Shown one piece after another: positions 1 through 64,000 of a DNA stretch of 64,000 nt. Made by a program: the position numbers and the translations under genes. Source of the DNA: Candidatus Latescibacterota bacterium. Lineage in GTDB: Bacteria > Latescibacterota > UBA2968. The stretch is taken from NCBI GenBank assembly GCA_965222605.1, contig OZ244960.1:5568001-5632000 (forward strand), read 5' to 3'. The notes under the pieces were generated by a model. That model made no database searches, had not been told where the DNA came from, and saw nothing but the letters and a program-made list of their open reading frames with translations. Positions within the stretch are counted from its first letter, which is position 1; each line of letters opens with the position of its first letter.

Positions 1-584
1 GGACCCCAGACATCTCCATGCGTTGTCATCCACCGCACTGATGTTCGTGTTAGGTGCTTGTAGGTGGTTTGCAACTCGGTCTGAAGGGTCTTGATGGCGT
101 CGTGGAGATCGCCAGGAAGAGAACGGGAAAGAGCTCGCCGAAGTCTGACCTCCACGTAGTCAGTGAGATCTATCTTCCGCATCCTGGATTTGTCGAACTT
201 CTCCGATGCCAGATGAATCTTAGCAAGTCCACGTCCCACCGCACCCAATCGGTGGAGGTGACGAGAGCTACAAGGTTCCCCACCGAGATCAGTCTCCACA
301 GAGAGCACAACAGCATCTCCGATCGCGATACACAAATCTCCGGAGAGAGTGGGGACAATCTGAGGGACAGGGGCATCGTTTGTTGAGAGATGATTAACGA
401 ACTCGACAACTTCCTCGGCACAGAGCTGACCCCGTGCCCAGTTCAATCGCGCGAAGAACCTCGCCCCATTCTTCTTGAAGGTGAAGAGGCGTATCGTGCC
501 TGGGACCGGTATGAGAGAACCATCGAACTGCCAAGCTGACCGAAGGGCCTCCTGGATTCTCTCCTTTGGTGGAATCTGATCCAC
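1..584 (-). CDS. Phosphotransferase (APH / type II homoserine kinase-like), runs off the window edge
   Basis: Manual translation from GTG 584 after a GGAGGAG RBS is open to the edge and contains GRGLAKIH and the Brenner-type THGDVWG motif; absent from the ORF track. Confidence 0.75.
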   Translation of the reverse strand, partial: MDQIPPKERIQEALRSAWQFDGSLIPVPGTIRLFTFKKNGARFFARLNWARGQLCAEEVVEFVNHLSTNDAPVPQIVPTLSGDLCIAIGDAVVLSVETDLGGEPCSSRHLHRLGAVGRGLAKIHLASEKFDKSRMRKIDLTDYVEVRLRRALSRSLPGDLHDAIKTLQTELQTTYKHLTRTSVRWMTTHGDVWG

Positions 585-638
585 TAACTGCTCCTCCGAT
601 ACATGGTTCTCAACAGCCTCTTCGAAGACCAACATGCC

Positions 639-734
639 GTATAACGATACGCCGGTTTGCGAACCCCGAGCTTGTCGAGGGGTTGCCGAAGGCCAAGGCG
701 CGAATGCGCCGTAGCGCGAACCGTGCTGTTAGGC
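639..734 (-). repeat. attC-like recombination site (family A)
   Basis: GTATAAC(639-645)...GTTAGGC(728-734); arms GCCGGTTTGCG / CGCGAACCGTGC pair with an extra base; close paralogue at 13959. Confidence 0.85.
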
Positions 735-789
735 GAAGGACAAAGCCCGAAACCGGGCACGGACGTGTTATGTGAAGTCACCTCTCTCA

Positions 790-1341
790 CTACGAGGCTA
801 TGGCAAGGCGTTTCGCTCCGATTCCTGCCTTGATCGCTTCGTGGGCCAGGGGTGAGAGTAAGGGCTTCCCTCGCTCAACTTTGGTCTCGAACGTGTCAAG
901 TTCCTCGACCGTGAAATGAGATCTCGGCATGAATTCCAGATAGTTGGCAACCTCCATTTCAATGAGGTCGCGAAGATCCGCTTGCGTGACGGGTATGTTC
1001 TCCTCGTGAACACGGTTCCACACAGTTGCCCCCTCCTTTCCTAATCCTTCGAAAAATCCACTGCGGATCGAAACGCTGAAGAGAAAAGCCAATCGCTCGG
1101 CCCTCTCGCCAATCACTTCGCGGATGCGTTGCCGATCTTCAAGGGACGCTGACTCTGTCTTGTAGGATTGCGTGCCGTAGATACTATGAAACAAACCTCC
1201 AAGACACACGGCCTGGTCGTTGCCCCAGTCCTGGAGGAAATCGTGTGTTCCCCGAAGATGGTCTAATAGATCCCCGCCGCTATGAGGGTTTTTGTCAGTG
1301 TTCAGGTCGAGTAAGAGGTCCAGGTGATTCTGTTCGATCAT
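790..1341 (-). CDS. DUF6817-like HD-domain protein (cassette gene)
   Basis: HSGGDLLDHLRGT and GLFHSIYGT motifs; on the minus strand bounded by GTTATGT (1377-1371) and complementary ACATAAC (773-767). Confidence 0.75.
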   Translation of the reverse strand: MIEQNHLDLLLDLNTDKNPHSGGDLLDHLRGTHDFLQDWGNDQAVCLGGLFHSIYGTQSYKTESASLEDRQRIREVIGERAERLAFLFSVSIRSGFFEGLGKEGATVWNRVHEENIPVTQADLRDLIEMEVANYLEFMPRSHFTVEELDTFETKVERGKPLLSPLAHEAIKAGIGAKRLAIAS

Positions 1342-1415
1342 TACGACTCCCCATGTCTTATAGTGATTTCACATAACGGTTGTAATATACGATTTGGGAT
1401 GCCTTCAATCGCTAA

Positions 1416-1886
1416 TCAGACTGAGGTCAGGTCAAGAGCAAAGTGAACCTCGCCGCCAAAGTGACCATCCTGATGGTGTGTGACACGAAAACCGAACCGT
1501 TTGTAGAACTCGATAACCCCAGACCAGGTAGATGTCGTTTCCAGGACAACGCGTTGAAATCCCAACTCTTTAGCCTCTTGGCAGAGCCTTTTCAGTATTT
1601 GCTTGCCAATTCCTCGTCTCCGAAACTCCGGTGACACGGACATTCTGACTATCTCTGCTACCTGGTCTGACTTCGGAATCAGCGCGCCCGAGCCAATAAT
1701 CCTGCCATCAAACCAGGCGACCAGAAATGTGGCATCATCGTAGTAGGCACCGATGTCATTCAAATCTGGATTTAAGATTGGGTCAATTTCTCCCCAGTGT
1801 TCGGCAAGGCCAGCTAAAATTAGGCTCTGGACAGCTTCTTGATCCTCGCTCTCAAATGGCTTTATCGAGATTTGCTGTGCATCCAT
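1416..1886 (-). CDS. GNAT family N-acetyltransferase
   Basis: RMSVSPEFRRRGIG motif A and FYKRFGF. Confidence 0.9.
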   Translation of the reverse strand: MDAQQISIKPFESEDQEAVQSLILAGLAEHWGEIDPILNPDLNDIGAYYDDATFLVAWFDGRIIGSGALIPKSDQVAEIVRMSVSPEFRRRGIGKQILKRLCQEAKELGFQRVVLETTSTWSGVIEFYKRFGFRVTHHQDGHFGGEVHFALDLTSV

Positions 1887-2141
1887 TACCTTTTGAGACA
1901 GTCCTTTCCTCTATTGTAGGCGTTGCGCCTATCAAGAGCAAGATAAATGCTGAAGAAAATCTCCGTTAGAATAATCAAAGTCGTTCACGTTGCTTAAGTT
2001 TGGGGAGAATGTACTTCCGCAAGATAGGATTCAGAGGCCCTTTTGCGTGATCAGAATTCCTGAGATACGAACGATAGTCTTCATTCTTTTCCTCATGATA
2101 ATAGTAATACACTCGTTTTGGCTGCCGATTGCCTCCCGTAT

Positions 2142-3224
2142 CTATTCACCATTCGACAGCCGTGCGACCTCCCCGCGCAGTCGGGCATTCTCTGTTACGA
2201 TCTTGCCAGCGCGAACGTCTGCCTCCCTGAACTTTGCCATGAAAACCGCTCCGTTTGGAGTGCGATTGTAATCATAAATGATGTAGATTGTTCCATCGCC
2301 TGCCTGCACGCCATCGGGATAGGTGACCTTCTCCCGTTCATCCAGCATGAGTCCGCCCTGCCACGTCTGGCCTTCATCGTCGGATACAAACGCCACCAGT
2401 TTCTCGCGTCTCGTCTTTTCGGTCATGGATCCATGCTTGACCAATAACAATGCGCCAGATTTCAAACGACGCACAAAAAACCGGGTGGTCGGATGTGGTA
2501 TTTTAAGACGTTCAACGGGCGACCAGGTCTTTCCATGATCGTAAGAAACTGTCTGGCCGATGCCACGGACCCGCACCAGCATCCAGAGTGAGCCATCCTT
2601 TCGCTCAACAATCATCGGCTCATCAGGGCCCCGCAATTCCGCGTTAACAATATTGGCTGTACCACGAAGCTCGAAGGTCTTGCCCCGATCGCGCGAGGCG
2701 TAGACCTTGATGCTGTTGTCAGTCTTCCATACAGACGAGGTAAAGAGCCAGTCGCCATCCGATAGTACCGTTGGTTTGTTCAGCATAATGCCATTACCCA
2801 ATCGACGCGGTTTCGACCATGTTGGGTTCTCAGCATCTGGATTGCTGGTGACAATGGTCCATATGCCGTAACGGCCATCTTGTTGACCAAAACTCTGTCC
2901 CCAGAAAACCCACATCCGATCCTGGGGGTCGATCCAGATGGAAGCGGACATAGCCCGAACGTCCCTACAGGGCAGTACTATGACTTTTGGATCTGACCAG
3001 GTGTGCCCATCGTCATCACTCCGAATCAAGACCTGGTAGTTTCGCGGGCTTTCGACATCCCGCCCGTAAACTGCCCACAACCGTCCCTTCGTGGTGCGTT
3101 CGATGCCTGGCACGCCCTGTCGTGTGGTCGGCGGCACATGCTGTTTCCACGGATTGACAATGACCGTCGCCGGTTTGAGTGCAATATCGGCATCACGCTG
3201 TTTCTCAGGTTTTGCATCTGTCAT
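2142..3224 (-). CDS. Sialidase family (BNR/Asp-box repeat) protein
   Basis: Asp boxes SDDDGHTW, SRDRGKTF, SYDHGKTW, SDDEGQTW. Confidence 0.85.
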   Translation of the reverse strand: MTDAKPEKQRDADIALKPATVIVNPWKQHVPPTTRQGVPGIERTTKGRLWAVYGRDVESPRNYQVLIRSDDDGHTWSDPKVIVLPCRDVRAMSASIWIDPQDRMWVFWGQSFGQQDGRYGIWTIVTSNPDAENPTWSKPRRLGNGIMLNKPTVLSDGDWLFTSSVWKTDNSIKVYASRDRGKTFELRGTANIVNAELRGPDEPMIVERKDGSLWMLVRVRGIGQTVSYDHGKTWSPVERLKIPHPTTRFFVRRLKSGALLLVKHGSMTEKTRREKLVAFVSDDEGQTWQGGLMLDEREKVTYPDGVQAGDGTIYIIYDYNRTPNGAVFMAKFREADVRAGKIVTENARLRGEVARLSNGE

Positions 3225-3856
3225 GTTGTTTTCTTCAATTGTTTTGGGACGTGCGATTCCCGCAAAAACGCAAAGGTCACAAAGAGTGCAAGGAATGCCG
3301 GAAGGACTGCCACCAACAATGGATAGGCCATTTCGCCTGTCATCCCGAGTGCTACGACTCCAAGCAGCGGAGCGATCAACAAAGAGAGATCCATAAGGGA
3401 ATCAAATGCCCCCATGGCGGGGCCAACCACGAAGGACAGTCCTTGACTGCTTCTGAGAATCCCGAAGAACCGTCCTGGAGCATCCTTGCCAAGCGTTGAA
3501 GTGATTGCCAGGAGAGCGGGCATCGAGATGGCATCAGCGACACCACCGAGGACTCGAAGAACTACCAAATGGACCCAGTCGCTCGCAATCAGACACAAAA
3601 GAGATGAAACTGAACCGAGGGCCGTGCCTACCAGAATGAGACGCTGCCGTGAGAAGCGATCCGCAAGGGCACCCGCGAAGAATTGGGCGACTACCACTGT
3701 GGCGAGGGCAGCCGACACGACTATGGGTATCTGGTACATTTCAGCTCCGAGTTCCGTGCTGAGTCTCGGCAATACGGGAAGGCTGACGAGAGTACTCAGG
3801 AAGATGATGAACGCCATCAAGCCGATGGCATACATCCTATGCAGGTCAGATGTCAT
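3221..3856 (-). pseudogene. MFS transporter with large internal deletion
   Basis: MFS motif A GALADRFSRQ; only 211 aa, N-terminal helices joined to C-terminal helices near VVGP/AMGAF. Confidence 0.7.
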
Positions 3857-3865
3857 TACCCTTCC

Positions 3866-4207
3866 TCAGTGAAGACGGACCTTGGGTTCATCCCGGAAGG
3901 GGTAGCTATACCAGAAGCACCCGAAGCCGTCCAAGACATCAATCGACGGTTCGTCTTTCTCGCGTTCGAGATAGTGGTCGTAGGCCCAGCGATCCGGCTC
4001 ACTCGTATTTCGTAGCCCTCTCAGAAAGCTCTGCCAAGCCTCACTTTCTTGCGCTGTCTCCTTCGTGACTCGAATGTTCAAAAGTGTCCGAAGCATTGTG
4101 CAGTCGATCAGGGTGTCTTCCAAGGGTCTGTGAGACAATTCGGACATACGTCTGGCAAAGGCCAGCTGGACCGAGATGAACTCATATGGTAGGCCGAGTT
4201 TGGGCAT
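3866..4207 (-). CDS. Hypothetical cassette protein, possibly C-terminally truncated
   Basis: 113-aa ORF starting just after the attC at 4238, ending abruptly at the MFS RBS. Confidence 0.5.
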   Translation of the reverse strand: MPKLGLPYEFISVQLAFARRMSELSHRPLEDTLIDCTMLRTLLNIRVTKETAQESEAWQSFLRGLRNTSEPDRWAYDHYLEREKDEPSIDVLDGFGCFWYSYPFRDEPKVRLH

Positions 4208-4237
4208 TCACTATGTACCTGAAAATACCGGCATGGC

Positions 4238-4345
4238 ACTTAACGTTCTCGGCACCCACAAACCTGGCATAGCCAGGTTGGGCGAATGACCGAGGCTGGG
4301 GGCCAAGGCGCGACAGCACCGCAGACCAACACCGACGTGTTAGGC
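4238..4345 (-). repeat. attC-like site
   Basis: ACTTAAC(4238-4244)...GTTAGGC(4339-4345), inner hairpin AACCTGGC/GCCAGGTT, 11 bp after the GrpB stop. Confidence 0.75.
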
Positions 4346-4356
4346 GTTACACTGTG

Positions 4357-4911
4357 CTATTTGTCAAATGGTAAGTACAGACTACACCGGCACCCCAGGG
4401 CCTCCAGCCCTTTCTCATAGATTTTCTCGCACAGAGCGACTTTTCCGTCCATATACGACTGGCGGTCATTGTCGTGCTCTTCAGCGAGTTGCCATTTCAG
4501 GTTACTAAGCCTACGAGCATATTCGGGACTTTGTCTGAGGAAATCTCTGAAGACAAGATGCCGCTTCAAGGCTTCACTATATTTGTCACAAACGTACGTA
4601 TGGTGGACGGGCAAAGATTCCTTCAGTCCGCTATCCGACAGATCAAAGGCATCTCTTCCGGGAATACCCAGGTCACCTTCATGGAAATATCCGATCTCTG
4701 CAAGCCGGTCCTTCGTACTCTCGAAATCCTGCCTCTCAATGACAATGTCAACGTCAATGATTGGCTTCGCGGTCATTCCGGCGACAGATGTGCTACCGAC
4801 GTGCTCGAGGCTGCAATACCTTCCTGACAAAACAGAGTCAAAACGGCGTCGCAACTCTTCGAACCTTGAAGGCCAGGTCGGATCGTAGTGCTTTACTAAC
4901 ATAACTCTCAT
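4357..4911 (-). CDS. GrpB family protein
   Basis: EHVGSTSV, AKPIIDVD, FRDFLR motifs. Confidence 0.9.
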   Translation of the reverse strand: MRVMLVKHYDPTWPSRFEELRRRFDSVLSGRYCSLEHVGSTSVAGMTAKPIIDVDIVIERQDFESTKDRLAEIGYFHEGDLGIPGRDAFDLSDSGLKESLPVHHTYVCDKYSEALKRHLVFRDFLRQSPEYARRLSNLKWQLAEEHDNDRQSYMDGKVALCEKIYEKGLEALGCRCSLYLPFDK

Positions 4912-4926
4912 TTTATCCTGATATTA

Positions 4927-5335
4927 TTATGATCTCTCTTCATCGGCATCATGAAAATCAAAAAAGGTCAATATGTCATCCCGATCCGAAAATCCACGCT
5001 TCGCTTTCATTTTTTTAAGCTCAGGAGTCGTCGCGCCAGCCACGTTTTTCCATGAATTGATTCCATATTTGGATTTCTTCATTATTGGGACGCCTACCAT
5101 TCTCAAAACACCATTGTAGTATCTCTCCATCAGTTCCACCAGAAAGCACCCTTTGAACTAGCGCGTCGTAGTCTACCTGAAGAAAGCGAAGGCATTGACC
5201 ATCAAGTCCAAAACCACGATTATAGTCGTCCGGAAGCTTGCCTTGATGGTGAAGTCGGATTTTGTCTAGCATTCGCCCAAAAAAGACGATTTCTTCTACC
5301 TTTTCGTAGGAACTCCTTAAGTTGGGAATTTGCAT
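4927..5335 (-). pseudogene. DUF5069-like protein, frameshifted near 5025
   Basis: FGRMLDKIRL..GKLPDDY N-terminal part; C-terminal ILTFFDFHDADE in another frame (4927-5030). Confidence 0.7.
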
Positions 5336-5402
5336 ATGACATTTCTCATAGAATAAAATTTTCTGATTCATTTTACGGACCTGAATCGGCCCTTTCCATT
5401 GC

Positions 5403-5455
5403 ATTTAACGTCTTGCCGGTTTGCGAACCCGCGCAGTGGTAACTGATTGTTATAT
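5403..5455 (-). repeat. Shortened or chimeric attC-like site (family A left arm)
   Basis: ATTTAAC...GTTATAT; shares GCCGGTTTGCGAACCC with 639 and 13959. Confidence 0.6.
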
Positions 5456-5480
5456 GGCGTTTGATCCAAATGCTGGAATT

Positions 5481-5996
5481 TCAGTCAGTCCATTTTTGCT
5501 CAGATAGAAAAGCCTGCAATTCTGCACGCACCGCTTCCAAAGATGCCTGAACATCGTCTATTTCTCCTTGGGTTGCCCCTTTGAGTTTTAAATTCTCAAT
5601 TCTCAACTCGAGAATCTTACTTTGGCTGATAAGGCCGTAACCTTTTATGGCTACGAGAGAGTTTGGAAAACCGATATTCTGTTGTTCCCAAAGCAAACTC
5701 GATTGAAAGCGATGCAAGTCTTTCCCTTTGAGTTTAATGGAGACATCCTGTTCGGGATGTATCTCGTTAAATCTGAATATATGCTGATTGAGGTCGCTCT
5801 TGCTAAGAATAAGATTGCTGAAATCCCGGAATCTATCGAGGTGTTTCTCTATTCGATTTGCGATCTTCATGAAGTTTTCGTATCCAAATCTCTTGTCATT
5901 CATCTGCAATTCCCACCATCTATCTTCTGATGAAGAGATGGATGGTAGGACCACAAGAATAATGGCAAAAAGCCCAATGGCAGAAGGAAGTTTCAT
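5481..5996 (-). CDS. Hypothetical secreted protein
   Basis: ATG 5996 with GAGGAG RBS; signal-peptide-like MKLPSAIGLFAIILVVLP. Confidence 0.7.
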   Translation of the reverse strand: MKLPSAIGLFAIILVVLPSISSSEDRWWELQMNDKRFGYENFMKIANRIEKHLDRFRDFSNLILSKSDLNQHIFRFNEIHPEQDVSIKLKGKDLHRFQSSLLWEQQNIGFPNSLVAIKGYGLISQSKILELRIENLKLKGATQGEIDDVQASLEAVRAELQAFLSEQKWTD

Positions 5997-6035
5997 GATC
6001 GTCTCCTCAAGAGGTAGGTAAGAAGCCTCCAATTC

Positions 6036-6087
6036 ATTCAACAGTAACCCCGTGTTAAGCGTCTGGTGCAGCTTGGGGTGGTTGGGC
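6036..6087 (-). repeat. Possible short attC-like site
   Basis: ATTCAAC...GTTGGGC with ACCCC/GGGGT and AAGC/GCTT pairing, intergenic. Confidence 0.4.
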
Positions 6088-6130
6088 AAAGTCTTGACAG
6101 GACGCGCACTTCTCGTTGCTTTGCGATTCA

Positions 6131-6841
6131 TCATGGCTTCCGACCAAAGCCGATGAAGACATTGTCCCAGGATTCCCCCAACTCGGAGACTCTGAGTATC
6201 CGGGAGTCGTGAAATCCAGCTTCCACGAAAAGATCCTGAACTTCCGATTCGTCAAAGTAGTGCCAGAAGACAGGACCTTTTCCACCTTCCTTCAAGATCA
6301 CGTCTCCGTCATCCAGCCCCTGCTGGTTGATTCGCTCATATCTGGAATCGGCTTCCAACAGTCTTAGCGTTCTAGTCCGATCGTGGACAGTGAGGGATGA
6401 AAGGCCCCCGGCGACGAGTATGCGAAACGCTTCTTGGAGAAGGGTCTGGCGAGCTTTCTTTGTGGGAACATTCGCGAGAATTTGGCTCCAGAAAATGACG
6501 ATGTCGTAAGTCCTGTCCGGCTCTGAGATATTGGTACCATTTGTCAGCTCGAATTCCGCGTGACTGTGTCTTTGGTTGGCGATACTCCTGGCTGCCGTGA
6601 TCAGATTTTCAGATATGTCAATTCCTTTGACCTTGTATCCGAGCGCCTCAAGAGCGAACGCCTCGCGTCCCACTCCGCATCCGACAACCAGGACTTTACC
6701 CGAGCCAGGAAAGAACTGGTCGATAGCAGCCTTCTCATACTTACGAAGGCCCTCAGCAACTCTCTGAGTGTACTTTTCGACAGCATCGGCTATAGAGTAA
6801 CTCGCGAGAATTCCCCGTCGTAGTTCTTCAGCCTCAATCAC
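6131..6841 (-). CDS. Class I SAM-dependent methyltransferase
   Basis: VLVVGCGVGRE, GIDIS motifs. Confidence 0.85.
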   Translation of the reverse strand: MIEAEELRRGILASYSIADAVEKYTQRVAEGLRKYEKAAIDQFFPGSGKVLVVGCGVGREAFALEALGYKVKGIDISENLITAARSIANQRHSHAEFELTNGTNISEPDRTYDIVIFWSQILANVPTKKARQTLLQEAFRILVAGGLSSLTVHDRTRTLRLLEADSRYERINQQGLDDGDVILKEGGKGPVFWHYFDESEVQDLFVEAGFHDSRILRVSELGESWDNVFIGFGRKP

Positions 6842-6857
6842 GTTGAATGGCCTCCTC

Positions 6858-7037
6858 TAGGATTGCGTGCCGTAGATGCTATGAAACAAACCTCCAAGAC
6901 ACACGGCCTGGTCGTTGCCCCATTCCTGGAGGAAATCGTGTGTTCCCCGAAGATGGTCTAATAGATCCCCGCCGCTGTGAGGGTTTTCGTCAGTGTTCAG
7001 GTCGAGTAAGAGGTCCAGGTGATTCTGTTCGATCATT
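6858..7037 (-). pseudogene. 5-prime third of a second DUF6817 cassette copy
   Basis: Near-identical to about 1163-1341. Confidence 0.85.
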
Positions 7038-7062
7038 ATGGCTCCCTATGCCTTATCTATTA

Positions 7063-7963
7063 ACCTTTGGTGCTAGTAGATAAGAAGTTGTAAGTCGCCA
7101 GAAGTTTACCTATGCTGAATGAGTTAGCACCTCATTCATTCACAGCAGGGAGGTAAACTTCATGACGACTGAAATGCTGATCATTGACCTGTTCTGTCGG
7201 GTAGATGATCAAACGCAAGACCTTGAGAAACATCCTCAAGCCAAGCTCTATCCCAGCGAAGTCATCACGTTGGCCTTGCTTTTTGCGATTAAAGGGGTGG
7301 GCAATCGCGCCTATTATGATTGGCTGATAAACGATTGGCAGCACCTGTTTCCTAACTTACCTCATCGCACGCGCTTGTTTCGCCTCTTTTTAAGGCATCA
7401 ACACGCCACAAGCCGATTTTTAGCCGAAAAGAGCGTGTTGGGCATCATTGATAGCTATGGCATTGAGTTGATTCATCCGATCCGAGAAGGCAGAAGTCCT
7501 GCTCAGATCGGGAAGAAAGGCAAATCGAATTATCGCTGGATTGTCGGTGGCAAGCTCTGTCTGTTGATCAATCAATGGGGTCTCATCGTGGATTGGGACT
7601 GTCAGACAGCTAATGTTCACGATACCACCTTCCACCATCTCATCAAGCAGGTGCAATCAGACATGGTCGTCTTTGCCGATGTCGGCTTTCAAAAAGCGCA
7701 AGACAACCCAGAAAACTTAAAAATCTGTCCGCGTGGCACTTGGAATGAGCGCATGGTGGTTGAAACCATCTTATCTATGATGACGCTCGTGTGGCATTTT
7801 AAGAAAGTCATGCATCGGGTCTGGAGCTATTTTGCAATGCGATTGGCTTTTACCATGGCCGCCTTCAATATCTTGGTACAATGGCAGGGCTTTAAACCCG
7901 ATGAAGATGGGTTCATTAACCTTGCCATCGCACACTTCAGAATATAACACTAGCACCAAAGGT
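7063..7963 (+). mobile_element. IS982-like insertion sequence
   Basis: 15-bp TIRs ACCTTTGGTGCTAGT / ACTAGCACCAAAGGT; 5-bp target duplication TATTA (7058-7062, 7964-7968). Confidence 0.85.
7162..7947 (+). CDS. DDE transposase (IS982-like)
   Basis: IIDS, TANVHD, FADVGF, ERMVVET motifs. Confidence 0.85.
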   Translation: MTTEMLIIDLFCRVDDQTQDLEKHPQAKLYPSEVITLALLFAIKGVGNRAYYDWLINDWQHLFPNLPHRTRLFRLFLRHQHATSRFLAEKSVLGIIDSYGIELIHPIREGRSPAQIGKKGKSNYRWIVGGKLCLLINQWGLIVDWDCQTANVHDTTFHHLIKQVQSDMVVFADVGFQKAQDNPENLKICPRGTWNERMVVETILSMMTLVWHFKKVMHRVWSYFAMRLAFTMAAFNILVQWQGFKPDEDGFINLAIAHFRI

Positions 7964-7986
7964 TATTAGCGATCTCAGCAGGTCGT

Positions 7987-8379
7987 TTAGATCGCTAAGA
8001 TATTGTCGATTGTCTGCAGTTCGTCCTCGGTAAAATTCAGGTTGTCGAGGACACCGAGGCTGTCCTCGATTTGTTCGGGGCGGCTGGCCCCGCAAAGCGC
8101 GGTAGTGACCGCCTCCTGGCGGAGGACCCAGGCGATGGCCATCTGGCCGAGGGTCTCTTCGGCAGAGCCATAGGGCGGTCCATAGTTGTTGGCCAAATCC
8201 AGGTGTGTGATGCCGTGGTCGAAGGCGGTGCGCACCATAGCACGCCCGGTTTCAAACATATCGACGCCGCCAAAATTATGCCACAGACCGAGAGAGAGCA
8301 GAGGTAGTTGAATACCGCTGTTGCCGCACCGACTATATGTCATGCCGTCGTAACGTGATTGGGACGGGAAGTCGGACAT
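7987..8379 (-). pseudogene. Aldo/keto reductase (YghZ/MgrA type) with internal deletion
   Basis: SLGLWHNFG and DLANNYGPPYGSAEE fused directly to C-terminal QMAIAWVL; 130 aa, far shorter than a full AKR. Confidence 0.85.
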
Positions 8380-8419
8380 GAATGCTCCCTTGCTATAGAC
8401 TGGTGAGGGTTAATCCGAG

Positions 8420-8486
8420 CTTGCGGTCTCTCTTGCCGTGGCGAATAAAGTGCAAACGCATTAAGGCTACTACCGCGCTGTTAGCC
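8420..8486 (-). pseudogene. Remnant of histidine phosphatase 5-prime end plus attC half-site
   Basis: Matches 13841-13888 joined to 14042-14057; GTTAGCC at 8480-8486. Confidence 0.8.
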
Positions 8487-8519
8487 GAAGTGTGAGTGAC
8501 TTCGATGGACATGAGATCA

Positions 8520-8942
8520 TCACAAACTTGACCCCTTCAGCTGCTCAATGATCTTCTTATCTGCCTCGAATGCCATCTCTGTTGGCGGCCGATCAAGCGG
8601 GAAAAATTGGGCTTCAGAGGCATCGTCTCTCGCGACCAAATTACCTCCCTTCTCTCTTGCCCCAAACCATACTCCGACAACGCTTCGTTCAGGTGTGTGA
8701 TGTGTAGATAGCACGTTCACGATGTCACCGACTTCCACATCCAATCCGGTCTCTTCCTTAATTTCACGTACCATAGCATCCCGAACGTCCTCTCCAATCT
8801 CAACATTCCCGCAGGGAATACACCACTTTCCCTTGTTTGATCCGTACTTTCGACGCACCATCAAGATTTGTTTGCCTCTAAGAACCACTCCTGCAACTCC
8901 GGCTTTCACAAAAGGCCATTGGGTAGTTTTATGGTTCGTCAT
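8520..8942 (-). CDS. NUDIX hydrolase
   Basis: Nudix box GNVEIGEDVRDAMVREIKEETG. Confidence 0.9.
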   Translation of the reverse strand: MTNHKTTQWPFVKAGVAGVVLRGKQILMVRRKYGSNKGKWCIPCGNVEIGEDVRDAMVREIKEETGLDVEVGDIVNVLSTHHTPERSVVGVWFGAREKGGNLVARDDASEAQFFPLDRPPTEMAFEADKKIIEQLKGSSL

Positions 8943-8984
8943 GAGAGCCTCATCATGAAAGTTGGTGAGTATGCACGATAAAGA

Positions 8985-9190
8985 CGATAATTTATCGTAA
9001 CAAGAGATATGCCTTGGTCAAACAGGATGGGAACGAGACGAGGTCCTCTTTCAGATTTGTCCCCAAAGTAGAATCCGCCGCCATGTATCCATACAAAAAT
9101 AGGAGAGGGACTTTTTGAAGGCACTTTATAAACATCAAGCACATTTCTCTCGTGAGGGCAATAAGGAACATTCTGAAAGGTTGGTTCCAT
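8985..9190 (-). pseudogene. Alpha/beta hydrolase N-terminal fragment
   Basis: LDVY, WIHGGGF, INYRL, then joins the NUDIX cassette leader. Confidence 0.8.
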
Positions 9191-9210
9191 ATTGGTTTTT
9201 CTTCTGAATC

Positions 9211-9620
9211 TCACAACTCTTCTTTCGACCGACCTGGCACGCGCCCGTTAAGAATGTCCTGTCCGGTTTGTCCCAACTCGTTCGTTTTGGGCCAGGATTT
9301 GTCGAGATATCTCTTTGCCTGGGCCTCAAACGCCTTGTATTCGTCGGCGCTGATCTTCCCGTCATGATCCCTATCAATGAATGGGAAGAGCCATTCAAAA
9401 TCGGATCTGTCACCGGCCCATTCATGCCAAGAAGACCACTCCTTTTTTGGGGATGTGGCGTATTTCTCCTGGTAATTGGGCTGCACAACCCTCCTCATGG
9501 CAATGTCTATCAGTTCCTCTTCCCAACTCAGGAATTCATCGCTATTAAGATTTGCCCGGTGCCAATCGGGGTGTGGGAACTCCTCATAAGAAACGTAGCC
9601 GTCTTTGTTCCTGTCTAAAG
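9211..9620 (-). pseudogene. EF-hand protein, 5-prime truncated
   Basis: DRNKDGYVSYEE and DRDHDGKISADE loops; frame open from about 9620 with no start codon. Confidence 0.65.
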
Positions 9621-9627
9621 TTCAGAA

Positions 9628-10941
9628 TCAGGCATCAAAATAACTGAGTCGATCGCCTTCTGCTTCCCAGAGTTCTTCAAACATTTTTCGGATGTCGGGT
9701 AAAGATACGACGGATGCAGTAAGTGGGTCCAATGCACAAGCATGGAATGCCGCTTCTTTATCTTTTTCCATTGCAGCTTTGACGGAGAGTTCTTGTACGG
9801 CGATGTTGGTCATGTTTAATGCGGCGCACTGAGGCGGGAGTTCACCAACGTAACAGGGATGAATGCCTTCTCTGTCGACCATGCAGGGTACTTCAACACA
9901 GCATTCGTCGGGAAGATTGGTGATAGATCCGTTGTTCATGACGTTGCCGTTGAAGACAAATGGGACACCTGTGATTTTTGCTTCTATGATTGAAGAAGCG
10001 TATTCGTGGGATACTTGCAGTTTTGGGACTTCGGCTTCGGTATCGTTGTCTGTGATGCCTGTGTCTTTCATCCAGGAACGTTTGCGGCCTTCGGGCAATT
10101 CCATGTAGACGGGATCACGTTCTGGCAGGTTGTAGATGTCCCGCAATTCCTGAGTGCGCTGGAAGTAGGGGAGGTATTCTGAATTGTGTCGGGTGCTTTC
10201 GGTGACAAAATAGCCAAATTGCTTCATCATCTCGACCCGCACCAGGTCGTCTTTGAAACTGGGATGGGTGTCGACGGCTTTGAAGATGCGAGGGTACAGG
10301 TCTTCGCCGTCTTTGTTGAATTTTAGAATCCAGGCCTGGTGGTTAATCCCTGCAACGAGGTAACTCACATCTTCGTAAGGAACGTCAATGCCATTTGCCA
10401 GTTTTTTTGTTGTGCCCTGTACGCTGTGGCAGAGGCCGACGTTTTGGATGGATGAACCGATAGAATGCATCCAGGTGAGCATGGCCATGGGGTTGGTATA
10501 ATTTAACATGAGTGCATCGGGGCAGTGTTTTTCCATGCTTTTGCAAAATGCTAGGTGCTCGTGTGCGGTGCGAAGATAACGGAACACACCTCCTACACCT
10601 ACTGTGTCGGCGACAGTTTGGTTAATGCCGTACTTTTTGGGGATGTTGATTTCAGATGCGTAAGGTTCGCCCCAGTAGGCTGCGCCCCCAATGGATACGG
10701 CAGTGACGACAAAATCTGCGCCGGGCAATAATTCTTCGCGATCAGTGCTGGCGATGCATTTGCCAGGGAGTCCATGGCCATCAATGGCGCGGTTCACGTA
10801 ATCGTGCACCTGAGTCAATCGCTCTTCGTTGATATCACAGAGTGCGATTGTGGAATCGTTTAATAATTCACGAGATAAAATATCGAGGGACAGTCGGCTT
10901 CCGAATCCACTGCCAGCACCAATGATTACAATTTTTGCCAT
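9628..10941 (-). CDS. melA: GH4 alpha-galactosidase / alpha-glucosidase
   Basis: KIVIIGAGS, NYTNPM, GLCHSVQGT, AGINHQAW. Confidence 0.85.
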   Translation of the reverse strand: MAKIVIIGAGSGFGSRLSLDILSRELLNDSTIALCDINEERLTQVHDYVNRAIDGHGLPGKCIASTDREELLPGADFVVTAVSIGGAAYWGEPYASEINIPKKYGINQTVADTVGVGGVFRYLRTAHEHLAFCKSMEKHCPDALMLNYTNPMAMLTWMHSIGSSIQNVGLCHSVQGTTKKLANGIDVPYEDVSYLVAGINHQAWILKFNKDGEDLYPRIFKAVDTHPSFKDDLVRVEMMKQFGYFVTESTRHNSEYLPYFQRTQELRDIYNLPERDPVYMELPEGRKRSWMKDTGITDNDTEAEVPKLQVSHEYASSIIEAKITGVPFVFNGNVMNNGSITNLPDECCVEVPCMVDREGIHPCYVGELPPQCAALNMTNIAVQELSVKAAMEKDKEAAFHACALDPLTASVVSLPDIRKMFEELWEAEGDRLSYFDA

Positions 10942-11096
10942 TAAAATCTCCAGTATTAAAAGGTAATGTGAACTCAGCGAGTTATGTGTAAGCAGCAAAA
11001 AATCAAAAAACGCACTGTGAATGACAATGCAACTGCTCATGAGATCTCTCCTCTTTAGGTCGTAAACAAACGCCACTGTTACTCGACTCAGAGGAA

Positions 11097-11957
11097 TCAG
11101 GAAAACACCGGCGCCTGGAACACATCCTCGAATTCACCGCGGTCCTTCGCCCGCTGATACTCCCACTCGTAGGGCGATTCCCGAAGCCTGCTGGGCCCGT
11201 TCCTTACATCGTGCCCGATGTCGCTTTGCTTGGGGTAATGGCTGTAGATCATGAGCCTCCGCGGACGACCGGAAACATTTGGCCTGGAGTTGTGGACCAG
11301 CACCGAATGGAAGAGCATGACGGAGCCGGGCGGCGCCAACAGGTCGATTCCCCCATCGAAATCGATCAAATCCGGTAGCACTTCCCACCCCCTTTTGTTG
11401 GGCGGTTGGTGATGTTCCAGGTGCTGTTTGTGACTCCCCGGCCAGACGTGAAGCGGTCCGGACGATTCGTCGCACGGATCCATGGTCACGGCCGAAGAGA
11501 TGATCTCTTGCGGGTAATCCTGGGCCAGATAATACGCCCAATCGTTGTGAACCGGAAACCGGTCTTCGCTATCGACCAATGGGATGCCCTCTATCGCTTC
11601 GGGCAGCGGCTCTTTGTAGTTCAGCTTCTCCTCCATGAGAATCGGCTCGTTACCCATGAGCTGACGCATGGGTCCGATGAGTCGTTCGTCGGCAGACACT
11701 TCGGCCAGGAACAGCGACAGGTCGTTAACCGGCTGGATTTTGCGCACCATCGGCCCGGTGGACGTCTGCAGAATATTCAGCCGCCCACTTTTTCGCCCGT
11801 TGGCCAGGGAAGAGTTGATGATGAGCTCGAGTATCCGGTCCGCTTCATGTTGCATGCGAGCGACTTCCTCGGCGTTGAATGTCTGTGGGAGCACCAGGTA
11901 ACCGTTCTTGCGGAAGTGCTCCAGGTCTTCGCCTGTGAGTTCCGTTTTCACCGCCAT
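11097..11957 (-). CDS. PhyH family (phytanoyl-CoA dioxygenase-like) protein
   Basis: HND iron motif, VWPGSHK, HNSRPN. Confidence 0.9.
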   Translation of the reverse strand: MAVKTELTGEDLEHFRKNGYLVLPQTFNAEEVARMQHEADRILELIINSSLANGRKSGRLNILQTSTGPMVRKIQPVNDLSLFLAEVSADERLIGPMRQLMGNEPILMEEKLNYKEPLPEAIEGIPLVDSEDRFPVHNDWAYYLAQDYPQEIISSAVTMDPCDESSGPLHVWPGSHKQHLEHHQPPNKRGWEVLPDLIDFDGGIDLLAPPGSVMLFHSVLVHNSRPNVSGRPRRLMIYSHYPKQSDIGHDVRNGPSRLRESPYEWEYQRAKDRGEFEDVFQAPVFS

Positions 11958-11993
11958 TTCCTCCTCCTTACTCTTCTCGTGATCGTGGTTCGC

Positions 11994-12115
11994 CTATCTC
12001 TGCAAACATGAGGGATCTACTTCCACAAAATTTGCTGTGTGTTTGTCCAGTTGATCAGACAATTGGTGCGCAGTTCGTCACAGTAAATCCAGATAATATC
12101 AGGTTTTTCAGGCAT
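11994..12115 (-). pseudogene. Sulfatase reduced to its first ~18 and last ~22 codons
   Basis: MPEKPDIIWIYCDELRT (sulfatase-like N-terminus) joined out of frame to LSDQLDKHTANFVEVDPSCLQR*. Confidence 0.6.
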
Positions 12116-12191
12116 AAAAAGTTCGGCCTTTGTTTTTTAGATGTCTTTTTCGGGGACAACTGCGCCGTGTAGCACGAGTAGATCGTGTAAA

Positions 12192-12275
12192 TCAGACCAC
12201 TTGTATGGCAGCAATCGTGCCCGCTGTGCCTCCGCCAACTACGAGCACATCTACATCGTTTTTCATATGCTCCAT
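12192..12275 (-). pseudogene. FAD-dependent oxidoreductase N-terminal fragment
   Basis: DVLVVGGGTAGTIAAIQ then stop. Confidence 0.75.
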
Positions 12276-12344
12276 ATTTTCTGCTTTCTCTGCTTCAAGT
12301 GCAGTTCCGTGTGCCATTGATGTCTTGGAGGTTGGGACGCTTTC

Positions 12345-12481
12345 GTCTAACGGCCTGCGGTTGCCGAAGTGGCAATGCATCAGGAAACAGATTACCTCTT
12401 TCCCATCAGCCAACCCATCACTCACGGCCACTTGGGTCGGGGCGACCAAAGGGAGCGCAGCCGGCAACCGTCTTGTTGTGT
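12345..12481 (-). repeat. attC-like site (family B)
   Basis: GTCTAAC...GTTGTGT; arms CGGTTGCCG / CGGCAACCG and AAGTGGC/GCCACTT; paralogue at 22494. Confidence 0.8.
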
Positions 12482-12597
12482 GCTGTGCCAGCCTGGGGTG
12501 GGGAGCGGACGAACAACACTTACAGAAATCCCGCCAGATAGGTCGTCTAGCGGGAACCGAAAAAATTTGACATACCGCGTCTATGATCGCCACAGCC

Positions 12598-12915
12598 TCA
12601 GATCGGAATCTCTATGTAGTCACCTGGAGCTATTTTATCAACAGCAGTTTGGATGTCATCAATTCGCAACTGGATGCGTGGCCATGAAGTCGAGAGCAGA
12701 ACGATGATCGCCAGCTGTCTGCCGGACAGATTCTGTTGGTATCGAAGATTTTGGTCTGTAGAGATCAAGAGTTGGTAGTCATCCTGCTCACTTGCCTGAA
12801 GCAACTCGCTGTTTTGAAGGTGGGACCATCCCCGCTCAAAGGCGGTATCGACCGAGTGATTTGACAGATATCGTCGAAGAGGCACGGGGGTGCCCTGATC
12901 AAATAGAATCCTCAT
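12598..12915 (-). CDS. PIN-like toxin (DUF5615-like)
   Basis: MRILFDQG, LISTDQNLRYQQNL. Confidence 0.8.
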   Translation of the reverse strand: MRILFDQGTPVPLRRYLSNHSVDTAFERGWSHLQNSELLQASEQDDYQLLISTDQNLRYQQNLSGRQLAIIVLLSTSWPRIQLRIDDIQTAVDKIAPGDYIEIPI

Positions 12916-13139
12916 GAATCAACGGAGCCCGCCAACGCCTTCACTTCGTGATCGAGAACCGTTTCTACCTGCCATCGTTTTACGCCGGGGAACCATTCCA
13001 GAAACTGCTCAATCGAAGCCCCATCTTTGAGATTCTCGAAAAGCGCGGATACAGGAACCCGAGTGCCACGAAATATCCAGGCTCCGCTGACCTTTTTGGA
13101 ATGGCGCTCAACCGCATCGCATGTTTCCCAATTTCTCAT
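12912..13139 (-). CDS. DUF433 antitoxin
   Basis: SGAWIFRGTRVPV, FLEWFP; ATGA overlap with the PIN gene. Confidence 0.9.
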   Translation of the reverse strand: MRNWETCDAVERHSKKVSGAWIFRGTRVPVSALFENLKDGASIEQFLEWFPGVKRWQVETVLDHEVKALAGSVDS

Positions 13140-13282
13140 ACATTTACTCCATTTTCAATCTGCCTGATGGTATAACCTCAGCCAATATTATAAAAAAATA
13201 GTGCTATCCATTGGAATAAACAAATGGTTTTCTGGTTTTTGTTTTTTTGTAAACGTGGTGAGCAGTAGACGCCTGTCCAAAG

Positions 13283-13882
13283 TTAATGCTCAAATAAGAT
13301 GGCCCCAACAGCGTCGAGTCGATATTGGGTGCCATCGTATGCAATCGTCGTAACGGAGCATTCACGGATTATTTCACCACTGTATGGGTCATTGCAGAAT
13401 TTCGGACTGATGCGACTCAGTTCTTCAGACAAAAAAACGTTGAGAAGGAAGTCTGCCAAGATACCGCCATGGGTTACCCCTATCACAGTATCTTTGGATG
13501 ACTGAAGATAGCAATCGGAAACAAATGCTTCAATGCGTCTGCCAGCCTCAATGCTTGAATCGCCAACACTGGGCCGGTAATCTCGTTCTGTGGTACAATG
13601 ATCCCACTGAGCTATGAATTCATCGAAAGATTGGCCTTCGATGTCACCCCAATTCATTCGTTCACGTAGCCGTGAATCTTCAGTAACTTCAAGATTCAAA
13701 ATTGTGGCGATGATCTCTGCTGTCTCTCTTGTTCGTGCCAGTGGACTGCTGAAGATTCGTGCGATGCCGTTTGACGCTAACTTCCTGGCGAGTAGTTCTG
13801 CCTCTTCTTGACCTTTTGATGTCAATGAAGGATCACCGATCTTGCGGTCTCTCTTACCGTGGCGAATAAAGTGAAAACGCAT
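13283..13882 (-). CDS. Histidine phosphatase family protein (copy 1)
   Basis: RHG, SSPLARTRETA, THGG. Confidence 0.9.
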   Translation of the reverse strand: MRFHFIRHGKRDRKIGDPSLTSKGQEEAELLARKLASNGIARIFSSPLARTRETAEIIATILNLEVTEDSRLRERMNWGDIEGQSFDEFIAQWDHCTTERDYRPSVGDSSIEAGRRIEAFVSDCYLQSSKDTVIGVTHGGILADFLLNVFLSEELSRISPKFCNDPYSGEIIRECSVTTIAYDGTQYRLDAVGAILFEH

Positions 13883-13958
13883 TAAGGCTGCCTGTCTTCC
13901 GATTTTTCTTGTGCATAATTTGCCGGAGTGGGGTTGGGAGAACTCCTGCGCCGCTTGC

Positions 13959-14057
13959 GTGTAACGTTTCGCCGGTTTGCGAACCCCGAGCTTGTCAAGG
14001 GGTTGCCCGATAGGGCCAAGCGGCGTATGCCGCGTAGCGCATACCGCGCTATTAGCC
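13959..14057 (-). repeat. attC-like site (family A), one core box mutated
   Basis: GTGTAAC...ATTAGCC (paralogue at 8480 has GTTAGCC); close to 639-734. Confidence 0.85.
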
Positions 14058-14090
14058 GAAGTGTGAGTGACTTCGATGGACATGAGATCA

Positions 14091-14427
14091 TCACAAACTT
14101 GACCCCTTCAGCTGCTCAATGATCTTCTTATCTGCCTCGAATGCCATCTCTGTTGGTGGCCGATCAAGCGGGAAAAATTGGGCTTCAGAGGCATCGTCTC
14201 CCGCGACCAAATTACCTCCCTTCTCTCTTGCCACAAACCATACTCCGACAACGCTTCGTTCAGATGTGTGATGTGTAGATAGCACGTTCACGATGTCACC
14301 GACTTCCACATCCAATCCGGTCTCTTCCGTACTTTCGACGCACCATCAGGATTTGCTTGCCTCTAAGAACCACTCCTGCAACTCCGGCTTTCACAAAAGG
14401 CCATTGGGTAGTTTGATGGTTCGTCAT
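14091..14427 (-). pseudogene. NUDIX hydrolase copy 2 with 86-bp deletion
   Basis: Near-identical to 8520-8942 except for a deletion between two TCC triplets. Confidence 0.9.
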
Positions 14428-14482
14428 GAGAGCCTCATCATGAAAATTGGTGAGTATGCACGATAAAGACGGACGACATTTC

Positions 14483-14489
14483 GGCTAAC
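14483..14489 (-). repeat. attC core half-site starting the NUDIX cassette
   Basis: Reads GTTAGCC on the minus strand, complementary to the inverse core GGCTAAC after the NUDIX gene. Confidence 0.6.
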
Positions 14490-14570
14490 GGCCTGTTAAC
14501 CGCTGGTAGCCCCATCACGGCGAAGCCTATCACGGGCAGAGATAAAGCGCGCACCATCAGGCTTCTGATT

Positions 14571-15326
14571 CTACATGACCGGCCTGAATCTGGCTTGAAG
14601 GATCCTTTGGGCTGACAACTCACCAAAAGGCGCACCACAACACCTGACATCCTCCACAACCTTGTGGTAATCGTAACTCAATCTGTGATTTTCCACATGC
14701 CATTCCTGCCCATCCCACCACACTCTGGCATATCCAACTTGATGATCCCCATCAAACGGAAACCCAACTGAATCAATGATGCTATATCGCTGACCGCACG
14801 GAACGCCATAGGACGCGTAGTGAAGGTGTCCTGCCACAATCAGATTGGCCTTCGCATCCCCCAGCAGTGTCCTGGCCTCCTCTTCTGGAGTAACCGTCCG
14901 AAGACTGAACGGAACAGGTTGAAGAACCAATACACCGGTCACATCAGTAGGCGTTGCGTGCACAATGAGAAGATCATCCTCCGGAGACTGCCCTCCTGGT
15001 GGCGTTATCCTGTACTCAAAGGGCAGACCCTTCAGATAGCTCAAGCCATCTGTTCCTAGCTTCTCTCTCACCCAGTCCAGTCTTTCCTCGGAATACTGTT
15101 CATCAAAGACCAACAGGTCTGTGTTCCCGTAAATCGTGGGAGCGCCCAGATTTTGTATTGCGTCAAGACTCTCGACCGGGCGGGGTCCGTTCAGCACCAA
15201 GTCGCCAGCGACTACCAGACGATCATAGGGTTGGCTTTGCAGATCCTCAAGAACAGCGTTGAGTGCAGCGACGTTGCCGTGAATATCTGCAATTACCGCA
15301 ACTGAATATGACAGGGAATCATTCAT
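14571..15326 (-). CDS. Metallophosphoesterase family protein
   Basis: ADIHGN, GDLV, GNTD, GHLH. Confidence 0.9.
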   Translation of the reverse strand: MNDSLSYSVAVIADIHGNVAALNAVLEDLQSQPYDRLVVAGDLVLNGPRPVESLDAIQNLGAPTIYGNTDLLVFDEQYSEERLDWVREKLGTDGLSYLKGLPFEYRITPPGGQSPEDDLLIVHATPTDVTGVLVLQPVPFSLRTVTPEEEARTLLGDAKANLIVAGHLHYASYGVPCGQRYSIIDSVGFPFDGDHQVGYARVWWDGQEWHVENHRLSYDYHKVVEDVRCCGAPFGELSAQRILQARFRPVM

Positions 15327-15389
15327 TTCACATCTCCAAAATTTCGAGGTGGCGGAGAGTGGTTCTTGCGCGCTTTCAGTTTTTGCCGC

Positions 15390-15520
15390 TTGCGGTCAAA
15401 AACTTTTTGAACTGACCGTTCAGTCAAATGCCGTCCCGGTTTGGCACCCGAAAATAGCCATGTTTGGGGTTGATATTGGCACTTGTAATCTTGCACCGCC
15501 TTCTGGGCGAATGTCGAATC
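15390..15520 (-). pseudogene. Tyrosine recombinase (XerD/integrase-like) internal fragment
   Basis: AVQDYKCQYQPQTWLFSGAKPGRHLTERSVQKVF resembles the segment between box I and box II. Confidence 0.7.
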
Positions 15521-15530
15521 CTGCCCAAAG

Positions 15531-16130
15531 TTAATTCTCAAATAAGATAGCCCCAACAGCGTCGAGTCGATATTGGTTGCCATCGTATGCAATGGTCGTA
15601 ACGGAGCATTCACGGATTACTTCACCACTGTATGGGTCATTGCAGAATTTCGGACTAATGCGACTCAGTTCTTCAGACGAAAAAACATTGAGAAGGAAGT
15701 CTGCTAAGACACCGCCATGGGTTACCCCAATCACAGTATCTTTGGATGACTGACGATAGCAATCGGAAACAATTGCCTCAATGCGTCTACCAGCCTCAAT
15801 GCTTGAATCGCCAACACTGGGTCGGTAATCTCGTTCTCTGTTACAACGCTCCCACTGAGCTATGAATTCATCGAAAGATTGTCCTTCGATGTCACCCCAA
15901 TTCATTCGTTCACGTAGCCGGGAATCTTCAGTAACTTCAAGATTCAAAATTGTGGCGATGATCTCTGCTGTCTCTCTTGTTCGTGCCAGTGGACTGCTGA
16001 AGATTCGTGCGATGCCGTTTGATGCTAACTCCTTGGCGAGTAGTTCTGCTTCTTGTCGCCCCTCTGAGGTCAATGAAGGATCACCGATCTTGCGGCCTCT
16101 CTTACCGTGGCGAATAAAGTGAAAATGCAT
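15531..16130 (-). CDS. Histidine phosphatase family protein (copy 2)
   Basis: Near-identical to copy 1. Confidence 0.9.
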   Translation of the reverse strand: MHFHFIRHGKRGRKIGDPSLTSEGRQEAELLAKELASNGIARIFSSPLARTRETAEIIATILNLEVTEDSRLRERMNWGDIEGQSFDEFIAQWERCNRERDYRPSVGDSSIEAGRRIEAIVSDCYRQSSKDTVIGVTHGGVLADFLLNVFSSEELSRISPKFCNDPYSGEVIRECSVTTIAYDGNQYRLDAVGAILFEN

Positions 16131-16207
16131 TAAGTCTGCCTGTCTTCCGGTTTTTCTTGTGCACAATTTGCCGGAGTGGGGTTGGGGGGAACTTTTGTGT
16201 CGCTTGC

Positions 16208-16288
16208 GTGTAACGTCCAGCCGTGCACGAACCGCGCAGGGGTTGGACGAAGGCCGAATGGACGAAGCCATGCACAGTCGTGTTATGC
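16208..16288 (-). repeat. attC-like site
   Basis: GTGTAAC...GTTATGC with GTGCA/TGCAC arms, 15 bp after a stop codon. Confidence 0.75.
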
Positions 16289-16303
16289 GGTGTGCTCACT
16301 TCG

Positions 16304-17737
16304 TTACGGCGGGAGAAGCTCTGTGGAAAGGTTCCCCGAGAAACCTCTTTCTTTCATTTGCGCCACGAAGCCATCGATCTCCGCCTTACTCAAGATCTCA
16401 TTTCCGCCTATAATAAGCCAGCCACCCAAGTGAGCCAGGTTCTCCAGTCCACTCAGGCTTCTTAGGCGTGGATTGTTGCTGATTTCCAAATGGCCGCCGA
16501 TGGTCGCAAGATGCTCTAAGCCTTCCAGACTCTCCAGTTGTTCGTTCTGGCGTATGTAGAGGAAGCCTCCGATTTCCTTTAGTGCTTGCAGACCATTGAG
16601 GACGGCAAGGTTGTTGTTGGCCGTAACATGTATGCCGCGGGAGACGTACCGTAGGCTTCGCAGCCCCTGCAAGTCTCGCAGGGAGTGGTTAGATACGATC
16701 AGCAAGCGACCATCAACAGACTCGATCCTATGAAGCCCCTCCAGAGACACCAGCTTTGGATGGCCGTCCACGCGGAGATCCCTTGGTACAGTTTTGATTC
16801 TGTTTAGGGATGCGATGCTCTGTAATGATTCGTTGCAGAGCATGTAAATGTCTCTGCCTATTCTTTCTACATTGAGCCCATCCAGATTGAGCAGGTCGGG
16901 ATTCCGAATAAGCTTTAGGTCCCGCGCTACATTGGTGATTGTCTCACATTGGGTAATGCTATGAAGACCATCGCACCGGAAGATGCATAGATCACCGTAC
17001 GTGGCAGCCAGACGATTGTGCGATATGTCCTTCTCCTGGAGGCTTGGCGATAGGTGGGAAAGGATTGTCGTCAGGTATGCAGGCCATTGATGGTCGGTCA
17101 TATCGATTCTGCATACTCGGACGTCCAGCTTGCCAATTAGCTTATCCGTCATCTCTCGAAACGCGGTATAGAGTTGGGCATAGCCAGCGAATCCTCGCCA
17201 TCCGTTCCTCTTAGCCCGAGCCCGTGTGGTGACCTTCAGGTTGATCTGGGTGTTCTCCCAGCGATTTCCTCGGTCATCGCAGGTACGTCGCATGAAACTC
17301 GGCACGTCAGACTGAATCAGATAAACCACAGTCGGGTTGAGTTGCGAAACTGCATCAATGACGCCTTGAACGTAGTTCGCGATTGTGACCGGTTCAACGT
17401 CGTTGAAGAACAGCTCCGCCGTATTGCGATGAAATAGCTGGCCATCGAGGACGGTGACCGAATCGCTCTGCGCTCTTGAGGAGGCGAAGTCTCGCCATCT
17501 TTCCAGGCTTTCCTCTATCCGGCAGGCCTCGCCTTGCCACTCCATCCGAGTTGGGTGATTTGGATCCTTCTCGTGAATATGTGCGGTTGGTATCCCGTTC
17601 CGTTCAAGCTGCGAGCAAAGGAACTCTGCAGTATTGGTCTTCCCGGAGCCAGGGATTCCTTCCACAAAGATCAACCTGGTGTCCAGCAAGGCAGCCTCCA
17701 AGATGGCTGTAGTGTTCTGCCTAAAATGGCCTCTCAC
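16304..17737 (-). CDS. P-loop kinase domain fused to receptor L-domain-like leucine-rich repeats
   Basis: EGIPGSGKT Walker A; C-terminal repeats like LESLEGLEHLATIGGHLEISNNPRL. Confidence 0.75.
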   Translation of the reverse strand: MRGHFRQNTTAILEAALLDTRLIFVEGIPGSGKTNTAEFLCSQLERNGIPTAHIHEKDPNHPTRMEWQGEACRIEESLERWRDFASSRAQSDSVTVLDGQLFHRNTAELFFNDVEPVTIANYVQGVIDAVSQLNPTVVYLIQSDVPSFMRRTCDDRGNRWENTQINLKVTTRARAKRNGWRGFAGYAQLYTAFREMTDKLIGKLDVRVCRIDMTDHQWPAYLTTILSHLSPSLQEKDISHNRLAATYGDLCIFRCDGLHSITQCETITNVARDLKLIRNPDLLNLDGLNVERIGRDIYMLCNESLQSIASLNRIKTVPRDLRVDGHPKLVSLEGLHRIESVDGRLLIVSNHSLRDLQGLRSLRYVSRGIHVTANNNLAVLNGLQALKEIGGFLYIRQNEQLESLEGLEHLATIGGHLEISNNPRLRSLSGLENLAHLGGWLIIGGNEILSKAEIDGFVAQMKERGFSGNLSTELLPP

Positions 17738-17764
17738 GAGCTTGTTGGCTCGATTACATAAACA

Positions 17765-17800
17765 CCAGAACGGATGCAGTTCTATGTGGACGTGTTAAGC
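17765..17800 (-). repeat. Internally deleted attC remnant
   Basis: Minus strand GCTTAAC overlaps the methyltransferase stop and continues ACGTCC as at 767; GTT follows after only ~22 nt. Confidence 0.4.
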
Positions 17801-18541
17801 ACCCTGTGGGGGACCGGATAGAGGTTTTTCCAACCTCATGAGTAATAACATCGGCCAACCAAGATCAAAATCCTCCGGAAACTCAGTCCAGTACTCCTTC
17901 GCTCTGGGCGACTTCTCAAGCAGGCATTCGTCAGCAAGATGCTCCTCAATGCGATCAATCTGAAGTTGGGCCTTCAAGGCTGCATTGACATAGTCCGCGA
18001 TCTGGTGGTGATAGCCCTCGACGTTAACCTTTTGGCCTGTCTTCATATCAGTGAAGCGAGCCTGTAGGCGACGGAGATGCATCGCTGGGTGGAGTTCTGA
18101 GATGAGAATGAAACCTCCTGGCCGACAGATCCTCGCCATTTCTCCGATTACTGGATCCAAGTCAGAAATGTGCTCCAGGACGAGGCAGCATAGGACGCGA
18201 TCAAAGGTGTCATTGTCGAATGGGAGGCACTCTGTCAGATCATGGGTAACGAATCGCACATCGTGGTCTTTCGTCTTCTCAATAGCTTGCGCCATCATTT
18301 CTGGAGCGAAGTCAATTGCGGTCACCCTGGCACCTGCTTCTGACAGATAGAGGGTATGACGTCCCGTACCGCAGCCGATATCAGCGACGCTGAGTTCTTG
18401 GACATCCCCCAACAGGGATCGCAATAGCGGCTCTTCCAAAATGATCAAGGAATTGTCCTGCGTATCGTACGTCTCAGACCAACGAGCGTAGCCTTGCCGG
18501 ACAGGTACGGTTTCAAGATCGGCTCCAGACCCGTCACTCAT
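17795..18541 (-). CDS. Class I SAM-dependent methyltransferase (BioC-like)
   Basis: ADIGCGTGRH, LVLEHI, ISELHP. Confidence 0.9.
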   Translation of the reverse strand: MSDGSGADLETVPVRQGYARWSETYDTQDNSLIILEEPLLRSLLGDVQELSVADIGCGTGRHTLYLSEAGARVTAIDFAPEMMAQAIEKTKDHDVRFVTHDLTECLPFDNDTFDRVLCCLVLEHISDLDPVIGEMARICRPGGFILISELHPAMHLRRLQARFTDMKTGQKVNVEGYHHQIADYVNAALKAQLQIDRIEEHLADECLLEKSPRAKEYWTEFPEDFDLGWPMLLLMRLEKPLSGPPQGA

Positions 18542-19647
18542 GTTGTATGCCTCCAGGATAATGCCGGTGGTCCTGCCCAAAGTTAATACTCAAATAACTG
18601 ATGTTACGCAGTTTTAAGAATTTGTAGTTCATCAAAAGCATACCGAATGGCCTTGAGATAGAGTCTTGACCTGAGGGCAAAATGATTGAGGTGATGTTTG
18701 ACGCGCAGGCCTTCCAATTGAGCGGCGGCATAAATAGCCATAAAACAATGATTGCTTTGTGTACGCACGCGCCTTGTTGGGGACTTGGATAGGGCGGCAT
18801 TGGACTTGAGGGTTTTATGAAACGTCTCCACTTTCCATCGTTTTTGATAGATCGTTTCGATGGTTTCGCCATCACAAGTAAGATCACTACAAGCCAGAAA
18901 CATCTCCCCTGTGCTATCATCTTTGTTTGTAAAGACTTGCCGGATTAAAAGGACGGGAAAATCTAATCCTTTTATCCATGCTTGCACAGGCGTATCTTCT
19001 GTCAGGTTTTGAGCATCAATGCGTGCGAAACGTCCATCTCGTTTATCTTCATAGCTCAAGGCAACCGTCCTGTTAGATTTTATTGCGACAACGAAGTGCT
19101 TATCCAAGCTGTTGCGAATAAACTGTAAGTTTTCCTTTGCTGAGAACCAACTATCGGCCAATACATAGCGATATTTCAAGCGATTTTGCTTGCACACACC
19201 TAACATGTCCCGCATCAGGTCATTTTTTGTGACCAGGCTCTTGCGCTTGACGCGACGGGTCTTCACATCGGTATAGAGGGCCGGTTTGGTGATCAACTCG
19301 TAAGTCACGGGTAAGCTGACATCGCTTGCGTGATAGACACAATTAAGCAGATTGATACCCTTGACCGTGCGATTTTGACTGTGATCATAGTGCCAACAGA
19401 TTAAGTCATTCTCATCTGTATAAGGCTTTTCCTGGATCGTATCATCAAAGATGAGCACGCCATCATCCTGTTCGATGTCACGGATCATACCCTTAACCTG
19501 TCGCCACAGCGTTTTGCCATTATAGTCTGCTTGTGAGAGAAAACGCGTGACCCGATCATGGCTTATGCGGCCTTCCAACAGCGCGGATAAACCCGTTGCT
19601 GTGGTCGCGCCAAAGGAACTGAGGAGGTAATCGCTATACAATTCTAA

Positions 19648-20574
19648 GAAGCTGTTTTAAAACTATTGTGAGTGAAGAAAAGAGTTGAAAAAGCGTATTC
19701 ATCTGTCCAAATTCAGGTTATGCAAATCACCCTGAAACGAAAGGACAAAGATGAATACGCACAGGGAATATCCGACAAATGTCACCCAAGCGCAATGGCA
19801 ACTGCTGATCCTCTTGCTGCCTAAAGGTAAATGGCGAAAAGGGGGCTCTGGACGCCCACCTGCCAATTTGCAACAAGTGTTCAATGGCATCCTGTATCTG
19901 ACGAAGACCGGCTGCCAATGGCGCATGCTGCCTCCTACCTTTGGCTGTTGGCAGACCGTGTATGGCTATTTCAATCGTTGGCGCAAGCAAGGCATCTTTG
20001 AACGGGTGCAACAGGTGCTCACACAAAAAGAACGCAAACGACAGGGACGCAAGCCTACCGCATCAGCAGGCTGCATTGACAGCCAAAGTGTTAAGACAGC
20101 AACCCAAGGAAAGTCAAAGGGTTACGATGCTGGCAAAAAGGTCAATGGACGCAAACGCCATCTTCTCGTTGATACCCTCGGACTCGTCATTAGCACCTAT
20201 GTCTCACCTGCCAATCTCCAAGATCGAGATGGCCTCAAGCAGGTGATCAATCAGTATTTTGATAGCGGACAGACACGCTTACGCAAGCTATGGGTCGATG
20301 GCGGCTATCGCGGCGAAGACCTTAAAGAATGGGTCGCTGCTAAGAAGCACACACATAAGATTGATCTTGAGGTTGTCACCCCAAAAGGCAAAGGCTTTCA
20401 ACTCGTCAAACGCCGGTGGGTCGTCGAGCGCACCTTTGCCTGGTTATTTAATTTTCGCCGACTATCAAAGGATTATGAAGACTTGACCGACAGTAGTGAA
20501 GCCTTTATTTACATCGTTATGATTTACCTCTTAATCAACAGACTCGCTTAAGCGAGGGGTTTTAAAACAGCTTC
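19648..20574 (+). mobile_element. IS5 family element (IS1031-like)
   Basis: 16-bp TIRs GAAGCTGTTTTAAAAC; TAA target duplication. Confidence 0.9.
19751..20551 (+). CDS. IS5 family transposase
   Basis: TGCQWRMLP, IDSQSVK, GRKRHLLVDTLG, RWVVERTFAW. Confidence 0.95.
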   Translation: MNTHREYPTNVTQAQWQLLILLLPKGKWRKGGSGRPPANLQQVFNGILYLTKTGCQWRMLPPTFGCWQTVYGYFNRWRKQGIFERVQQVLTQKERKRQGRKPTASAGCIDSQSVKTATQGKSKGYDAGKKVNGRKRHLLVDTLGLVISTYVSPANLQDRDGLKQVINQYFDSGQTRLRKLWVDGGYRGEDLKEWVAAKKHTHKIDLEVVTPKGKGFQLVKRRWVVERTFAWLFNFRRLSKDYEDLTDSSEAFIYIVMIYLLINRLA

Positions 20575-20696
20575 TAAGAGTTTTTTGTCCATATTTTTAA
20601 TCTACCACCATAATTTGCAAGGTCACAGGGATGACAAAACCCATACGGGGGGCTACATCCTTGGAATATAAAACATTATTCAACCGGTGCGTAACA

Positions 20697-21293
20697 TCAG
20701 TCAAATAAGATAGCCCCAACAGCTTCGAGGCGATATTGGTTGCCATCGTATGCAATGGTCGTAATGGAGCATTCACGCATTACTTCACCACTGTATGGGG
20801 CATTGCAGAATTTCGGACTAATGCGACTCAGTTCTTCAAACGAAAAAACGTTGAGAAGGAAGTCTGCTAAGACACCGCCATGGGTCACCCCAATCACAGT
20901 ATCTTTGGATGACCGAAGATAGCAATCGGAAACAAATGCTTCAATGCGTCTGCCAGCCTCAATGCTTGAATCGCCAACACTGGGCCGGTAATCTCGTTCT
21001 GTGTTACAACGCTCCCACTGAGCCATGAATTCATCGAAAGATTGTCCTTCGATGTCACCCCAATTCATTCGTTCACGTAGCCGTGAATCTTCAGTAACTT
21101 CAAGATTCAAAATAGTGGCGATGATCTCTGCTGTTTCTCTTGTTCGCGCCAGTGGACTGCTGAAGATTCGTGCGATGCCGTTTGATGCTAACTCCCTGGC
21201 GAGTAGTTCTGCTTCTTGTCGCCCCTCTGAGGTCAATGAAGGATCACCGACCTTGCGGTCTCTCTTACCGTGGCGAATAAAGTGAAAACGCAT
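20697..21293 (-). CDS. Histidine phosphatase family protein (copy 3; last codons altered by the IS)
   Basis: Near-identical to copies 1-2; original 3-prime end lies at 18583-18597. Confidence 0.9.
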   Translation of the reverse strand: MRFHFIRHGKRDRKVGDPSLTSEGRQEAELLARELASNGIARIFSSPLARTRETAEIIATILNLEVTEDSRLRERMNWGDIEGQSFDEFMAQWERCNTERDYRPSVGDSSIEAGRRIEAFVSDCYLRSSKDTVIGVTHGGVLADFLLNVFSFEELSRISPKFCNAPYSGEVMRECSITTIAYDGNQYRLEAVGAILFD

Positions 21294-21370
21294 TAAGCCT
21301 ACCTATCTTCCGATTTTTCTTGTGCACAATTTGTCGGAGTGGGGTTGTTGGGTAATTCTGCGCCGCTTGC

Positions 21371-21463
21371 GTGTAACGGTCGGGACCTGCGAAGCCGCCC
21401 TGTTTTTTAGGGCGGCTTGGGTGGCATCGGGCTGGGAGGATGTACGCAGGTCCCTTGTTATCG
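21371..21463 (-). repeat. attC-like site
   Basis: GTGTAAC...GTTATCG; arms GGGACCTGCG / CGCAGGTCCC; inner AAGCCGCCC/GGGCGGCTT. Confidence 0.85.
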
Positions 21464-21631
21464 GCAGTCGCGAAGGGGTGGTTTCGCCACTTTCAACCCC
21501 TGAGATCAGGGCGTGAATACCGCGAGCGTCATAGACAATCTGCTTTTCTGGTCTTCTGCCTTTTCAGGCATGCAGAGGTTCCATCTCAATTCTTCAGATT
21601 CACCCCCGACTGAACACAACTCGGTGGAAAA

Positions 21632-22351
21632 TCATGACTTACTCGATTTGTCCCTCTGCGCCAACATCTGTTGTCTAACTTTTCTCTTTAAGTTCTTCTT
21701 TCTCTCCCGCTCTTCCTTTTTTTTCTGCCGTTCCTCTCTTTTTGTTTTGCGATGCTGTTGGCTTTTTTTAACCTTCTGAATCCATTCTGCTCTATTGGCT
21801 AAGATTTCAGGGCTACTCTTTTCGCCATATGAAAGCTTGTTTAGAAAATCTATAATTTCATGCTGTCTTCCTCCAATTAAATCTGTGGCTCCAGGCCGAG
21901 TCAGTCCTCCCTCAAGTTCCCAATGATACCTATGAATCAAGGTGTCTATGAGGACCATCTTCTCTTTTGGAGATCTCGCAGTCTGGTATTTCTGGAGGAA
22001 CTCTTGGAGAAAGACCGTGAGACCAGAGGCAGCAAGATGCTTACCTTGTTTGGCTTTATGATACTCGCCCCAGGTGAGTTCCCAGTTGCACGATTCGCAT
22101 CTCAGAATCGTATCCTTCATACCGTCGTGGTCTATCTGGCGATCACATAATGGACATCTTGCTCGTCCAGCACTGGCTTCTCGTGCTTTGAAAATGCTTT
22201 CGATACGAGCGAAGAGTCCAATCCCCACGTCTTCAATAAGCTCTTCGTCTACTATGCCCTGTGCATCAGTTGCATAAAGGCGGGCTATTTTTTCTCTTGG
22301 AACTCGACTTGCCCAAGTTGGCCTGTCGTGTCTTGGTTTCGGGTTGCTCAT
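21632..22351 (-). CDS. Hypothetical protein with zinc-ribbon-like CxxC pairs and basic coiled-coil tail
   Basis: CPLC...CESC; AAGGA RBS. Confidence 0.7.
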   Translation of the reverse strand: MSNPKPRHDRPTWASRVPREKIARLYATDAQGIVDEELIEDVGIGLFARIESIFKAREASAGRARCPLCDRQIDHDGMKDTILRCESCNWELTWGEYHKAKQGKHLAASGLTVFLQEFLQKYQTARSPKEKMVLIDTLIHRYHWELEGGLTRPGATDLIGGRQHEIIDFLNKLSYGEKSSPEILANRAEWIQKVKKSQQHRKTKREERQKKKEERERKKNLKRKVRQQMLAQRDKSSKS

Positions 22352-22493
22352 GTATTCCTTAGAGATTTTTCAGGTTGGTCGATTTGGTGAAAAACTCGAA
22401 GAATCAGAAAAGTTCGAGAATATGATGGGGAGTGGGTTCTGTTTTTGTTTTTGCACGCTAAAGGGTTTTTCTGGGTGGTGTTGGGGCGATTGC

Positions 22494-22634
22494 CCATAAC
22501 GTCTCGCCGGTTGCCGATGTGGCCGTGATCAGTTAAACAAATCGCTGCTTTTACAATCAGGAAACACAAAGCTTCACGAGCCATTTGGGTCGGAGCGACC
22601 GCAGGGAGCGGAGCCGGTCAACCGGCTGTTACAC
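22494..22634 (-). repeat. attC-like site (family B)
   Basis: CCATAAC...GTTACAC; arms GCCGGTTG / CAACCGGC; similar to 12345. Confidence 0.85.
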
Positions 22635-22709
22635 GCAGTTTTTTGGGTGGCACCTACATCAAATTACAATCGGGGCGGGAATAGAGCAGGCGACATCAGC
22701 ATGTTTTTT

Positions 22710-25208
22710 TTATTCATTCCGCAAGGCATCTACAGGATTTGATCGAGCTGCCTTCATTGTCTGGAAACTCACTGTGATCATGGCAATAAGGAAAGCCAAG
22801 ATACCACTTAACATAAAGAACTCAAATCCAAGATCTACCCGATACGCATAATTCTGAAGCCACTGCCACAGGGCATAGTAGCCAATCGGCCAGGCCAAGA
22901 GATTTGCAAGTGCGACCAACTTTGCAAAATCACTGGATAGCAACATAACAATATTGAATACAGACGCTCCCAATACCTTGCGAATGCCGATTTCTTTTGT
23001 ACGGTATTGCGCACTCAATGTGGCCAACCCAAGTAACCCCAAGCAGGCAATCAAAATACCAAGGGTTGAAAAGAAACCAAAAAGATAGCTCAGTTTTCTT
23101 TCATTTTTATAGATTCGATCCAAATTCTCATCAAGAAAAGAAAATGTGAATGGACGATTGGGTATATACCTTTCCCAGACTTTTTGTACAAATGCCAGTG
23201 TTTGAGATAAATCTTCAGATTTGACCTCTAGGTATAGTAGCCTTGCCTCATGAAATTCTGCAACCAATACGAGTCGTCCGATTTTTTCGTCAAGAGGTTT
23301 GTAATGAAAATCTTTGACAACACCGACGACTGTGCCGGAGCGTAGTCCATCTGGGTAGAACGTGCCTCCAACCTTCCAGGCAAATCGTTTCCCTATTGGA
23401 TTTGTCCAACCCAATTGCTCGACCGCTGTTTCATTCAAGATAAACTGCTCGTCTAATTTTTCCCTCAGTCTTTGCGGGTTTGTTGTTTCGGCATATGATC
23501 GCGTGAAATTCCGGCCTGATACGCATTTAATGCCATAGAAATCTAGAAAATCCTCATCCACGATTATCACATCCATACTGTACGTGGATTTTCCTTCGGG
23601 ATGGAATGTCTCTACTGTTGCTCCTTCTCCAACAGGGCCACGGGTGGTTGTTGCTCTGAGAATATTGGGATGCGTCGTGAATGCCTGCTTGATGGCGTTG
23701 TATTGGCTCTTGAAAAGCGTGGGATTGATCATCTGGTTGCTATTCGCTGCCTCAAAAATTGGAACTTCAATAATCTGCTCGTGGTCGAATCCCAGATTCT
23801 TATTTCGAAGAAATTTCTGTTGACTGTAAACACCCCAAGTGACAACCATCAATAAAATGGCAAGAGCAAATTGTCCTACAACCAAACTCTTGCGAAGCCG
23901 AGTAGAGACGTTTGTAGCGGATTTACCTCTCAACATTGAAACAGGGCGAAATGTCGATAAGACAAATGCCGGATAACTCCCTGCCAGAATACCGACGATG
24001 AATATAAGACCGAAAAGGCTGAGCAATAACTGGGTTGTGTTGACATTGAGTGTAATAGCGCGATCAAAAAACGAATTGAAAGTTGGCAATGCCAATTCTA
24101 CCAACACCAAAGTCAAGATAAGCGCCATAATAAGCGCCATACAAGCAAAAAATATAGATTCGCCCAAAAATTGTGTGATGAGCTGCAATCGGTTTGCACC
24201 GACAACCTTACGAAGCCCGACCTCTCGCCTCCGCCCAATTGCACGAGCAGTTGTTAGGTTTATAAAATTCACACAGGCAATTACTAAAATAAAAATAGCA
24301 AGCAAAGAAAACAAATACACATTTTGAATGTCACCATGAGGTTTACTGGTCTCTGGAGTACCACGATTCTCAATTTTGATGCCATAATCATGATTGGAGT
24401 ATAGATGGATGCGGTTTAGGGGCTGCAAATGATATTGAATGTTATTTGCAGCTGCTTCGCCCATGTATTTCGGAATCAGATCTGAAAGTTTGCCTTCAAG
24501 TTGATTCGCATCATAACCTTCTTTAAGCAAAATATAGCTTTCTACAGGACGCCCCCCTCTCGGTTTCCAAGCCATCCATTTTTCTTGCCATCGCCCATTT
24601 TTAGTCGCCGATAAAATATCGAACCGAATGGTCGTCTGCTCAGGCATATTTTTTAAGACGCCTGTAACGTGATGCGCATAATCTTTGTCGTATTCCTCGA
24701 TCAGAATGGTTTTGCCAATCGGATTTTCAGTGCCAAACAGTTTGTGTGCAAGTCTTTGAGTGATTAAAACGGAACCTGGTTCTGAGAGAACCGTTTCGGG
24801 ATCGCCTTGAATCAGTGGAAAGTCAAAAACCTGTAGAACATTCTCGTCTGTAAGGCAAAAGGCTTGTTTGTATATTCTCTTATTGTCAGCAATTATTGTT
24901 CTTTGCCAGCGATGGATACGCAAAGCCTCAGAAATTTCAGGATATACATCCTGATTCAAGACTTCTACGAGACCTCCTAATGTGCGCTCACTAAAAGCTG
25001 CCTGGTCAACTGTTTTAGTCTCTCGAATCACCCTGTAAATTTGATCTCGATTCCTTTGGTTCTGATCAAAACCTAATTCATAGTCGATATAGAGGCCTAT
25101 CAGGATACAACAAGCCAAACCAATGGCTAATCCGATAATGTTCAGAGCTGAGTAGAAACGATGGTTTATCAGGTTTCTCAGCATTATTTTGAGATAATTT
25201 TTCAGCAT
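22710..25208 (-). CDS. ABC transporter permease (MacB/FtsX type)
   Basis: MLKNYLKI, IACVNFINL, KEIGIRKVLGAS, NPVDALRNE. Confidence 0.9.
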   Translation of the reverse strand: MLKNYLKIMLRNLINHRFYSALNIIGLAIGLACCILIGLYIDYELGFDQNQRNRDQIYRVIRETKTVDQAAFSERTLGGLVEVLNQDVYPEISEALRIHRWQRTIIADNKRIYKQAFCLTDENVLQVFDFPLIQGDPETVLSEPGSVLITQRLAHKLFGTENPIGKTILIEEYDKDYAHHVTGVLKNMPEQTTIRFDILSATKNGRWQEKWMAWKPRGGRPVESYILLKEGYDANQLEGKLSDLIPKYMGEAAANNIQYHLQPLNRIHLYSNHDYGIKIENRGTPETSKPHGDIQNVYLFSLLAIFILVIACVNFINLTTARAIGRRREVGLRKVVGANRLQLITQFLGESIFFACMALIMALILTLVLVELALPTFNSFFDRAITLNVNTTQLLLSLFGLIFIVGILAGSYPAFVLSTFRPVSMLRGKSATNVSTRLRKSLVVGQFALAILLMVVTWGVYSQQKFLRNKNLGFDHEQIIEVPIFEAANSNQMINPTLFKSQYNAIKQAFTTHPNILRATTTRGPVGEGATVETFHPEGKSTYSMDVIIVDEDFLDFYGIKCVSGRNFTRSYAETTNPQRLREKLDEQFILNETAVEQLGWTNPIGKRFAWKVGGTFYPDGLRSGTVVGVVKDFHYKPLDEKIGRLVLVAEFHEARLLYLEVKSEDLSQTLAFVQKVWERYIPNRPFTFSFLDENLDRIYKNERKLSYLFGFFSTLGILIACLGLLGLATLSAQYRTKEIGIRKVLGASVFNIVMLLSSDFAKLVALANLLAWPIGYYALWQWLQNYAYRVDLGFEFFMLSGILAFLIAMITVSFQTMKAARSNPVDALRNE

Positions 25209-25389
25209 GTGTCTGCCCCCAAAGAAGTGATTTCGGTTATTGGCAATTTCAGTTCTCATGAAATCAACATAATGGATGCACTCTGGGGATTATTGAGGTA
25301 GAGTATGAAAAGGAGGTTGGGGTGGAAGGCTGTTCTGTCTTTGCCTGCCTGCTACAGGTGTTTTGTTTTTCTGGGGCGGGGAAAATTGC

Positions 25390-25469
25390 GTATAACTACG
25401 GGATTAACGAACTGTTACGGTAATTCATACCAAATCTATGTATCTCCGAGTAGGAAGATGTTGTTAGAG
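25390..25469 (-). repeat. Possible degenerate attC-like site
   Basis: GTATAAC...GTTAGAG between the TA pair and the permease; weak arm pairing. Confidence 0.35.
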
Positions 25470-25497
25470 ATAGTGAAGATACCTGATGATAGCAGTA

Positions 25498-25800
25498 TTA
25501 CACTTTATTGCGCGCCTCTAACCATCGCTTTAGCGAACGTTGGCTCTCTCCTGAAGGTCGGCCAGCCCATACATTTTCGACGCTAATATCCTCATCCAGA
25601 TCAGGCCAATGGATGCCTTCACCTCGACCGATGAGTCGCCAATTATTGCGCTCTTGAGGAGTGCCATGCAATAGACGAGGATACCATTCTAACGGGACGC
25701 TTATGCTTCGCCCATCAACTAAGTCTATCATTAGAGACTCATCGTCGATAGAGATACGCTCTGCAAGCGTAGGCTGAATTTCAATCGTTGAAATACTCAT
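25498..25800 (-). CDS. DUF2442 protein (putative TA partner)
   Basis: DGRSISVPLEWYPRL, GIHWPDLDEDISV. Confidence 0.9.
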   Translation of the reverse strand: MSISTIEIQPTLAERISIDDESLMIDLVDGRSISVPLEWYPRLLHGTPQERNNWRLIGRGEGIHWPDLDEDISVENVWAGRPSGESQRSLKRWLEARNKV

Positions 25801-26017
25801 TCCAAAACTCCACGATATCGTCTTGTTTTTCCTCAATAATCCTTCTGATACGCCTCAGATCAGCACTGCGAAAACCTCTGCTTCTCTGTAATCGGATAGG
25901 TTCTATCCAAAACTTTGCGATAGAATCATCTCTTTCCACATGAACATGAATCGGTTCATCCCGGTCACCTGCATAAAAGAAAAATCGGTAGGGACCATTT
26001 GAAAAAATAGTTGGCAT
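25781..26017 (-). CDS. DUF4160 protein (putative TA partner)
   Basis: YRFFFY, EPIHVHV, AKFW. Confidence 0.9.
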   Translation of the reverse strand: MPTIFSNGPYRFFFYAGDRDEPIHVHVERDDSIAKFWIEPIRLQRSRGFRSADLRRIRRIIEEKQDDIVEFWNEYFND

Positions 26018-26051
26018 GTAATATATATCATTGTCCTGCAATGATGTAGAT

Positions 26052-26088
26052 ACTAAAAGCCCACGTACTTTGACTGTGGGCTTTTAGT
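26052..26088. terminator. Intrinsic terminator at the array/core boundary
   Basis: ACTAAAAGCCCAC / GTGGGCTTTTAGT 13-bp stem. Confidence 0.75.
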
Positions 26089-26122
26089 GTGATTCCTACC
26101 TTTCGCAACTGGTTTTTATAGA

Positions 26123-26872
26123 TCAAATTTCGGTCTTTTCTTTTAAGGAGAGAAGTTGATCGCGTAGCTCTGCGGCGCGTTCGAAGTCTTCGAGGCCCAC
26201 GGCTTCGCGGATCTGATCGCGCAGGTTCTGTGACAGTGTTTTGGGGCGGTCGCGACGAATCTCGTCTGCCCACTCCTGGAGGAAGGCGATTTCTTCACTT
26301 TCGTCAATGAGGTCGTGCCGATCAAATTCCTTAAAAAAGGACTGGAGTTCGTCAATACCTGTGTCAATTTTTGACAGTGCCATATCGTAGGCTTCGCGTT
26401 CGAGATACATCAGGACTTCAGCCCGTACGCGGTGTCCAATGACAAAGGGGCGACAGTGCTCAAACGCCATACGGTCTTCCTCGTCTTCTGCGTATTCTTT
26501 GACAAAATCGAAAAGTGCGAGATTGCGTTCGGCGTCTTTTTTGGCGTTGAGATATTCGCCTATTTCGAGAAAGCTGATGCGGCGATGATAATATTGGTGG
26601 GCTTCCATTTGGAGGGCCATGCAGCTTTCAGAATCGAGCACAAAGTCTTCTGGACCGCGTTTTTTCGCCTGCGCTTTGTAATAGTGCAAGAGCGATTCAC
26701 ACCCTTCGGGCTGTTGACCGTCGGGGCGACCGGTGACATCCATTTGCAAGATGCCCATTTCGATGCGGAGTTGAACTTTTGCGCGACCATCATCTCCTAT
26801 AATTTTGCGAACGCACAATTGACCGGGTTCACAAGGCCAGTCATCCAGAAGTGGCTGAATATCCTTACTCAT
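26123..26872 (-). CDS. UvrB/UvrC motif-containing protein
   Basis: GRPDG; C-terminal EDFERAAELRDQL. Confidence 0.8.
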   Translation of the reverse strand: MSKDIQPLLDDWPCEPGQLCVRKIIGDDGRAKVQLRIEMGILQMDVTGRPDGQQPEGCESLLHYYKAQAKKRGPEDFVLDSESCMALQMEAHQYYHRRISFLEIGEYLNAKKDAERNLALFDFVKEYAEDEEDRMAFEHCRPFVIGHRVRAEVLMYLEREAYDMALSKIDTGIDELQSFFKEFDRHDLIDESEEIAFLQEWADEIRRDRPKTLSQNLRDQIREAVGLEDFERAAELRDQLLSLKEKTEI

Positions 26873-26969
26873 CGGTGCGTATCCTCCATTGATAAATTGA
26901 CTGAGGAAAATAAGCTCAAAGGCAGTTTACCATAATCACCAAAGGTTGTCAAGAAATTAGCCTGTCCCG

Positions 26970-28007
26970 CTAATCGACTGATACACCCAGTTCATTTGCT
27001 GTTTCGACTGTGTTGTCCCAGGTTTCGTCTTCAATAAAGATGCCTTCGGCTTCGCGTTTGGTGCGTGTGTCGTGTTCTATTTCCCCTGGGAGATAGATTT
27101 TATCGACACCGGGCTGGATGCGAGAGGACTTGATCCAGTCACAGAGACGGCCAATTTCGTTGAGATAGTCAGAGAGATCGATAAAGCTGTCGATTTTGAT
27201 GGCGATGGCGATATAGCCACTGCCGCCTCGCGTGGGTTGTTCTGAACTGCATCCCGCCCATGAGAGGCCGCCCGCGATGGCGTCGATCATCATGCCCAGG
27301 CCATATCCCTTGTGGCCTTGTGGCCCGCCCAGAGGCAGCATCGCCACGTCGTTACCTTTGAAGCGATTGGGGTCATTCACGGGATTGCCGTCTGCATCTA
27401 CGAGCCAGCCATCGGGTGTTTGCTGTCCGCGCGCGCGATACACATCGACTTTGCCACCGGCAGACATACTGGTGGTCATGTCGAGCATGAGGGGAGGACC
27501 ATTGGGTGTGGGGGTGCTGAAGGCAATGGGATTGGGAGGCAGACGTCGGCTCGTGCCGCCAAAGGGGGCGGTGAATCGCCCGCCGCCATTGAGCATGAGC
27601 AGGCCAATGCAGTTGCGTTCAGCCGCTTTGGGCGGATAATCGCCCAGGCGACCGATGTGACTGGATCGGTGAACGGCTACGGCGCCGATGGTGTGTTCAA
27701 GGGCGCGGTCGGTAGCCATTTGCATGGCTTTGTGGGCGACGACAATACCGATGGTGCGCTCGGCATCAATAACGGCAGAGACCGGGGTTTCTCGGATAAT
27801 TTTGAGTTCGCTTACGGGCTTGATATTGCCGCTTATGATGGCGCGAATATATCCCGGCGTGCGAATAACACCGTGCGAGTCGTGCCCGTAGAGGTTGGCA
27901 TCCACGAGGTGGTCGGCTACAATATGGGCCTGATCTTCTGGAAATCCCGCAGCGCTGTAGAGTTCGCGTTGCAGGGTTCGAAGGTGCGTTGCGTCAATAA
28001 TGGGCAT
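26970..28007 (-). CDS. Ldh_2 family oxidoreductase
   Basis: GHDSHG, HIGRLG, GHKGYGL. Confidence 0.9.
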   Translation of the reverse strand: MPIIDATHLRTLQRELYSAAGFPEDQAHIVADHLVDANLYGHDSHGVIRTPGYIRAIISGNIKPVSELKIIRETPVSAVIDAERTIGIVVAHKAMQMATDRALEHTIGAVAVHRSSHIGRLGDYPPKAAERNCIGLLMLNGGGRFTAPFGGTSRRLPPNPIAFSTPTPNGPPLMLDMTTSMSAGGKVDVYRARGQQTPDGWLVDADGNPVNDPNRFKGNDVAMLPLGGPQGHKGYGLGMMIDAIAGGLSWAGCSSEQPTRGGSGYIAIAIKIDSFIDLSDYLNEIGRLCDWIKSSRIQPGVDKIYLPGEIEHDTRTKREAEGIFIEDETWDNTVETANELGVSVD

Positions 28008-28054
28008 ATAGTTATGTCCTTTCGAAAAGAATGAGCGTGTGTGCCAGAGTTCAA

Positions 28055-29200
28055 CTATTGGATCGCCTGGCGAACCCAGTCAAGCGCGGAGAGCGGCATG
28101 ATACCGTAGTTGTAAAAGGCGAATTTGGTCACGCCTTGTTCCTGGGCCGCCTGAAGATTGGCACAGAGGGTTTTTGCATCGGGGGAGGCTGGGGGATAGG
28201 CTTGAAGTCCGACAACGAGTTGGTCCGGGCTCTGGATGATAGGTAAAAGTTCTGAGACTCGCATTCTGGTGCGTTGGGGATCGGCAGTATAAGAAAGAAT
28301 TTCTACACTGTCAGCAATTTGTGCAATGGCTTTGGGATTCGATCCCGTGATTTTTGAATCGCCCATCAAGATATAGGAGAGCGGGACATCAACGGACTCT
28401 TTGAGTTCACGCACGAGGGATGTGACAATTTCTTCGCGCATGGCGTCAAATGCTTCGAGGTCTGGTATTGTGCGTTTGAGTTCTGTGATCGTTTCCCGAA
28501 CGGGTTGACCAGTATCAAAGGCCGTGCGGATTTTTGCGGTGACAGCACTTTGTAACTGCTCGATATCGATATTGCCTTCCATCGCTTGTTTTTTACAGCT
28601 ATCGCAGAAGCAGAGTGAAAAGAGGTAGCGTCCGCCAGAACCCAGGTCAATACCGTGTTTGGCGTGATGATGAAGATGGCCCCAGCCGGAGTAGGCGAGG
28701 GATTCGCATTCGAGGAGGGAGATGTCGTAGTTGAGCACCAGATCGCGAGAAAGCGCGATGGCAAAGGCGCGTACGTCTGGGTTTGCAGGGCAGAGGGCCG
28801 ATGTGCTGATGTCACCTGTGCAGCGGACTTCGGCACATTCGGGATGGGATTGCGCCTGATAGGAGTTGTGAAAAAAGACGGTCCAGGAATTGAGATTTAT
28901 ATCAGCGGATGATGCGGCTTTTGCGGCTTCGCCCCACCAGTTTTCGTTTTGCATCAAAGGGCTGACGTGTGGTTTGATCGCACCGTAAAGCGATTCCTGT
29001 GGCTCGAAATAAATCGCTGCCTGTGAGACCTCGAGTGTGTTGTTGGCAGGTAAATGGGGACGCAGCATGTCGAAGGTATGGTAAGCCGATGCGAGGTTGA
29101 TGGCGTCGAGTTTAATTTCTTCGCGGAGTTTGTGAAGAACGGCGTCATAACCTTCGTCGCGTAAATCCCAGGGATAAGTCCACATGGTGGCGTCAGGCAT
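28055..29200 (-). CDS. Hypothetical glycoside-hydrolase-like protein
   Basis: YPWDL, LASAYH, LCPANP; 381 aa. Confidence 0.6.
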   Translation of the reverse strand: MPDATMWTYPWDLRDEGYDAVLHKLREEIKLDAINLASAYHTFDMLRPHLPANNTLEVSQAAIYFEPQESLYGAIKPHVSPLMQNENWWGEAAKAASSADINLNSWTVFFHNSYQAQSHPECAEVRCTGDISTSALCPANPDVRAFAIALSRDLVLNYDISLLECESLAYSGWGHLHHHAKHGIDLGSGGRYLFSLCFCDSCKKQAMEGNIDIEQLQSAVTAKIRTAFDTGQPVRETITELKRTIPDLEAFDAMREEIVTSLVRELKESVDVPLSYILMGDSKITGSNPKAIAQIADSVEILSYTADPQRTRMRVSELLPIIQSPDQLVVGLQAYPPASPDAKTLCANLQAAQEQGVTKFAFYNYGIMPLSALDWVRQAIQ

Positions 29201-29347
29201 TGGGATGCTCCTTTCTCTGTTTTTGTCATGGTATTTTCGTTTTGGATAATTTCAAAGCGATTTTTGAAACGGGTTGAAAGGTGATTGACTTTTTTGCTAA
29301 AATATAGTATAACCTGTTTTTGTATTCAACACTGTTTGGAGGAATGG

Positions 29348-30361
29348 ATGACAAAACTCGGATTGGGTGTGATTGGATGCGGCAATATGGGGGCGAGTCT
29401 GGCAAATGGTGCGCGGGGTTTGGACTGCGCGGAAGTGGTTTGTGTTAGCGATGTAGATGGGAAAAAAGGCCGAGCACTATCTAAAAAAATGGACTGCGAT
29501 TACGAGGCGGATTATCACGCGATGCTGGCGCGGGAGGATGTGCGGGCAGTCATGATCGCCACGCCGCCGTTTTTGCATATTGATCCCACGATTGCAGCAG
29601 CCCGAGCGGGGGTGCATGTGTTTTGCGAAAAGCCCATGTCGCCGACGCTGGCTGGGTGTGATGCGATGATCTCCGCGTGTGAGCAAGGCGGCGTTGCGTT
29701 GGGTATTGGGCTGGTGTGTCGCTTTCACCCGGTGCATCGCAAGGTGCGCGATTTGGCTCGCGGGGGCGATTTGGGTTCGCCTTTGTGTTTGATGGTGCAT
29801 CGCCTGGGCGGTGGATGGGGCGGTGTTTGGACGGCAACCTGGCGAGAGTCAAGAGCCAAAAGTGGCGGTACGCTGATGGAAGTGAATGCGCATGAAATCG
29901 ATTTTATGCGTTTTGTGATGGGCGATGCGGAATCGGTTTCTGCGGTGGGGGGGCAGTTCGTGCAGATGGAGACGGATTTTCCAGATGTGGCACTCGTATC
30001 GATCCGATTCAGAAACGGTGGAGTAGGCGTATTGCATTCCAGTCAGGCAAGTGCTATTGGCGGTTATGGCGGGCGGTTGGATTGCGCCGAAGGCTCGGTG
30101 GCCTTTCCGTCGTTTTGGGGTGGTGAAGGTGGTTTGCGCTACAAGCGATACGATGGGGATGAGACGACGATTGCCGCGTCGGATTTATCGCAAGATGAAA
30201 GCCCGGTGAGCCAGGAAATTCGCGCGTTTTGCGAAGCGGTACTCAATGGGGAGGACCCACCGGTGTCTGGTGTAGATGGTCGGGCAGCTGTGGAGATTGC
30301 GTTGGCAGCTTATCAGTCCATTGAAACGGGCGAAACAATTGCGCTTCCGTTTGAGGAATGA
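29348..30361 (+). CDS. Gfo/Idh/MocA oxidoreductase
   Basis: GVIGCGNMG, FCEKP, HEID. Confidence 0.9.
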   Translation: MTKLGLGVIGCGNMGASLANGARGLDCAEVVCVSDVDGKKGRALSKKMDCDYEADYHAMLAREDVRAVMIATPPFLHIDPTIAAARAGVHVFCEKPMSPTLAGCDAMISACEQGGVALGIGLVCRFHPVHRKVRDLARGGDLGSPLCLMVHRLGGGWGGVWTATWRESRAKSGGTLMEVNAHEIDFMRFVMGDAESVSAVGGQFVQMETDFPDVALVSIRFRNGGVGVLHSSQASAIGGYGGRLDCAEGSVAFPSFWGGEGGLRYKRYDGDETTIAASDLSQDESPVSQEIRAFCEAVLNGEDPPVSGVDGRAAVEIALAAYQSIETGETIALPFEE

Positions 30362-30393
30362 CGCTTGTTGTTCACAGATCAGGATGAAAGATC

Positions 30394-31632
30394 ATGGCGC
30401 GAAAATTTGAGATTCCAGAATTTTACAAAAGTCCGATCATTTCGCAGGTCAAAAGAGCGCGACAACTATCGGATCCCAAAAAGCGCGATTTGCAGCCCTC
30501 GGTGCTGGATTTTGGGCCTGTGCGATTTTTTTTGGCGCGGCATTTTGGGTTTTGCTTTGGCGTGGAGAATGCCATTGAAATTGCGTATAAGACCCTGGAA
30601 GCGCATTCGGACCGACGCGTGTTTTTCCTGAGTGAGATGATTCACAATCCCAATGTGAACGCAGATTTGCAGGATCGCGGTGTGCAGTTTATGTTTACGC
30701 CGTCTGGCGAACAGCTTATTCCGTGGGAAGAACTTGTACCCGAAGATATCGTGGTCGTGCCTGCTTTTGGTACAACTGTGGGAACTCAAGAGGAATTGTC
30801 CCGGCGGGGGATTGATCCATATCAGTACAATACCACATGTCCATTTGTCGAAAGGGTGTGGAAGCGCAGTGCCCAATTGGGAGATGGGGATTATACTGTC
30901 GTCATTCACGGGAAGACCATACACGAAGAAACGCGGGCGACTTTTTCACACGCGGTTCAAAATGCACAGGTCGTGGCTATACTGAATTTGAAAGAGGCGC
31001 GTATTTTAGCAGATATTATTCGGGGCAAACGCGATCTCGGTGCTTTTGAACGGTATTTTAGACACAAGTGCTCACAGGGATTTGACCCTCGCATCCATTT
31101 GTCGCGCATCGGTGTGGTGAATCAGACGACGATGTTGGCTACTGAAACGCATGAAATCGCCGGGATCATTCGGCAGGCACTCATGGATCGGTACGGAGCG
31201 GAGAATATCGAAGACCATTTTGCGGATACATCAGATACGCTTTGTTATGCCACCAACGAAAATCAGAATGCGACGTACACACTTATTGAGCAAGAAGCAG
31301 ACCTCGCTCTGGTTGTAGGGGGCTACAATTCTTCGAATACGTCGCATATTGTGGAATTGTGCGAGGAAGCCATGCCGACGTTTTTTGTGAAGGATGCCGA
31401 GGAGTTGATTTCAGAACGCGAAATTCGGCATTATTGTCTCAAGTCGCACGGGGTGGAGATTGCCGAGAATTGGTTGCCCGATAAAAGACCTGTGGATGTC
31501 GCACTGACATGTGGTGCCTCGTGTCCCGATGCGGTGGTGGATGGTGTGCTGTTGCGCGTGTTGTCTTTTTTTTCTCAGACGCGGGATGTGCAGGGTGTGC
31601 TGGCGTCGTACAGGGCGATGGAGCCTGTGTAA
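30394..31632 (+). CDS. ispH: 4-hydroxy-3-methylbut-2-enyl diphosphate reductase
   Basis: FGFCFGV, TTCPFV, NQTT, NSSNT. Confidence 0.93.
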   Translation: MARKFEIPEFYKSPIISQVKRARQLSDPKKRDLQPSVLDFGPVRFFLARHFGFCFGVENAIEIAYKTLEAHSDRRVFFLSEMIHNPNVNADLQDRGVQFMFTPSGEQLIPWEELVPEDIVVVPAFGTTVGTQEELSRRGIDPYQYNTTCPFVERVWKRSAQLGDGDYTVVIHGKTIHEETRATFSHAVQNAQVVAILNLKEARILADIIRGKRDLGAFERYFRHKCSQGFDPRIHLSRIGVVNQTTMLATETHEIAGIIRQALMDRYGAENIEDHFADTSDTLCYATNENQNATYTLIEQEADLALVVGGYNSSNTSHIVELCEEAMPTFFVKDAEELISEREIRHYCLKSHGVEIAENWLPDKRPVDVALTCGASCPDAVVDGVLLRVLSFFSQTRDVQGVLASYRAMEPV

Positions 31633-31649
31633 TAGGGGGTGAGAGGCGT

Positions 31650-32066
31650 TTACTCTTCTCCTAACACTTCGAGAAGCCTGCGAACTTTTTGGAGTGATTC
31701 CTTTGTTTGCAATCGAAGCAGTGCAGAAAGCACGGCTTTTCCGTCTTCAGAAGAGAGTAAAATATTCAGTTCTCTGAGTTGTTCTGTTGTGAGTGTATTG
31801 AGCCGGTCGCTTACAATACTGCCCAACTCGGGATCATGCTCCCGACGGTAAACAATAGTCGTTTCGGGATTCGCACCCAAAAGGACATCCGGCGAAACGC
31901 CCAGAGCAGTGGCAATAGCGACCAGGGTATCGGCTCGGGGTACTTTTGTCTCGGCTTCAATGCGAGATACTGTCGCCTGGTCAATATTGGCAGCATGGGC
32001 GAGGTCGAGTTGAGACCAGTTTTTTGCGTGCCGTAATTTCCTTATTTTTCGTCCGGTTACGATCAT
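31650..32066 (-). CDS. XRE family HTH regulator
   Basis: SQLDLA, QATVSRIE. Confidence 0.85.
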   Translation of the reverse strand: MIVTGRKIRKLRHAKNWSQLDLAHAANIDQATVSRIEAETKVPRADTLVAIATALGVSPDVLLGANPETTIVYRREHDPELGSIVSDRLNTLTTEQLRELNILLSSEDGKAVLSALLRLQTKESLQKVRRLLEVLGEE

Positions 32067-32192
32067 AAATGAAAAATAAGGAAATTTTTTGTGTTTATTT
32101 ATGTGCATAGGCATATATTACGCCTAAAAATATGTATTTATACATATTTAAGAGAAAACTTCACGCGCTTACCCCTTTAGATTGGATACTCC

Positions 32193-32993
32193 ATGAGAAA
32201 AATGTACTGGACAGACTTGGGAGCTTCTAAAATTCGGTGTGCAAACTTAGACGGTTCAGATGTCAAAGACCTCGTTGCTACTGGATTGCGTATTCCAAAT
32301 AGCATCGCCATAGATGGGGACGAGGGGAAGATGTACTGGACGGACGCTGGGACGTCCAAAATTCAGCGTGCAAACCTGGACGGTTCAGATGTCGAAGACC
32401 TCATTACTGTCGATGTGTATCTTCCAGGTGGAATGACGGTGCATGGAAAGAAAAAAAAAATCTATTGGACAGACGCGGCCTGGGGAGAGACCGTGGAGTG
32501 CAAAGTACAACGAGCGGACCTGGATGGCTCTCATGTCGAAACCCTCGTTTTCACCGAATTGAGTATTCCTAACGGTATCGTCTTGGATCTGGACATGGGT
32601 AAGATATACTGGACAGACTTAACTAAAATTCAACGTGCGAACCTGGATGGCTCTCATGTTGAAACCCTCGTTATCACCGAATTACTGCCATTGGGGATTG
32701 CCTTAGACGTGGGTGAAGGGAAGATGTACTGGACGAACTATAAGGGTGCTGGCGTGTCTAAAATTCAACGTGCTAATCTGGATGGTTCAGATGTCGAAGA
32801 TCTCGTTACTGTGGGATTGGATCGGCCATCGGGGATTGCTTTAGATGTCGTCAAAGGGAAGATGTACTGGGGGGACTATGACAACTATGGAACGTCTAAA
32901 ATTCAACGTGCTAATCTGGATGGTTCAGATGTCGAAGACCTTGTCACTGTGGGATTGGATCGGCCCTCGGGGATTGCCTTATGCTGCTTCTAA
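32193..32993 (+). CDS. LDL-receptor class B (YWTD) repeat protein
   Basis: Six KMYWTD..KIQRANLDGS-type repeats. Confidence 0.85.
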   Translation: MRKMYWTDLGASKIRCANLDGSDVKDLVATGLRIPNSIAIDGDEGKMYWTDAGTSKIQRANLDGSDVEDLITVDVYLPGGMTVHGKKKKIYWTDAAWGETVECKVQRADLDGSHVETLVFTELSIPNGIVLDLDMGKIYWTDLTKIQRANLDGSHVETLVITELLPLGIALDVGEGKMYWTNYKGAGVSKIQRANLDGSDVEDLVTVGLDRPSGIALDVVKGKMYWGDYDNYGTSKIQRANLDGSDVEDLVTVGLDRPSGIALCCF

Positions 32994-33012
32994 TATCTCA
33001 CCTTTTCATGGG

Positions 33013-33041
33013 TTGACTTTCGCCTTTGCATGCGCTATATT
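33013..33041 (+). promoter_or_regulatory. Sigma70-like promoter of the candidate ncRNA
   Basis: TTGACT-17 bp-TATATT. Confidence 0.65.
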
Positions 33042-33046
33042 GGAAC

Positions 33047-33297
33047 CACACAAGAAAGGAGGTGGTCGAATGAGTGAAATGACCAGTGGAGGTGGCTGTC
33101 GTTAGGTGCGCCTCTGCCAGGAGCGGGGTATAGCATCTCGAATGGTAGCGCACCTGGCAATCCAAGACAGCCATCGATCGGTTTGTTATCTGCCACATTG
33201 GCGATTTTTTGATAGTCGCGAGGCAGAGACTCCCGTCAGACGATGCGCCGCACGGAGATGGGTCGGTTTTCCGACACCCGACGTGTGGCGCTTTTTT
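33047..33297 (+). ncRNA. Candidate structured RNA with an 11-codon ORF
   Basis: Promoter, several long stems and terminal hairpin plus T6; no long ORF. Confidence 0.5.
33245..33297 (+). terminator. Intrinsic terminator
   Basis: GCGCCGCACG...CGTGTGGCGC followed by TTTTTT. Confidence 0.7.
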
Positions 33298-33414
33298 GTG
33301 GGCTTTCTAACTTGACAAAATTGGATTATACTGTACCTTCAAAGGCTTAAAGATTTCAGAATCAGGAGAGGAGGTGAGCGAATTGCGCCGTAACCATGCG
33401 GCGCGATTGAAACG

Positions 33415-33846
33415 ATGATGACACCGAGTGCCAAAAAAGGCGATGTTGAACAAACCTGGTATGTCGCCGATGCAGAAGGCAAGGTGCTGGGGCGATTTGC
33501 CAGTGGCGTTGCCAAAATTTTGCGCGGCAAACACAAGCCTTTTTTTACTCCCCATGTTGATACAGGGGATCATGTGGTTATTGTAAATGCCGAAAAGATT
33601 CAGGTGAAGGGCAATAACAAAGCCCAGCAAAAGGTTTATACGAGCTATAGTGGATATCCCGGTGGGCTTAAGAAGCAAACGCTGGAAGACGCGCTGGAAA
33701 AGCGCCCCACGTTTGTACTCGAGCACGCGATTCGGGGCATGTTGCCTCACAACAAATTGGGGCGACAGATGATCAAAAAGGTCCGTATTTACGCCGGACC
33801 AGAGCACCCACACCAGGCTCAGTCACCTGAGCCTATTGATTTATAG
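33415..33846 (+). CDS. rplM: 50S ribosomal protein L13
   Basis: WYVADA, LRGKHKP, DTGDHV. Confidence 0.97.
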   Translation: MMTPSAKKGDVEQTWYVADAEGKVLGRFASGVAKILRGKHKPFFTPHVDTGDHVVIVNAEKIQVKGNNKAQQKVYTSYSGYPGGLKKQTLEDALEKRPTFVLEHAIRGMLPHNKLGRQMIKKVRIYAGPEHPHQAQSPEPIDL

Positions 33847-33859
33847 AGGAGGTGATTGT

Positions 33860-34255
33860 TTGGCAGTTGAACCACTGAGTTCTGCTACGGGGCGTCGCAA
33901 AACATCGACAGCGCATGTGAAACTTTTTCCCGGAACGGGGTCGATTGTGATTAATGGGCTTTCCGCGCTCGATTATCTCAAACGGGAGACATTGGTGATG
34001 ATTATCGAACAGCCCTTAGATGTGATCGAGGCCCGAGGGACTTATGATATTGTTGCCAAAGCAAAGGGTGGCGGTTTGACCGGTCAGGCCGGTGCCGTGC
34101 GATTGGGTATTGCGCGCAGTTTGCAGCGCGTGAATACGGGCAATCACAGACCCCTGCGACAGGCGGGCTTGCTCACGCGCGACCCGCGCAAAGTGGAGCG
34201 CAAAAAACCCGGGCAGCCCGGAGCACGCAAAAAATTCCAGTTTTCCAAGCGTTAG
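33860..34255 (+). CDS. rpsI: 30S ribosomal protein S9
   Basis: TGRRK, GGGLTGQAGA, QFSKR; TTG start. Confidence 0.97.
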   Translation: MAVEPLSSATGRRKTSTAHVKLFPGTGSIVINGLSALDYLKRETLVMIIEQPLDVIEARGTYDIVAKAKGGGLTGQAGAVRLGIARSLQRVNTGNHRPLRQAGLLTRDPRKVERKKPGQPGARKKFQFSKR

Positions 34256-34277
34256 ACCAGAGTATTTTATCTGGATA

Positions 34278-34388
34278 TCACATGTATCCTGATTGCTTCA
34301 CGGGTGCCAATGAGGCCACATGAACTGCTAATGTAGTTGTACCCCATTCGGCGGTGCGGCAATATGAGGGATGCAGAGGACAAACCCA
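34278..34388 (+). promoter_or_regulatory. rpsB (S2) autoregulatory leader
   Basis: GTATCC/GGATGC stem, GGGTGCC and distal AAACCC, resembling the known rpsB leader. Confidence 0.55.
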
Positions 34389-34404
34389 AAGTACAGGAGG
34401 TAAC

Positions 34405-35163
34405 ATGGCTGTTGTTTCTATGAGGCAACTGCTCGAATCTGGGGTTCACTTCGGGCATCAAACCCGGCGGTGGAATCCAAAGATGCAGAAGTACATTTTT
34501 ACAGAACGCAATGGTATTTACATTGTCGATTTGCAAAAGACGCAGGCGCAAATCGAAGCGGCATATCAGGCTGTACGCAAGGCTGCTGAAACAGGTCAGC
34601 CGATTCTTTTTGTCGGCACAAAGAAACAGGCCAAAGACATCATTGTAAATGCCGCTGAACGCTGCGATATGTTTTTTGTCAACAACCGTTGGTTGGGGGG
34701 CATGCTGACGAATTTTCAAACTATTCGGCAGAGCATTCGTCGCCTGGACATGTTGGATAAAATGGCTGGCGATGGCACATATCAGCAGTTGACCAAAAAG
34801 GAAGTGTTGCGTTTGGAACGCGAGCGCGATAAGTTGCAAAAATCCCTGGGCGGGATCCGCAGCATGGGGCGTTTGCCAGCGCTCGTATTTGTCGTGGATA
34901 CCAAAAAGGAAAAAATCGCAGTCGCCGAAGCGCGTCGCCTGGAAATTCCGCTTGTGGCAATTGTCGATACCAACTGCGATCCGGATGAGGTTGACCATCC
35001 GATTCCGGGCAATGATGATGCAATGCGGTCCATTGCGCTGATTACAAATTTAATGGCCGAGGCCGTAATCGAGGGGACAACTGTTCGACAGGAAGAAGAA
35101 GAAGAAGGCCCTGCGCCAGATGCAGGCCCTGAGATTACAGAAATCGATCCCAGCAATAATTGA
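34405..35163 (+). CDS. rpsB: 30S ribosomal protein S2
   Basis: [21 protein letters not shown]. Confidence 0.97.
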
Positions 35164-35179
35164 GGAGATGGAGACTGAA

Positions 35180-35779
35180 ATGGCTATTTCTGCAAAAATG
35201 GTTCAGGAGTTGCGTGCCAGAACCAATGTGGGCATGATGGATTGTAAACGGGCACTCGAAGAGGCCGATGGCGTTATGGATAAGGCTGTTGAGTTGTTGC
35301 GTAAACGGGGTATTGCCAAAGCAGAGATCAGAGCGGGACGTCAGGCCAAAGAGGGGGCGATTGCGTCTTATATCCATGCGGGAAGCCAATTGGGGGTTTT
35401 GCTCGAGATCAATAGCGAGACCGACTTTGTAGCGCGCACCGATGAGTTTCAGACGTTTTCAAAAGATGTGGCTATGCACATCGCCGCCGCTGCACCTCTT
35501 GTGGTAAATCGCGAGGATGTAGATGCCGAAATGCTGGAAAGGGAAAAGAATATTTATCGCGATCAGGCACTCAGCGAAGGCAAACCAGAGCACATCGTGG
35601 ATCGAATTGTAGATGGTCGCATGGAAAAGTACTACCAGGAAGTGGTCTTAATGGAACAGGCTTTTGTCAAAGATCCGGACAAAACCATTCAGGACCTGCA
35701 CTCAGATTTGGTGGCCAAGTGCGGCGAAAATATCACCATTCGCCGATTTGCCCGTTTTGTCCTGGGAGAAGAGAGTTAA
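35180..35779 (+). CDS. tsf: Elongation factor Ts (short form)
   Basis: GMMDCK, ETDFVA. Confidence 0.97.
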   Translation: MAISAKMVQELRARTNVGMMDCKRALEEADGVMDKAVELLRKRGIAKAEIRAGRQAKEGAIASYIHAGSQLGVLLEINSETDFVARTDEFQTFSKDVAMHIAAAAPLVVNREDVDAEMLEREKNIYRDQALSEGKPEHIVDRIVDGRMEKYYQEVVLMEQAFVKDPDKTIQDLHSDLVAKCGENITIRRFARFVLGEES

Positions 35780-35808
35780 GCATCTATAATGCCCAGAGGA
35801 GGTGCGCC

Positions 35809-36366
35809 GTGATTGATGAGATTATGGCTGAAGCGCGAACGGCCATGCAAAAGTCTGTGATAGCCTTGCAAAATGAGATGGCTACAGTACGCACCGGGCG
35901 TGCCAACGCGCATTTGCTGGATCAAATTCGGATTGAGTATTACGGCTCGCAGGTGCCGATCAATCAGGTCGCTACAGTGGGCGTGCCAGAACCGCGTTTG
36001 ATCGCGATTCAACCCTGGGATAAGTCGGCGATTCCACTGATTGAAAAGGCAATTCAGGGATCGAATTTGGGATTGACGCCGGCCAACGATGGCACAATTA
36101 TTCGGTTGCCTATTCCGCAGTTGACAGAAGACCGCAGGCGAGAGTTGGTGCGGGTGGTGAGGCAATATGCTGAGGAAAGCCGCATTTCAATTCGCAATAC
36201 CCGTCGCGACGCCAATGAACTCATCCGCTATGCACAAAAGGAAGGCGAGATTCCGGAAGATGACGCCAGGCGCACAACAGAGCGCGTGCAGGCTTTGACC
36301 GACGAGTTTGTCGCGAAAATTGATGATGTGTTATCAAAAAAAGAAGAAGAAATTATGGAAGTTTGA
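35809..36366 (+). CDS. frr: Ribosome recycling factor
   Basis: RTGRA, IQPWDK, IRNTRRDAN. Confidence 0.97.
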   Translation: MIDEIMAEARTAMQKSVIALQNEMATVRTGRANAHLLDQIRIEYYGSQVPINQVATVGVPEPRLIAIQPWDKSAIPLIEKAIQGSNLGLTPANDGTIIRLPIPQLTEDRRRELVRVVRQYAEESRISIRNTRRDANELIRYAQKEGEIPEDDARRTTERVQALTDEFVAKIDDVLSKKEEEIMEV

Positions 36367-36390
36367 CGGGGAACAAGATTTGCTGAATTG

Positions 36391-36422
36391 AAAAGGCCAT
36401 CTCCATTACGAGGTGGCCTTTT
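36391..36422. terminator. Bidirectional intrinsic terminator
   Basis: AAAAGGCCATCTC / GAGGTGGCCTTTT between convergent genes. Confidence 0.75.
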
Positions 36423-36455
36423 GATTTTGGAATCTGAATATTGGCATAGCCCTTT

Positions 36456-36971
36456 TTAGTATCTGATCGCATAGATCTCGACAAATTCGCCGTAGTGCCA
36501 GACGTAATACGCCGTGCGATAGTGCGATTTGGATCTGCCTGTTCGGGCGGCGCGTTCAACGGCTTCGGGAGGGTTGACGATTAAGAGTTTGCTGTCGAGA
36601 CGAAAACGAAAGCCCAGATGCGTGACAAAGGGCGCGAAGATCACACTGCCTGTTCGCGCGTCAATAACGGCGAGTTGCTGGCATTCTTCACCGCAAAACC
36701 ACCGCACAATGGTTTGATCGCCCGCAAAATTGGGCCCGATTTTGGCTCCTTGAATCAAGCGGTCTTTGAATCGAATCGCACGCGGATGGCTTACGAGATT
36801 GACGGGACGCGGTTTGTCTTTGTAAATTTGGTATGCGGGAATCGCGTGCTGTTCAAATTCGGGCATTTCAGTCACGGGGCCAGGCGCTTTGGGTAACTCG
36901 AATTCGGGCATACAGGCAAACAACATCAAAAAGAGAACGGGATGGATCGATTTGTATTTTGGCATTCTCAT
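36456..36971 (-). CDS. Hypothetical lipoprotein
   Basis: Lipobox-like LFAC; GPNFAG, CGEEC. Confidence 0.65.
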   Translation of the reverse strand: MRMPKYKSIHPVLFLMLFACMPEFELPKAPGPVTEMPEFEQHAIPAYQIYKDKPRPVNLVSHPRAIRFKDRLIQGAKIGPNFAGDQTIVRWFCGEECQQLAVIDARTGSVIFAPFVTHLGFRFRLDSKLLIVNPPEAVERAARTGRSKSHYRTAYYVWHYGEFVEIYAIRY

Positions 36972-37102
36972 GCGTCATTTCTCGGCGATGATAGAAGTCG
37001 CTTATGCTATTAACTACGCACCAAATGGCTTTTTCGTCAAGTCGCGTTATCATTTACCCAACTTGACGACCCCTGATCGGATTGTAGAGTTCAATTTTAT
37101 AT

Positions 37103-37261
37103 GGAAGGCGGTCTGTCATGCACGGCGGCGGCGTATCGGGATTCAACACAGTTTTGTTGCGATTTTTAGATGACGAGGTCTGTATTATTGTATTGAGCAA
37201 TGTGGACCCCGCCCCTGTAAAATCCATTGCGCAACAACTCGCGGCGGTTGTGTTTGCCTGA
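37103..37261 (+). pseudogene. Serine hydrolase (beta-lactamase family) C-terminal fragment
   Basis: HGGGVSGFNT..RFLDDEVCIIVLSN; preceded by an out-of-frame ATG at 37101. Confidence 0.7.
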
Positions 37262-37354
37262 GCAACACCGCTGAGTATCGCGCGTTGCTTGACTCCCCAC
37301 TATCCATTGGGTACATTTGCATGCCATTTATGTCACGATCCAAAGGAGCTTGTT

Positions 37355-38434
37355 ATGAGCAGCACATTTGGCCGCGCGTTTCGCATTACCACATGGGGGG
37401 AATCGCATGGTGGCGGTGTTGGCGTAGTTTTAGATGGGTGCCCGCCCGGTCTGGAGATCAGCGAAGAAGATATTCAAATTGAACTCGACCGCCGCAAACC
37501 GGGCCAGAGTAAAATCACCACACAACGCAAAGAAGAAGACCAGATAGAAATCCACTCGGGTCTTTTTGAGGGCCAAACTCTTGGTACACCCATCTCGATG
37601 ATGGTTTGGAACCAGGATGCGCGTTCTAAAGATTACGAAGAAATACGCACCAAATATCGCCCTTCGCACGCCGATTATACGTATGAACAAAAATACGGCA
37701 TTCGCAACTGGAAAGGGGGGGGCAGAGCCAGTGCACGCGAGACAATCGGCCGCGTTGCTGCAGGTGCGGTTGCGCGCAAATTGCTCAAACGCGATTGCAA
37801 TATCGACATTATCGCTTATGTTCGCCAGGTTCACACCCTGGTTGCCAATGTCGATCCCGTCGCGGTTACTCGCGAGCAGGTCGAGTCGAATATTGCCCGT
37901 GTGCCCGATCTCGAGATTGCTGAGCAAATCATTCGGCGCATTGATGCTGCCCGCAAAGATGGCGATTCTCTCGGTGGCGTGGTCGAGGCCGTCGCCCATC
38001 GGGTGCCTTCTGGCTGGGGTGAACCCATCTTTGACAAACTCGAAGCCGACCTCGCCAAATCCATGCTTTCACTGCCCGCCTGCAAAGGCTTTGAATCCGG
38101 CTCTGGTTTTGGCGGTATCGCGATGACCGGTTCTGCACATAACGATCCATTTTACAACGATGGTAGCGGCATTCACACGCGCACAAATCATTCCGGTGGC
38201 ATTCAGGGCGGTATTTCCAACGGCGAACCCATCGTTATTCGCGCAGCTTTTAAGCCCACTGCCACAATTTTGGCCGAGCAAGAAACCGTCGATATCCACG
38301 GCAATTCCACCACTCTCAAAGGGCGCGGTCGCCACGACCCCTGCGTCTTACCCCGCGCTGTTCCCATTGTCGAAGCGATGATGGCACTCGTTCTTGCAGA
38401 TCACTATTTGCGCCAGCGCGGACAAAAAGGGTGA
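37355..38434 (+). CDS. aroC: Chorismate synthase
   Basis: [27 protein letters not shown]. Confidence 0.97.
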
Positions 38435-38437
38435 GAA

Positions 38438-38770
38438 ATGGCTGGTGGTGATTTGACAGATAGCATTGAAATTCTCACAAGAATACAAAGTCAGGCAAGA
38501 GTGCAAAACCTGCGTTTGACATTACATGCACAGCAGGAAATGATAGACGAGAATATTAAAATTGCCGATATTTATCACACCATTCAAACGGGGCGAATTT
38601 TAGAAAATTACCCAGAGCATCAAAGAGGCGCATGTTGCCTCTTGAATGGGGAAGACGAACGAGGTCGAGATATCCATATCGTTTGTACAACGTCGCGGGA
38701 TATCTTGATTATCATAACCGCGTACCTTCCGTTGCCCCCCAAATGGATCACACCGACACAACGAGGTTAA
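38438..38770 (+). CDS. DUF4258 protein (putative toxin)
   Basis: TLHAQQEM, ILENYP, IHIVC, ITAY. Confidence 0.8.
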   Translation: MAGGDLTDSIEILTRIQSQARVQNLRLTLHAQQEMIDENIKIADIYHTIQTGRILENYPEHQRGACCLLNGEDERGRDIHIVCTTSRDILIIITAYLPLPPKWITPTQRG

Positions 38771-38775
38771 TCAAT

Positions 38776-39000
38776 ATGAAATGCAGCCTGGAAGGGTGTC
38801 CTGGAGACTATAAAAAAAAAGAAATTCTTCACACAGTGCGCTATCAGGGGCAAGTTGTCGTCATTGACAATATTCCTGCCGAAGTTTGCACCATCTGCGG
38901 CGATGTGCTTCTTAAGCCTGAGACAGTTCAATATATTGAAGAACTTCTCGAGACAAGTTCACAACCTGCCGAAATGGTACCGCTTTATGAATACAAATAA
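38776..39000 (+). CDS. YgiT-type zinc finger protein (putative antitoxin)
   Basis: MKC, NIPAEVCTICGD. Confidence 0.85.
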   Translation: MKCSLEGCPGDYKKKEILHTVRYQGQVVVIDNIPAEVCTICGDVLLKPETVQYIEELLETSSQPAEMVPLYEYK

Positions 39001-39009
39001 AATACCAAA

Positions 39010-40656
39010 ATGATCGATTCCCAAATTTTCACCTGTATTAAAAATGCCAACCCCCACACCTATCGCTTTCCGTGGCGTAACTTTACGCATCTCTTAAAAG
39101 ATCGCGCAGAGCATCAGGCAGATAAACCCGCGCTGATTTTTTGCGATTGCGATACGGGCGCACGCACGGTCATTACCTATTCTGAATTTGAACGCCGGAC
39201 CGCCGCGCTTGCGGGTCTGATGCACCGCGAATTTGGCATCCAACGCGGCGACTGTGTCAGCCTTGCCCTGCCCAATTGTGCCGAAATTCCTCTGCTCACC
39301 TTTGCCCTCTTTCGCCTCGGCGCAACTTCTGTTCCTCTTGACATTGCCAAAGATGTTGCCGAGCGCAAGCGCTACAAAATTGAAAATGCTGGGGCCAGGT
39401 TGCTCGTTGTTTTGCCCGAACAGGCAGAAATCCAACGCCGCGCATTACCCGATGTCCAGATTGCGACAACAGAGCAGTTGCTCGCCGCAGATGGATATGA
39501 CGCAGCGGATATCGAGCCTGAGTGGTCCGGTGATCCAGAAGGCGAACAATACACCAACATCGCGCTGTACACATCGGGTACAACAGGCCATCCCAAGGGC
39601 GCGTGCATTACCCGACAAAGCCTCACGTCCAATGCCGATGGCATCATTCGCTGGCTCGGATTTGATGCGCGTGAACGGCTCAACCTCGTTTTACCACTCC
39701 ATCATATCAACTCCACCACGTTCTCGATCACCAGCCTCATGGTGGGGGGGAGCCTTATACTCAACTCGCGCTATAGCGTTTCGGCGTTCTGGCGTGTCAT
39801 ATCGCGGGAGCGGGCGACCTCTGCCAGTATTGTACCGACGATTATGGCCGACCTGCTCGCCCGCGCCGATGACTTTGAGCGCGAGGGCTACGATATATCT
39901 TCGCTGAAAAAAATTATGATCGGCTCGGCACCTGTTCCACCCAATATTGCCTGCCAATTTGTCGATCGCTTTGGCGTTCGTCTCGTTCAAGGATATGGTT
40001 CGACCGAAGTCAGTTTGCGAGTTACTGGCGTACCACCCGATTTACCCGATGACCAGTACCGCGATATACTCGAACAAAATGCCATTGGTGTTGAGCTTGC
40101 CAATAATAACATAAGAATTGATGGCGGAAGAAACGAAGGCGATATTGGTGAAATCCTCGTGCGCGGTCCCGTGGTTGCCAATGGCTACCTCTATCAGCCC
40201 AAAGCCACTGCCGAAGTTTTTTGCAATGGCTGGTTCCACAGTGGCGACATGGGGTATTATCGCGACATTTATAACCATCGTTTCTACTTTATTCACGGTC
40301 GAAAAAAAGAAATCATCATCAAAGGCGGTGTCAATATATCACCCATCGCCGTTGAAAATGCACTGCTCGATGCTTGTCCAGAGCTCGACGCTGTTTATGT
40401 GATTGGTCTTCGCCATGACCGATGGGGGGAAGACGTTTGTGCGGCAGCTATTTTTAAATCTGGGATCAACCAGTCCGAAGTAGCCCGAGATATTCTCAGA
40501 CGCGGACAAAGCGGCCAAATCTCAGGACTGAGTACCTACGAAGCCCCTTCGCGCATTATCCCAATCACGCCTGAAGACCGCCCATTGACCTCTACGGGTA
40601 AAGTTCAGCGCAGTGCCCTGCGCGAGATCATCCAGAATCAAATTGACAACATCTGA
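39010..40656 (+). CDS. AMP-binding acyl-CoA synthetase family protein
   Basis: YTSGTTGHPKG, GYGSTE, WFHSGD. Confidence 0.9.
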   Translation: MIDSQIFTCIKNANPHTYRFPWRNFTHLLKDRAEHQADKPALIFCDCDTGARTVITYSEFERRTAALAGLMHREFGIQRGDCVSLALPNCAEIPLLTFALFRLGATSVPLDIAKDVAERKRYKIENAGARLLVVLPEQAEIQRRALPDVQIATTEQLLAADGYDAADIEPEWSGDPEGEQYTNIALYTSGTTGHPKGACITRQSLTSNADGIIRWLGFDARERLNLVLPLHHINSTTFSITSLMVGGSLILNSRYSVSAFWRVISRERATSASIVPTIMADLLARADDFEREGYDISSLKKIMIGSAPVPPNIACQFVDRFGVRLVQGYGSTEVSLRVTGVPPDLPDDQYRDILEQNAIGVELANNNIRIDGGRNEGDIGEILVRGPVVANGYLYQPKATAEVFCNGWFHSGDMGYYRDIYNHRFYFIHGRKKEIIIKGGVNISPIAVENALLDACPELDAVYVIGLRHDRWGEDVCAAAIFKSGINQSEVARDILRRGQSGQISGLSTYEAPSRIIPITPEDRPLTSTGKVQRSALREIIQNQIDNI

Positions 40657-40739
40657 ACTATCTGCTGCGATTGACACAATTTGTCCGATATATTATATAC
40701 CTGCGGTGGGGTGGTGGGGACTGACTATTGGCTGCTGAC

Positions 40740-40768
40740 GTACGGGCGGGTTTCAAACCCGCCCCTTC
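40740..40768. repeat. REP-like palindrome
   Basis: GTACGGGCGGGTTTCAAACCCGCCCC, intergenic. Confidence 0.5.
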
Positions 40769-40787
40769 ACTGACCACTTTTCGGTGA

Positions 40788-41111
40788 TTGATCGTGCGTA
40801 TTCTTCTCCTTCTATTTCGTCTCTTGCGCGTACGCGGCGTTTTCTCAATCATATCCCGACTCCCAAAATACTTGCGTCTTACCTGGCGACTTTTATGGGA
40901 TTCCCGCATACCTTCATTGCCCAAAGTGTTTGTCATTTTAACCGTTTTATACGGTCTTTCTCCCTTTGATATTATCCCAGAGATGATTCTCCCCCATATC
41001 GGATTGGGAGATGACATCGTGCTCGCTATCCTGTCTATTCGCAATTTGATCGCGACCAGTCCGCAGAATATCGTTCAGGAACACGCTCGTAAGATTGCAA
41101 AGAAATCGTGA
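40788..41111 (+). CDS. YkvA/DUF1232 protein
   Basis: YGLSPFDIIPE, GLGDD. Confidence 0.85.
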   Translation: MIVRILLLLFRLLRVRGVFSIISRLPKYLRLTWRLLWDSRIPSLPKVFVILTVLYGLSPFDIIPEMILPHIGLGDDIVLAILSIRNLIATSPQNIVQEHARKIAKKS

Positions 41112-41114
41112 TTT

Positions 41115-42209
41115 ATGACCCGCCTGGATTTCAAAACGCAGATCGCCGCTGATCTCCTGACATGGTATCGCAAATATAAACGCGATTTGCCCTGGCGGCA
41201 GACAGACGACCCCTATCGCATCCTGCTGTCTGAGTTTATGCTCCAGCAAACGCAGGTCGATACTGTTATTCCCTATTACCATCGCTTTCTCGACCGATTT
41301 CCCACGGTTTACGACCTCGCGAATGCCTCACAGGATGATGTCCTCAAAGCCTGGGAAGGGTTGGGCTATTACGCCCGTGCCCGCAATTTGCACAAAGCCG
41401 CGCATTCTATTGCCACGGACTTTGGCGGCACAGTGCCCGATACTTACGACGAACTCAAATCTCTGCCAGGCTTTGGGCCTTATACCACAGCCGCAGTTTT
41501 GAGCATTGCTTATGATCGCGACCATGCCGTACTCGATGGCAATGTCATTCGCGTTGTCACGCGCCTTTTTGATATTGGTGACGACGTCACACAAACCCGC
41601 GTCAAAAACCAACTGTGGAATCTCGCCCAGGCCCTGTTGCCAAAAGGTGAAGCCGGCACCTACAATCAGGCGATTATGGAACTCGGCGCGATGGTCTGCA
41701 CCACTAAAAACCCGGCGTGCCATCAGTGTCCCGTGCAAAAATACTGTGCAGCGTACAGTGCAGGCAATCCGCAGCGTCTGCCCGTCAAAGCTAAAAAGAA
41801 ACCGCGTCCTCATCATACGCTGTGCGCGGGCATTGTGTGGCACAATGACAAAGTGCTCATTACCCAACGCCCGCAAAATGGCTTGCTCGGCGGGCTTTGG
41901 GAATTTCCCGCAGGAACGCAACAGGGTGGGGAATCTCTGCAAGACACATGCAGGCGCGGGATAAGAGAAACAGCAGGTATCGATGTCAAAATCAACGATC
42001 GCTACCGCACCGTCAAACACGCTTTTACGCACTTCAGCATCACCCTGCACACTTTCCAGTGTCATTATGTCAAGGGTAGAGCACGTCCCCTCATGTGTGA
42101 CAATCTCGCATGGGTTGTGCGTGCCGATTTCAACGCTTATGCTTTTTCCCGCACCAGCCGCAAACTCATTGACTATCTACAACAAGATGTCCAACCCGGC
42201 CTTTTTTGA
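41115..42209 (+). CDS. mutY: A/G-specific adenine glycosylase
   Basis: SEFMLQQT, GLGYYARARNL, FeS cysteines. Confidence 0.95.
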   Translation: MTRLDFKTQIAADLLTWYRKYKRDLPWRQTDDPYRILLSEFMLQQTQVDTVIPYYHRFLDRFPTVYDLANASQDDVLKAWEGLGYYARARNLHKAAHSIATDFGGTVPDTYDELKSLPGFGPYTTAAVLSIAYDRDHAVLDGNVIRVVTRLFDIGDDVTQTRVKNQLWNLAQALLPKGEAGTYNQAIMELGAMVCTTKNPACHQCPVQKYCAAYSAGNPQRLPVKAKKKPRPHHTLCAGIVWHNDKVLITQRPQNGLLGGLWEFPAGTQQGGESLQDTCRRGIRETAGIDVKINDRYRTVKHAFTHFSITLHTFQCHYVKGRARPLMCDNLAWVVRADFNAYAFSRTSRKLIDYLQQDVQPGLF

Positions 42210-42236
42210 TTTGAACACAGTCTCTGGGAGGGTTTC

Positions 42237-43055
42237 ATGAAACTCGAAAACAAAATCGCGCTCATCACGGGCGCAGGATCGGGCATTGGCAAAGCCATTG
42301 CTCTCGAAATGGGCAGCGCAGGCGCGCATATCGCGGTTAATGATCTCACTGCCGAAACAGCCGAAACCACCGCACACCAGATCGAAGGCCTCGGCCGCGA
42401 AGCCCTCGTCATTCCCGCAGATGTGGCCGACTCGGATCAGGTCGAGAATATGGTTCAGCAGACGCTCAATCGCTTCGGACGCATTGATATTCTGGTCAAT
42501 AATGCCGGTGTGTACATTCCTCAAGAAGGCGGCGTTACAGCCATTACAGACGAAGCGTGGCAGCGCATTCTCGATGTCAATCTCAATGGGCCTTTTTATT
42601 GTAGTCGCGCCGTTGTCAAAGACATGATAGCGCGCAAGCAAGGCGGTAAAATTATCAACATTTCATCTGTTCAGGCCGAAGTCGCGCATTTTGACGCTTC
42701 TGCCTATCAGCCCTCTAAAGCCGCTGTGGTCATGCTCACGCGAACTCTTGCCGTGGAACTCGCCCCTTACAAAATCAATGTCAATGCCATTGGACCGGGA
42801 GCCATTGCATCCGAAGGCATGGGCGCGTCACTTGGTCCTGAAATTATCGAAGCCTACCGCAAACGCATTCCCTGGGGTGCTCGCGGATACACCCGCGATA
42901 TTGGAACTGTTGCCGCCTTTCTCGCTTCGGAAGACGCGCGCTATATCACGGGCCAAATCATCTATGTCGATGGCGGTTATTTGTCTGATAGCACACCGAC
43001 GGAACTAAAATCACAAGATCATCCCGTGCCGCCAGATGATCCGGATCCAAAATAA
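42237..43055 (+). CDS. SDR family oxidoreductase
   Basis: TGAGSGIG, NNAG, YQPSK. Confidence 0.92.
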   Translation: MKLENKIALITGAGSGIGKAIALEMGSAGAHIAVNDLTAETAETTAHQIEGLGREALVIPADVADSDQVENMVQQTLNRFGRIDILVNNAGVYIPQEGGVTAITDEAWQRILDVNLNGPFYCSRAVVKDMIARKQGGKIINISSVQAEVAHFDASAYQPSKAAVVMLTRTLAVELAPYKINVNAIGPGAIASEGMGASLGPEIIEAYRKRIPWGARGYTRDIGTVAAFLASEDARYITGQIIYVDGGYLSDSTPTELKSQDHPVPPDDPDPK

Positions 43056-43056
43056 T

Positions 43057-43803
43057 ATGATTCCAAAAAATCTCACCAATAGAACGGCCATTATCACCGG
43101 TGCCGCGCAGGGTATTGGAAAAGCCATTGCCATACGCCTTGCTGGGGCCGGAGCAACTGTGGCGATTGCCGACCTCAATCCCGACAGAGCACGCGAAACG
43201 GCTCGAGAAATCGGGACAGATGCATTGGCTCTGTCGCTCGATGTTGCAAATGCCGAGAGTGTACAAAATACCGTTGATGAATGTCTCGATATATGGGGGC
43301 GCATCGACATCCTCGTCAACAACGCGGGCATTGTGGGGCGCGATGTACCAGTCAAAGATCTCACGGAAGGGGACTGGGACCAGGTTCTCGATATCAATCT
43401 CAAGGGGACTTTTCTGTGTTCGCGCGCCGTGATTGCGCCTATGTTGAAACAAAAAAAGGGCGCTATAATCTCGGTTGCCTCCATAGCCGGCAAAGAAGGC
43501 AATCCCAGCATGGCACCCTATTCGGTCTCTAAAGCGGGTATTATATGTTTTACCAAAGCCCTGGCCAAGGAGCATCTCGAGGACAATATCCGCGTCAATT
43601 GCGTCTCGCCAGCCTTGATCGAAACGCCACTTTTGGCAGATGTGGAGCCAGAGCAACTCGATTACATGACTTCCAAAATTCCTCTCGGTCGCCTCGGCCA
43701 GCCGGAAGAAGTCGCCGCTGTTGTTCACTTTCTCGCATCCGACGATGCCTCTTTTGTGACCGGGCAGTGTTATGATGTCAGCGGTGGCAGGGCGACGTAT
43801 TGA
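43057..43803 (+). CDS. SDR family oxidoreductase
   Basis: TGAAQGIG, NNAG, YSVSK. Confidence 0.92.
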   Translation: MIPKNLTNRTAIITGAAQGIGKAIAIRLAGAGATVAIADLNPDRARETAREIGTDALALSLDVANAESVQNTVDECLDIWGRIDILVNNAGIVGRDVPVKDLTEGDWDQVLDINLKGTFLCSRAVIAPMLKQKKGAIISVASIAGKEGNPSMAPYSVSKAGIICFTKALAKEHLEDNIRVNCVSPALIETPLLADVEPEQLDYMTSKIPLGRLGQPEEVAAVVHFLASDDASFVTGQCYDVSGGRATY

Positions 43804-43809
43804 TAGAAT

Positions 43810-43974
43810 TTACCCGAGCGGTCGCGCACTGAATACTTCTCTCAAATAGAGAACGACCCACCCGATAGCTGTCACCGCTATTGCTACGCCCACGGCAATC
43901 AGACACAGCAGCCATCCCGGAGGTCGGGTATCTGGATCGTGATAGGGGTTTCGTCGGGGATCGTCCCAGCGCAT
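43810..43974 (-). CDS. Small single-TM protein (54 aa)
   Basis: MRWDDPRRNPY...WLLCLIAVGVAIAVTAIGWVVLYL; AGGA RBS. Confidence 0.5.
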   Translation of the reverse strand: MRWDDPRRNPYHDPDTRPPGWLLCLIAVGVAIAVTAIGWVVLYLREVFSARPLG

Positions 43975-44004
43975 GGTAGAGTCCTGAGTGGTGTATAATT
44001 GCTG

Positions 44005-44163
44005 TTATTGGAAGATATAAAATTCTGCAATGACAGGATCAATGCCGCGCACATAGAGCAATAAGATTATTGCGAGAATAATGAAGATAGCGACGCAGAG
44101 GAGAACAAACCCATTTTTCTGATACCATTTGGGGCGGTGGGGGGGGATATTGGGATCGCTCAT
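44005..44163 (-). CDS. Small single-TM protein (52 aa)
   Basis: ATGA overlap with the rdgB stop; hydrophobic FVLLCVAIFIILAIILLLYV. Confidence 0.55.
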   Translation of the reverse strand: MSDPNIPPHRPKWYQKNGFVLLCVAIFIILAIILLLYVRGIDPVIAEFYIFQ

Positions 44164-44765
44164 GGTATGGATGCGCTGAAAAGGTCGAGAATGAAGGGCA
44201 AGATGGCACGCAGAGCTTGGCCCCGATGGCTGAGGCGATTTTTTTCGTCAGAAGATAGCTCGGCGGAAGTGGCGTTGTGGGTGGAAACGTAAAAGAGCGG
44301 ATCGTAACCAAAGCCATTCACGCCTCGGGGTGTTGTGAGGATGCGGCCATCCCATATAGCCTCGGCGGTTTGTACGCGGCCATCGGGTGTGGCGAGGGCC
44401 ATCGCGCAGCAGAAGTGCGCGGTGCGCTGACTTGCGGGAATTCCGCGCAGGTTTTCGACGAGTTTGTCGTTATTTGCCTTATCCGTGGCATCTTTCCCGG
44501 CGTAACGCGCAGAATACACGCCGGGCGCGCCATTTAAGGCGTCAACCACAAGGCCCGAGTCATCGGCCAAAGCAGGCAAGCCCGTGTATTTTGCAATTTC
44601 ACGGGCTTTTTTTCTGGCATTGGCTTCAAAGGTGTTGCCGTCTTCGATCACTTCGGGCGCGTTGGGAAATGCATCGAGCGATAGTACCTGAATATCAGAG
44701 CCGAGCATGTCCTGGATTTCCCTGCGCTTGCCTTGATTGCGGGTGGCGAGTATGAGGGTAGGCAT
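44160..44765 (-). CDS. rdgB: XTP/dITP diphosphatase
   Basis: LATRNQGK, ADDSGL, GFGYDP, SHRGQA. Confidence 0.95.
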   Translation of the reverse strand: MPTLILATRNQGKRREIQDMLGSDIQVLSLDAFPNAPEVIEDGNTFEANARKKAREIAKYTGLPALADDSGLVVDALNGAPGVYSARYAGKDATDKANNDKLVENLRGIPASQRTAHFCCAMALATPDGRVQTAEAIWDGRILTTPRGVNGFGYDPLFYVSTHNATSAELSSDEKNRLSHRGQALRAILPFILDLFSASIP

Positions 44766-44776
44766 AGGTTTGACTA

Positions 44777-45493
44777 CTATTGCGCCAAAACATCTTGCTG
44801 GAGTTGAGTGATTTCGGAGATGCCCTTTCGGGCGAGGGCGATCATGTGTTGCATCTGGTCGCAAGTAAAGGGTTTCCCTTCGGCTGTGCCCTGTACCTCG
44901 ACAAAGTTGCCCTGACCGGTCATGACGATATTCATATCGACTTCGGCGGTTGCATCTTCGGCATAACACAAATCGAGCATGGGCGTATTGCCAATGATGC
45001 CCACGCTGACGGCTGCGACGGAATCGCCGAGAGGGTTTTCTGTAATACTATTCTCATTTTTGAGCTTGTCAATCGCATCGACGACTGCAACATAAGCCCC
45101 CGAAATTGAGGCTGTGCGGGTGCCGCCGTCGGCTTGTAACACATCGCAGTCGATCCAGAGGGTGCGCGTGCCGAGTTTTTTGAGGTCGATCACGGCGCGT
45201 AGTGCGCGGCCAATAAGGCGTTGAATTTCCTGGGTTCGGCCTTTGTTACCGCGTGTTTCGCGCTCGCTGCGCGTATGGGTCGAACGGGGCAACATGGCGT
45301 ATTCCGCCGTGATCCAGCCCGTGTTTTTGCCCACGAGAAAATGGGGTACACGGTCTTCAACACTCGCTGTGCATATAACGTGTGTGTCACCCATTTTGAT
45401 CAGTGCCGATCCTTCGGCGTGTTTCATGAATCCGCGTTCAATACTCACGGGACGCAACTGATCGGGGCGGCGTCCATCTATGCGCTGGCTCAT
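44777..45493 (-). CDS. rph: Ribonuclease PH
   Basis: [20 protein letters not shown]. Confidence 0.97.
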
Positions 45494-45508
45494 AAATGCT
45501 CCTTGTTC

Positions 45509-46291
45509 TTACCGCGGATCGAACCAGTTTTTTTCGGGGTTGTCCAATTCGCGAAAGTCGTGCCCCGTGACGTGAATAATTTTACACATTTCGAGAAAAC
45601 GAGAATAGATGCGACCCTGCGCGAGGTCTTTCAATTCATCGACTTTCTGATTTGTGGTCACAAAGGTCAGGCGTTGATTGGCATAGCGGGCGTCAATGAG
45701 GTTGTAGAGGATTTCCATTTCCCATTCGGTATTGCGCTGCACGCCAAAGTCGTCGATGACGAGATAGGGAACATTGCTCAACACGTCAATCATGGGCATG
45801 GCCTGCCCATGTGTGTCACTGCTTTCGTCAAATGTGCGTCTGATTTCGTGAAAGCTCTTTGAGAGTGAGATGAATTTGCCGGGTTTTACAAATCGAAAAA
45901 TGAGTTCGTTGAGCAAGATATAGGCAAAATAGGTTTTTCCTCGACCTGGCTCACCCCACAAATAGAAGCCTTCAATCGATTTTTCTGTTTTAGTGAGAAT
46001 TTTATCGTACAATGCCTCAAAATGTTGTTTGAGTAATTTCGCTCCTGGGATGGGCTGCCCATTCTCATACTGCTCCTTAAAGTCTCGTAAGAACTTAAAG
46101 CGAAATCGATCAGGAATGCCCGATTGGCGGATGTATTTGTCAATGTGAATAATCTTCATCCGAAAGGGATAACACGGGCACCAGGTGGGTTCGCCGCTTT
46201 TTGCATCCATGACCATAAAAGGCGACTTGCCGCCGCATCGACAGTGTTCGAGGACTTTTTGAGAAAGTTTGATTTCGCCGTGAAGCCCCAT
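45509..46291 (-). CDS. DnaC/IstB-like ATP-binding protein
   Basis: GEPGRGKT, IDDFG, TTN, RIYSR; N-terminal cysteine pairs. Confidence 0.85.
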   Translation of the reverse strand: MGLHGEIKLSQKVLEHCRCGGKSPFMVMDAKSGEPTWCPCYPFRMKIIHIDKYIRQSGIPDRFRFKFLRDFKEQYENGQPIPGAKLLKQHFEALYDKILTKTEKSIEGFYLWGEPGRGKTYFAYILLNELIFRFVKPGKFISLSKSFHEIRRTFDESSDTHGQAMPMIDVLSNVPYLVIDDFGVQRNTEWEMEILYNLIDARYANQRLTFVTTNQKVDELKDLAQGRIYSRFLEMCKIIHVTGHDFRELDNPEKNWFDPR

Positions 46292-46369
46292 TTTGACATG
46301 GGTGTCGTAGTAATAGCCAGGGTCATTGGAGGGGAGGTCAATGACTATTGTGTGTGCAGATGTGATGAT

Positions 46370-46840
46370 TTACCTCCCACTTTGGATGCGTGTCTTCAGC
46401 GCTTGTTCGACTTCGCGCTGGGCATCTCGGAGGGCAATGTCGCGCCGCTTGTCAAATTGTTTTTTGCCGCGTGCCACGCCGAGTTCGACTTTGGCTTTGC
46501 CGCGTTTGAAATAGAGTTTGAGGGGAATTAATGTGTGGCCTCTTTCGTTGACATATCCCCTCAGGCGATTGATTTCATGGCGATGGAGCAGCAATTTGCG
46601 TTTGCGCTCAGTGTCGTGATTAAACTGGTTGCCCTGTGCATATTCGCTGATATGCGTGTTGTGCAAATAAGCTTCTCCGCCCTCAATACGCGCGTAGCCA
46701 TCTTTCAAATTGGCCCGGCCTTCGCGCAGAGCTTTGACTTCTGTGCCTCGCAATTGCAAGCCGGCTTCATAAGTGCTGAGGATGTGGTAGTCGCGCCGTG
46801 CTTTTCGGTTTTGCGCGATAATTTTGATGTTGTCTGGCAT
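46370..46840 (-). CDS. smpB: SsrA-binding protein
   Basis: [22 protein letters not shown]. Confidence 0.97.
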
Positions 46841-46852
46841 TAGCACCTCCGC

Positions 46853-47683
46853 TTATATATCAGGCTGAAGGATGTGCATGAGATTTTCGAGTTTTTTTGC
46901 GCGGTTTGGGTCGTCCAGGTTTAGATACGTATATCTGAGGTTGTTCATCATGCGAAAGAGTGTGAAGCTGTTGCTGGCTTCAGCAAAAAGATCGTCTGGA
47001 ATTTCTGCACCAATGAGGTCGGTGCATTCATTTGCCGTGAGGATCTGCCCCCGATTGTGCGGGTCAATATAAATATGTTGATCGTTTTGGGTGTATTTGA
47101 CGATGTAGTGCTTGGGTAAGGCAACGCCTGAGATGGATAATTCCAGGCGTTGTGCGAGAATGAGATAGACCGCTGAAAGCGTGATCGGCCAGCCGCGTTT
47201 GCGATCGAGCACGCGGTTGAAATACGTGTCGTCGGGATCATGGCGGGTAGATGCGTGAAACCCTTGCTCGTCAAAGAGATAATGATTGAGCGTGCGAATG
47301 ATGCGAATGGGATGATCGTCGGGAGCAATCCTGGGCGCGAGTTCAAAGGCCATGTATCCCAGGCGCGTTTTGTAAGTACTTTCATCGAGGTCGGGATATC
47401 CGAATCGCGCCAGTGCAAAGACGCCTTCTTCGAGGGCAATATCGCCGTGTTGATCGCGGGTGAGATTGCGAAACCTCATGTCGAGAGAAGGTTCTCTAAA
47501 TCGCCTGAGCACGCGGCTGACTTCTCGGTGTGCGCGTGAGTCATCGGCACAGGCACTGTGGATTTCGCGTGTGGCTTTCTCTCCCAGATCATACAGTTTT
47601 TGGCGCAGGCGATCCGCAATGTCGGGGGAGCAGTCCGATAGAAGCGATACAATGGCGCGGATTTGTTCGGGATGGAGTTTCAT
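46853..47683 (-). CDS. SirB1 / transglutaminase-like protein
   Basis: VLDRKRGWPITLS, IDPHN, RMMNNL. Confidence 0.85.
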   Translation of the reverse strand: MKLHPEQIRAIVSLLSDCSPDIADRLRQKLYDLGEKATREIHSACADDSRAHREVSRVLRRFREPSLDMRFRNLTRDQHGDIALEEGVFALARFGYPDLDESTYKTRLGYMAFELAPRIAPDDHPIRIIRTLNHYLFDEQGFHASTRHDPDDTYFNRVLDRKRGWPITLSAVYLILAQRLELSISGVALPKHYIVKYTQNDQHIYIDPHNRGQILTANECTDLIGAEIPDDLFAEASNSFTLFRMMNNLRYTYLNLDDPNRAKKLENLMHILQPDI

Positions 47684-49557
47684 ACAGGTGTACCGCGTTT
47701 TTTGATCATGATCATAAGTAGAGCAATATCCGCAGGCGAAATGCCGGGAATGCGAGATGCCTGCCCCAGTGATCGGGGTCTGATGCGGGTGAACTTTTCA
47801 ACAGCTTCATTTCGCAAAGCCGCAATGGCATCATAGTCAAAGTTTTCGGGAATGTGTTTTTTTTCCAAATTGTGAAAGCGTTGCACCTGTTCTTCTTGTC
47901 GGTCGAGATATCCTTCGTATTTGAGTTCAATTTCGACCGATTCACACACATCCTCGGGCAGGGTTTCAGCAGCAGGTGACAATTGTGTGACAATGTCGTA
48001 AGATAATTCTGGGCGCCGCAAAAGTTCGGCGAGTGTCACCGCGCGTTTCAACGGGGAAGAATGCGACGCTTTGAGTGTTGTTTGAACATTGTCAGTTGGG
48101 GTGAGGCGCGTTGATCGCAGCCGTTCGATTTCTTCATCGATTTGTCGTTTGCGTTTGCAAAAGCGGTTATACGCCTCGTTGGAGAGCAGGCCAATTTTTC
48201 GTCCGAGTTCGCATAGACGCAAATCCGCGTTGTCCTGCCGCAAGAGCAGGCGATATTCGGCCAGTGAGGTAAACATGCGATAGGGTTCTTCTGTGCCTTT
48301 GGTCACGAGGTCGTCAATTAGCACGCCGATATAAGCCTGCGAGCGATCCAGGATTATGGGATCGTCGTCCCGGGCTGTTAAGGCGGCGTTGATGCCCGCC
48401 ATAATCCCCTGTCCAGCGGCTTCTTCGTATCCAGTGGTGCCGTTGATTTGCCCCGCAAAAAACAGACCGGCGATGGGTTTGGTTTCCAGGGTGGGATGGA
48501 TTTGCGTTGGAGGCACATAGTCGTATTCGACGGCATAGGCCGGGCGCATGATCTCGGCTCGTTCGAGACCGGGAATGCTGCGTACAACCTCGACCTGCAC
48601 ATCTTCGGGCAGGCTCATCGACAGGCCATTGAGATAGACTTCAAGGGTGTGATACCCTTCGGGCTCGAGGAATATTTGATGCCCTTCTTTGTCGGGAAAA
48701 CGCACAATTTTGTCCTCTACCGAGGGGCAATATCGAGGTCCTACACCCTGGATGCGTCCGCTGTACATGGCCGAGCGATCCAGATTGCTGCGAATAATAT
48801 CGTGCGTTTTTTGCACGGTCATTGTGAGATGACAGCTTAGTTGCTCTTGCTCAATGCAGTCGGTATGGTAGGAAAAGGGGCGGGGATCGGTATCGCCGGG
48901 TTGCTCTTCGCATGTGTCAAAGTCGATGCTGCGCGCATTGACGCGCGGTGGCGTGCCAGTTTTGAGCCGCCCGAGTTCAAAGCCGAGTTGCGAGAGGCCG
49001 TCAGATGCTTTGTCGGCTGCTTGCTCACCTGCGCGACCCGCGCTGTAGGAAAAATCGCCCACATGAATGAGGCCCTTGAGGAAGGTGCCCGTGGTCAGAA
49101 TTACGGTTTTGGTGGCAAAAACCGTTTTGGCTTTGGTGACCACGCCCTCAATGCGTCTATTTTTGACCACGAGATCTTCGAGTAAGCCCTGTTTGACATC
49201 GAGGTATGGCTGGTTTTCGACTATTTCTTTCATGCGAAACTGATATGCTTTTTTATCAGCCTGCGCCCGGGGAGCCTGTACGGCGGGGCCTCTGCGCCGA
49301 TTGAGCATGCGAAATTGCAGCCCCGTATCGTCAATATTGCGAGCCATTTCACCGCCCAGAGCATCAATTTCGCGCACCATATGGCCTTTTGCAATGCCGC
49401 CAATGGCCGGGTTGCACGACATCTGTGCGATGGTGTCGAGGTTCATGGTCAGCAGCAGCGTTTCACAGCCCATGCGCGCTGAGGCCAGTGCGGCTTCTGC
49501 TCCCGCATGTCCACCGCCAACAACAATGACGTCGTATTTTTTATCGTAGGTCCACAT
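47680..49557 (-). CDS. mnmG: tRNA uridine-5-carboxymethylaminomethyl synthesis enzyme
   Basis: GGGHAGAEA, SCNPAIGG, GPRYCPS, GQINGTTGYEEA. Confidence 0.97.
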   Translation of the reverse strand: MWTYDKKYDVIVVGGGHAGAEAALASARMGCETLLLTMNLDTIAQMSCNPAIGGIAKGHMVREIDALGGEMARNIDDTGLQFRMLNRRRGPAVQAPRAQADKKAYQFRMKEIVENQPYLDVKQGLLEDLVVKNRRIEGVVTKAKTVFATKTVILTTGTFLKGLIHVGDFSYSAGRAGEQAADKASDGLSQLGFELGRLKTGTPPRVNARSIDFDTCEEQPGDTDPRPFSYHTDCIEQEQLSCHLTMTVQKTHDIIRSNLDRSAMYSGRIQGVGPRYCPSVEDKIVRFPDKEGHQIFLEPEGYHTLEVYLNGLSMSLPEDVQVEVVRSIPGLERAEIMRPAYAVEYDYVPPTQIHPTLETKPIAGLFFAGQINGTTGYEEAAGQGIMAGINAALTARDDDPIILDRSQAYIGVLIDDLVTKGTEEPYRMFTSLAEYRLLLRQDNADLRLCELGRKIGLLSNEAYNRFCKRKRQIDEEIERLRSTRLTPTDNVQTTLKASHSSPLKRAVTLAELLRRPELSYDIVTQLSPAAETLPEDVCESVEIELKYEGYLDRQEEQVQRFHNLEKKHIPENFDYDAIAALRNEAVEKFTRIRPRSLGQASRIPGISPADIALLMIMIKKRGTPV

Positions 49558-49585
49558 ATTTGTTTTTATCGCTGATACTCGTCTG

Positions 49586-50602
49586 CTATGCCTGTGTGCC
49601 AATCGCCAGAAGATGATCGTTTTGGGATTCGCTTTGTATTGTTTCAACTTCAAATCCCAGGTCAGCAATCATCTGGTGTGTATCTTTTACATCCAGGCCA
49701 CCTGTGGTCAAATACCCTTCCATAAAGAGTGAGTTAGCCGGGTACAGTGCCAGGGGTTGGAGAGATCGGAGATTTTTTTCTCGACCACCTGCCACGCGAA
49801 TTTCGGTTGATGGGTTGACAAAGCGGAATAGACACAATGCGCGCAGACAATCGTGTGGGGTCAGAGAATTTTGATTCGACAGGGGCGTTCCCGCGATGGG
49901 GTGTAAGAAATTGACGGGAATGGAGTTGACGCCGAGGTCGCGCAAAGACAGGGCCATATCAATGATGTCATCGTGGGTTTCCCCCATGCCGATAATGCCG
50001 CCGCTGCACGTATCCAGGCCCGCTTTTTGGATGTTGTACAGGGTTTTCAGGCGGTCTGCGTAGGTATGTGTGGATACAATATGCGGGGTATGCGCTTTGC
50101 TGGTGTTGAGGTTGTGATTGACGCGATCGACACCGGCGTCTTTTAAGCGCTGTGCTTTTTCGCCCGTCAGCAAGCCCAAACAACAACAGATGTCGATATT
50201 TACTTCCCGTTTGATCTGGCGGACTACACCTGTAATGGCATCAACTTCATTATCAGTGGGCGCGCGTCCGCTCGTAACAATGCAGTAGCGATACGCACCA
50301 TTTTCTTTAGCTTTGCGGGCTGCATCTATCATTTCACGGGCTGGTCGCAGGGGATATTTATCAATCGGTGCATTTGAGACGGCCGATTGCGAGCAATAGG
50401 CGCAGTCTTCGGGACACAAGCCACTTTTGGCATTCATCAGCACATGAATGTGTACTTTGCTCCCAAAATAATGATGGCGCACCTGGTATGCCGCGTGTAG
50501 AAGCGGCAGAATATCGCGATCAGGCGTTTGAAGAACAGCGTGCATTTCTGCGGTTGATAAGTTGGTCCCGGAGAGGGTCTTTTGGGTATAAGAGGTGTAC
50601 AT
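49586..50602 (-). CDS. bioB: Biotin synthase
   Basis: CPEDCAYC, NHNLNT, RVAGGRE. Confidence 0.95.
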   Translation of the reverse strand: MYTSYTQKTLSGTNLSTAEMHAVLQTPDRDILPLLHAAYQVRHHYFGSKVHIHVLMNAKSGLCPEDCAYCSQSAVSNAPIDKYPLRPAREMIDAARKAKENGAYRYCIVTSGRAPTDNEVDAITGVVRQIKREVNIDICCCLGLLTGEKAQRLKDAGVDRVNHNLNTSKAHTPHIVSTHTYADRLKTLYNIQKAGLDTCSGGIIGMGETHDDIIDMALSLRDLGVNSIPVNFLHPIAGTPLSNQNSLTPHDCLRALCLFRFVNPSTEIRVAGGREKNLRSLQPLALYPANSLFMEGYLTTGGLDVKDTHQMIADLGFEVETIQSESQNDHLLAIGTQA

Positions 50603-50634
50603 AGTATGTCCTGAATGTCTATACTTTTTTGTGG

Positions 50635-50840
50635 TTATCGATAAAATGCAAGGCCGAGGGCTGCGGTTACAACAATGGCCAGAGCGAGATGAAGATTGAG
50701 AAAATTGATGGCTACAAAAGCAGCGATCGCAGCATTGCGATCGCCAACTTCTTCTTGAATGAGGGGAATCATCGAAGGACCGCCGCCATAAGCAAAACGC
50801 CGACTTTGGTGAAAGAAACAAACAGGTGCCACAGCTTCAT
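50635..50840 (-). pseudogene. Chromate transporter remnant
   Basis: MKLWHLFVSFTKVG, frameshift, AYGGGPSMIPLIQEEV joined to the C-terminal helix. Confidence 0.75.
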
Positions 50841-51120
50841 TAAGGTGCTCCTTGTAAGCGTAACAGATTGTTAAACATCAATGTTATGAATAGAATTGCT
50901 TCTTGTGGCGAAGTGGGAATATATCCATTTCACGCTTATGAGACAAGGTAAATCACATCGGGAATAGTCGAAATTGCTAGCTGATTTTACATTGGATTTT
51001 TTGGTCAGATTTTTTACATTTGAGCACGATTTTGTTGTGCGTCAATCTATTTTTGTGTAATTGTGCGGGAAGACGGCGCAATAGAAATGGAATAAGATCT
51101 GGTTTAATCTTTATTTATCG

Positions 51121-51149
51121 TTGACAATTTCGGACCTTTTTCCTATTAT
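51121..51149 (+). promoter_or_regulatory. Sigma70-like promoter
   Basis: TTGACA-17 bp-TATTAT. Confidence 0.65.
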
Positions 51150-51180
51150 GCCCGCTCTTTTTTAGCGGCGATTTACTCCC

Positions 51181-51900
51181 ATGTCGGTATTAAAAAAACT
51201 CCAAAAAATCTGCGATCAGAATCCGACGTCCATTTTATTTGCGCGCCTGGCAGATGGGTTGTTGCAGCAAGGAGAGGTCGCACGCGCAATTGAGGTTTGT
51301 CGCCGCGGATTGCGCTATCGACCGTCATATACGGCGGGCCACGTGGTGATGGGCAAGTGCTATCAGGCGACCGGGCATTATGAAGAAGCGCGTCTGGCGT
51401 TTCAAAGGGTATTGCAATTAGATGCCGGTCATCTTGCCGCACGCTGGTATATGGGCAAAATCGCTTTGCAATTGGGCCGTGACGACCTCGCGCTCAAATA
51501 TTTTGAACAGGCTCATGTACGCGATCCATTTAGTCTCGAACTCATAGAGCAGATTCGCAAACTCAAAGGCGAGGCGGTTAAAGAGGAGCAAGACAACGGT
51601 CCTGAGTCTGACGGTCCTGGAGTCGTATCAGAGAGCGAGGCATTTGCTCAGGCTCTCTTAGAGAAAGATGTCGAGGACGATTTAGATGTACTGGTTATGT
51701 CGCTCAAACGCGAACCAAAATCCGGGGGAGAAGCCCCTGTTATTGCAACGATCACGTTGGCCGAGCTTTACGCGAGCCAGGGCCTTATTCAGGAGGCCAT
51801 CGCAATTTTTGAACAGGTGATTGCACGCGAACCCGACAATGAGCATATTATTGCCCGCCTGGATGCGTTGCGGAATCTGCCGGAATCAGAGGGATTATGA
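51181..51900 (+). CDS. Tetratricopeptide repeat protein
   Basis: FARLAD, TPR helices, C-terminal TITLAELYASQG. Confidence 0.85.
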   Translation: MSVLKKLQKICDQNPTSILFARLADGLLQQGEVARAIEVCRRGLRYRPSYTAGHVVMGKCYQATGHYEEARLAFQRVLQLDAGHLAARWYMGKIALQLGRDDLALKYFEQAHVRDPFSLELIEQIRKLKGEAVKEEQDNGPESDGPGVVSESEAFAQALLEKDVEDDLDVLVMSLKREPKSGGEAPVIATITLAELYASQGLIQEAIAIFEQVIAREPDNEHIIARLDALRNLPESEGL

Positions 51901-52396
51901 ATCAATCCGAAAGTGAGTATGACGGAATTGCGGAGGCCTATAGGGATTCCAAGCAACTCTCATTCCGAAAATATGTGGCACAACTCGATATGGCTGAATC
52001 TGTCGATGTCGTGATGGCGATGTATCTTTTAAATTATGCCGGGACAAAAGAGGAACTTCTCAATTTTGTCCATGTGGCTTATAATAGACTGCGACCGGGG
52101 GGCGATTTATCGGATTCAATGACAATGTCCAGGATGTTCCCAGGGGAACTATCTCCTTCGCCCAATACGGCGATGTTATTTCGTATCAAATGATCAATGA
52201 AGATGGCACGCGGTTTGAGTTTAAGAATTATTTTCTCAAACCAGAAACGTATCAGTGGGCCTTTCAGAAAGCTGGTTTTTCCGATTTTCAATGGATTGGT
52301 GCGTTTATACACCCATCTCAGCAGCACAACCCATTTTGGGATGCTTTTATATCTCATCCCCCACTTATTGGCTTTAGCGCGTCAAAGCAAGGATAA
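51897..52396 (+). pseudogene. SAM methyltransferase with internal deletions and frameshift
   Basis: YDGIAEAY N-terminus, SAM motif I missing, YLLNYA..LRPGG, C-terminus in another frame. Confidence 0.7.
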
Positions 52397-52400
52397 TTTT

Positions 52401-52958
52401 ATGGTTTCTACTTCTGACTTTCGCAATGGTATGGTTATTCGCCTGGATGGGCAGCTTTTTTTTATGACTGAGTTTGAGCATTTTAAGCCCGGCAAAGGTG
52501 CTGCGGTCGTGCGCACCAGGCTCAAGGGTGTAAAGTCGGGTGCTGTGATTGACCGCACATTCCGGTCGGGCGACAAAGTAGATGATGTTCGCCTGGAAAA
52601 ACGAAAGAGCCAATACTTATATAAACAAGATACGTTTTACATTTTTATGGATACCCGCACCTACGACCAATACGAAGTGACCACAGAGACTGTGGGCGAT
52701 GCGCAAAAGCTGTTGCAGGAAAATGAGATTGTCGATGTACTGATTGCCGAGGGAAGTGCCCTGGGTGTGGAACTGCCCATTTTTGTGAAATTGAAAGTCG
52801 ATCAAACCGATCCCGGCTTGCGAGGCGATACGGCCACTGGCGGCACAAAGCCCGCGCGCGTAGAGACCGGGGCGACAGTACAGGTTCCGCTATTTGTCGA
52901 GATTGGCGATGTGTTAAAAATTGATACGCGCACCCAATCTTATGTCGAACGGGTTTAG
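52401..52958 (+). CDS. efp: Elongation factor P
   Basis: KPGKG, PGLRGDT, VPLF. Confidence 0.97.
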   Translation: MVSTSDFRNGMVIRLDGQLFFMTEFEHFKPGKGAAVVRTRLKGVKSGAVIDRTFRSGDKVDDVRLEKRKSQYLYKQDTFYIFMDTRTYDQYEVTTETVGDAQKLLQENEIVDVLIAEGSALGVELPIFVKLKVDQTDPGLRGDTATGGTKPARVETGATVQVPLFVEIGDVLKIDTRTQSYVERV

Positions 52959-52967
52959 GAGATCATT

Positions 52968-53453
52968 GTGAAAATTTCCAAACAGATAATAGCGAGTGCA
53001 AAAGAACTCATCGATCTGATTGGTGCCGATGATGTGCAGGAAGTTGAGATTGAACGCAAGCTCTTTGGGCGCGGGCGCATTCGCATTGTGCGCGCAAGTA
53101 AGCAAGTCCCCATTTTGCAAACGCTGGCCGCACAACCGGCGTCAGCATCTGCACCTGTTGATGCACTTGAGTCTCCGGCTGAAGATGCAGTAAGTGAAGA
53201 CGATGGCCGCTATCATACTTTGCGATCGCCTATGGTGGGTATGTTTTACCAATCGCCAGACCCCGATGCACCGCCTTATGCAACAGAGGGCGATGAGGTG
53301 ACGAGAGGACAGACCCTGTGCATTATTGAAGCCATGAAAATTATGAATGAAATCGAGTGTGATGTGAATGGTCGTGTGGTGCGCGTACTGGTTGAAAATG
53401 CCGCACCCGTCGAATACAATACGCCCTTGTTTTTAATTGATCCACAAAAGTAG
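52968..53453 (+). CDS. accB: Biotin carboxyl carrier protein
   Basis: SPMVG, EAMKIMNEI. Confidence 0.95.
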   Translation: MKISKQIIASAKELIDLIGADDVQEVEIERKLFGRGRIRIVRASKQVPILQTLAAQPASASAPVDALESPAEDAVSEDDGRYHTLRSPMVGMFYQSPDPDAPPYATEGDEVTRGQTLCIIEAMKIMNEIECDVNGRVVRVLVENAAPVEYNTPLFLIDPQK

Positions 53454-53552
53454 CCGTGACCCTTTCGGGGATGCACGTTCGCTTATTGTCGCTTGCCCTC
53501 CCCCTGCGAATGAGCAGGCCCTATTGACCTTTCCTTTTTTGAGATCATACCC

Positions 53553-54896
53553 TTGTTTGAGAAAGTTCTCATTGCCGACCGCGGCGAGATTGCGCTGCGT
53601 ATTATCCGAGCCTGTAAAGAGTTGGGCCTGAAAACTGTGGCCGTTTACTCCGAAGCGGATAGCAATTCACTGCATGTCGGTATGGCCGATGAAGATGTTT
53701 GTATTGGTCCACCTCCCGGCGAGCAAAGTTATCGAAATATCCCGCGCATTTTAAGTGCTGCTGAAGTGACTAATGCCGATGCGATTCATCCGGGCTATGG
53801 GCCGCTGGCCGAGAATGCCGAGTTTGCCGAAATTTGCGGCACCTGCGGCATTGTTTTTATTGGCCCATCTGCCGAAGCGATACGCAAAATGGGCGATAAG
53901 GCCATTGCAAGAGAGACCATGCAAGAGGCCGGTGTGCCCGTTGCGCCGGGTACAGGGGTTTTGGAGAGCTATGAGGAAGCCCAACAGGCCGCGCGTAGCA
54001 TTGGATACCCCGTGCGTCTCAAGGCCGTGGCAGGCGGAGGCGGACGGGGAATGCGCACTGTGTTTTCAGAGGGCGAGTTGGAACGCGCGTGGCAAATGGC
54101 GCAGGCCGAGGCGCGGGCGGCATTTACGTCGGGTGCGCTCTATTTGGAAAAAGAGATTGTGCAGCCCCGGCATGTTGAGATTCAAGTGTTGGGAGATTTG
54201 GCGGGGAATATTGTGCATTTGGGGGAACGCGAGTGTTCGGTGCAGCGTCGGCACCAAAAGCTCATTGAAGAGTCGCCTTCTCCTGTGGTCGATGACGCCA
54301 TGCGCCAGCGCATGGGAGATGCCGCTATTAAAGGTGCCCTCTCGGTTGGATATGCCAGTGCTGGCACGGTTGAGTTTTTGCTCGACGCTTCCGGTGACTT
54401 TTATTTTTTGGAAATGAACACGCGCATTCAGGTCGAACACCCGGTTACGGAGATGGTGGCAAGACTCGATCTGGTCAAATGGCAGATCCACATCGCAGCC
54501 GGTGCATCTCTTCCAATGTCTCAAGATATGCTTGATTTCAAAGGGCATGCTATTGAGTGTCGGATCAATGCCGAAGACCCCGAGCACAATTTCAGGCCCG
54601 CACCCGGCACAATTACTTCTTTTCACATGCCGGGTGGCCCGGGCATTCGCATTGATTCACATGTATATACGGGATATACCGTTCCCCCTCAGTACGATTC
54701 CCTTTTGGTCAAGCTCATCGGATATGGCGACACGCGCGACGAGGCAATTGCGCGGGTGATACGCGCGCTGGAAGAGTTTGTGATCGAAGGCGTGCCAACG
54801 ACCATTCCCTTTCATCTCCATGCCTTGCAACATGAGGATTTTAGAACAGGACGAGCAACAACAGAATTTGTGAACAAGTTGGGCTATGGGGGTTGA
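53553..54896 (+). CDS. accC: Biotin carboxylase
   Basis: [25 protein letters not shown]. Confidence 0.96.
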
Positions 54897-54938
54897 AGCC
54901 CATTCTCACCCATAGGCAAAGGTACAAAGGAGCAGAAA

Positions 54939-55322
54939 ATGTCGGATATTCCAAAAGATTTACTTTTTAATAGCGATCACGACTGGGTTCGAATTGAAGG
55001 TGATACGGGCACATGTGGGATTACGGATTACGCGCAGGGCGAGTTGGGCGATATTGTATTTTTAGAATTGCCAGAGCCTGGCGATTTTGTCGCTCAGGGG
55101 GAGTCTTATGGCATAATTGAGGCGGTCAAGACTGTGTCCGATCTCATTGCACCGGTTTCGGGTGAGGTGGTTGATGTCAATACCCAGTTGACAGATGATG
55201 CTGCTCTGGTCAATGACGAGCCTTATGGTGATGGGTGGATGATTCAAGTGCGTCTTTCAGATCCTTCAGAGACAGAGTTTTTAATGGATGCACATGCCTA
55301 TGCGGGCCTGGTTGATGAGTAA
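54939..55322 (+). CDS. gcvH: Glycine cleavage system H protein
   Basis: GITDYAQ, EAVKTVSD, PYGDGW. Confidence 0.95.
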   Translation: MSDIPKDLLFNSDHDWVRIEGDTGTCGITDYAQGELGDIVFLELPEPGDFVAQGESYGIIEAVKTVSDLIAPVSGEVVDVNTQLTDDAALVNDEPYGDGWMIQVRLSDPSETEFLMDAHAYAGLVDE

Positions 55323-55370
55323 GAGATGTTGCGCCATTTTGCCCGATCTATAAGAAAGAGGATTTGTGCA

Positions 55371-55493
55371 ATGCGTATTCAAACGGGTGTCAATTCTGAG
55401 TTTGAAGACCAATTGTGGCCTGCTGCCATCAAATTCCAAGGCACCATGGACGTGGCCGAGTACAAGCATGTTGTGCTCGGCTTTATTTTTTAA
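55371..55493 (+). pseudogene. Type I R-M HsdM N-terminal fragment
   Basis: FEDQLWPAA..MDVAEYKHVVLGFIF*. Confidence 0.75.
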
Positions 55494-55659
55494 TTACATT
55501 TTAGTTTGAGTTTTACACCGAGCGGGGCAATTCTATTCCTGCTGTACTAAAAGAATGGAAAGCTATTTGCCGGTCAGATGATGAATTTGCTGAAATTAGA
55601 AACCAATGGATACGCCAGAATTAGCATGAACGTTTCGATTAGTAGGACAGGAGTTCGCA

Positions 55660-57210
55660 ATGACCCTTCAAACCCTCTTCTCCCAAATCGCTTTGGGAGA
55701 AGACAGTACCCGCCAGTTCAAGGTTGATGTGCGTAATGCCGCATCATTGGCCTCTGAGATGGCGGCGTTTGCCAATTCCAATGGGGGCACAATTTTTATT
55801 GGTGTAGCTGATGACGGTACCACACCGGGGCTTGGTATGGCGGATGTTTCCCGCATCAACCAACTCATCAGCAATGCCGCGAGTCAATTGGTGCGTAGTC
55901 CTTTGATCGTGCAGACAGAGAATGTGGCACTGGACAATGGCTGCCTCGTGATTGTGCTAACTGTGCCCAAGGGTATTGACAAACCCTATTTCGACAATAA
56001 CGGGGTAATCTGGTTGAAGACCGGGGCGGACAAGCGGCGGGTGAATTCGAAAGAAGAACTGCGTCGGCTGTTCCAGATCTCCGCGCAGTTTTATGCAGAT
56101 GAATTACCCACTCAGGCGGGCGTTGACAAATTGGATAAATTGCGTTTTCGCGATTTTTTGCGTGAGGTTCATAATCAAGATTACCCGGATACCTCCGAAG
56201 AAATGGTCCGCCTGCTCCAAAACATGAATCTCGCCACTGAGGATGGATATTTGAATCTGGCGGGCGTACTGATGTTTGCTGAGCAGCCAGAATGGATCAC
56301 ACCGCAGTTCGTCGTAAAAGCCATCCGCTATCCCGGCAATAAAATTCACGTCACAGACTATGTTGATACCGAGGATTTCGCTGGGCCATTGCCCAAGGTC
56401 TTTGATGATACCCTGGCTTTTGTCATGCGTAATTTGCACAAGGTGCAGGCCGGACGCGGCGTAAATGCGCCGGGATTGCCAGAAGTTCCAATAAGTGTGT
56501 TCGAAGAGTTGCTGGTCAATGCTCTGGTGCATCGGGATTATCTGGTAAGCGCGCCGATCCGACTGTTCATTTTCGACAATCGCATTGAAATCATCAGTCC
56601 TGGTCATTTGCCCAACAATCTGACTGTTGAAAAAATCCTATCCGGCAATTCCAATATCCGCAACCCAATTTTGGTTTCTTATGTGGCTAAGGGACTATTG
56701 CCCTATCACGGATTGGGTTCTGGCATCAAACGCGCCCTGGATGCATGGCCGCAGCTCGATTTTGTGGATGACCATGAGGGCAACTTATTTACCGCAACGG
56801 TTCACCGAAAGCCCGTAGAAGAACTGAGATTAGTGGATGCTTTGCCAAAAAGTTCGGAGAAAAGTTCGGAAAAGAATCAAAATTTAGATAAAAGTTCGGA
56901 GAAAAGTTCGGAGAAAAGTTCGGAGAAAAGTTCGGAAAAGAATCAAAATTTAGATAAAAGTTCGGAGAAAAGTTCGGAGAAAAGTTCGGAGAAAAGTTCG
57001 GAGAAAAGTTCGGAGAAAAGTTCGGAGAAAACGGATGTCGAGATTTTGGCCAGACTCACGGAAAACCCCGACATGACGATTGCCAAACTCGCTGAAGCAC
57101 TCAGTGTCACCACGCGCGCTATCGAAAAACAGCTTGCCAAACTACAAGAACAAGACCGCCTACGCCGCGTTGGTCCAGCCAGAGGGGGGCATTGGGAGGT
57201 GCTGAGTTGA
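55660..57210 (+). CDS. AlbA_2 (Schlafen-like) + HATPase_c_4 + HTH protein
   Basis: AFANSNGG, NALVHRDY, RNP, GSGI, GGHWEV. Confidence 0.88.
   Translation: MTLQTLFSQIALGEDSTRQFKVDVRNAASLASEMAAFANSNGGTIFIGVADDGTTPGLGMADVSRINQLISNAASQLVRSPLIVQTENVALDNGCLVIVLTVPKGIDKPYFDNNGVIWLKTGADKRRVNSKEELRRLFQISAQFYADELPTQAGVDKLDKLRFRDFLREVHNQDYPDTSEEMVRLLQNMNLATEDGYLNLAGVLMFAEQPEWITPQFVVKAIRYPGNKIHVTDYVDTEDFAGPLPKVFDDTLAFVMRNLHKVQAGRGVNAPGLPEVPISVFEELLVNALVHRDYLVSAPIRLFIFDNRIEIISPGHLPNNLTVEKILSGNSNIRNPILVSYVAKGLLPYHGLGSGIKRALDAWPQLDFVDDHEGNLFTATVHRKPVEELRLVDALPKSSEKSSEKNQNLDKSSEKSSEKSSEKSSEKNQNLDKSSEKSSEKSSEKSSEKSSEKSSEKTDVEILARLTENPDMTIAKLAEALSVTTRAIEKQLAKLQEQDRLRRVGPARGGHWEVLS
56848..57030 (+). repeat. 12-bp coding tandem repeat (SSEK)
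   Basis: AAAAGTTCGGAG units in blocks of 2, 4 and 6 separated by NQNLDK. Confidence 0.95.
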
Positions 57211-57263
57211 CCCGCATTATCGAACCGGCAGGCAGTTGCACCGCCCTGTCTTAATGCGAATAA

Positions 57264-57322
57264 CTGATGTTACGCAGTTTATCGGAGCGGTGTACAACTG
57301 TACAGTCGCAGCACAACATCAG
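57264..57322. mobile_element. 59-bp MITE-like relic with IS701-like ends
   Basis: Left end CTGATGTTACGCAGTTT identical to 18598-18614; right end GCACAACATCAG. Confidence 0.6.
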
Positions 57323-57515
57323 TATAGCAGGTCAAATGGTTCATGTCACCACAATATCTTGTATATTCTATTTTTTTTGAATTACAATATATTGCGTTGC
57401 TGTTTAAGAGCAGTGAATAAGGCTTGACACCTTGTAGTCAATGCGATATATCATGAGGATTTATGGTAGAGAGTGGATGGGAGGAGGCTAATCGCTATTT
57501 TTGAGGTGTTTTATC

Positions 57516-58043
57516 ATGCCCGTGACGATGCCCACAGTGCTCAATCAGTCTGTGCTGGTGCTCAATCAGAGTTACGAACCACTGCATGTGTGTTCTGTAC
57601 GCAGGGCTATTGTGCTGGTTTTTCGAGGTCGAGCAGAAGTGGTTGAAGCGTGCGACTCTCGTATCCATACGGTGAGCGATTCATTCCCCGTGCCGAGTGT
57701 GGTGCGTCTGGCCGTATATGTGCGTGTGCCTCTCAAGCCACTCGCCTTGACCAAGCGCAATATCTTAAAACGCGATGGGTTCCAGTGTCAGTATTGTGGT
57801 GTTCGCCGCGGTCCATTTACCATTGATCATGTGGTGCCGAGATCTCATAATGGGCGCAATTCATGGGACAATCTGGTATGCGCCTGTAATCGGTGCAACA
57901 ACCGCAAGGGCGACCATACGCCTGCAGAAGCCGGTTTGTCATTATTGCGCAAGCCGCAGTCTCCCAACCGCGTGACCTTTATTCGACATCATATCGGGGT
58001 GCCAGACCGTCGCTGGCGTCCCTATCTTTTTATGGATGATTAA
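57516..58043 (+). CDS. HNH endonuclease
   Basis: [23 protein letters not shown]. Confidence 0.92.
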
Positions 58044-58084
58044 AAAGGCTGGGACTGGCGGTTTTTATCAGTCCCCTCAAATGC

Positions 58085-59155
58085 ATGTCTGACAAAAAGC
58101 GAATTTTGACAGGTGATCGGCCCACGGGGCGTTTGCATCTGGGGCACTATGTCGGGTCTTTGAAAAACCGCGTGGCCTTGCAAGATGATTACGAGTGCTA
58201 TTTTTTAGTGGCCGACCTGCACATGTTGACCACGCAGCCCCAAAAAGAATACATCGATGCACTGCGTGAAAATATCTATGAGATGGTATTGGACTATTTG
58301 TCTGTAGGCATAGATCCAAAAAAATCAACCATTTACCTTCAATCAACCATTCACGCTGTGTACGAGATGAATCTGTTTTTTGAGATGCTCGTGACACTGC
58401 CCCGCGTGGCGCGGTTGCCCAGTGTGAAAGATATGGCACGTGCGGCGAATATGACAGATGAGGCAATTCCATTTGGCCTGATTGGGTATCCCGTGCTTCA
58501 AAGTGCCGATATTTTGATGCCGCGCGCACATGTTGTGCCGGTGGGAAAAGACAATGAGGCACACGTTGAAGTGACGCGAGAAATTGCGCGTCGGTTCAAC
58601 GCGTATTACGGCGATGTATTTCCCATTCCCGAACTCCTCATGGGCGATGTGCCTACTCTGGTGGGGACTGATGGACAGGCCAAGATGAGCAAAAGTCTCG
58701 ACAATGCGATTTTTTTGTCTGACGATGAAAAGACGGTAGAAAAAAAAGTGCGCGGTATGTACACAGATCCCAGGCGCGTTCGCGCAGATATTCCGGGCAC
58801 TGTTGAAGGCAATCCCGTATTTGTCTATCACGATGCGTTTAATCCCAATATCGCTGAGGTTGAAGATCTCAAAATCCGCTATCGTCAGGGCTGCGTGGGC
58901 GATGTCGAAGTCAAAGATAAATTGGCCCGCGCGCTCAATGTGTTTCTCGATCCTATCCGCCAACGCCGAGCACATTTTGCGGCGCAGTCGGGTTATATCG
59001 AGCAAGTGATTTACGAAGGTACGCTCAAAACGCAAGTACTTGCACATGAAACGCTTTTGGCCATGAAAAAGGCGATGGGTTTTACCGGCGTATGGAATCG
59101 GATTTCTCGCAAAGCGCGAGATAGGATAAAAAAACAAGAGAAGGAGGCGCGATGA
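58085..59155 (+). CDS. trpS: Tryptophan--tRNA ligase
   Basis: HLGH, KMSKS. Confidence 0.96.
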
Positions 59156-59955
59156 TTGCATCCAATTTAACGGCTCGATTCGATCCGGATGCCGCGCCTT
59201 ATGGCGTAAAGCTCGATTTGTTTGAAGGCCCGCTGGATCTGTTGCTCTTTCTCATTCAAAAAAACGAGATAGATATCTACGATATTCCCATCGCCGATAT
59301 TACGCGGCAATTTTTAGAATACGTCGAGATCATCCAGCGATTAAACTTAGAGGTCGCTGGCGATTTTGTCGTGATGGCCGCCACATTGATGCGTATCAAA
59401 TCGCGCATGTTATTGCCCTCTGATCCAGAGGCTGAGGAGGAAGAAGGAGATCCGCGCGAGGAATTGGTGCGCCGCTTATTGGAATACCAGCAATTCAGAG
59501 AAGTAGCCACGTGGATGGACGATCAGCAGACGGAGTACCGCGATGTTTTTTATCGGGGTGCTTCGATGGATTTGGAAGATATTCGAAAGCAACGCGCGGC
59601 CGAAGCCGGGGAATTTCGTCCCGTGAGCCTGTTCGAATTGCTCCGCGCCTTTAAGCAAGCAATGGATGCTGCACCAAAAGTCGATTTTCACGAGGTGACG
59701 CGGGTCGATGTGACCACAGAGGAGCGCGCCGAATACGTGCTCGATATACTTGAGCGGCGGCATCAGGTTCCATTTAGTGAACTGATTGCCAGTACACATC
59801 GCATTGTTGTTGTGGTGACATTTGTCGCGTTGCTGGAATTGATGAAAGAAGGAAAAGTTCGCGTTCAACAAGCCGATATCGATGGGGAACTCTGGGTTTA
59901 TCGCCGCGATGTTTTAGACACGGCGTCTTTTGAGGAGACCATAACCGATGTCTGA
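59152..59955 (+). CDS. scpA: Segregation/condensation protein A
   Basis: [17 protein letters not shown]. Confidence 0.95.
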
Positions 59956-60688
59956 AAGAGATGACGCGCGCGTCGCAAATTTGGCTACCGATGAAGATGC
60001 ACGCAACAAAGGCGTGGTTGAAGCGTTGTTGATTGCAGCCGATGACCCTCTGGGAGCATTGCGCCTGTCATCGGTTTTGGGACAGCATACTGGCGCAAAA
60101 GAAATTCGCGCTTATGTCAATGATCTCAATGAAGAATACGCACAGACGGGGCGCAGTTTCAGGGTTGTCGAAGTCGCGGGTGGCTTTCAATTGGCTGTAC
60201 ACAGCGAATTTGCGCCCTGGATTCGGCAACTGATGCGCGAGAAAGTCGCGCCTCGGCTTTCTCAGGCTTCCCTGGAAACCCTCGCCATTCTGGCTTTTAA
60301 GCAGCCGATTACCAAAGCAGAGGTCGAGCATATTCGCGGTGTGTCTGTCGATGGCGTTTTGCGGCAATTGATGGAAAAAGGGCTGATCCGCATTTCCGGT
60401 CGGTCAGATGCGCCTGGGCGGCCCTTGTTATACGGCACGACACGCGATTTTTTAAAGCATTTTGGCCTCAAGACCCTGTCTGATCTGCCCAGGATTCGCG
60501 AGTTGGAAGAATTGCTCCGAGAAGAGGAGCAACGGGTGGCCGAAGGCAAAGACAGCCCGTTATCGGGCGTGATCAATACTGATGGGGAAAGCGAACGGGA
60601 TACCCATGACAGAGCGCCTGAACCGGTTTCTGGCTCGCGCGGGGGTGGCTTCGCGGCGGGCGAGCGAGCGGTTGATTCAAACGGGTAG
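59948..60688 (+). CDS. scpB: SMC-Scp complex subunit ScpB
   Basis: LETLAI..KQPIT, GRPLLYGTT. Confidence 0.95.
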   Translation: MSERDDARVANLATDEDARNKGVVEALLIAADDPLGALRLSSVLGQHTGAKEIRAYVNDLNEEYAQTGRSFRVVEVAGGFQLAVHSEFAPWIRQLMREKVAPRLSQASLETLAILAFKQPITKAEVEHIRGVSVDGVLRQLMEKGLIRISGRSDAPGRPLLYGTTRDFLKHFGLKTLSDLPRIRELEELLREEEQRVAEGKDSPLSGVINTDGESERDTHDRAPEPVSGSRGGGFAAGERAVDSNG

Positions 60689-61340
60689 CGTTAAAATAAA
60701 TGGCGCTGTTGTGACACATCCGGGGACGCGATTAAACCCGCGTAGCGATCGGGTATGTGTCAATGGCCAGGCGATCCAATCGGTTGATCGACAAACTTAT
60801 ATTTTATTACACAAACCCCCGGGATATCTGGTATCGGCGCGCGACCCGCATCATGCCCAAACAATTTACAAATTGTTGCGCGGCATTGATGCTCGGGTTT
60901 TTCCCGTCGGACGGCTCGATCTGGATACGCGAGGGGTTTTGTTGTTGATGGATGATGGCGATTTGGCATTTCGGTTGACCCATCCGCGGTATGGCGTAAA
61001 AAAAGTCTATTGCGCCTGGGTGAGCGGGCATCCCGGTGAGGCGGTATTGACAGGACTGCGAGAGGGAATGAAGCTCAGCGATGGCGTCACTGCCCCTGCA
61101 CATATTCGGGTAATGTGCGCAAGAGGTGGGGACACAGAGTTGGAATTGGTGCTTCACGAGGGGCGGAAAAGACAAGTGAAGCGAATGTGCGAAGCAGCAG
61201 GACATCGGGTGCAATCTTTGACACGCACGCATTTTGCCGGTCTCACAACGCGACATCTCAAGTTAGGCCAATGGCGGCATCTGACACAAGTAGAAGTAAA
61301 GAGGCTTCGGGAACTGGTCGGGCTGAACCATGAACAATGA
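60606..61340 (+). CDS. rluB: rRNA pseudouridine synthase (RluB/RsuA family)
   Basis: S4 domain SRR, GRLD, EGRKRQVKRM. Confidence 0.85.
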   Translation: MTERLNRFLARAGVASRRASERLIQTGSVKINGAVVTHPGTRLNPRSDRVCVNGQAIQSVDRQTYILLHKPPGYLVSARDPHHAQTIYKLLRGIDARVFPVGRLDLDTRGVLLLMDDGDLAFRLTHPRYGVKKVYCAWVSGHPGEAVLTGLREGMKLSDGVTAPAHIRVMCARGGDTELELVLHEGRKRQVKRMCEAAGHRVQSLTRTHFAGLTTRHLKLGQWRHLTQVEVKRLRELVGLNHEQ

Positions 61341-62031
61341 GCAATTTATGCGCGAAAATGGGATTGTCGTTGCGATTGATGGCCCGGCAGGTGCCGGCAA
61401 GAGCACGACTGCGCGGCTTGTTGCAAAGCAAATGAGGTACCTCTATCTGGATACCGGGGCCATGTATCGCGCTGTGGGCCTGGCAGCTTTGCAACAGGGC
61501 GTTGATCCCGATGATGCCGATGACGTGACTGAATTGTGTAGCTCGCTCAATATCGCATTTGAAACGCGAGAAGGACAGTTGCAAACCCTGCTTAATGAAA
61601 AAAATATATCCGGTGCGATTCGCTCATCTGAAATTTCGCAGGCTGCGTCTCGCGTAGCTGTCCATCCGGGGGTGCGCGATGTGCTCATTGAATTACAGCG
61701 GGCCATGGGACGGGATGGAGGTATTGTTTTAGAGGGTCGAGACACTGGTACTGCTATTTTTCCAGATGCGGAATTGAAAATTTTTCTCGTTGCCGATCCC
61801 GCCGAACGCGCGCGGCGACGGCTCAGAGACCTCGAAAAAAGGGGCGAATCCGCCAAATTTGAGTCGCTGTTGGACGAAATTCGCATTCGGGATATCCGCG
61901 ACCGGGAGACGCAGTTACGGCGCGGCGCGTGGCCCGCACCTGATGCCGTATGTATAGATACCACGGAATTGTCAATAGCAGAACAAGTAGATCGGATTGT
62001 GGCACTTGCCCATCAGCAAAATAGGGCGTGA
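61330..62031 (+). CDS. cmk: Cytidylate kinase
   Basis: IDGPAGAGKST, DTGAMYR, EGRD. Confidence 0.95.
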   Translation: MNNEQFMRENGIVVAIDGPAGAGKSTTARLVAKQMRYLYLDTGAMYRAVGLAALQQGVDPDDADDVTELCSSLNIAFETREGQLQTLLNEKNISGAIRSSEISQAASRVAVHPGVRDVLIELQRAMGRDGGIVLEGRDTGTAIFPDAELKIFLVADPAERARRRLRDLEKRGESAKFESLLDEIRIRDIRDRETQLRRGAWPAPDAVCIDTTELSIAEQVDRIVALAHQQNRA

Positions 62032-62696
62032 ATGATAAATGGATGATATCGATGACATTTTATCGCTTTTGTTGGTGGCTGGCCTACGGGCTGGCCGTTG
62101 TTCTCTTTCGGTTACGGGTCGAAGGTCGGCGTCATATACCCCAGTCGGGTGCTTTAATTTTCGCTGCTAATCATTGTTCTTACGTCGATCCCATTATTAT
62201 TGGAGTTGCGGCAGGACGCGAACTTTGGTATCTTGCTAAGGCTGAACTATTTCCTATTCCGTTGCTGGGAAAGTTGATTCACAGGTTGCACGCGATGCCC
62301 GTTGATAGAAGCCGTGGAGACCGCAGCGCATTTTTGGCCTGGACAAAAACTTTGCAGGCAGGTAATCCCGTGCTCATCTTTCCAGAAGGCACGCGCAATA
62401 AGTGCCCCGGTTTCCTGCGCCCCCGAGCAGGGGTTGGCATGCTGGTTTATCGCACTCAGGCACCTGTGATACCCGTATATCTTTCGGGCACAGTCAATAT
62501 CTGGAAAACGATGGTTGGGTTGGAGCGGTTGCAGGTGCGGTTTGGCGAGCCCATTTTTAGTTGTCCAGAACAATTGTCCGATAGGCGACGCGACGCCTAC
62601 AATTTTATTACTCATGAGGTGATGCGTCATCTCGCGGTTCTCAAGCGAATGCGGCGGAAAGCCGGCACGGTCGCACCCGCTTCCCACAATGGTTAA
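62028..62696 (+). CDS. plsC: 1-acyl-sn-glycerol-3-phosphate acyltransferase
   Basis: NHCSYVD, FPEGTR. Confidence 0.9.
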   Translation: MNDKWMISMTFYRFCWWLAYGLAVVLFRLRVEGRRHIPQSGALIFAANHCSYVDPIIIGVAAGRELWYLAKAELFPIPLLGKLIHRLHAMPVDRSRGDRSAFLAWTKTLQAGNPVLIFPEGTRNKCPGFLRPRAGVGMLVYRTQAPVIPVYLSGTVNIWKTMVGLERLQVRFGEPIFSCPEQLSDRRRDAYNFITHEVMRHLAVLKRMRRKAGTVAPASHNG

Positions 62697-62787
62697 CGAT
62701 AAGGTGTCGGCAGGGTTTGAGCGACGTTGTTCGTCGTTCTTTTTTAATGTTTTGCGCGATTTTTTAGCGTGAAAGGAATTATTTAGT

Positions 62788-64000
62788 ATGGCCGTTAATA
62801 CCCTTCCCAAACCCACCCCTGAAGAAGCACTGGCCGCGCTGGATGAAAGCGAATATAGCGAGGCAGAATTTAATGAAATGATGGAGCTCTACGAGGAGAC
62901 GTTAGAGACCATTAAGCAGGGCGAAATTGTTATGGGCACTGTGAGGTCCATCCACGACGGAATCGTAGTGGTAGATATTGGTTTCAAGTCTGAAGGCGCG
63001 ATTCCTCTCTCTGAGTTTGGCGATCCGCCAGCTATAGAAGAAGGCGATGAAATCGAGGTTTTTTTAGAGAGCATTGAGGATCAAGAAGGCCAGGTGGTGC
63101 TGTCCAAGACCAAAGCTGACTTTATGCGTGTGTGGGATCGCATTAAGGACGCGTATGACAGTGATCAGATTGTTGAGGGGCGTTTGATGAGGCGAATCAA
63201 GGGTGGCATTGTGGTCGATCTTTTCGGCGTCGATGCTTTCTTGCCAGGCTCTCAAATTGACATCAAACAGGTCAAAAATTTTGATCAATTTCTCGGCAAT
63301 GTGTACCCGTTTCGTATTATCAAGCTCAACAAGAATCGCCGAAATATTGTCATTTCTCGCCGTGTCGTTCTCGAAGAAGAACGCTCCAGGCTGCGCAAAC
63401 AGATTCTCGCCACATTGGAAGTGGGGCAAGTGCGTCAGGGGTCGGTCAAAAATATCACCGATTTTGGCGCATTTATCGATCTGGGCGGCTTAGACGGGTT
63501 GTTGCATATTACGGATATTGCCTGGGGGCGCGTTGGACATCCATCAGAAGTCTTGTCCATCGGTGAAGAAGTAGAAGTTAAGGTGCTCAATTACGATGAA
63601 AAACGCGAGCGTATTTCGCTGGGTATGAAGCAATTACAAGACCATCCCTGGAAAGGTGTCGAGGAAAAATATCCGGTTGATAGCAAGGTGATAGGCAAAG
63701 TTGTCAGCATTACGGATTATGGGGCTTTTGTCGAGTTGGAGCAGGGTGTCGAAGGGTTGGTACACATTTCTGAAATGTCGTGGACGCAGCATATTCGCCA
63801 TCCTTCCAAGCTGGTCTCCATCAGCGATGAAGTTGAGGTTATGGTCCTGCGGGTTGATCAGGAAGGTCAAAAAATTTCTTTGGGTCTCAAGCAGGTGCAG
63901 CCCGATCCCTGGGAAGATCTCGACCAAAAATATCCCTCAGGAACACCTCTTCGAGGCACTGTGCGCAATTTGACCAATTTTGGGGCCTTTGTCGAAATCG
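62788..64000 (+). CDS. rpsA: 30S ribosomal protein S1 (truncated by the window)
   Basis: DIGFKSEG, FLPGSQID, repeated TDFGAF S1 domains. Confidence 0.95.
   Translation, partial: MAVNTLPKPTPEEALAALDESEYSEAEFNEMMELYEETLETIKQGEIVMGTVRSIHDGIVVVDIGFKSEGAIPLSEFGDPPAIEEGDEIEVFLESIEDQEGQVVLSKTKADFMRVWDRIKDAYDSDQIVEGRLMRRIKGGIVVDLFGVDAFLPGSQIDIKQVKNFDQFLGNVYPFRIIKLNKNRRNIVISRRVVLEEERSRLRKQILATLEVGQVRQGSVKNITDFGAFIDLGGLDGLLHITDIAWGRVGHPSEVLSIGEEVEVKVLNYDEKRERISLGMKQLQDHPWKGVEEKYPVDSKVIGKVVSITDYGAFVELEQGVEGLVHISEMSWTQHIRHPSKLVSISDEVEVMVLRVDQEGQKISLGLKQVQPDPWEDLDQKYPSGTPLRGTVRNLTNFGAFVEI

Follow-up and report, generated by a model that had tools for sequence, protein, structure and literature searches.

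A probable sedentary integron-type cassette array that has lost its recombinase gene in a Candidatus Latescibacterota chromosome

Introduction

How does a chromosomal series of genes separated by integron-like palindromes come to stand without an integrase? The question is raised by a stretch of 64,000 nt (hereafter the window) of Candidatus Latescibacterota bacterium, assembly GCA_965222605.1, contig OZ244960.1, positions 5,568,001-5,632,000 of the forward strand. The original prediction, made from the sequence alone, described an integron-like cassette array without an integrase at its head. It was read as a cluster of attC sites lacking integron-integrase (CALIN), or as an atypical integron with its recombinase gene at another place, in a poorly studied lineage. 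The last point is borne out by the host, a Candidatus Latescibacterota.

An additional domain, which reads the extrahelical bases of the attC sites, defines the integron integrases and is regarded as necessary for their activity. In integrons of the Treponema denticola type the integrase gene is oriented as the cassettes, and these enzymes are described as genuine IntI that possess the additional domain.

The loss of intI is listed as one origin of the CALIN by Cury et al. (2016, PMC4889954), who report intI pseudogenes near 15 of 279 CALIN, as well as 21 recombinases other than IntI in the vicinity of attC sites, of which four fall between IntI and Xer. The canonical attC has an unpaired spacer of 5-6 nt on both arms, and its extrahelical bases lie opposite the AAC arm of the bottom strand (PMC5027507).

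Methods

The sites were searched with a covariance model (R2) built from 13 sites of other genomes, none from the host genome, which were chosen by the analyst's own heuristic. The R2 search of the window was run with filters off. Genes were supported by Pfam, and the searches for recombinases are given with their results.

Results

Sites in the window

The eight strong palindromes of the original prediction (639, 4238, 5403, 12345, 13959, 16208, 21371 and 22494) are all recovered by R2, all on the + strand (Table 1). The other R2 matches in the window at E<=5 are just the 23-nt mini-site at 14481-14503 and 60038-60075 (E 3.5). Two weaker candidates, 6036 and 17765, have no R2 match and fall away as attC, while a third, 25390, lies in the core of attI. 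The array, which had been given as at least 26 kb of the window, is present with its extent shifted: it runs from an attC placed 453 nt left of the window (G000:C1:5567547-5567625, 41 bits) through attI. Rfam at gathering thresholds gave no match.

Table 1. Features of the array and of its head (positions in the window).
Feature	Position	Strand	Evidence and remarks
attC of the DUF6817 cassette	637-736	+ (folding, bottom strand)	R2 57.4 bits, E 3e-10
Putative half of a second attC, R''-L'' arm	745-773	-	ACATAAC ACGTCCGTGCCCGG; read from sequence; fused upstream of 637-736
Mini-site, R boxes only, between GNAT and DUF6817 genes	1371-1386	+	ACATAAC G GTTGTAA; sequence reading
attC, cassette with 113-aa ORF, MFS fragment, BNR, GNAT and further genes	4236-4347	+	R2 31.9 bits, E 9e-5
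Short or truncated attC, downstream of 217-aa ORF	5401-5457	+	R2 24.9 bits, E 0.003
IS, DDE transposase, 906 bp, polymorphic	7058-7963	+	Pfam
Long-type attC, 141 nt	12343-12483	+	R2 25.4 bits, E 0.002
Histidine-phosphatase cassette copy c13	13272-13967	-	Pfam His_Phos_1
attC of the NUDIX-fragment cassette	13957-14059	+	R2 37.8 bits
Mini-site, R boxes only	14481-14503	+	GGCTAAC GGCCT GTTAACC; weak, R2 15.3 bits, E 0.32 (0.3-0.5)
Recombinase relic, 54 codons (G005 enzyme residues 259-312)	15356-15517	-	tblastn 81% identity, E 1e-20
Histidine-phosphatase paralogs c15; c20	15520-16216; 20701-21378		93-95% identity among copies
attC, cassette with histidine phosphatase c20, methyltransferase, 477-aa gene	16206-16290	+	R2 52.4 bits, E 4e-9
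Two adjacent IS, just past the c20 histidine-phosphatase stop	18598-19641; 19642-20571	-; +	Pfam DDE_5, DDE_Tnp_1
attC of the 239-aa ORF cassette	21369-21465	+	R2 29.7 bits, E 3e-4; 10-bp perfect stem
Long-type attC of the MacB/FtsX permease cassette (first cassette)	22492-22636	+	R2 17.7 bits, E 0.099
attI core, 65 nt	25385-25449	-	minus strand ...ATTACCGTAACAGTTCGTTAATCCCGTAG↓TTATAC
DUF4160/DUF2442 two-gene module in the place of the recombinase gene	25494-26044	-	Pfam
Terminator-like hairpin after the UVR-motif gene	26052-26088	.	13-nt arms, 100% complementary; conserved in G013 and G002
UVR-motif gene, conserved core flank at the array head	26123-26872	-	Pfam UVR

The R boxes are found in all eight strong sites, one of which, the attC of the NUDIX-fragment cassette, has ATT instead of GTT in its R'' box. 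The attC of the DUF6817 cassette has its R' box (GTATAAC) at 639-645 and its R'' box (GTTAGGC) at 728-734, and the cassette reads on the minus strand. It folds at -24.1 kcal/mol on the + strand versus -20.5 kcal/mol on the complement, and shares 82% identity with the site at 13958-14061. The left arm of the short attC at 5401-5457 is homologous to the site at 13955-13986, and the two long-type sites are homologous to each other (nhmmer E 7e-9). In one public run, X23, four contigs diverge immediately left of 13962.

Two smaller features accompany these sites. The segment at 745-773 reads as half of a second attC, and the mini-site at 1371-1386, which the R2 search of the window did not detect, is likely a collapsed attC. 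The 745-773 segment also resembles the 5' arm of a G026 site (L019 15632). Complementary core and inverse-core ends had been described for two cassettes. The pairs exist (ACATAAC/GTTATGT at 1371-1377/767-773 and GGCTAAC/GTTAGCC at 14483-14489/8480-8486), but such bare 7-mers occur at chance frequency.

Gene content and cassette boundaries

Apart from two IS transposases (7162-7947 and 19751-20551), all genes between 3 and 26041 with Pfam support read on the minus strand, as the original prediction had it for nearly all non-IS genes. The contents are cassette-like by Pfam and include GNAT, NUDIX, GrpB and DUF genes, methyltransferases, APH, and DUF433/DUF5615 and DUF4160/DUF2442 pairs.

The boundary of the units is marked by the three histidine-phosphatase paralogs (c13, c15 and c20), whose homology stops exactly at GTGTAAC↓G, beside three unrelated attCs. 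These paralogs, together with six attI rows described below, are consistent with a crossover at G↓TT of R'. At the 3' ends of the copies no recognisable attC was found, and the cassette boundary is common to the 5' end only. On the other hand, the homology of two NUDIX copies stops 15-18 nt short of the nearest TAAC, against the expectation for a crossover boundary.

The array is sparse, with about 10 sites for about 30 genes, several units of two to eight genes, gene fragments and three IS copies. Much of it no longer resembles one-gene cassettes. In contigs of three of four public runs 7057 is joined to 7964, without the IS in between, and 19641 is joined to 20572 in contigs of all four. The 27-nt 3' flank of the IS pair at 18598-20571 is repeated at 18571-18597. 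Linkage of two R boxes was seen in 0 of the 15 joints listed, out of 32 in public contigs. Most public runs with parts of the array carry the label of sponge metagenome.

Array head and loss of the recombinase gene

The original prediction saw just a terminator and a core gene at about 26.05 kb, where an integrase would be expected, and this holds: the hairpin and the UVR-motif gene occupy the place, with no integrase. All 21 genomes of the genus have a match to the UVR-motif gene, and the right flank (26116-32000) is syntenic with G009 and G005 at about 91.5%. The attI was aligned to the stretch that follows the recombinase gene in G005, G009 and G039; all six rows are conserved up to GTAG↓TTA and diverge beyond, and the core is 100% identical to that of G005 over 57 nt. 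An attI thus lies at the head of the array, as in a complete integron, and with the UVR-motif gene it stands at the right end, which agrees with the predicted orientation.

In G005 and G009 a recombinase gene is placed between the UVR-motif gene and attI, in the orthologous position. Among 20 congeners it is intact in one (G005) and truncated in another (G009). G013 and G002 have a clean deletion of the gene, and further congeners show a clean deletion or the same DUF4160/DUF2442 replacement. The module is also present at other loci in at least six congeners (94-95% identity), and G019 is arranged like the window.

The predicted absence of an integrase at the array head was confirmed by searches with TIGR02249, PF00589 and tblastn. 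With TIGR02249 the best score in the window and genome is 88 bits versus a cut-off of 265, so that the IntI gene of a complete integron is missing from both. PF00589 gave 10 matches in the whole genome, none within about 100 kb of the array. The tblastn search of the host genome with the G005 recombinase retrieved an Xer-like pair (32% and 29%), a 26% match and the 54-aa relic in the middle of the array, and no intact homolog. Since the host assembly is one contig of 6.34 Mb that is 98.7% complete, an overlooked intact homolog of the G005 recombinase is unlikely. The relic is 99% identical to G005 over 121 nt by blastn. The array is therefore CALIN-like, integrase-less through deletion, and the CALIN label fits operationally: there are at least two attC and no integron integrase close by (eight sites at E<=0.1 and one just outside the window, counted with R2, whereas the class was defined with the IntegronFinder attC model).

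That the array is still active, served in trans by a recombinase encoded elsewhere, is quite improbable. The 10 PF00589 matches do include intact genes of 313, 308, 527, 342 and 321 aa, and Cury et al. (2016, PMC4889954) consider it possible for CALIN cassettes to be moved by an integrase from another locus. However, no recombinase of the genome resembles the array-head enzyme of the congeners, the closest genes being the Xer-like pair, none scores above 88 bits on TIGR02249, the array is decayed, and the cognate gene is visibly deleted at the locus. The presence of this gene at the same locus in two congeners points to an array made by deletion, with no service from elsewhere, and the corresponding alternative of the original prediction is not upheld.

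Folding, strand and orientation of the sites

The sites were compared in an alignment (A10) of 43 sites from 14 loci. In total, 86% of the cells pair and 10 of the 11 stem pairs have changes on both sides, counts that are favoured by the fitting of the alignment to the model. The covariation score is 0.455, versus 0.169 for shuffled alignments (0 of 500 shuffles reach 0.455) and 0.05-0.08 for slid ones. The R box reads TAACG/TGTTA and contains, in 40 of the 43 sites, a G-T wobble that becomes a C-A mismatch if read on the other strand. The inverse core RYYYAAC (R'') and the core GTTRRRY (R') are both present, and the four R-box pairs are standard in 40-43 of the 43 sites. Because the cassettes are on the minus strand, it is the + strand of the attC sites that folds and counts as the bottom strand. 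This strand folds with greater stability in 7 of 7 window sites, as does the equivalent strand in 10 of 12 sites of relatives.

The canonical spacer and extrahelical-base pattern is absent from the 43 sites. Instead, a bulge of 3-4 nt follows TAACG directly on the AAC arm in 41 of them, the other arm having no spacer, and a single-base bulge is placed two pairs above the R box, on the arm opposite AAC, in 28. The extra bases of these attC thus stand on the arm opposite the canonical arm. The canonical pattern was confirmed on the aadA1 attC of plasmid R100, which R2 matches through the R box alone. The original prediction was to be abandoned if the sites failed to fold into R/L boxes with extrahelical bases or were scattered genome-wide. 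The R-box folds are present and the scatter is not; the canonical extrahelical bases are missing.

This geometry lends some weight to a reversed reading, in which + would be the top strand, the genes antisense, the missing integrase at the left and the extra bases on the canonical side, since extra bases on the AAC arm mark the top strand of a canonical attC (PMC5027507; aadA1 attC of R100). This reading is highly improbable. The homology of the paralogs stops at the left R box and not at the right one, and attI, whose G↓TTA reads on the minus strand, and the recombinase of the congeners are both at the right end. In G026 the ORFs are opposite to the R2 strand and each site comes right past a stop codon. 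Both the G-T wobble, which is conserved, and the lower folding energies speak for + as the folded strand, and R2 prefers the bottom strand of the aadA1 attC (9.5 versus 6.1 bits).

Distribution of the sites

Genome-wide, with 150 of 1743 first-look candidates scored, R2 found 11 + strand sites at E<=1, which lie between 5,389,307 and 5,589,465. As all are inside 5.39-5.59 Mb, the hairpins are not REP-like repeats: 11 sites in 6.34 Mb, on one strand and within 200 kb, do not correspond to a REP/BIME-type dispersal. Searches by nhmmer with the eight sites gave strong homologs (E<=2.5e-8) confined to the array and five weak matches outside it (E 0.086-0.82), one of which is the attC of an APH cassette just left of the window. 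A motif scan (TAAC...GTT[AG] with a stem of at least 8 bp) gave 4 matches in 27.1 kb versus 0.2 expected from 47 genome-wide. In relatives with an IntI-like recombinase gene, the site family adjoins the gene in 6 of 6.

The view of the hairpins as REP-like repeats or terminators among the accessory genes of a hypervariable island, with no site-specific recombination, is close to refuted. In its favour, hairpins 3' of genes can act as terminators, and the 40 kb left of the array are also mosaic among congeners although they hold no R2 site. Against it, the sites of the array are confined to one genome region, have near-invariant TAAC/GTTA ends, share a strand, mark exact homology breakpoints and adjoin recombinase genes as above.

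The recombinase of the congeners

On TIGR02249, whose cut-off is 265, the enzyme encoded at the array head in the congeners reaches 195-241 bits. Its GK..K.R and H.LRH motifs are separated by 66 residues, versus 107 in IntI1, and about 42 residues are missing relative to PDB 2a3v. Judged from its sequence, the enzyme is IntI-like but without the IntI-specific insertion, and this unusual aspect sits beyond the window. In a 24-row tree the canonical IntI form a clade (7 rows, 100/100) within an unresolved group that contains 15 I2-less proteins; the tree is unrooted, and a 100/100 branch parts the IntI and I2-less group from the two Xer proteins of the host. The lost enzyme, as judged from the congeners, would not be callable as IntI by IntegronFinder, because it is without the intI_Cterm region.

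The recombinase gene is transcribed toward the array in G005, G009 and G025, and probably was so in the window. In G026, from the same order, it is divergent from the cassettes, and thus the orientation varies within the clade. The same site family forms in G026 a dense array, with one + strand ORF per site and, in three cases, the site 14-15 nt past the stop.

Discussion

The region from the leftmost attC, 453 nt before the window, to 25449 is best read as the cassette array of a sedentary chromosomal integron-type element that has lost its recombinase gene and is decaying, to which a probability of about 85% is given. The reading relies on the sites with their fold and covariation, their regional confinement, the boundary at TAAC↓G, attI, the loss of the recombinase gene and its presence in congeners. 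The attC-cassette architecture of the original prediction is likewise sustained by the R2 matches, the fold, the covariation and the homology breakpoints.

The ancestral layout persists in G005: the UVR-motif gene, the recombinase gene reading toward the array, attI and then same-strand cassettes, in each of which an attC hairpin comes after the ORF. By analogy with integrons, the lost recombinase would have moved the cassettes, cleaving at 5'-TAA↓C in the R' box, and the excised circles would have been inserted at attI, at G↓TTA, about 25388-25391. In the host the gene has disappeared; the DUF4160/DUF2442 module occupies its place, and just the attI core and the relic of 54 codons in mid-array are left. 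With the recombinase gone and no related enzyme elsewhere, the roughly 10 remaining units would be frozen, and change would come just by IS insertion, deletion, duplication and homologous exchange.

The array is like a CALIN in having at least two co-oriented attC-type sites and cassette genes with no integron integrase nearby or in the replicon, with a relic and an attI core remaining, and unlike it in the departure of the window sites from the canonical spacer and extrahelical-base geometry. With the canonical attC of mobile integrons the sites share an imperfect hairpin, a variable terminal structure, a bottom strand that folds better and a position after the ORF, and with the aadA1 attC of R100 the RYYYAAC/GTTRRRY boxes, even TAACG...TGTTA. 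In contrast to the canonical attC, they have the bulge on the AAC arm and no spacer opposite. The Vibrio cholerae superintegron is also similar in its fixed chromosomal locus common to the genus, its related attC sites (here sub-families at 82% identity), its toxin-antitoxin-like pairs and mostly unknown or accessory functions, its attI crossover at G↓TT and its cassettes shared and shuffled between species. Unlike the superintegron, the recombinase is co-directional with the cassettes in the genus of the host. Among solved structures the recombinase of the clade aligns best to VchIntIA (PDB 2a3v, E 1e-41), but where IntI4 has 67 residues (173-239) it has about 25, and it is extended at the N terminus by an extra segment of about 95 aa with no Pfam match. 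The direction of the gene toward the array in three relatives recalls the Treponema denticola type, from which the clade differs by its recombinase without the additional domain.

A tentative view, held with less than even confidence, is that the Latescibacterota arrays, with the window as an orphaned case, are a natural integron-like system, in which an integrase closely related to IntI never had or has lost the additional domain I2 and the sites have adapted, the strand being set by the 3-4-nt bulge of the cleaved AAC arm and not by extrahelical bases opposite it. If these I2-less enzymes do recombine single-stranded hairpins, the step between Xer-type recombinases and integron integrases would have in them a living intermediate, or else a case of reversal. 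The literature search found no paper on integrons in Latescibacterota (judged by listing) and, by title and abstract, no account of an integrase at an array head that has no additional domain.

The result for the window itself is modest: it documents how a deletion at a conserved locus gave rise to an integrase-less cluster, of whose former integrase system the attI core and a gene relic are still present. The wider interest is comparative, as an enzyme without the additional domain pairs with sites without the extrahelical pattern. If this enzyme-site pair is functional, such integrons would be overlooked, or classed as CALIN, by tools that need an IntI-specific profile, and an Xer-like origin of single-stranded site recombination would be testable with a natural enzyme. 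The uncultured Latescibacterota lineages would then join the known reservoirs of gene cassettes.

Recombination sites and gene content

The array is real, and the original prediction gave its orientation correctly: it is an integrase-less, decaying array of integron type, which is CALIN-like (a cluster of attC sites lacking an integron-integrase) by a covariance model, R2. The host genome is a single contig of 6.34 Mb (98.7% complete), the close relatives used are MAGs of Candidatus Latescibacterota, and the public runs with parts of the array mostly carry sponge metagenome labels. The public-run data are contigs only (24 runs listed); shares below 0.2 were left out of the interpretation and joints were mapped in four runs.

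R2 was seeded with sites of like appearance beside the recombinase genes of relatives (13 aligned, none from the host genome), because circularity was to be avoided in testing the sites of the window. With the filters off, the model recovers all eight strong sites proposed earlier, at 17.7-57.4 bits and all on the + strand, together with one further match, a 23-nt mini-site. The 38 kb to the right of the array contain no match at E ≤ 1. Genome-wide, with 150 of 1743 first-look candidates scored, R2 has 11 sites at E ≤ 1; each is on the + strand and falls within 5.389-5.589 Mb. When 304 kb surrounding the window are searched directly with cmsearch, the same 12 sites are obtained at E ≤ 10. Strong nhmmer homologs of the window sites (E ≤ 2.5e-8) are confined to the array, the five outside matches being weak (E 0.086-0.82), and a crude structural motif occurs in the array 20 times as often as expected (4 against 0.2). 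R2, nhmmer and the motif scan therefore place the sites in one region, and the reading of the sites as genome-wide, REP-like scatter fails. Three weaker candidates had also been put forward. Those at 6036 and 17765 are unsupported as sites; the one at 25390 is a real element, but it corresponds to the core of attI and not to an attC.

Rfam at gathering thresholds returns no match, and an inverted-repeat finder with 8-nt seeds lists no attC site because the stems are interrupted. An energy-only scan with forced R-box pairing (19,886 AAC...GTT candidates, 1796 non-overlapping at ≤ -18 kcal/mol) gave no enrichment and was dropped, since long stretches reach low energies everywhere. The model R1, made from two window sites, was too sequence-specific (just two more sites at E < 0.05) and was superseded by R2. 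When the window sites were aligned with MAFFT (A2, A3), the arms fell out of register, and neither alignment was used for modelling.

Nearly all non-IS genes had been described as lying on the minus strand, and every Pfam-supported gene in 1-26041 does so except two IS transposases. The gene content is typical of cassette arrays. Genes are present for an APH-family kinase, DUF6817, GNAT, GrpB, DUF5069, NUDIX, PhyH, GH4, a metallophosphatase and a MacB/FtsX permease. Two methyltransferases, three histidine phosphatase copies, three IS copies and the gene pairs DUF433/DUF5615 and DUF4160/DUF2442 are also present, as well as several gene fragments (MFS, aldo-keto reductase, esterase).

Features of the array and its surroundings (window coordinates unless a genome or locus is named)
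Feature	Coordinates	Strand	Remark
Strong attC sites	639, 4238, 5403, 12345, 13959, 16208, 21371, 22494	+	5'-..TAAC..(50-135 nt)..GTTA..-3'
Last attC	375-453 nt left of window
Extra half-site	745-773		fused to one attC
Sites with only their R boxes left	1371-1386; 14481-14503
IS	7058-7963		missing from contigs of 3/4 public runs
IS	19642-20571		missing from contigs of 4/4 public runs
Recombinase relic	15356-15517		54 codons, in frame
attI core	25385-25449
DUF4160/DUF2442 module	25494-26044
Diverged repeats	32192-32962		six to seven, 123-144 nt, within coding region
Tandem array	56825-57055		12-nt unit (AAAAGTTCGGAG), 66-nt higher-order repeat
Distant R2-type attC sites	G000:C1:5389307-5389376, 5430256-5430342, 5437313-5437399	array's strand	31.8-38.6 bits
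Tyrosine-recombinase fragments	G000:C1:5467899-5468895	+	85-aa and 140-aa open frames, a stop in one
attI-element copies in G005	L022 (G005:C51), about 10229-10362 and about 19020-19143
IntI-like recombinase in G036	L015 (G036:C1:1447449-1450952)		314 aa, without insertion

To the right of the array, the repeats at 32192-32962 likely encode a repeat-domain protein.

Fold and orientation

The eight strong sites form long imperfect hairpins, and the proposed bottom-strand folding check gives the more stable structure on the + strand in 7/7 window sites. Compensatory change is found in 10 of 11 stem pairs (43 aligned sites, 14 loci). Over the 43 sites, which were aligned by fitting them to the model, the covariation score is 0.455, against 0.169 when shuffled and 0.05-0.08 when slid.

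Three features define the strand. The innermost R-box pair is a G-T wobble in 40/43 sites, and this pair exists solely on the + strand of the window. The histidine-phosphatase copies (93-95% identical), each abutting a different attC, keep their homology through the 5' leader and lose it exactly at GTGTAAC/G (the slash marks the boundary), as predicted for a G/TT crossover given cassettes on the minus strand. In the dense array of the relative G026, the ORFs are all opposite in strand to the R2 matches, and each has a site behind it that in three cases begins 14-15 nt past the stop. The paralog boundaries, the wobble and the ORF layout of G026 therefore identify the + strand as the bottom strand and back the proposed position of the array head at the right.

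State of the array

The array is a decaying remnant. About ten units are left between attI and the last attC, several of them holding two to eight genes, and some sites are reduced or fused (Table). Cassettes of the window also occur in the relative G009, at 96-99% identity and in another order. No joint between two R boxes, that is, no cassette excision, appears among the 15 joints listed from four public runs, whose contigs cannot show rare circles.

The 40 kb to the left of the last attC contain no further R2 site, and they too are mosaic among congeners. The 20 kb left of the window (L017) contain 0.1-4 kb blocks common to five congeners at 84-99% identity, in other order and spacing, which in G009 are spread over more than 35 kb; they form a hypervariable island in which, beyond the last attC, no recombination sites can be recognised. 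The three distant R2-type sites, two of them 7 kb apart, are found 130-178 kb to the left of the window and may represent stray cassettes or what is left of an array that was once larger. By tblastn, the two short tyrosine-recombinase fragments some 100 kb to the left show no relationship to the array-head enzyme.

Array head and loss of the recombinase

From 26116 rightwards the window is syntenic (about 91.5%) with the congeners G009 and G005, in which a tyrosine recombinase gene, reading toward the array, separates the array from a UVR-motif gene. The stretch 3' of this gene is conserved in six rows (two copies each in G005 and G039, one each in G009 and the window). Its end reads ...ATTACCGTAACAGTTCGTTAATCCCGTAG/TTA, and divergence begins past GTTA in each of the six rows. 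This conserved stretch is an attI.

In the window, the DUF4160/DUF2442 module, found at other loci in several congeners, replaces the upstream part of attI and the recombinase gene. Across the genus the locus exists in three states. The recombinase is present in G005 (intact) and G009 (N-terminally deleted). A clean deletion joins the terminator hairpin to attI in G013 and G002, and four more relatives have matches of a similar pattern. The module occupies the locus in the window and in G019, and internally deleted versions occur in several others. The reported lack of an integrase at the array head is confirmed, and a relic of the recombinase gene lies inside the array. The array became integrase-less when this gene was deleted from the conserved locus.

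The other proposal, an atypical integron with its recombinase encoded elsewhere, is rejected: a tblastn search of the host genome finds no relative of the G005-type enzyme besides the relic, and no TIGR02249 (integron-integrase) match in the genome exceeds 88 bits.

Of the two attI-element copies of G005, which have at least five attC sites between them, one follows the recombinase gene and the other precedes the MacB cassette, the window's first cassette. Duplication of attI is not expected from canonical cassette insertion. The GC skew also changes sign at the array head (about 26000-27000), from negative in 1-26 kb to strongly positive from 27 kb.

The recombinase family and its sites

The array-head recombinase of G005 (L011:1216-2343) has 376 aa and all catalytic boxes. 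Among solved structures it aligns best to a Vibrio integron integrase (E 1e-41), with about 25 residues where the Vibrio enzyme has 67. It scores 214 bits with TIGR02249 (cut-off 265) and 216 with a XerA/integron-integrase model (cut-off 220), and two motifs of the catalytic domain are 66 residues apart, compared with 107 in IntI1. The enzyme therefore lacks the IntI-specific additional domain (I2). Its family is large, with thousands of proteins and 50-60% identity across several phyla; all 13 aligned members are without the insertion and have in common an N-terminal stretch of about 70 aa that matches no Pfam family. Canonical IntI is found above cut-off in 17 of 168 Latescibacterota genomes. 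In an unrooted tree of 24 rows with a thin outgroup, canonical IntI is monophyletic (100/100) and falls in an unresolved group with I2-less proteins, apart from the two Xer proteins of the host.

R2 sites lie within 6 kb of such a gene in all six relatives carrying one (G005, G009, G021, G025, G026, G039), and many genomes with 8-46 R2 sites, e.g. G029, show no such gene. Around eight canonical IntI genes (four Latescibacterota genomes and four short contigs, 167 kb), R2 and a motif heuristic give one R2 match and no cluster. Metagenome loci of I2-less recombinases, many on short contigs, have matches to the lineage-specific R2 in 4 of 80 cases (7 sites at E ≤ 1). At the locus L059, all but one site of an apparent cluster are AT-rich noise.

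The relative G036, with 66 R2 sites, has seven copies of another recombinase without the insertion. Of the six copies checked, five are located in R2 arrays or no more than 3 kb away from one, and the sixth has no nearby R2 site among the matches listed. The N-terminus of the adjoining gene presumably resembles an IS91-family transposase.

The aadA1 attC of plasmid R100, whose sequence was examined directly as canonical reference, has arm spacers of 5 and 6 nt and extra bases on the arm opposite AAC in the bottom strand, in line with Nivina et al. 2016 (PMC5027507). In contrast, the bottom strand of 41/43 Latescibacterota sites has a 3-4-nt bulge on its AAC arm, immediately behind TAACG, and the other arm is without spacer, with a single-base bulge two pairs further in (28/43). 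R2 matches the aadA1 attC through the R box only. Passages of Escudero et al. 2016 describe the I2 helix as integrase-specific and tied to extrahelical bases, and the reference list of that paper includes Messier and Roy 2001, on the need for the additional domain in activity. Because I2 is tied to these bases, an I2-less enzyme and sites without the canonical extrahelical bases would form a coherent pair. Two defining features of integrons, the additional domain of the integrase and the extrahelical-base geometry of attC, are lacking in this clade.

Follow-up and report, generated by a model that had tools for sequence, protein, structure and literature searches.

A 121-nt fragment of a tyrosine recombinase gene, lying within a cassette array of a Candidatus Latescibacterota genome, probably derives from the array's own integrase, a non-canonical IntI-like enzyme without the insertion of the I2 region. 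The window in which the fragment occurs is a stretch of 64,000 nucleotides of this genome (G000, assembled as one 6.34-Mb contig), and its positions 1 to ~22,700 are taken up by small genes unrelated to one another, nearly all of them minus-strand. A sequence-only reading had already suggested that the fragment may be a relic of a non-canonical integrase family serving attC-like sites. Synteny in sister genomes, the association of the intact gene with arrays and an attI-like site beside it lend support to this proposal.

The fragment, referred to below as the relic, and the open reading frame that surrounds it are as follows.

15392..15512, minus strand: relic of an array-associated IntI-like tyrosine recombinase gene, recognized by blastn and by its residue match to the homologue P0001, containing no catalytic residue

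15323..15613, minus strand: mechanical 96-aa ORF around the relic, chimeric

The relic is an internal piece of the gene (121 nt, 40 codons) and corresponds to residues 261-300 of the 376-aa homologue P0001, 39 of the 40 residues being identical. By blastn it is 99.2% identical over 121 nt (E ~5e-56) to the intact gene of genome G016 (L034 10180-10300; L046 10780-10900), and its identity to the gene of genome G026 is 95%. The search for longer relatives gave 11 proteins at E<=0.01 among 55 candidates (best E 2.3e-19), and the likeness to a recombinase is far above chance. The tyrosine recombinase peptide of about 40 codons described earlier was found exactly in ORF 15323..15613, where blastn and the protein search confirmed it; its co-orientation with the cassettes was also borne out, the minus strand being that of the neighbouring cassette genes. 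It had been placed just after the stop of phosphatase copy 2; the 5′ end of the relic lies 19 nt past this stop (15531) of the histidine-phosphatase gene. The 3′ end lies 65 nt ahead of the start of the metallophosphoesterase gene (15326).

The catalytic residues of the family (R224, K249, H314, R317, H340 and Y349), invariant in 40 family sequences, all fall outside the span 261-300. Since none of the six is included, the relic cannot encode an enzyme and is almost certainly dead. The ORF around it joins three unrelated sequences: the 5′ portion overlaps, in a different frame, the 3′ end of the phosphatase gene, and the 3′ portion is the leader of the next cassette. The tail of the ORF recurs at the end of the unrelated protein P0011. 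A Pfam search of this ORF returned 0 families at E<=10, because the recombinase piece is too short. The Phage_integrase profile, which had been proposed as a check, is matched by full-length P0001, which contains the domains Phage_int_SAM_4 and Phage_integrase (PF00589, E 5.8e-42), and not by the 96-aa ORF.

In the PDB the best match of P0001 is the integron integrase VchIntIA (2A3V), whether sequences (E 6.4e-40) or folds (E 5.6e-16) are compared; where VchIntIA has 67 residues, P0001 has 25. Two architectures were distinguished among the relatives: type A, that of P0001 with its N-terminal domain (45-97% identical to P0001; two of 12 genes cut or truncated), and type B, lacking the N-terminal domain (50-57% identical). 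Alignment with ten canonical IntIs of the phylum showed that the ~40-residue insertion is absent from both types. In the AlphaFold model of P0001 (mean pLDDT 88.2) there is no helix between H260-273 and H291-304, and an extra N-terminal alpha/beta domain is formed by residues 11-80. The absence of the IntI-specific segment, suspected from the relic, is thus correct for the gene family, and the relic spans the region of the ~40 extra canonical residues. The segment had been placed just before the W-x-F motif; in the alignment this is true of most of its residues, and some follow the motif.

Profile scores set the family apart from the canonical enzymes. P0001 obtains 211.9 bits, in two stretches, on the integron model TIGR02249 (cut-off 265), and P0009 obtains 213.1 bits; in genome searches with this model only profile positions 1-173 and 235-315 were matched. 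Canonical IntIs of the same phylum reach 350-488 bits. On NF040815 (XerA type, cut-off 220) P0001 stays below with 211.8 bits and P0009 passes with 222.7, and with the XerC and XerD models, whose cut-offs are about 330, P0001 reaches 181 and 177 bits. A tree was built with IQ-TREE from 57 rows and 276 columns (one long row left out; proteins of the phylum and of metagenome loci only, with an Xer outgroup). Canonical IntI forms one clade (100/99), and all insertion-less proteins fall outside it; monophyly of the latter is weak (73/18), and Latescibacterota types A and B are intermixed. Xer is the sole outgroup, so the direction of change is not settled by this tree. With the insertion absent, the TIGR02249 score below cut-off and the position outside the clade, the P0001 family is not canonical IntI; its catalytic residues and its adjacency to arrays are retained. 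It is not a chromosome-dimer resolvase either, being a sporadic gene in a genus where G000 has separate Xer genes.

The near equality of the scores of full-length relatives on NF040815 (211.8 and 222.7) and on the integron model, together with the lack of a Pfam match for the 96-aa ORF, is what could be expected if the piece came from a housekeeping Xer, from a prophage integrase, from chance likeness or from random capture, with no link to the array. Such an origin is hardly credible. In a sister genome an intact gene located at the syntenic origin of the array is 99% identical to the piece in DNA, which contradicts such an origin and excludes the 'random captured DNA' that had been mentioned as an alternative. 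The two XerC/D-type genes of G000 itself (313 and 308 aa) are 34-36% identical to P0001, no attC matches surround the Xer genes, and the occurrence of the recombinase gene in 2 of 21 genus genomes is not the behaviour of a housekeeping gene.

The relatives of the relic belong to Candidatus Latescibacterota, and two genomes of the same genus, G016 and G026, hold the gene at the array origin. In both, the recombinase gene directly follows a block of LytB, GFO-IDH-MocA, 381-aa, Ldh_2 and UVR-motif genes and points into the array, co-oriented with the cassettes. The LytB-to-UVR block is ~92% identical to window 26116-35346, and its UVR edge marks the origin of the window's array. The G016 gene is full-length and 97% identical to P0001, and the G026 copy has an in-frame deletion of residues 17-142; the gene is accordingly intact in 1 of the 21 genomes. 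TIGR02249 gave no match over its cut-off in any of these 21.

It was also observed that arrays persist in the genus although a single one of its 21 genomes keeps an intact gene.

An attI-like site is located 75-150 nt from the stop of the recombinase gene. Eleven copies from six genomes of two genera were compared (three from G016, two each from G026, G017 and G089, and one each from G000 and G088). They are alike up to GTTA (GTTG in one copy), and similarity is lost at this point or within a base of it. Homology between G016 and G026 ends at about L046 11265 / L048 10877, and the arrays beyond share one 61-nt match. The loss of similarity at GTTA is the signature of cassette insertion at the attI crossover (G|TT). 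G016 has a second remnant as well, in which a full attI copy comes after the recombinase gene's 3′ end, and a third copy in which 47 nt of attI are present. Comparison of the ORF list with the attC positions of G016 showed that most stretches between attC sites hold one large ORF. All three integron parts (integrase, attI and attC array) are present in G016 and in G088, the integrase being non-canonical.

In the window itself, the Pfam content of the array comprises APH, GNAT, GrpB, methyltransferases, NUDIX, metallophosphoesterase, toxin-antitoxin-like pairs and three histidine-phosphatase copies. Some of the genes are separated by long, imperfectly palindromic stretches that have TAAC...GTTA cores and contain an inner stem.

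22494..22634, minus strand: attC of 141 nt after the permease cassette

21371..21464, minus strand: attC with the architecture of the others and a different stem sequence

16208..16289, minus strand: attC upstream of phosphatase copy 2

13959..14057, minus strand: attC upstream of phosphatase copy 1, R″ core mutated (TAAT), missed by the scanner

4238..4345, minus strand: attC spotted by eye, missed by the scanner

639..734, minus strand: attC

These palindromes appear to behave like attC sites, since the architecture is kept while the stem sequences differ (the stems co-vary). The home-made attC scanner, which requires TAAC and GTTA cores 50-175 nt apart and an anchored inner duplex and takes orientation from the spacer asymmetry, missed two of the six (4238-4345 and 13959-14057), the latter because its R″ core is mutated to TAAT. 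The array is damaged by IS elements (18604-19641 and 19751-20551), truncated genes and duplicated blocks. A 27-nt repeat (15519-15545, 13271-13297 and 18571-18597) was considered as an IS end or an attC and rejected, being the triplicated phosphatase 3′ end plus 12 nt; its third copy is separated from its phosphatase gene by two IS elements.

At the array origin the conserved chromosomal block ends at window 26116, and the following features were recognized.

25393..25449, minus strand: last 57 nt (3′ part) of the attI-like site, up to the GTTA at which the FtsX-type permease cassette, first of the array, starts

25450..26115, minus strand: DUF4160/DUF2442 gene pair, in place of the recombinase gene and attI 5′ part of the sister genomes

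26123..26872, minus strand: UVR-motif gene, with which the conserved chromosomal block closes; it anchors the array origin by synteny

The segment 25393..25449 has a 100% match in L046 (11206-11262), 75 nt downstream of G016's intact recombinase gene. In the gene pair DUF2442 was assigned by Pfam, and the small upstream ORF is presumably DUF4160. The 57 nt of attI and the 121-nt relic are the only two platform remnants left in the window. Of the parts of an integron the window thus has the attC array and an attI remnant and no integrase. No second recombinase copy was found in G000. Nor does the G000 contig encode a canonical IntI, the presence of which had been named in advance as counting against the proposed origin: nothing exceeded the TIGR02249 cut-off, the best score being 88 bits against 265 (12 matches at E<=0.001). 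A candidate canonical intI at 29285-30361 (plus strand), divergent from the cassettes, was rejected, since Pfam assigns it to the GFO/IDH/MocA oxidoreductases. As G000 has neither an intact recombinase copy nor a canonical IntI, the array of the window is an orphan, a CALIN by the IntegronFinder definition (several attC, no IntI in the genome).

The two ends of the relic could be traced to its neighbours.

15513..15530, minus strand: left junction, a 3′ flank partly common to the three histidine-phosphatase copies, followed by the breakpoint into the relic

15340..15391, minus strand: right junction and 5′ leader of the metallophosphoesterase cassette, with the 5-nt microhomology ACCGC

At the right junction the recombinase gene and the next cassette's leader have ACCGC in common, and this is not the place of the G|TT crossover. 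Secondary-site action of an integrase at G|TT was considered for the join and rejected, as the sequence does not fit and the two parts meet in the 5-nt microhomology. Window 15340-15399 is 86% identical to L046 17950-18014, where the sequence follows an attC R′ box. One other genome of the genus has this left junction too (L054, with an additional internal deletion), and in L051 both junctions differ from those of the window. The relic is a decay product of illegitimate deletions and not of site-specific recombination; junctions of this kind are silent on the activity of the recombinase.

The piece is present in 7 of the 21 genus genomes with different end points. G016 and G026 have it within their genes, G011, G017 and G023 as relics of 100, 100 and 79 nt, respectively, and G015 (L188) as a more divergent 101-nt match (78% identity). 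The arrays of G016 and G026 also contain, far inside, scraps of it measuring 37 and 26 nt. The G017 relic is joined without a gap to 37 nt of attI. Given the pieces in other genomes and this fusion of relic and attI, the relic of the window appears to be the largest surviving scrap of an old integrase-attI module within the array, separate from the module at the origin.

The recurrence of an overlapping region of ~100 nt in G000, G011, G017 and G023, with scraps in G016 and G026, could also be read as a sign that the relic is kept for a function, either as a small protein or as a promoter or binding site for the metallophosphoesterase cassette. The end points differ among these genomes, and nested erosion of one ancestral remnant explains the overlap. 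Retention for function is very improbable, as the pieces have been shortened in a different way in every genome, to as little as 26-37 nt, their neighbours differ, and the ORF is a chimera.

The association of the gene with attC arrays was followed across the phylum with the scanner, whose duplex threshold was -9.5 for the main counts and which is not the model of IntegronFinder. Around the 12 type-A loci there were 34 co-oriented attC matches in 121 kb downstream of the gene, 0 in the opposite orientation, and 1 in 87 kb upstream. At least one match was found at 10 of the 12 loci and at least two at 9; the loci come from seven genera (g1, g3, g6, g8, g10, g12, g24) and are phylogenetically related, so that the counts are not independent. 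The two loci without attC matches have damaged genes, with two stop codons in L154 and a truncation in L157. Type B showed a different picture: at 4 of 7 loci, 13 divergent matches lie upstream, as in classical integrons; of the remaining loci, one has 3 downstream sites in opposite orientation and two have a single match each. The canonical IntI loci of the phylum (8 loci, positive control) gave 11 divergent upstream matches, at 5 of the 8. No matches were obtained around three Xer genes (55 kb), nor in 115 kb of background composed of the non-array part of the window, L190 and the three Xer loci. A generalised scanner with AAC...GTT cores was rejected, since it matched 7 times in 38 kb outside the array and 4 times within it.

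The full-length best matches are therefore IntI-like recombinases of 350-400 aa heading attC arrays, as the proposed origin of the relic would have it, and not prophage or XerCD integrases away from such arrays, which had been expected if that origin were wrong. Among 80 metagenome loci with relatives, the spacing between box I and box II is 87-99 residues in 78 and 61 in one, one locus giving no value; the ~130 residues of canonical IntI were found in none of them. At a threshold of -7.5, which gives ~1 false match per 35 kb, L084 has 7 co-oriented sites downstream of the gene and L058 and L072 have 3 each, and at least two matches occur in L058, L072, L084, L082, L079, L089, L077 and L128. 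Most metagenome contigs are shorter than 5 kb, and these counts carry little weight.

It could be supposed instead that the arrays were built and are served by a canonical IntI, since lost or acting elsewhere through transfer of array segments, and that the insertion-less recombinase is a bystander, selfish or domesticated, settling near attI and attC. Canonical IntI is found in 17 of 168 phylum genomes, with a frameshifted one in the same family (G001), and hence cassettes could have arisen elsewhere and spread. The array DNA of G016 and G000 is 99-99.8% identical, whereas the flanking core block is 92% identical, which indicates that array segments move between species. One relative, of 314 aa, occurs in several copies per genome (6 in G071, 3 in G072), one of which lies inside an array (L177); some relatives may thus be array invaders and not array servants. 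The literature leans the same way: the available text of Cury et al. 2016 (PMC4889954) concludes that 21 recombinases without intI_Cterm near attC, always with fewer than three sites, 'are not IntI', and that of Ghaly et al. 2022 (PMC9668308) treats the additional domain as a defining feature and, citing Messier and Roy 2001, as necessary for integron recombination.

Set against these points, the gene is single-copy and has a fixed place at the array head in at least seven genera, on the attI side and in consistent orientation, next to a conserved attI-like site at which similarity ends with GTTA. TIGR02249 found nothing over its cut-off in the array-holding genomes G010, G067, G070, G088, G089, G102, G105, G106 and G107, which are assemblies of 1 to 5 contigs. 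The arrays of insertion-less enzymes also differ from the canonical ones. In the attC sites associated with canonical IntI in the phylum (n=10) there are two single-base bulges on the 5′ arm, whereas those of type A (n=44) and type B (n=14) have 0-1 bulge or symmetric mismatches. Just outside the R boxes a C on the 5′ side and a G on the 3′ side are conserved with 1.3-2.0 bits in 37, 14 and 15 sites, and the same positions in the canonical set have 0-0.1 bits; with so few canonical sites, and with a possible bias from the scanner, both the bulge and the C/G figures are preliminary. Sites in type-A arrays have a median length of 130 nt and are often branched. An alignment of 7 attC sites by MAFFT is not structure-aware for the divergent ones. 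A bystander role of the recombinase is, on this evidence, unlikely.

The preferred explanation, in which the relic comes from the array's own integrase, runs as follows. The gene encodes a 376-aa IntI-like recombinase built of a catalytic domain, a SAM-like core-binding domain and, N-terminal to these, an alpha/beta domain. In the platform the last conserved chromosomal gene is followed by the recombinase gene, the attI-like site and the co-oriented cassettes, which join the attI-like site at G|TTA. The enzyme would recombine attI with the long attC sites of the cassettes, a catalytic activity suggested by the anatomy of the loci. In G000 the DUF4160/DUF2442 pair has presumably taken the place of the platform at the origin, of whose attI 57 nt are left; an older, second copy of the platform, further inside the array, would have been cut to the 121-nt piece by microhomology-mediated deletions. 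The order of these decay events is itself a reconstruction. Changes in the orphan array of G000 would now come from IS elements, deletions, duplications and homologous exchange alone.

Integrons of the Spirochaetota type have mostly co-oriented, promoter-less cassettes, attC sites with TAAC...GTTA cores and an attI between the 3′ end of the gene and the first cassette. In the available text of Ghaly et al. 2022 (PMC9668308), intI of the sedentary chromosomal integrons of Spirochaetota is described as co-oriented ('inverted'). The Latescibacterota loci resemble these inverted integrons in that the recombinase gene heads a long array with attI between its 3′ end and the first cassette, and in that the cassettes, mostly co-oriented and promoter-less, end in an imperfect-palindrome attC with TAAC...GTTA cores and the junction at GTTA. 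Unlike the Spirochaetota enzymes, the Latescibacterota recombinase lacks the insertion, remains below the TIGR02249 cut-off, lies outside the IntI clade and bears an N-terminal alpha/beta domain of about 80 residues; the attC sites also differ, being long and often branched, with 0-1 single-base bulge and the C/G pair outside the R boxes.

The window is like the CALINs described in the available text of Cury et al. (PMC4889954) in having several attC sites and no IntI nearby or in the genome. It is unlike them in that the cause of the orphan state is legible, a non-canonical platform having apparently decayed to the 121-nt scrap and 57 nt of attI. Pseudogenes were sought by Cury et al., as far as that text describes, with the intI_Cterm profile, which an insertion-less family is unable to match. 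The 'integron-like' simple tyrosine recombinases, in whose subgroup the insertion is 'not fully conserved' according to the available text of Smyshlyaev et al. 2021 (PMC8138268), and the XerA type of NF040815 share with the present family the core-binding and catalytic domains, as well as IntI and XerA as closest matches. The available parts of these sources tie no insertion-less members to attC arrays or attI, while in Latescibacterota this link is systematic. In the full-text literature, supplements aside, no attC array with an insertion-less integrase at its head was found, nor any account of Latescibacterota integrons.

The extra domain of IntI serves as the defining mark both in the literature and in IntegronFinder, and arrays lacking such a gene are filed as orphan CALINs. 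If the insertion-less clade runs attC arrays, some of the 'orphan' environmental arrays would be complete integrons of a second type. The structure of attC would then be recognized without the I2 helix, or the sites would be recombined differently, and the origin of integrons would become testable with natural intermediates. For G000 itself the consequence is smaller: its 35-kb cassette array is now without an integrase, and as a fossil the 121-nt scrap points to the probable kind of the one it had.

A more tentative proposal, which we consider possible though short of an even chance, is that the insertion-less recombinases are working integron integrases of ancestral type, and that attC arrays and attI predate the I2 (additional) domain. 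Canonical IntI would in that case have gained the I2 domain later, together with the paired extrahelical bases of attC. The arrays of Latescibacterota would represent a living 'proto-integron' with longer and more sequence-defined sites (C/G pair, 0-1 bulges), to which one branch adds an N-terminal DNA-binding domain. The available text of Escudero et al. 2016 (PMC4792948) presents the I2 domain and the attC sites as a chicken-and-egg paradox; the ancestral character of the insertion-less enzymes, if true, would answer the question of which came first.

In the 376-aa IntI-like tyrosine recombinase P0001, residues 11-80 are confidently predicted to form an N-terminal domain of four short strands and helices (model m2b53b9228709). 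This domain may be an arm-type DNA-binding domain, since lambda integrase chains are aligned with the P0001 model over about 350-370 columns by Foldseek. The type-B recombinases (320-331 aa), which lack both this domain and the IntI insertion, head attC arrays of the classical divergent layout at loci L160-L164 (genomes G107, G102, G106, G105 and G070); at L162, six attC sites lie within 4.4 kb. Absence of the insertion is therefore not bound to the co-oriented layout.

Another insertion-less relative, 314 aa long and 45-49% identical to P0001, is present in six copies in genome G071 and three in G072 (L177, L178, L170). One copy is situated within an attC array, with sites flanking it on both sides, and two of the G072 copies are found downstream of canonical intI genes, at a distance of about 400 nt. 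This relative may be a mobile element targeting integron DNA. The sole canonical intI in the taxonomic family of the window (L040, G001:C423, 1214-2205, minus strand) is split into two overlapping frames, so that it is either a pseudogene with a frameshift or the product of a faulty assembly.

At the head of the window's array, a gene pair, one member of which is taken to be DUF4160, occupies exactly the stretch that in sister genomes holds the recombinase gene together with the 5' half of attI:
25450-26115, minus strand, DUF4160/DUF2442 pair, toxin-antitoxin-like

The array is about 35 kb long, because attC matches continue past the left edge of the window (L189, G000:C1:5548001-5568000, at 8128-8189 and 19549-19623). 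In several genomes, two or three attI-like copies occur within one array, some of them following a 3'-terminal piece of the recombinase gene. Copies inside arrays are as follows:
L046, 19880-20045
L185, 3701-3747
L047, 8082-8501
L187, 1611-1668 and 6330-6366

Such tandem platform remnants are not predicted by simple attI x attC insertion.

Repeated cassettes are also found in the window. Those encoding a histidine phosphatase (three copies, 94-95% identical, and a fourth scrap) are:
13283-14083, minus strand, first copy
15531-16271, minus strand, second copy
20697-21293, minus strand, third copy
8415-8470, fourth scrap, 56 nt

An attC R' box immediately precedes the start of each of the three copies, and 12 nt after the stop are common to all of them, with divergence beyond; two IS elements (18604-19641 and 19751-20551) stand between the third copy and its 12-nt tail. 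The NUDIX cassette with its flanks is present twice (8471-8986 and 14042-14471, 97-98% identity), the second copy being truncated. Most of the attC that separates NUDIX from the phosphatase scrap has been lost by deletion (8440-8470).

Array DNA of G000, the genome of the window, is 98.9-99.8% identical to that of its sister genome G016 (window 22699-25449 versus L046 19987-21128 and L185 87-2823), whereas the conserved chromosomal block adjoining the array is only about 92% identical between the two. These figures suggest a recent exchange of array segments among species of the genus.

Follow-up and report, generated by a model that had tools for sequence, protein, structure and literature searches.

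The DNA at 33013-33297, upstream of rplM in a genome of Ca. Latescibacterota, appears to hold an independent small RNA (sRNA) gene of the Ms_IGR-5 family (Rfam RF02471), on whose transcript a ribosome would dock, translate a mini-ORF and unzip a long stem, with the RNA passing between closed and ribosome-opened forms. The probability of this reading is put at roughly 0.55. The Ms_IGR-5 family is known; a member in a new phylum, Ca. Latescibacterota, is new. All coordinates refer to the window, meaning the whole 64-kb stretch of DNA that was analysed, and the features on which the argument draws are the following:

33013-33041, + strand: predicted promoter of the sRNA gene, with -35 TTGACT at 33013-33018, a 17-nt spacer and -10 TATATT at 33036-33041 (consensus scan, 10/12)
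33048-33297, + strand: predicted sRNA transcript of about 250 nt, its start placed from the -10 position and the first model position
33049-33088, + strand: P1 hairpin, with outer stem 33049-33051/33086-33088, inner stem 33063-33067/33081-33085 and the start codon in the loop
33053-33067, + strand: anti-16S tract SD1, AGAAAGGAGGTGGTC, of which 33053-33062 form the 5′ bulge of P1
33070-33105, + strand: small ORF (sORF), with ATG at 33070, 11 codons (MSEMTSGGGCR) and TAG at 33103-33105
33088-33095, + strand: SD2, a second Shine-Dalgarno (SD)-like tract, GGAGGTGG, ending 7 nt before the stop codon and overlapping the 5′ strand of P2a
33091-33175, + strand: P2 long stem, with P2a 33091-33099/33167-33175, P2b 33101-33110/33149-33158 and P2c 33116-33119/33143-33146
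33159-33163, + strand: internal-loop motif AATCC, between the 3′ strands of P2b and P2a
33180-33234, + strand: P3 hairpin, 33180-33204 with 33216-33234, its sequence variable and lineage-specific
33245-33297, + strand: intrinsic terminator, stem 33245-33291 and T-run 33292-33297 (MFE and consensus fold)
33312-33339, + strand: separate rplM promoter, outside the sRNA, with TTGACA at 33312-33317, 16 nt and TACCTT at 33334-33339 (aligned spacers)

Assignment to the Ms_IGR-5 family

At the Rfam gathering level, no match was returned in the whole window. A permissive scan (E up to 10, on 32900-33450) placed RF02471 at 33048-33198 over the full model (1-184), with 38.7 bits (E 2.4e-7) against a gathering cut-off of 45 bits. 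This is the single RF02471 match in the whole genome. Among genomes of the same order, 39 of 41 match RF02471 at E <= 0.01, 38 with one match each, and the best reaches 46.6 bits, which is above the cut-off. The relation is reciprocal: R1, a model built from 19 Latescibacterota sequences only (a further model, R2, was built from 77 sequences), has a single match in the complete Nocardioides genome G152 (C1:990499-990630, 37.3 bits, E 1.4e-5), and RF02471 scores 125.9 bits at that site. The blocks in common with RF02471 are ACAC..GAAAGGAGGUGGUC, GAGGUGGCUG, CUGGC(G)AAUYC and CAGYCAYC, the last two of which lie outside the pattern used for scanning (see below). The P1/P2 fold supported here differs from the RF02471 structure line, and Ca. 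Latescibacterota lies outside the Actinobacteria range described for the family. On the strength of the reciprocal match, the motifs and the fold, the locus was therefore filed under RF02471, and it is best regarded as a divergent representative of Ms_IGR-5 in Latescibacterota, its match being sub-threshold but reciprocal.

The initial annotation could not assign the RNA to a known family and had itself named a match to a described Rfam family as grounds against the proposal; because the permissive scan supplied such a match, the claim of novelty falls. Ms_IGR-5 was reportedly first described by Li and colleagues in 2013, in M. smegmatis, from a pull-down with a foreign Hfq. Literature searches returned no functional study of the family.

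Several other matches were discarded. Four further weak Rfam matches (two CRISPR repeat models, dauA and mir-223; E 0.14-8.8) were attributed to chance, and weak RF02471 matches that appeared in Caulobacter and Thermus when E values up to 1 were allowed vanish at E 0.01. The second RF02471 match of one genome, G039 (locus L027, 30.4 bits), was judged unrelated; it holds no SD tract, was missed by nhmmer and is the only source of 70 unmatched by R1. ARAGORN reported 0 tRNA or tmRNA genes in the window. Neither the 6S, SRP and RNase P RNAs nor the L13_leader (presumably RF00555) gave an Rfam match, whether at gathering level in the window or permissively, at E up to 10, on 32900-33450.

A separate transcription unit

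The initial annotation had described the RNA as stand-alone and structured, about 250 nt long, with a promoter TTGACT-17-TATATT, a terminator at 33245-33297 and a separate TTGACA at 33312 before rplM. All of these elements are present in the sequence, and 33013-33297, having a promoter and a terminator of its own, is predicted to be a separate transcription unit. The two promoter hexamers are unchanged in all 29 aligned relatives (29/29), and the spacer between them varies. The matches of RF02471, R1 and R2 all start at 33048, and the 285-nt unit, from promoter through terminator, is alignable in 29 of 30 relatives' loci, the thirtieth being the unrelated L027. Within the terminator, compensatory changes occur at 8 pairs and the T-run is found in all 23 aligned relatives (RNAalifold).

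The promoter assigned to rplM begins beyond the terminator. Its TTGACA is unchanged in 14/14 aligned spacers from two families and is accompanied by a TAYCTT/TATTCT-like -10, the weakness of which is the reason that the consensus scan did not call this promoter. Furthermore, insertions of about 70 and 170 nt separate the terminator from the rplM promoter in two relatives (L006 and L025).

Evidence of transcription was sought in RNA libraries and in the literature. For this lineage, part of the stretch occurs in 16 runs recorded as RNA, of which four, from four studies, were examined; contigs cover the element in 4/4. In one of them (run X2) short contigs lie on 33003-33245 at a depth of 467-1384, compared with 129-166 on rplM/rpsI, and in each of the other three a single contig spans the element into rplM. 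RNA-library contigs are blind to ends, strand and level, and contig depth is a poor measure, so the depth in X2 suggests a discrete, abundant RNA only weakly. Gaps in the cover of X2 and of a second run (X3) were noted at 32862-32969. Elsewhere in the family, published work describes an S. lividans member validated by RNA-seq (PMC8079986), an S. avermitilis member recorded as an sRNA transcription unit (PMC8780764), and ribosome footprints (ribosome-protected reads) on the members of M. abscessus and M. smegmatis (PMC4974804).

Complementarity to the 16S rRNA tail

Positions 33053-33069, directly before the ATG at 33070, read AGAAAGGAGGTGGTCGA. The host genome's single detected 16S gene ends ...GGATCACCTCCTTTCT, and 33053-33067 can therefore pair with the 16S tail over 15 contiguous positions, 14 of them Watson-Crick and one G-U, with a computed duplex energy of -26.4 kcal/mol. 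SD1 is thus complementary to the 16S rRNA of its own genome, against which the 15/17 match to the 16S 3′ end given in the initial annotation is correct. Only two exact copies of GAAAGGAGGTGRTC occur in the 6.34-Mb genome, one in the sRNA element and the other antisense to the 16S gene end; within the 64-kb window, a match to the tract with at most two mismatches arises by chance in 23 of 100 shuffles. Among the relatives, GAAAGGAGGTGGT is invariant in 29/29. A literature search with SD1 sequence strings matched only fish and zebrafish primers.

The tract had also been called far longer than a normal SD. It is indeed extended and forms the strongest duplex tested, but rplM and rpsI of the same genome also have long SDs (-22.4 and -20.4 kcal/mol with the 16S tail), as is usual here for genes with high expression, and for that reason length alone is not unusual. 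What is unusual in SD1 is its invariance across phyla, although outside the order the conservation of SD1 and SD2 is partly by construction, because the scan pattern contained both.

Conservation of the mini-ORF

The 11-codon ORF MSEMTSGGGCR* reported at 33070-33105 is present, and its start, stop and 36-nt length are retained in 29/29 relatives. The distance from GGAGG to the conserved start codon is 7 nt. Across the family, an in-frame ATG, GTG or TTG is found 4-16 nt after GGAGG, with no intervening stop, in 109 of 118 distinct sequences, as against 22/118 and 0/118 when the same start test is applied to control frames. Eight of the nine sequences without a canonical start carry an in-frame CTG at the matching position (Acidimicrobiia-type loci). 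The length of the sORF ranges from 11 to 17 codons in the family.

The stops (98 TAG, 7 TGA and 4 TAA) fall at four offsets from the RNA motif. Most sequences have the stop at +5 and read ..EVAxx*; those of Latescibacterota and Eisenbacteria have it at +4 and read ..SGGGC(R/S)*; and those of Planctomycetota, at +3 or +6, use the ..RWL.. frame. As the stop offset varies behind the RNA motif, identical nucleotides are therefore read in three frames. Within the order, TSGGGC(R/S) is invariant and the 3′ half of the ORF is fixed even at third codon positions, while the identity of the L13 (rplM) protein goes down to 72%; a constraint at the RNA level is therefore indicated. These comparisons show that start, frame and stop are conserved and the peptide is not. 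Selection therefore maintains initiation, frame and termination, the sequence itself being fixed at the RNA level.

Fold of the RNA

For the 253-nt stretch the computed folding energy is -108.5 kcal/mol (z = -4.77), a stability reached by 0 of 200 shuffles. The search for homologs and covariation that the initial annotation had proposed yielded relatives, with compensatory pairs both within the order and across phyla, and the predicted fold is supported by this covariation. At the level of the order, RNAalifold on a MAFFT alignment of 23 relatives found 17 compensatory pairs over P2, P3 and the terminator. Across phyla, 90.9% of cells are paired, compared with 69.9% in shuffles and 28-39% in slid structures, and both partners have changed in 31 of 34 pairs; these counts, like those given below for P1 and P2, refer to 69 sequences from other phyla in an alignment fitted to the model, at loci picked by a pattern with both SD-like blocks.

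The outer stem of P1 is 97% paired, with CG/AU/GC/UA exchanges, and the inner stem is 79% paired, the lower value being due to an alignment offset in Actinomycetota. Across phyla the 5′ side of P1 bulges out GAAAGGAGG and the loop carries the start codon. In P2a, GGUGGCUG is paired with CAGYCACC; this helix is 96% paired, with double changes at 8/9 pairs. P2b, which contains the stop codon, is 90.5% paired, with double changes at 10/10 pairs. P2a and P2b together enclose the stop, and the apex of P2 is variable. Both helices coincide with the long stem described in the initial annotation. The second hairpin proposed there, at 33189-33227, exists as well, although that span is only the inner part of P3 (33180-33234). 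P3 was aligned within the order, where 8 of its pairs show compensatory changes (23 relatives, RNAalifold).

SD2 is invariant in 29/29 relatives, save one covarying G/A, and its duplex with the 16S tail is computed at -15.0 kcal/mol. Family-wide, a stop codon starts 3-6 nt behind GAGGUGGCUG, in 118/118 distinct sequences. The internal-loop motif, which was not part of the scan pattern, recurs as (G)AAUYC(C) in most of 26 representative rows from several phyla, and is missing from the short Planctomycetota forms and from some Acidobacteriota forms. A family-wide internal anti-SD or pseudoknot with SD1 was not found among 77 sequences, in which the longest complement downstream of SD2 has a mean length of 5.22 nt against 5.27 nt after shuffling. 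In the P2 apex, a CAUCUC that is invariant within the order could pair with GAGGUG.

Distribution and gene neighbourhood

A scan for the pattern AAGGAGGTGGT-N12-40-GAGGTGRCTG, with one genome per species, gave at least 120 loci. Among the matches listed, and with taxa as stated in the records, about 100 belong to Actinomycetota and 20 to other groups. The latter comprise Latescibacterota (2), Acidobacteriota lineages (8) and Planctomycetota (4), and also include Zixibacteria, Sumerlaeota, Eisenbacteria, Syntrophobacter, a 'Deltaproteobacteria' MAG and a 'Heliobacteriaceae' MAG.

Samples of genomes were also scored with R2, a model built in part from the surveyed lineages, under strict filters, so that 'not found' does not mean absent. 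Matches were obtained in 53 of 151 genomes of the host's own phylum. They are concentrated in its order (47/48; 29/29 in family f1 and 18/19 in family f2), and the largest sister family in the phylum has 1/64. In Actinomycetota, 72 of 151 genomes match, or 66 of 145 without six genomes flagged unpublished, all six of which are positive; in Acidobacteriota the count is 11/101. Nearly every positive genome holds one copy. The patchy distribution (above all the counts for the sister family and for Acidobacteriota) speaks against the RNA being indispensable.

Downstream of the element, rplM is found at a distance of 90-300 nt in 27 of 29 relatives' loci; of the remaining two, one contig ends first and one locus is without rplM. 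Among the pattern matches listed, rplM is nearby in 2 of 120 loci, both from Latescibacterota. The context in Actinomycetota consists of a class-IV aminotransferase upstream and a converging THAP4-like heme-binding gene, with GCV_T and rhodanese nearby. DAHP synthase occurs in 3 loci of Planctomycetota and an OPT transporter in 2 of Blastocatellia, and neighbours elsewhere include a dehydrogenase, GH116, kinases and a NUDIX protein. A conserved protein partner was considered and rejected, as neighbour clustering over the 120 listed loci gave lineage-specific synteny only.

Proposed mechanism

Docking of the 30S subunit, which the initial annotation had also raised in the form of binding or sequestration, translation in the host organism, pausing at the stop codon and any downstream effect are proposed here as a model, in which the steps after docking, pausing included, are deduced from geometry. 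The RNA would start at about 33048 and fold into P1, which would bulge out AGAAAGGAGG and hold the start codon in its loop. A 30S subunit would then dock through the whole free 16S tail on 33053-33067, which would melt the inner stem of P1 and bring AUG 33070 into the P site. The ribosome would read 11 codons (11-17 in the family), the amino acids being irrelevant, and its translation would unzip P2, the 5′ strand of which is formed by the end of the ORF. Once UAG occupied the A site, SD2 (GGAGGUGG) would stand about 4-6 nt behind the P-site codon, close to an initiation-like spacing, and the folded apex of P2 would stand at the mRNA entrance. The ribosome would therefore likely remain at the stop for some time, and the 3′ strand of P2 (CCUGGCAAUCC...ACAGCCAUC) would be left single-stranded. 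The ratio of closed to ribosome-opened RNA would then report ribosome availability.

A more ambitious version, which is regarded as rather doubtful, would make the family a multi-phylum 'ribosome-parking' class. A ribosome would be loaded onto such an RNA via the entire 16S tail and clamped at the stop between the SD2-anti-SD helix to its rear and a hairpin ahead, and the opened 3′ strand or the occupied ribosome would report on the pool of free ribosomes or regulate it.

Alternative explanations

The strength and uniqueness of the SD1 duplex could also be explained if the RNA were a pure decoy or sponge, binding the 16S tail of free 30S subunits (or of 70S ribosomes) so as to withdraw or reserve them, with the mini-ORF present for run-off. 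The 15-nt complement is the strongest duplex tested and unique in the genome, SD1 is invariant across phyla, and the ribosome-protected reads on family members described in PMC4974804 point the same way, as does, weakly, the contig depth in X2. However, copy numbers near those of ribosomes would be needed from a single-copy gene, and a sponge leaves unexplained both the fixed geometry of stop, SD2 and P2 stem and the retention of a start codon, including the CTG in Acidimicrobiia; this explanation is considered unlikely. The position of the SD-like tract, 5 nt from the inferred 5′ end, suggests another role for SD1, namely that of a 30S-bound 5′ stabiliser on a base-pairing sRNA whose effector is a downstream single-stranded seed. 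According to PMC4113751, a STAB-SD, an SD-like sequence near a 5′ end, binds the 3′ end of 16S rRNA and obstructs RNase J1, and the conservation of AAUCC and other motifs outside the ORF would suit such a seed. Yet a STAB-SD is by definition non-initiating, whereas here conservation extends to a properly spaced start and an in-frame stop, and RNase J (TIGR00649) is not above the cut-off in the genome (best 37.5 bits vs 400). A stabiliser of this type is likewise thought improbable.

Two further options raised by the initial annotation, a leader and a micropeptide, fare worse. As a cis leader or attenuator of rplM-rpsI, the element would let translation of the mini-ORF decide between termination at 33245-33297 and read-through, and an sORF followed by a terminator is the classical layout. 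The proximity of rplM in 27/29 relatives' loci and the single contigs running from the element into rplM in 3/4 runs agree with this, but the TTGACA that follows the terminator is invariant in 14/14 spacers, insertions of 70-170 nt intervene in two relatives, and rplM is near the element in only 2 of the 120 listed pattern loci, the next gene in Actinomycetota being a converging one. Moreover, no convincing antiterminator was seen (by eye, about 5 complementary bases between the P2 strands and the terminator), and there is no Rfam L13-leader match in the searches described above. With a conserved rplM promoter behind the terminator and unrelated neighbours outside the order, a leader is a distinctly unlikely interpretation. 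The conserved start and stop, together with the invariance of TSGGGC(R/S) within the order, might instead mean that the 11-residue peptide MSEMTSGGGCR is the product and that the RNA structure tunes its synthesis. This is hardly credible, given that the invariant codons are fixed at third positions while the rplM protein drops to 72%, and that the same motif is read as ..REVAxx* in Actinomycetota and as ..RWL.. in Planctomycetota, the peptide differing between phyla via frame shifts against conserved RNA motifs. An independent Ms_IGR-5-family sRNA that is opened by a translating ribosome is therefore retained as the preferred reading.

Comparison with known systems

The locus shares with RF02471 the 5′ ACAC..GAAAGGAGGUGGUC, the GAGGUGGCUG motif with a stop just behind it, the stem closed by CAGYCACC and the AAUYC loop, and it is likewise single-copy, intergenic and linked by reciprocal model matches. 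It differs from RF02471 in its stop, which follows the motif by 4 nt where RF02471 has 5 nt, so that TSGGGCR is read in place of ..REVAxx; in its extra P3 hairpin and long terminator; and in its neighbourhood, with rplM taking the place of an upstream class-IV aminotransferase gene.

Leader-peptide attenuators and ribosome-sensing uORFs (trpL, ermCL, the topAI uORF) resemble the element in having a short ORF whose peptide is mostly irrelevant, translation of which remodels downstream pairing, and then an intrinsic terminator. In contrast to these systems, no conserved downstream gene is controlled, the next gene has its own promoter, no antiterminator was found, and the family is free-standing in every phylum examined. 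The pausing and frameshifting signals of prfB and dnaX contain an internal SD-like tract upstream, and dnaX also has a hairpin downstream. The locus is similar in that its decoding site is preceded, at a short and constant distance, by an SD-like tract and followed closely by a stable stem, but it has neither a slippery sequence nor an extended frame, and its decoding site is the stop of an 11-17 codon ORF. The STAB-SD of the Bacillus thuringiensis cry3A mRNA is also a near-perfect complement of the 16S 3′ end near the 5′ end of a transcript and is thought to hold a 30S subunit, as stated in PMC4113751. Unlike the locus, where a conserved start and sORF lie on a stand-alone RNA, the STAB-SD is non-initiating and is situated in an mRNA leader.

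Implications for the Ms_IGR-5 family

Ms_IGR-5 is catalogued in Rfam as 'Actinobacteria sRNA', and the present locus puts the gene in Ca. Latescibacterota; with the pattern scan, the family extends to at least seven other phylum-level groups (taxa as stated in the records). Both the RF02471 model and its name are thus too narrow for annotation, the locus being missed at the gathering threshold. In this family selection keeps the signals by which a ribosome docks on a structured RNA, starts and stops, and not a peptide. If ribosome parking were true, it might shift the balance between SD-led and leaderless translation, or act as a check of the mature 16S 3′ end. An RNA of this kind, single-copy, free-standing and centred on a complement of the entire 16S tail, is a candidate for sensing or regulating the translation machinery, and this RNA family is testable in culturable actinomycetes.

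Translation starts and surroundings of the small RNA

Eight Acidimicrobiia-type copies of the RNA (L039, L046, L057, L096, L110, L122, L126 and L129) have no ATG, GTG or TTG start for the mini-ORF. Given that all eight carry GTC-NNN-CTG in frame with the stop, the sequences suggest initiation at CTG in this lineage. A second, weak match to RF02471 was found in one relative (L027, G039:C1:4400352-4400529, 30.4 bits); it has no SD tract and ends 3' in a clean terminator-like hairpin. Most likely this hit arose by chance or marks some other small structured RNA with no relation to the family.

The following features flank the small RNA in the window:

32193-32993, +, ORF of repeated ..KIYWTD..IQRANLDGS..VE.LV.. 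units, upstream of the small RNA promoter
33360-33380 and 33838-33862, extended SDs of AGAGGAGGTGA type, before ribosomal-protein genes
33370-33377, strong SD GGAGGTGA, 5' of rplM
33383 (start TTG) to 33416-33418 (stop TGA), uORF of 11 codons, between the strong SD and rplM
33370-33420 region, hairpin GCGCCG..CGGCGC, enclosing the uORF stop and rplM start

The units of the upstream ORF are YWTD / LDL-receptor class B-like beta-propeller repeats, and its 3' end differs in length among relatives, where joints in RNA-library contigs skip ~160 nt.

Before rplM, the uORF stop overlaps the rplM ATG (33415-33417). An insert of ~30 nt here is absent from the relatives L004, L006, L013 and L020, in which the SD lies immediately 5' of the ATG. 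This arrangement may reflect translational coupling or a lineage-specific insertion. A weak CRISPR-DR9 match in a permissive Rfam scan corresponds to the GCGCCG..CGGCGC hairpin.

The computed duplexes between the ribosomal-protein gene SDs and this genome's own 16S tail reach -20 to -22 kcal/mol. Because ribosomal-protein genes carry such extended SDs, long SD-anti-SD pairing seems to be a general habit of the highly expressed genes of this genome.
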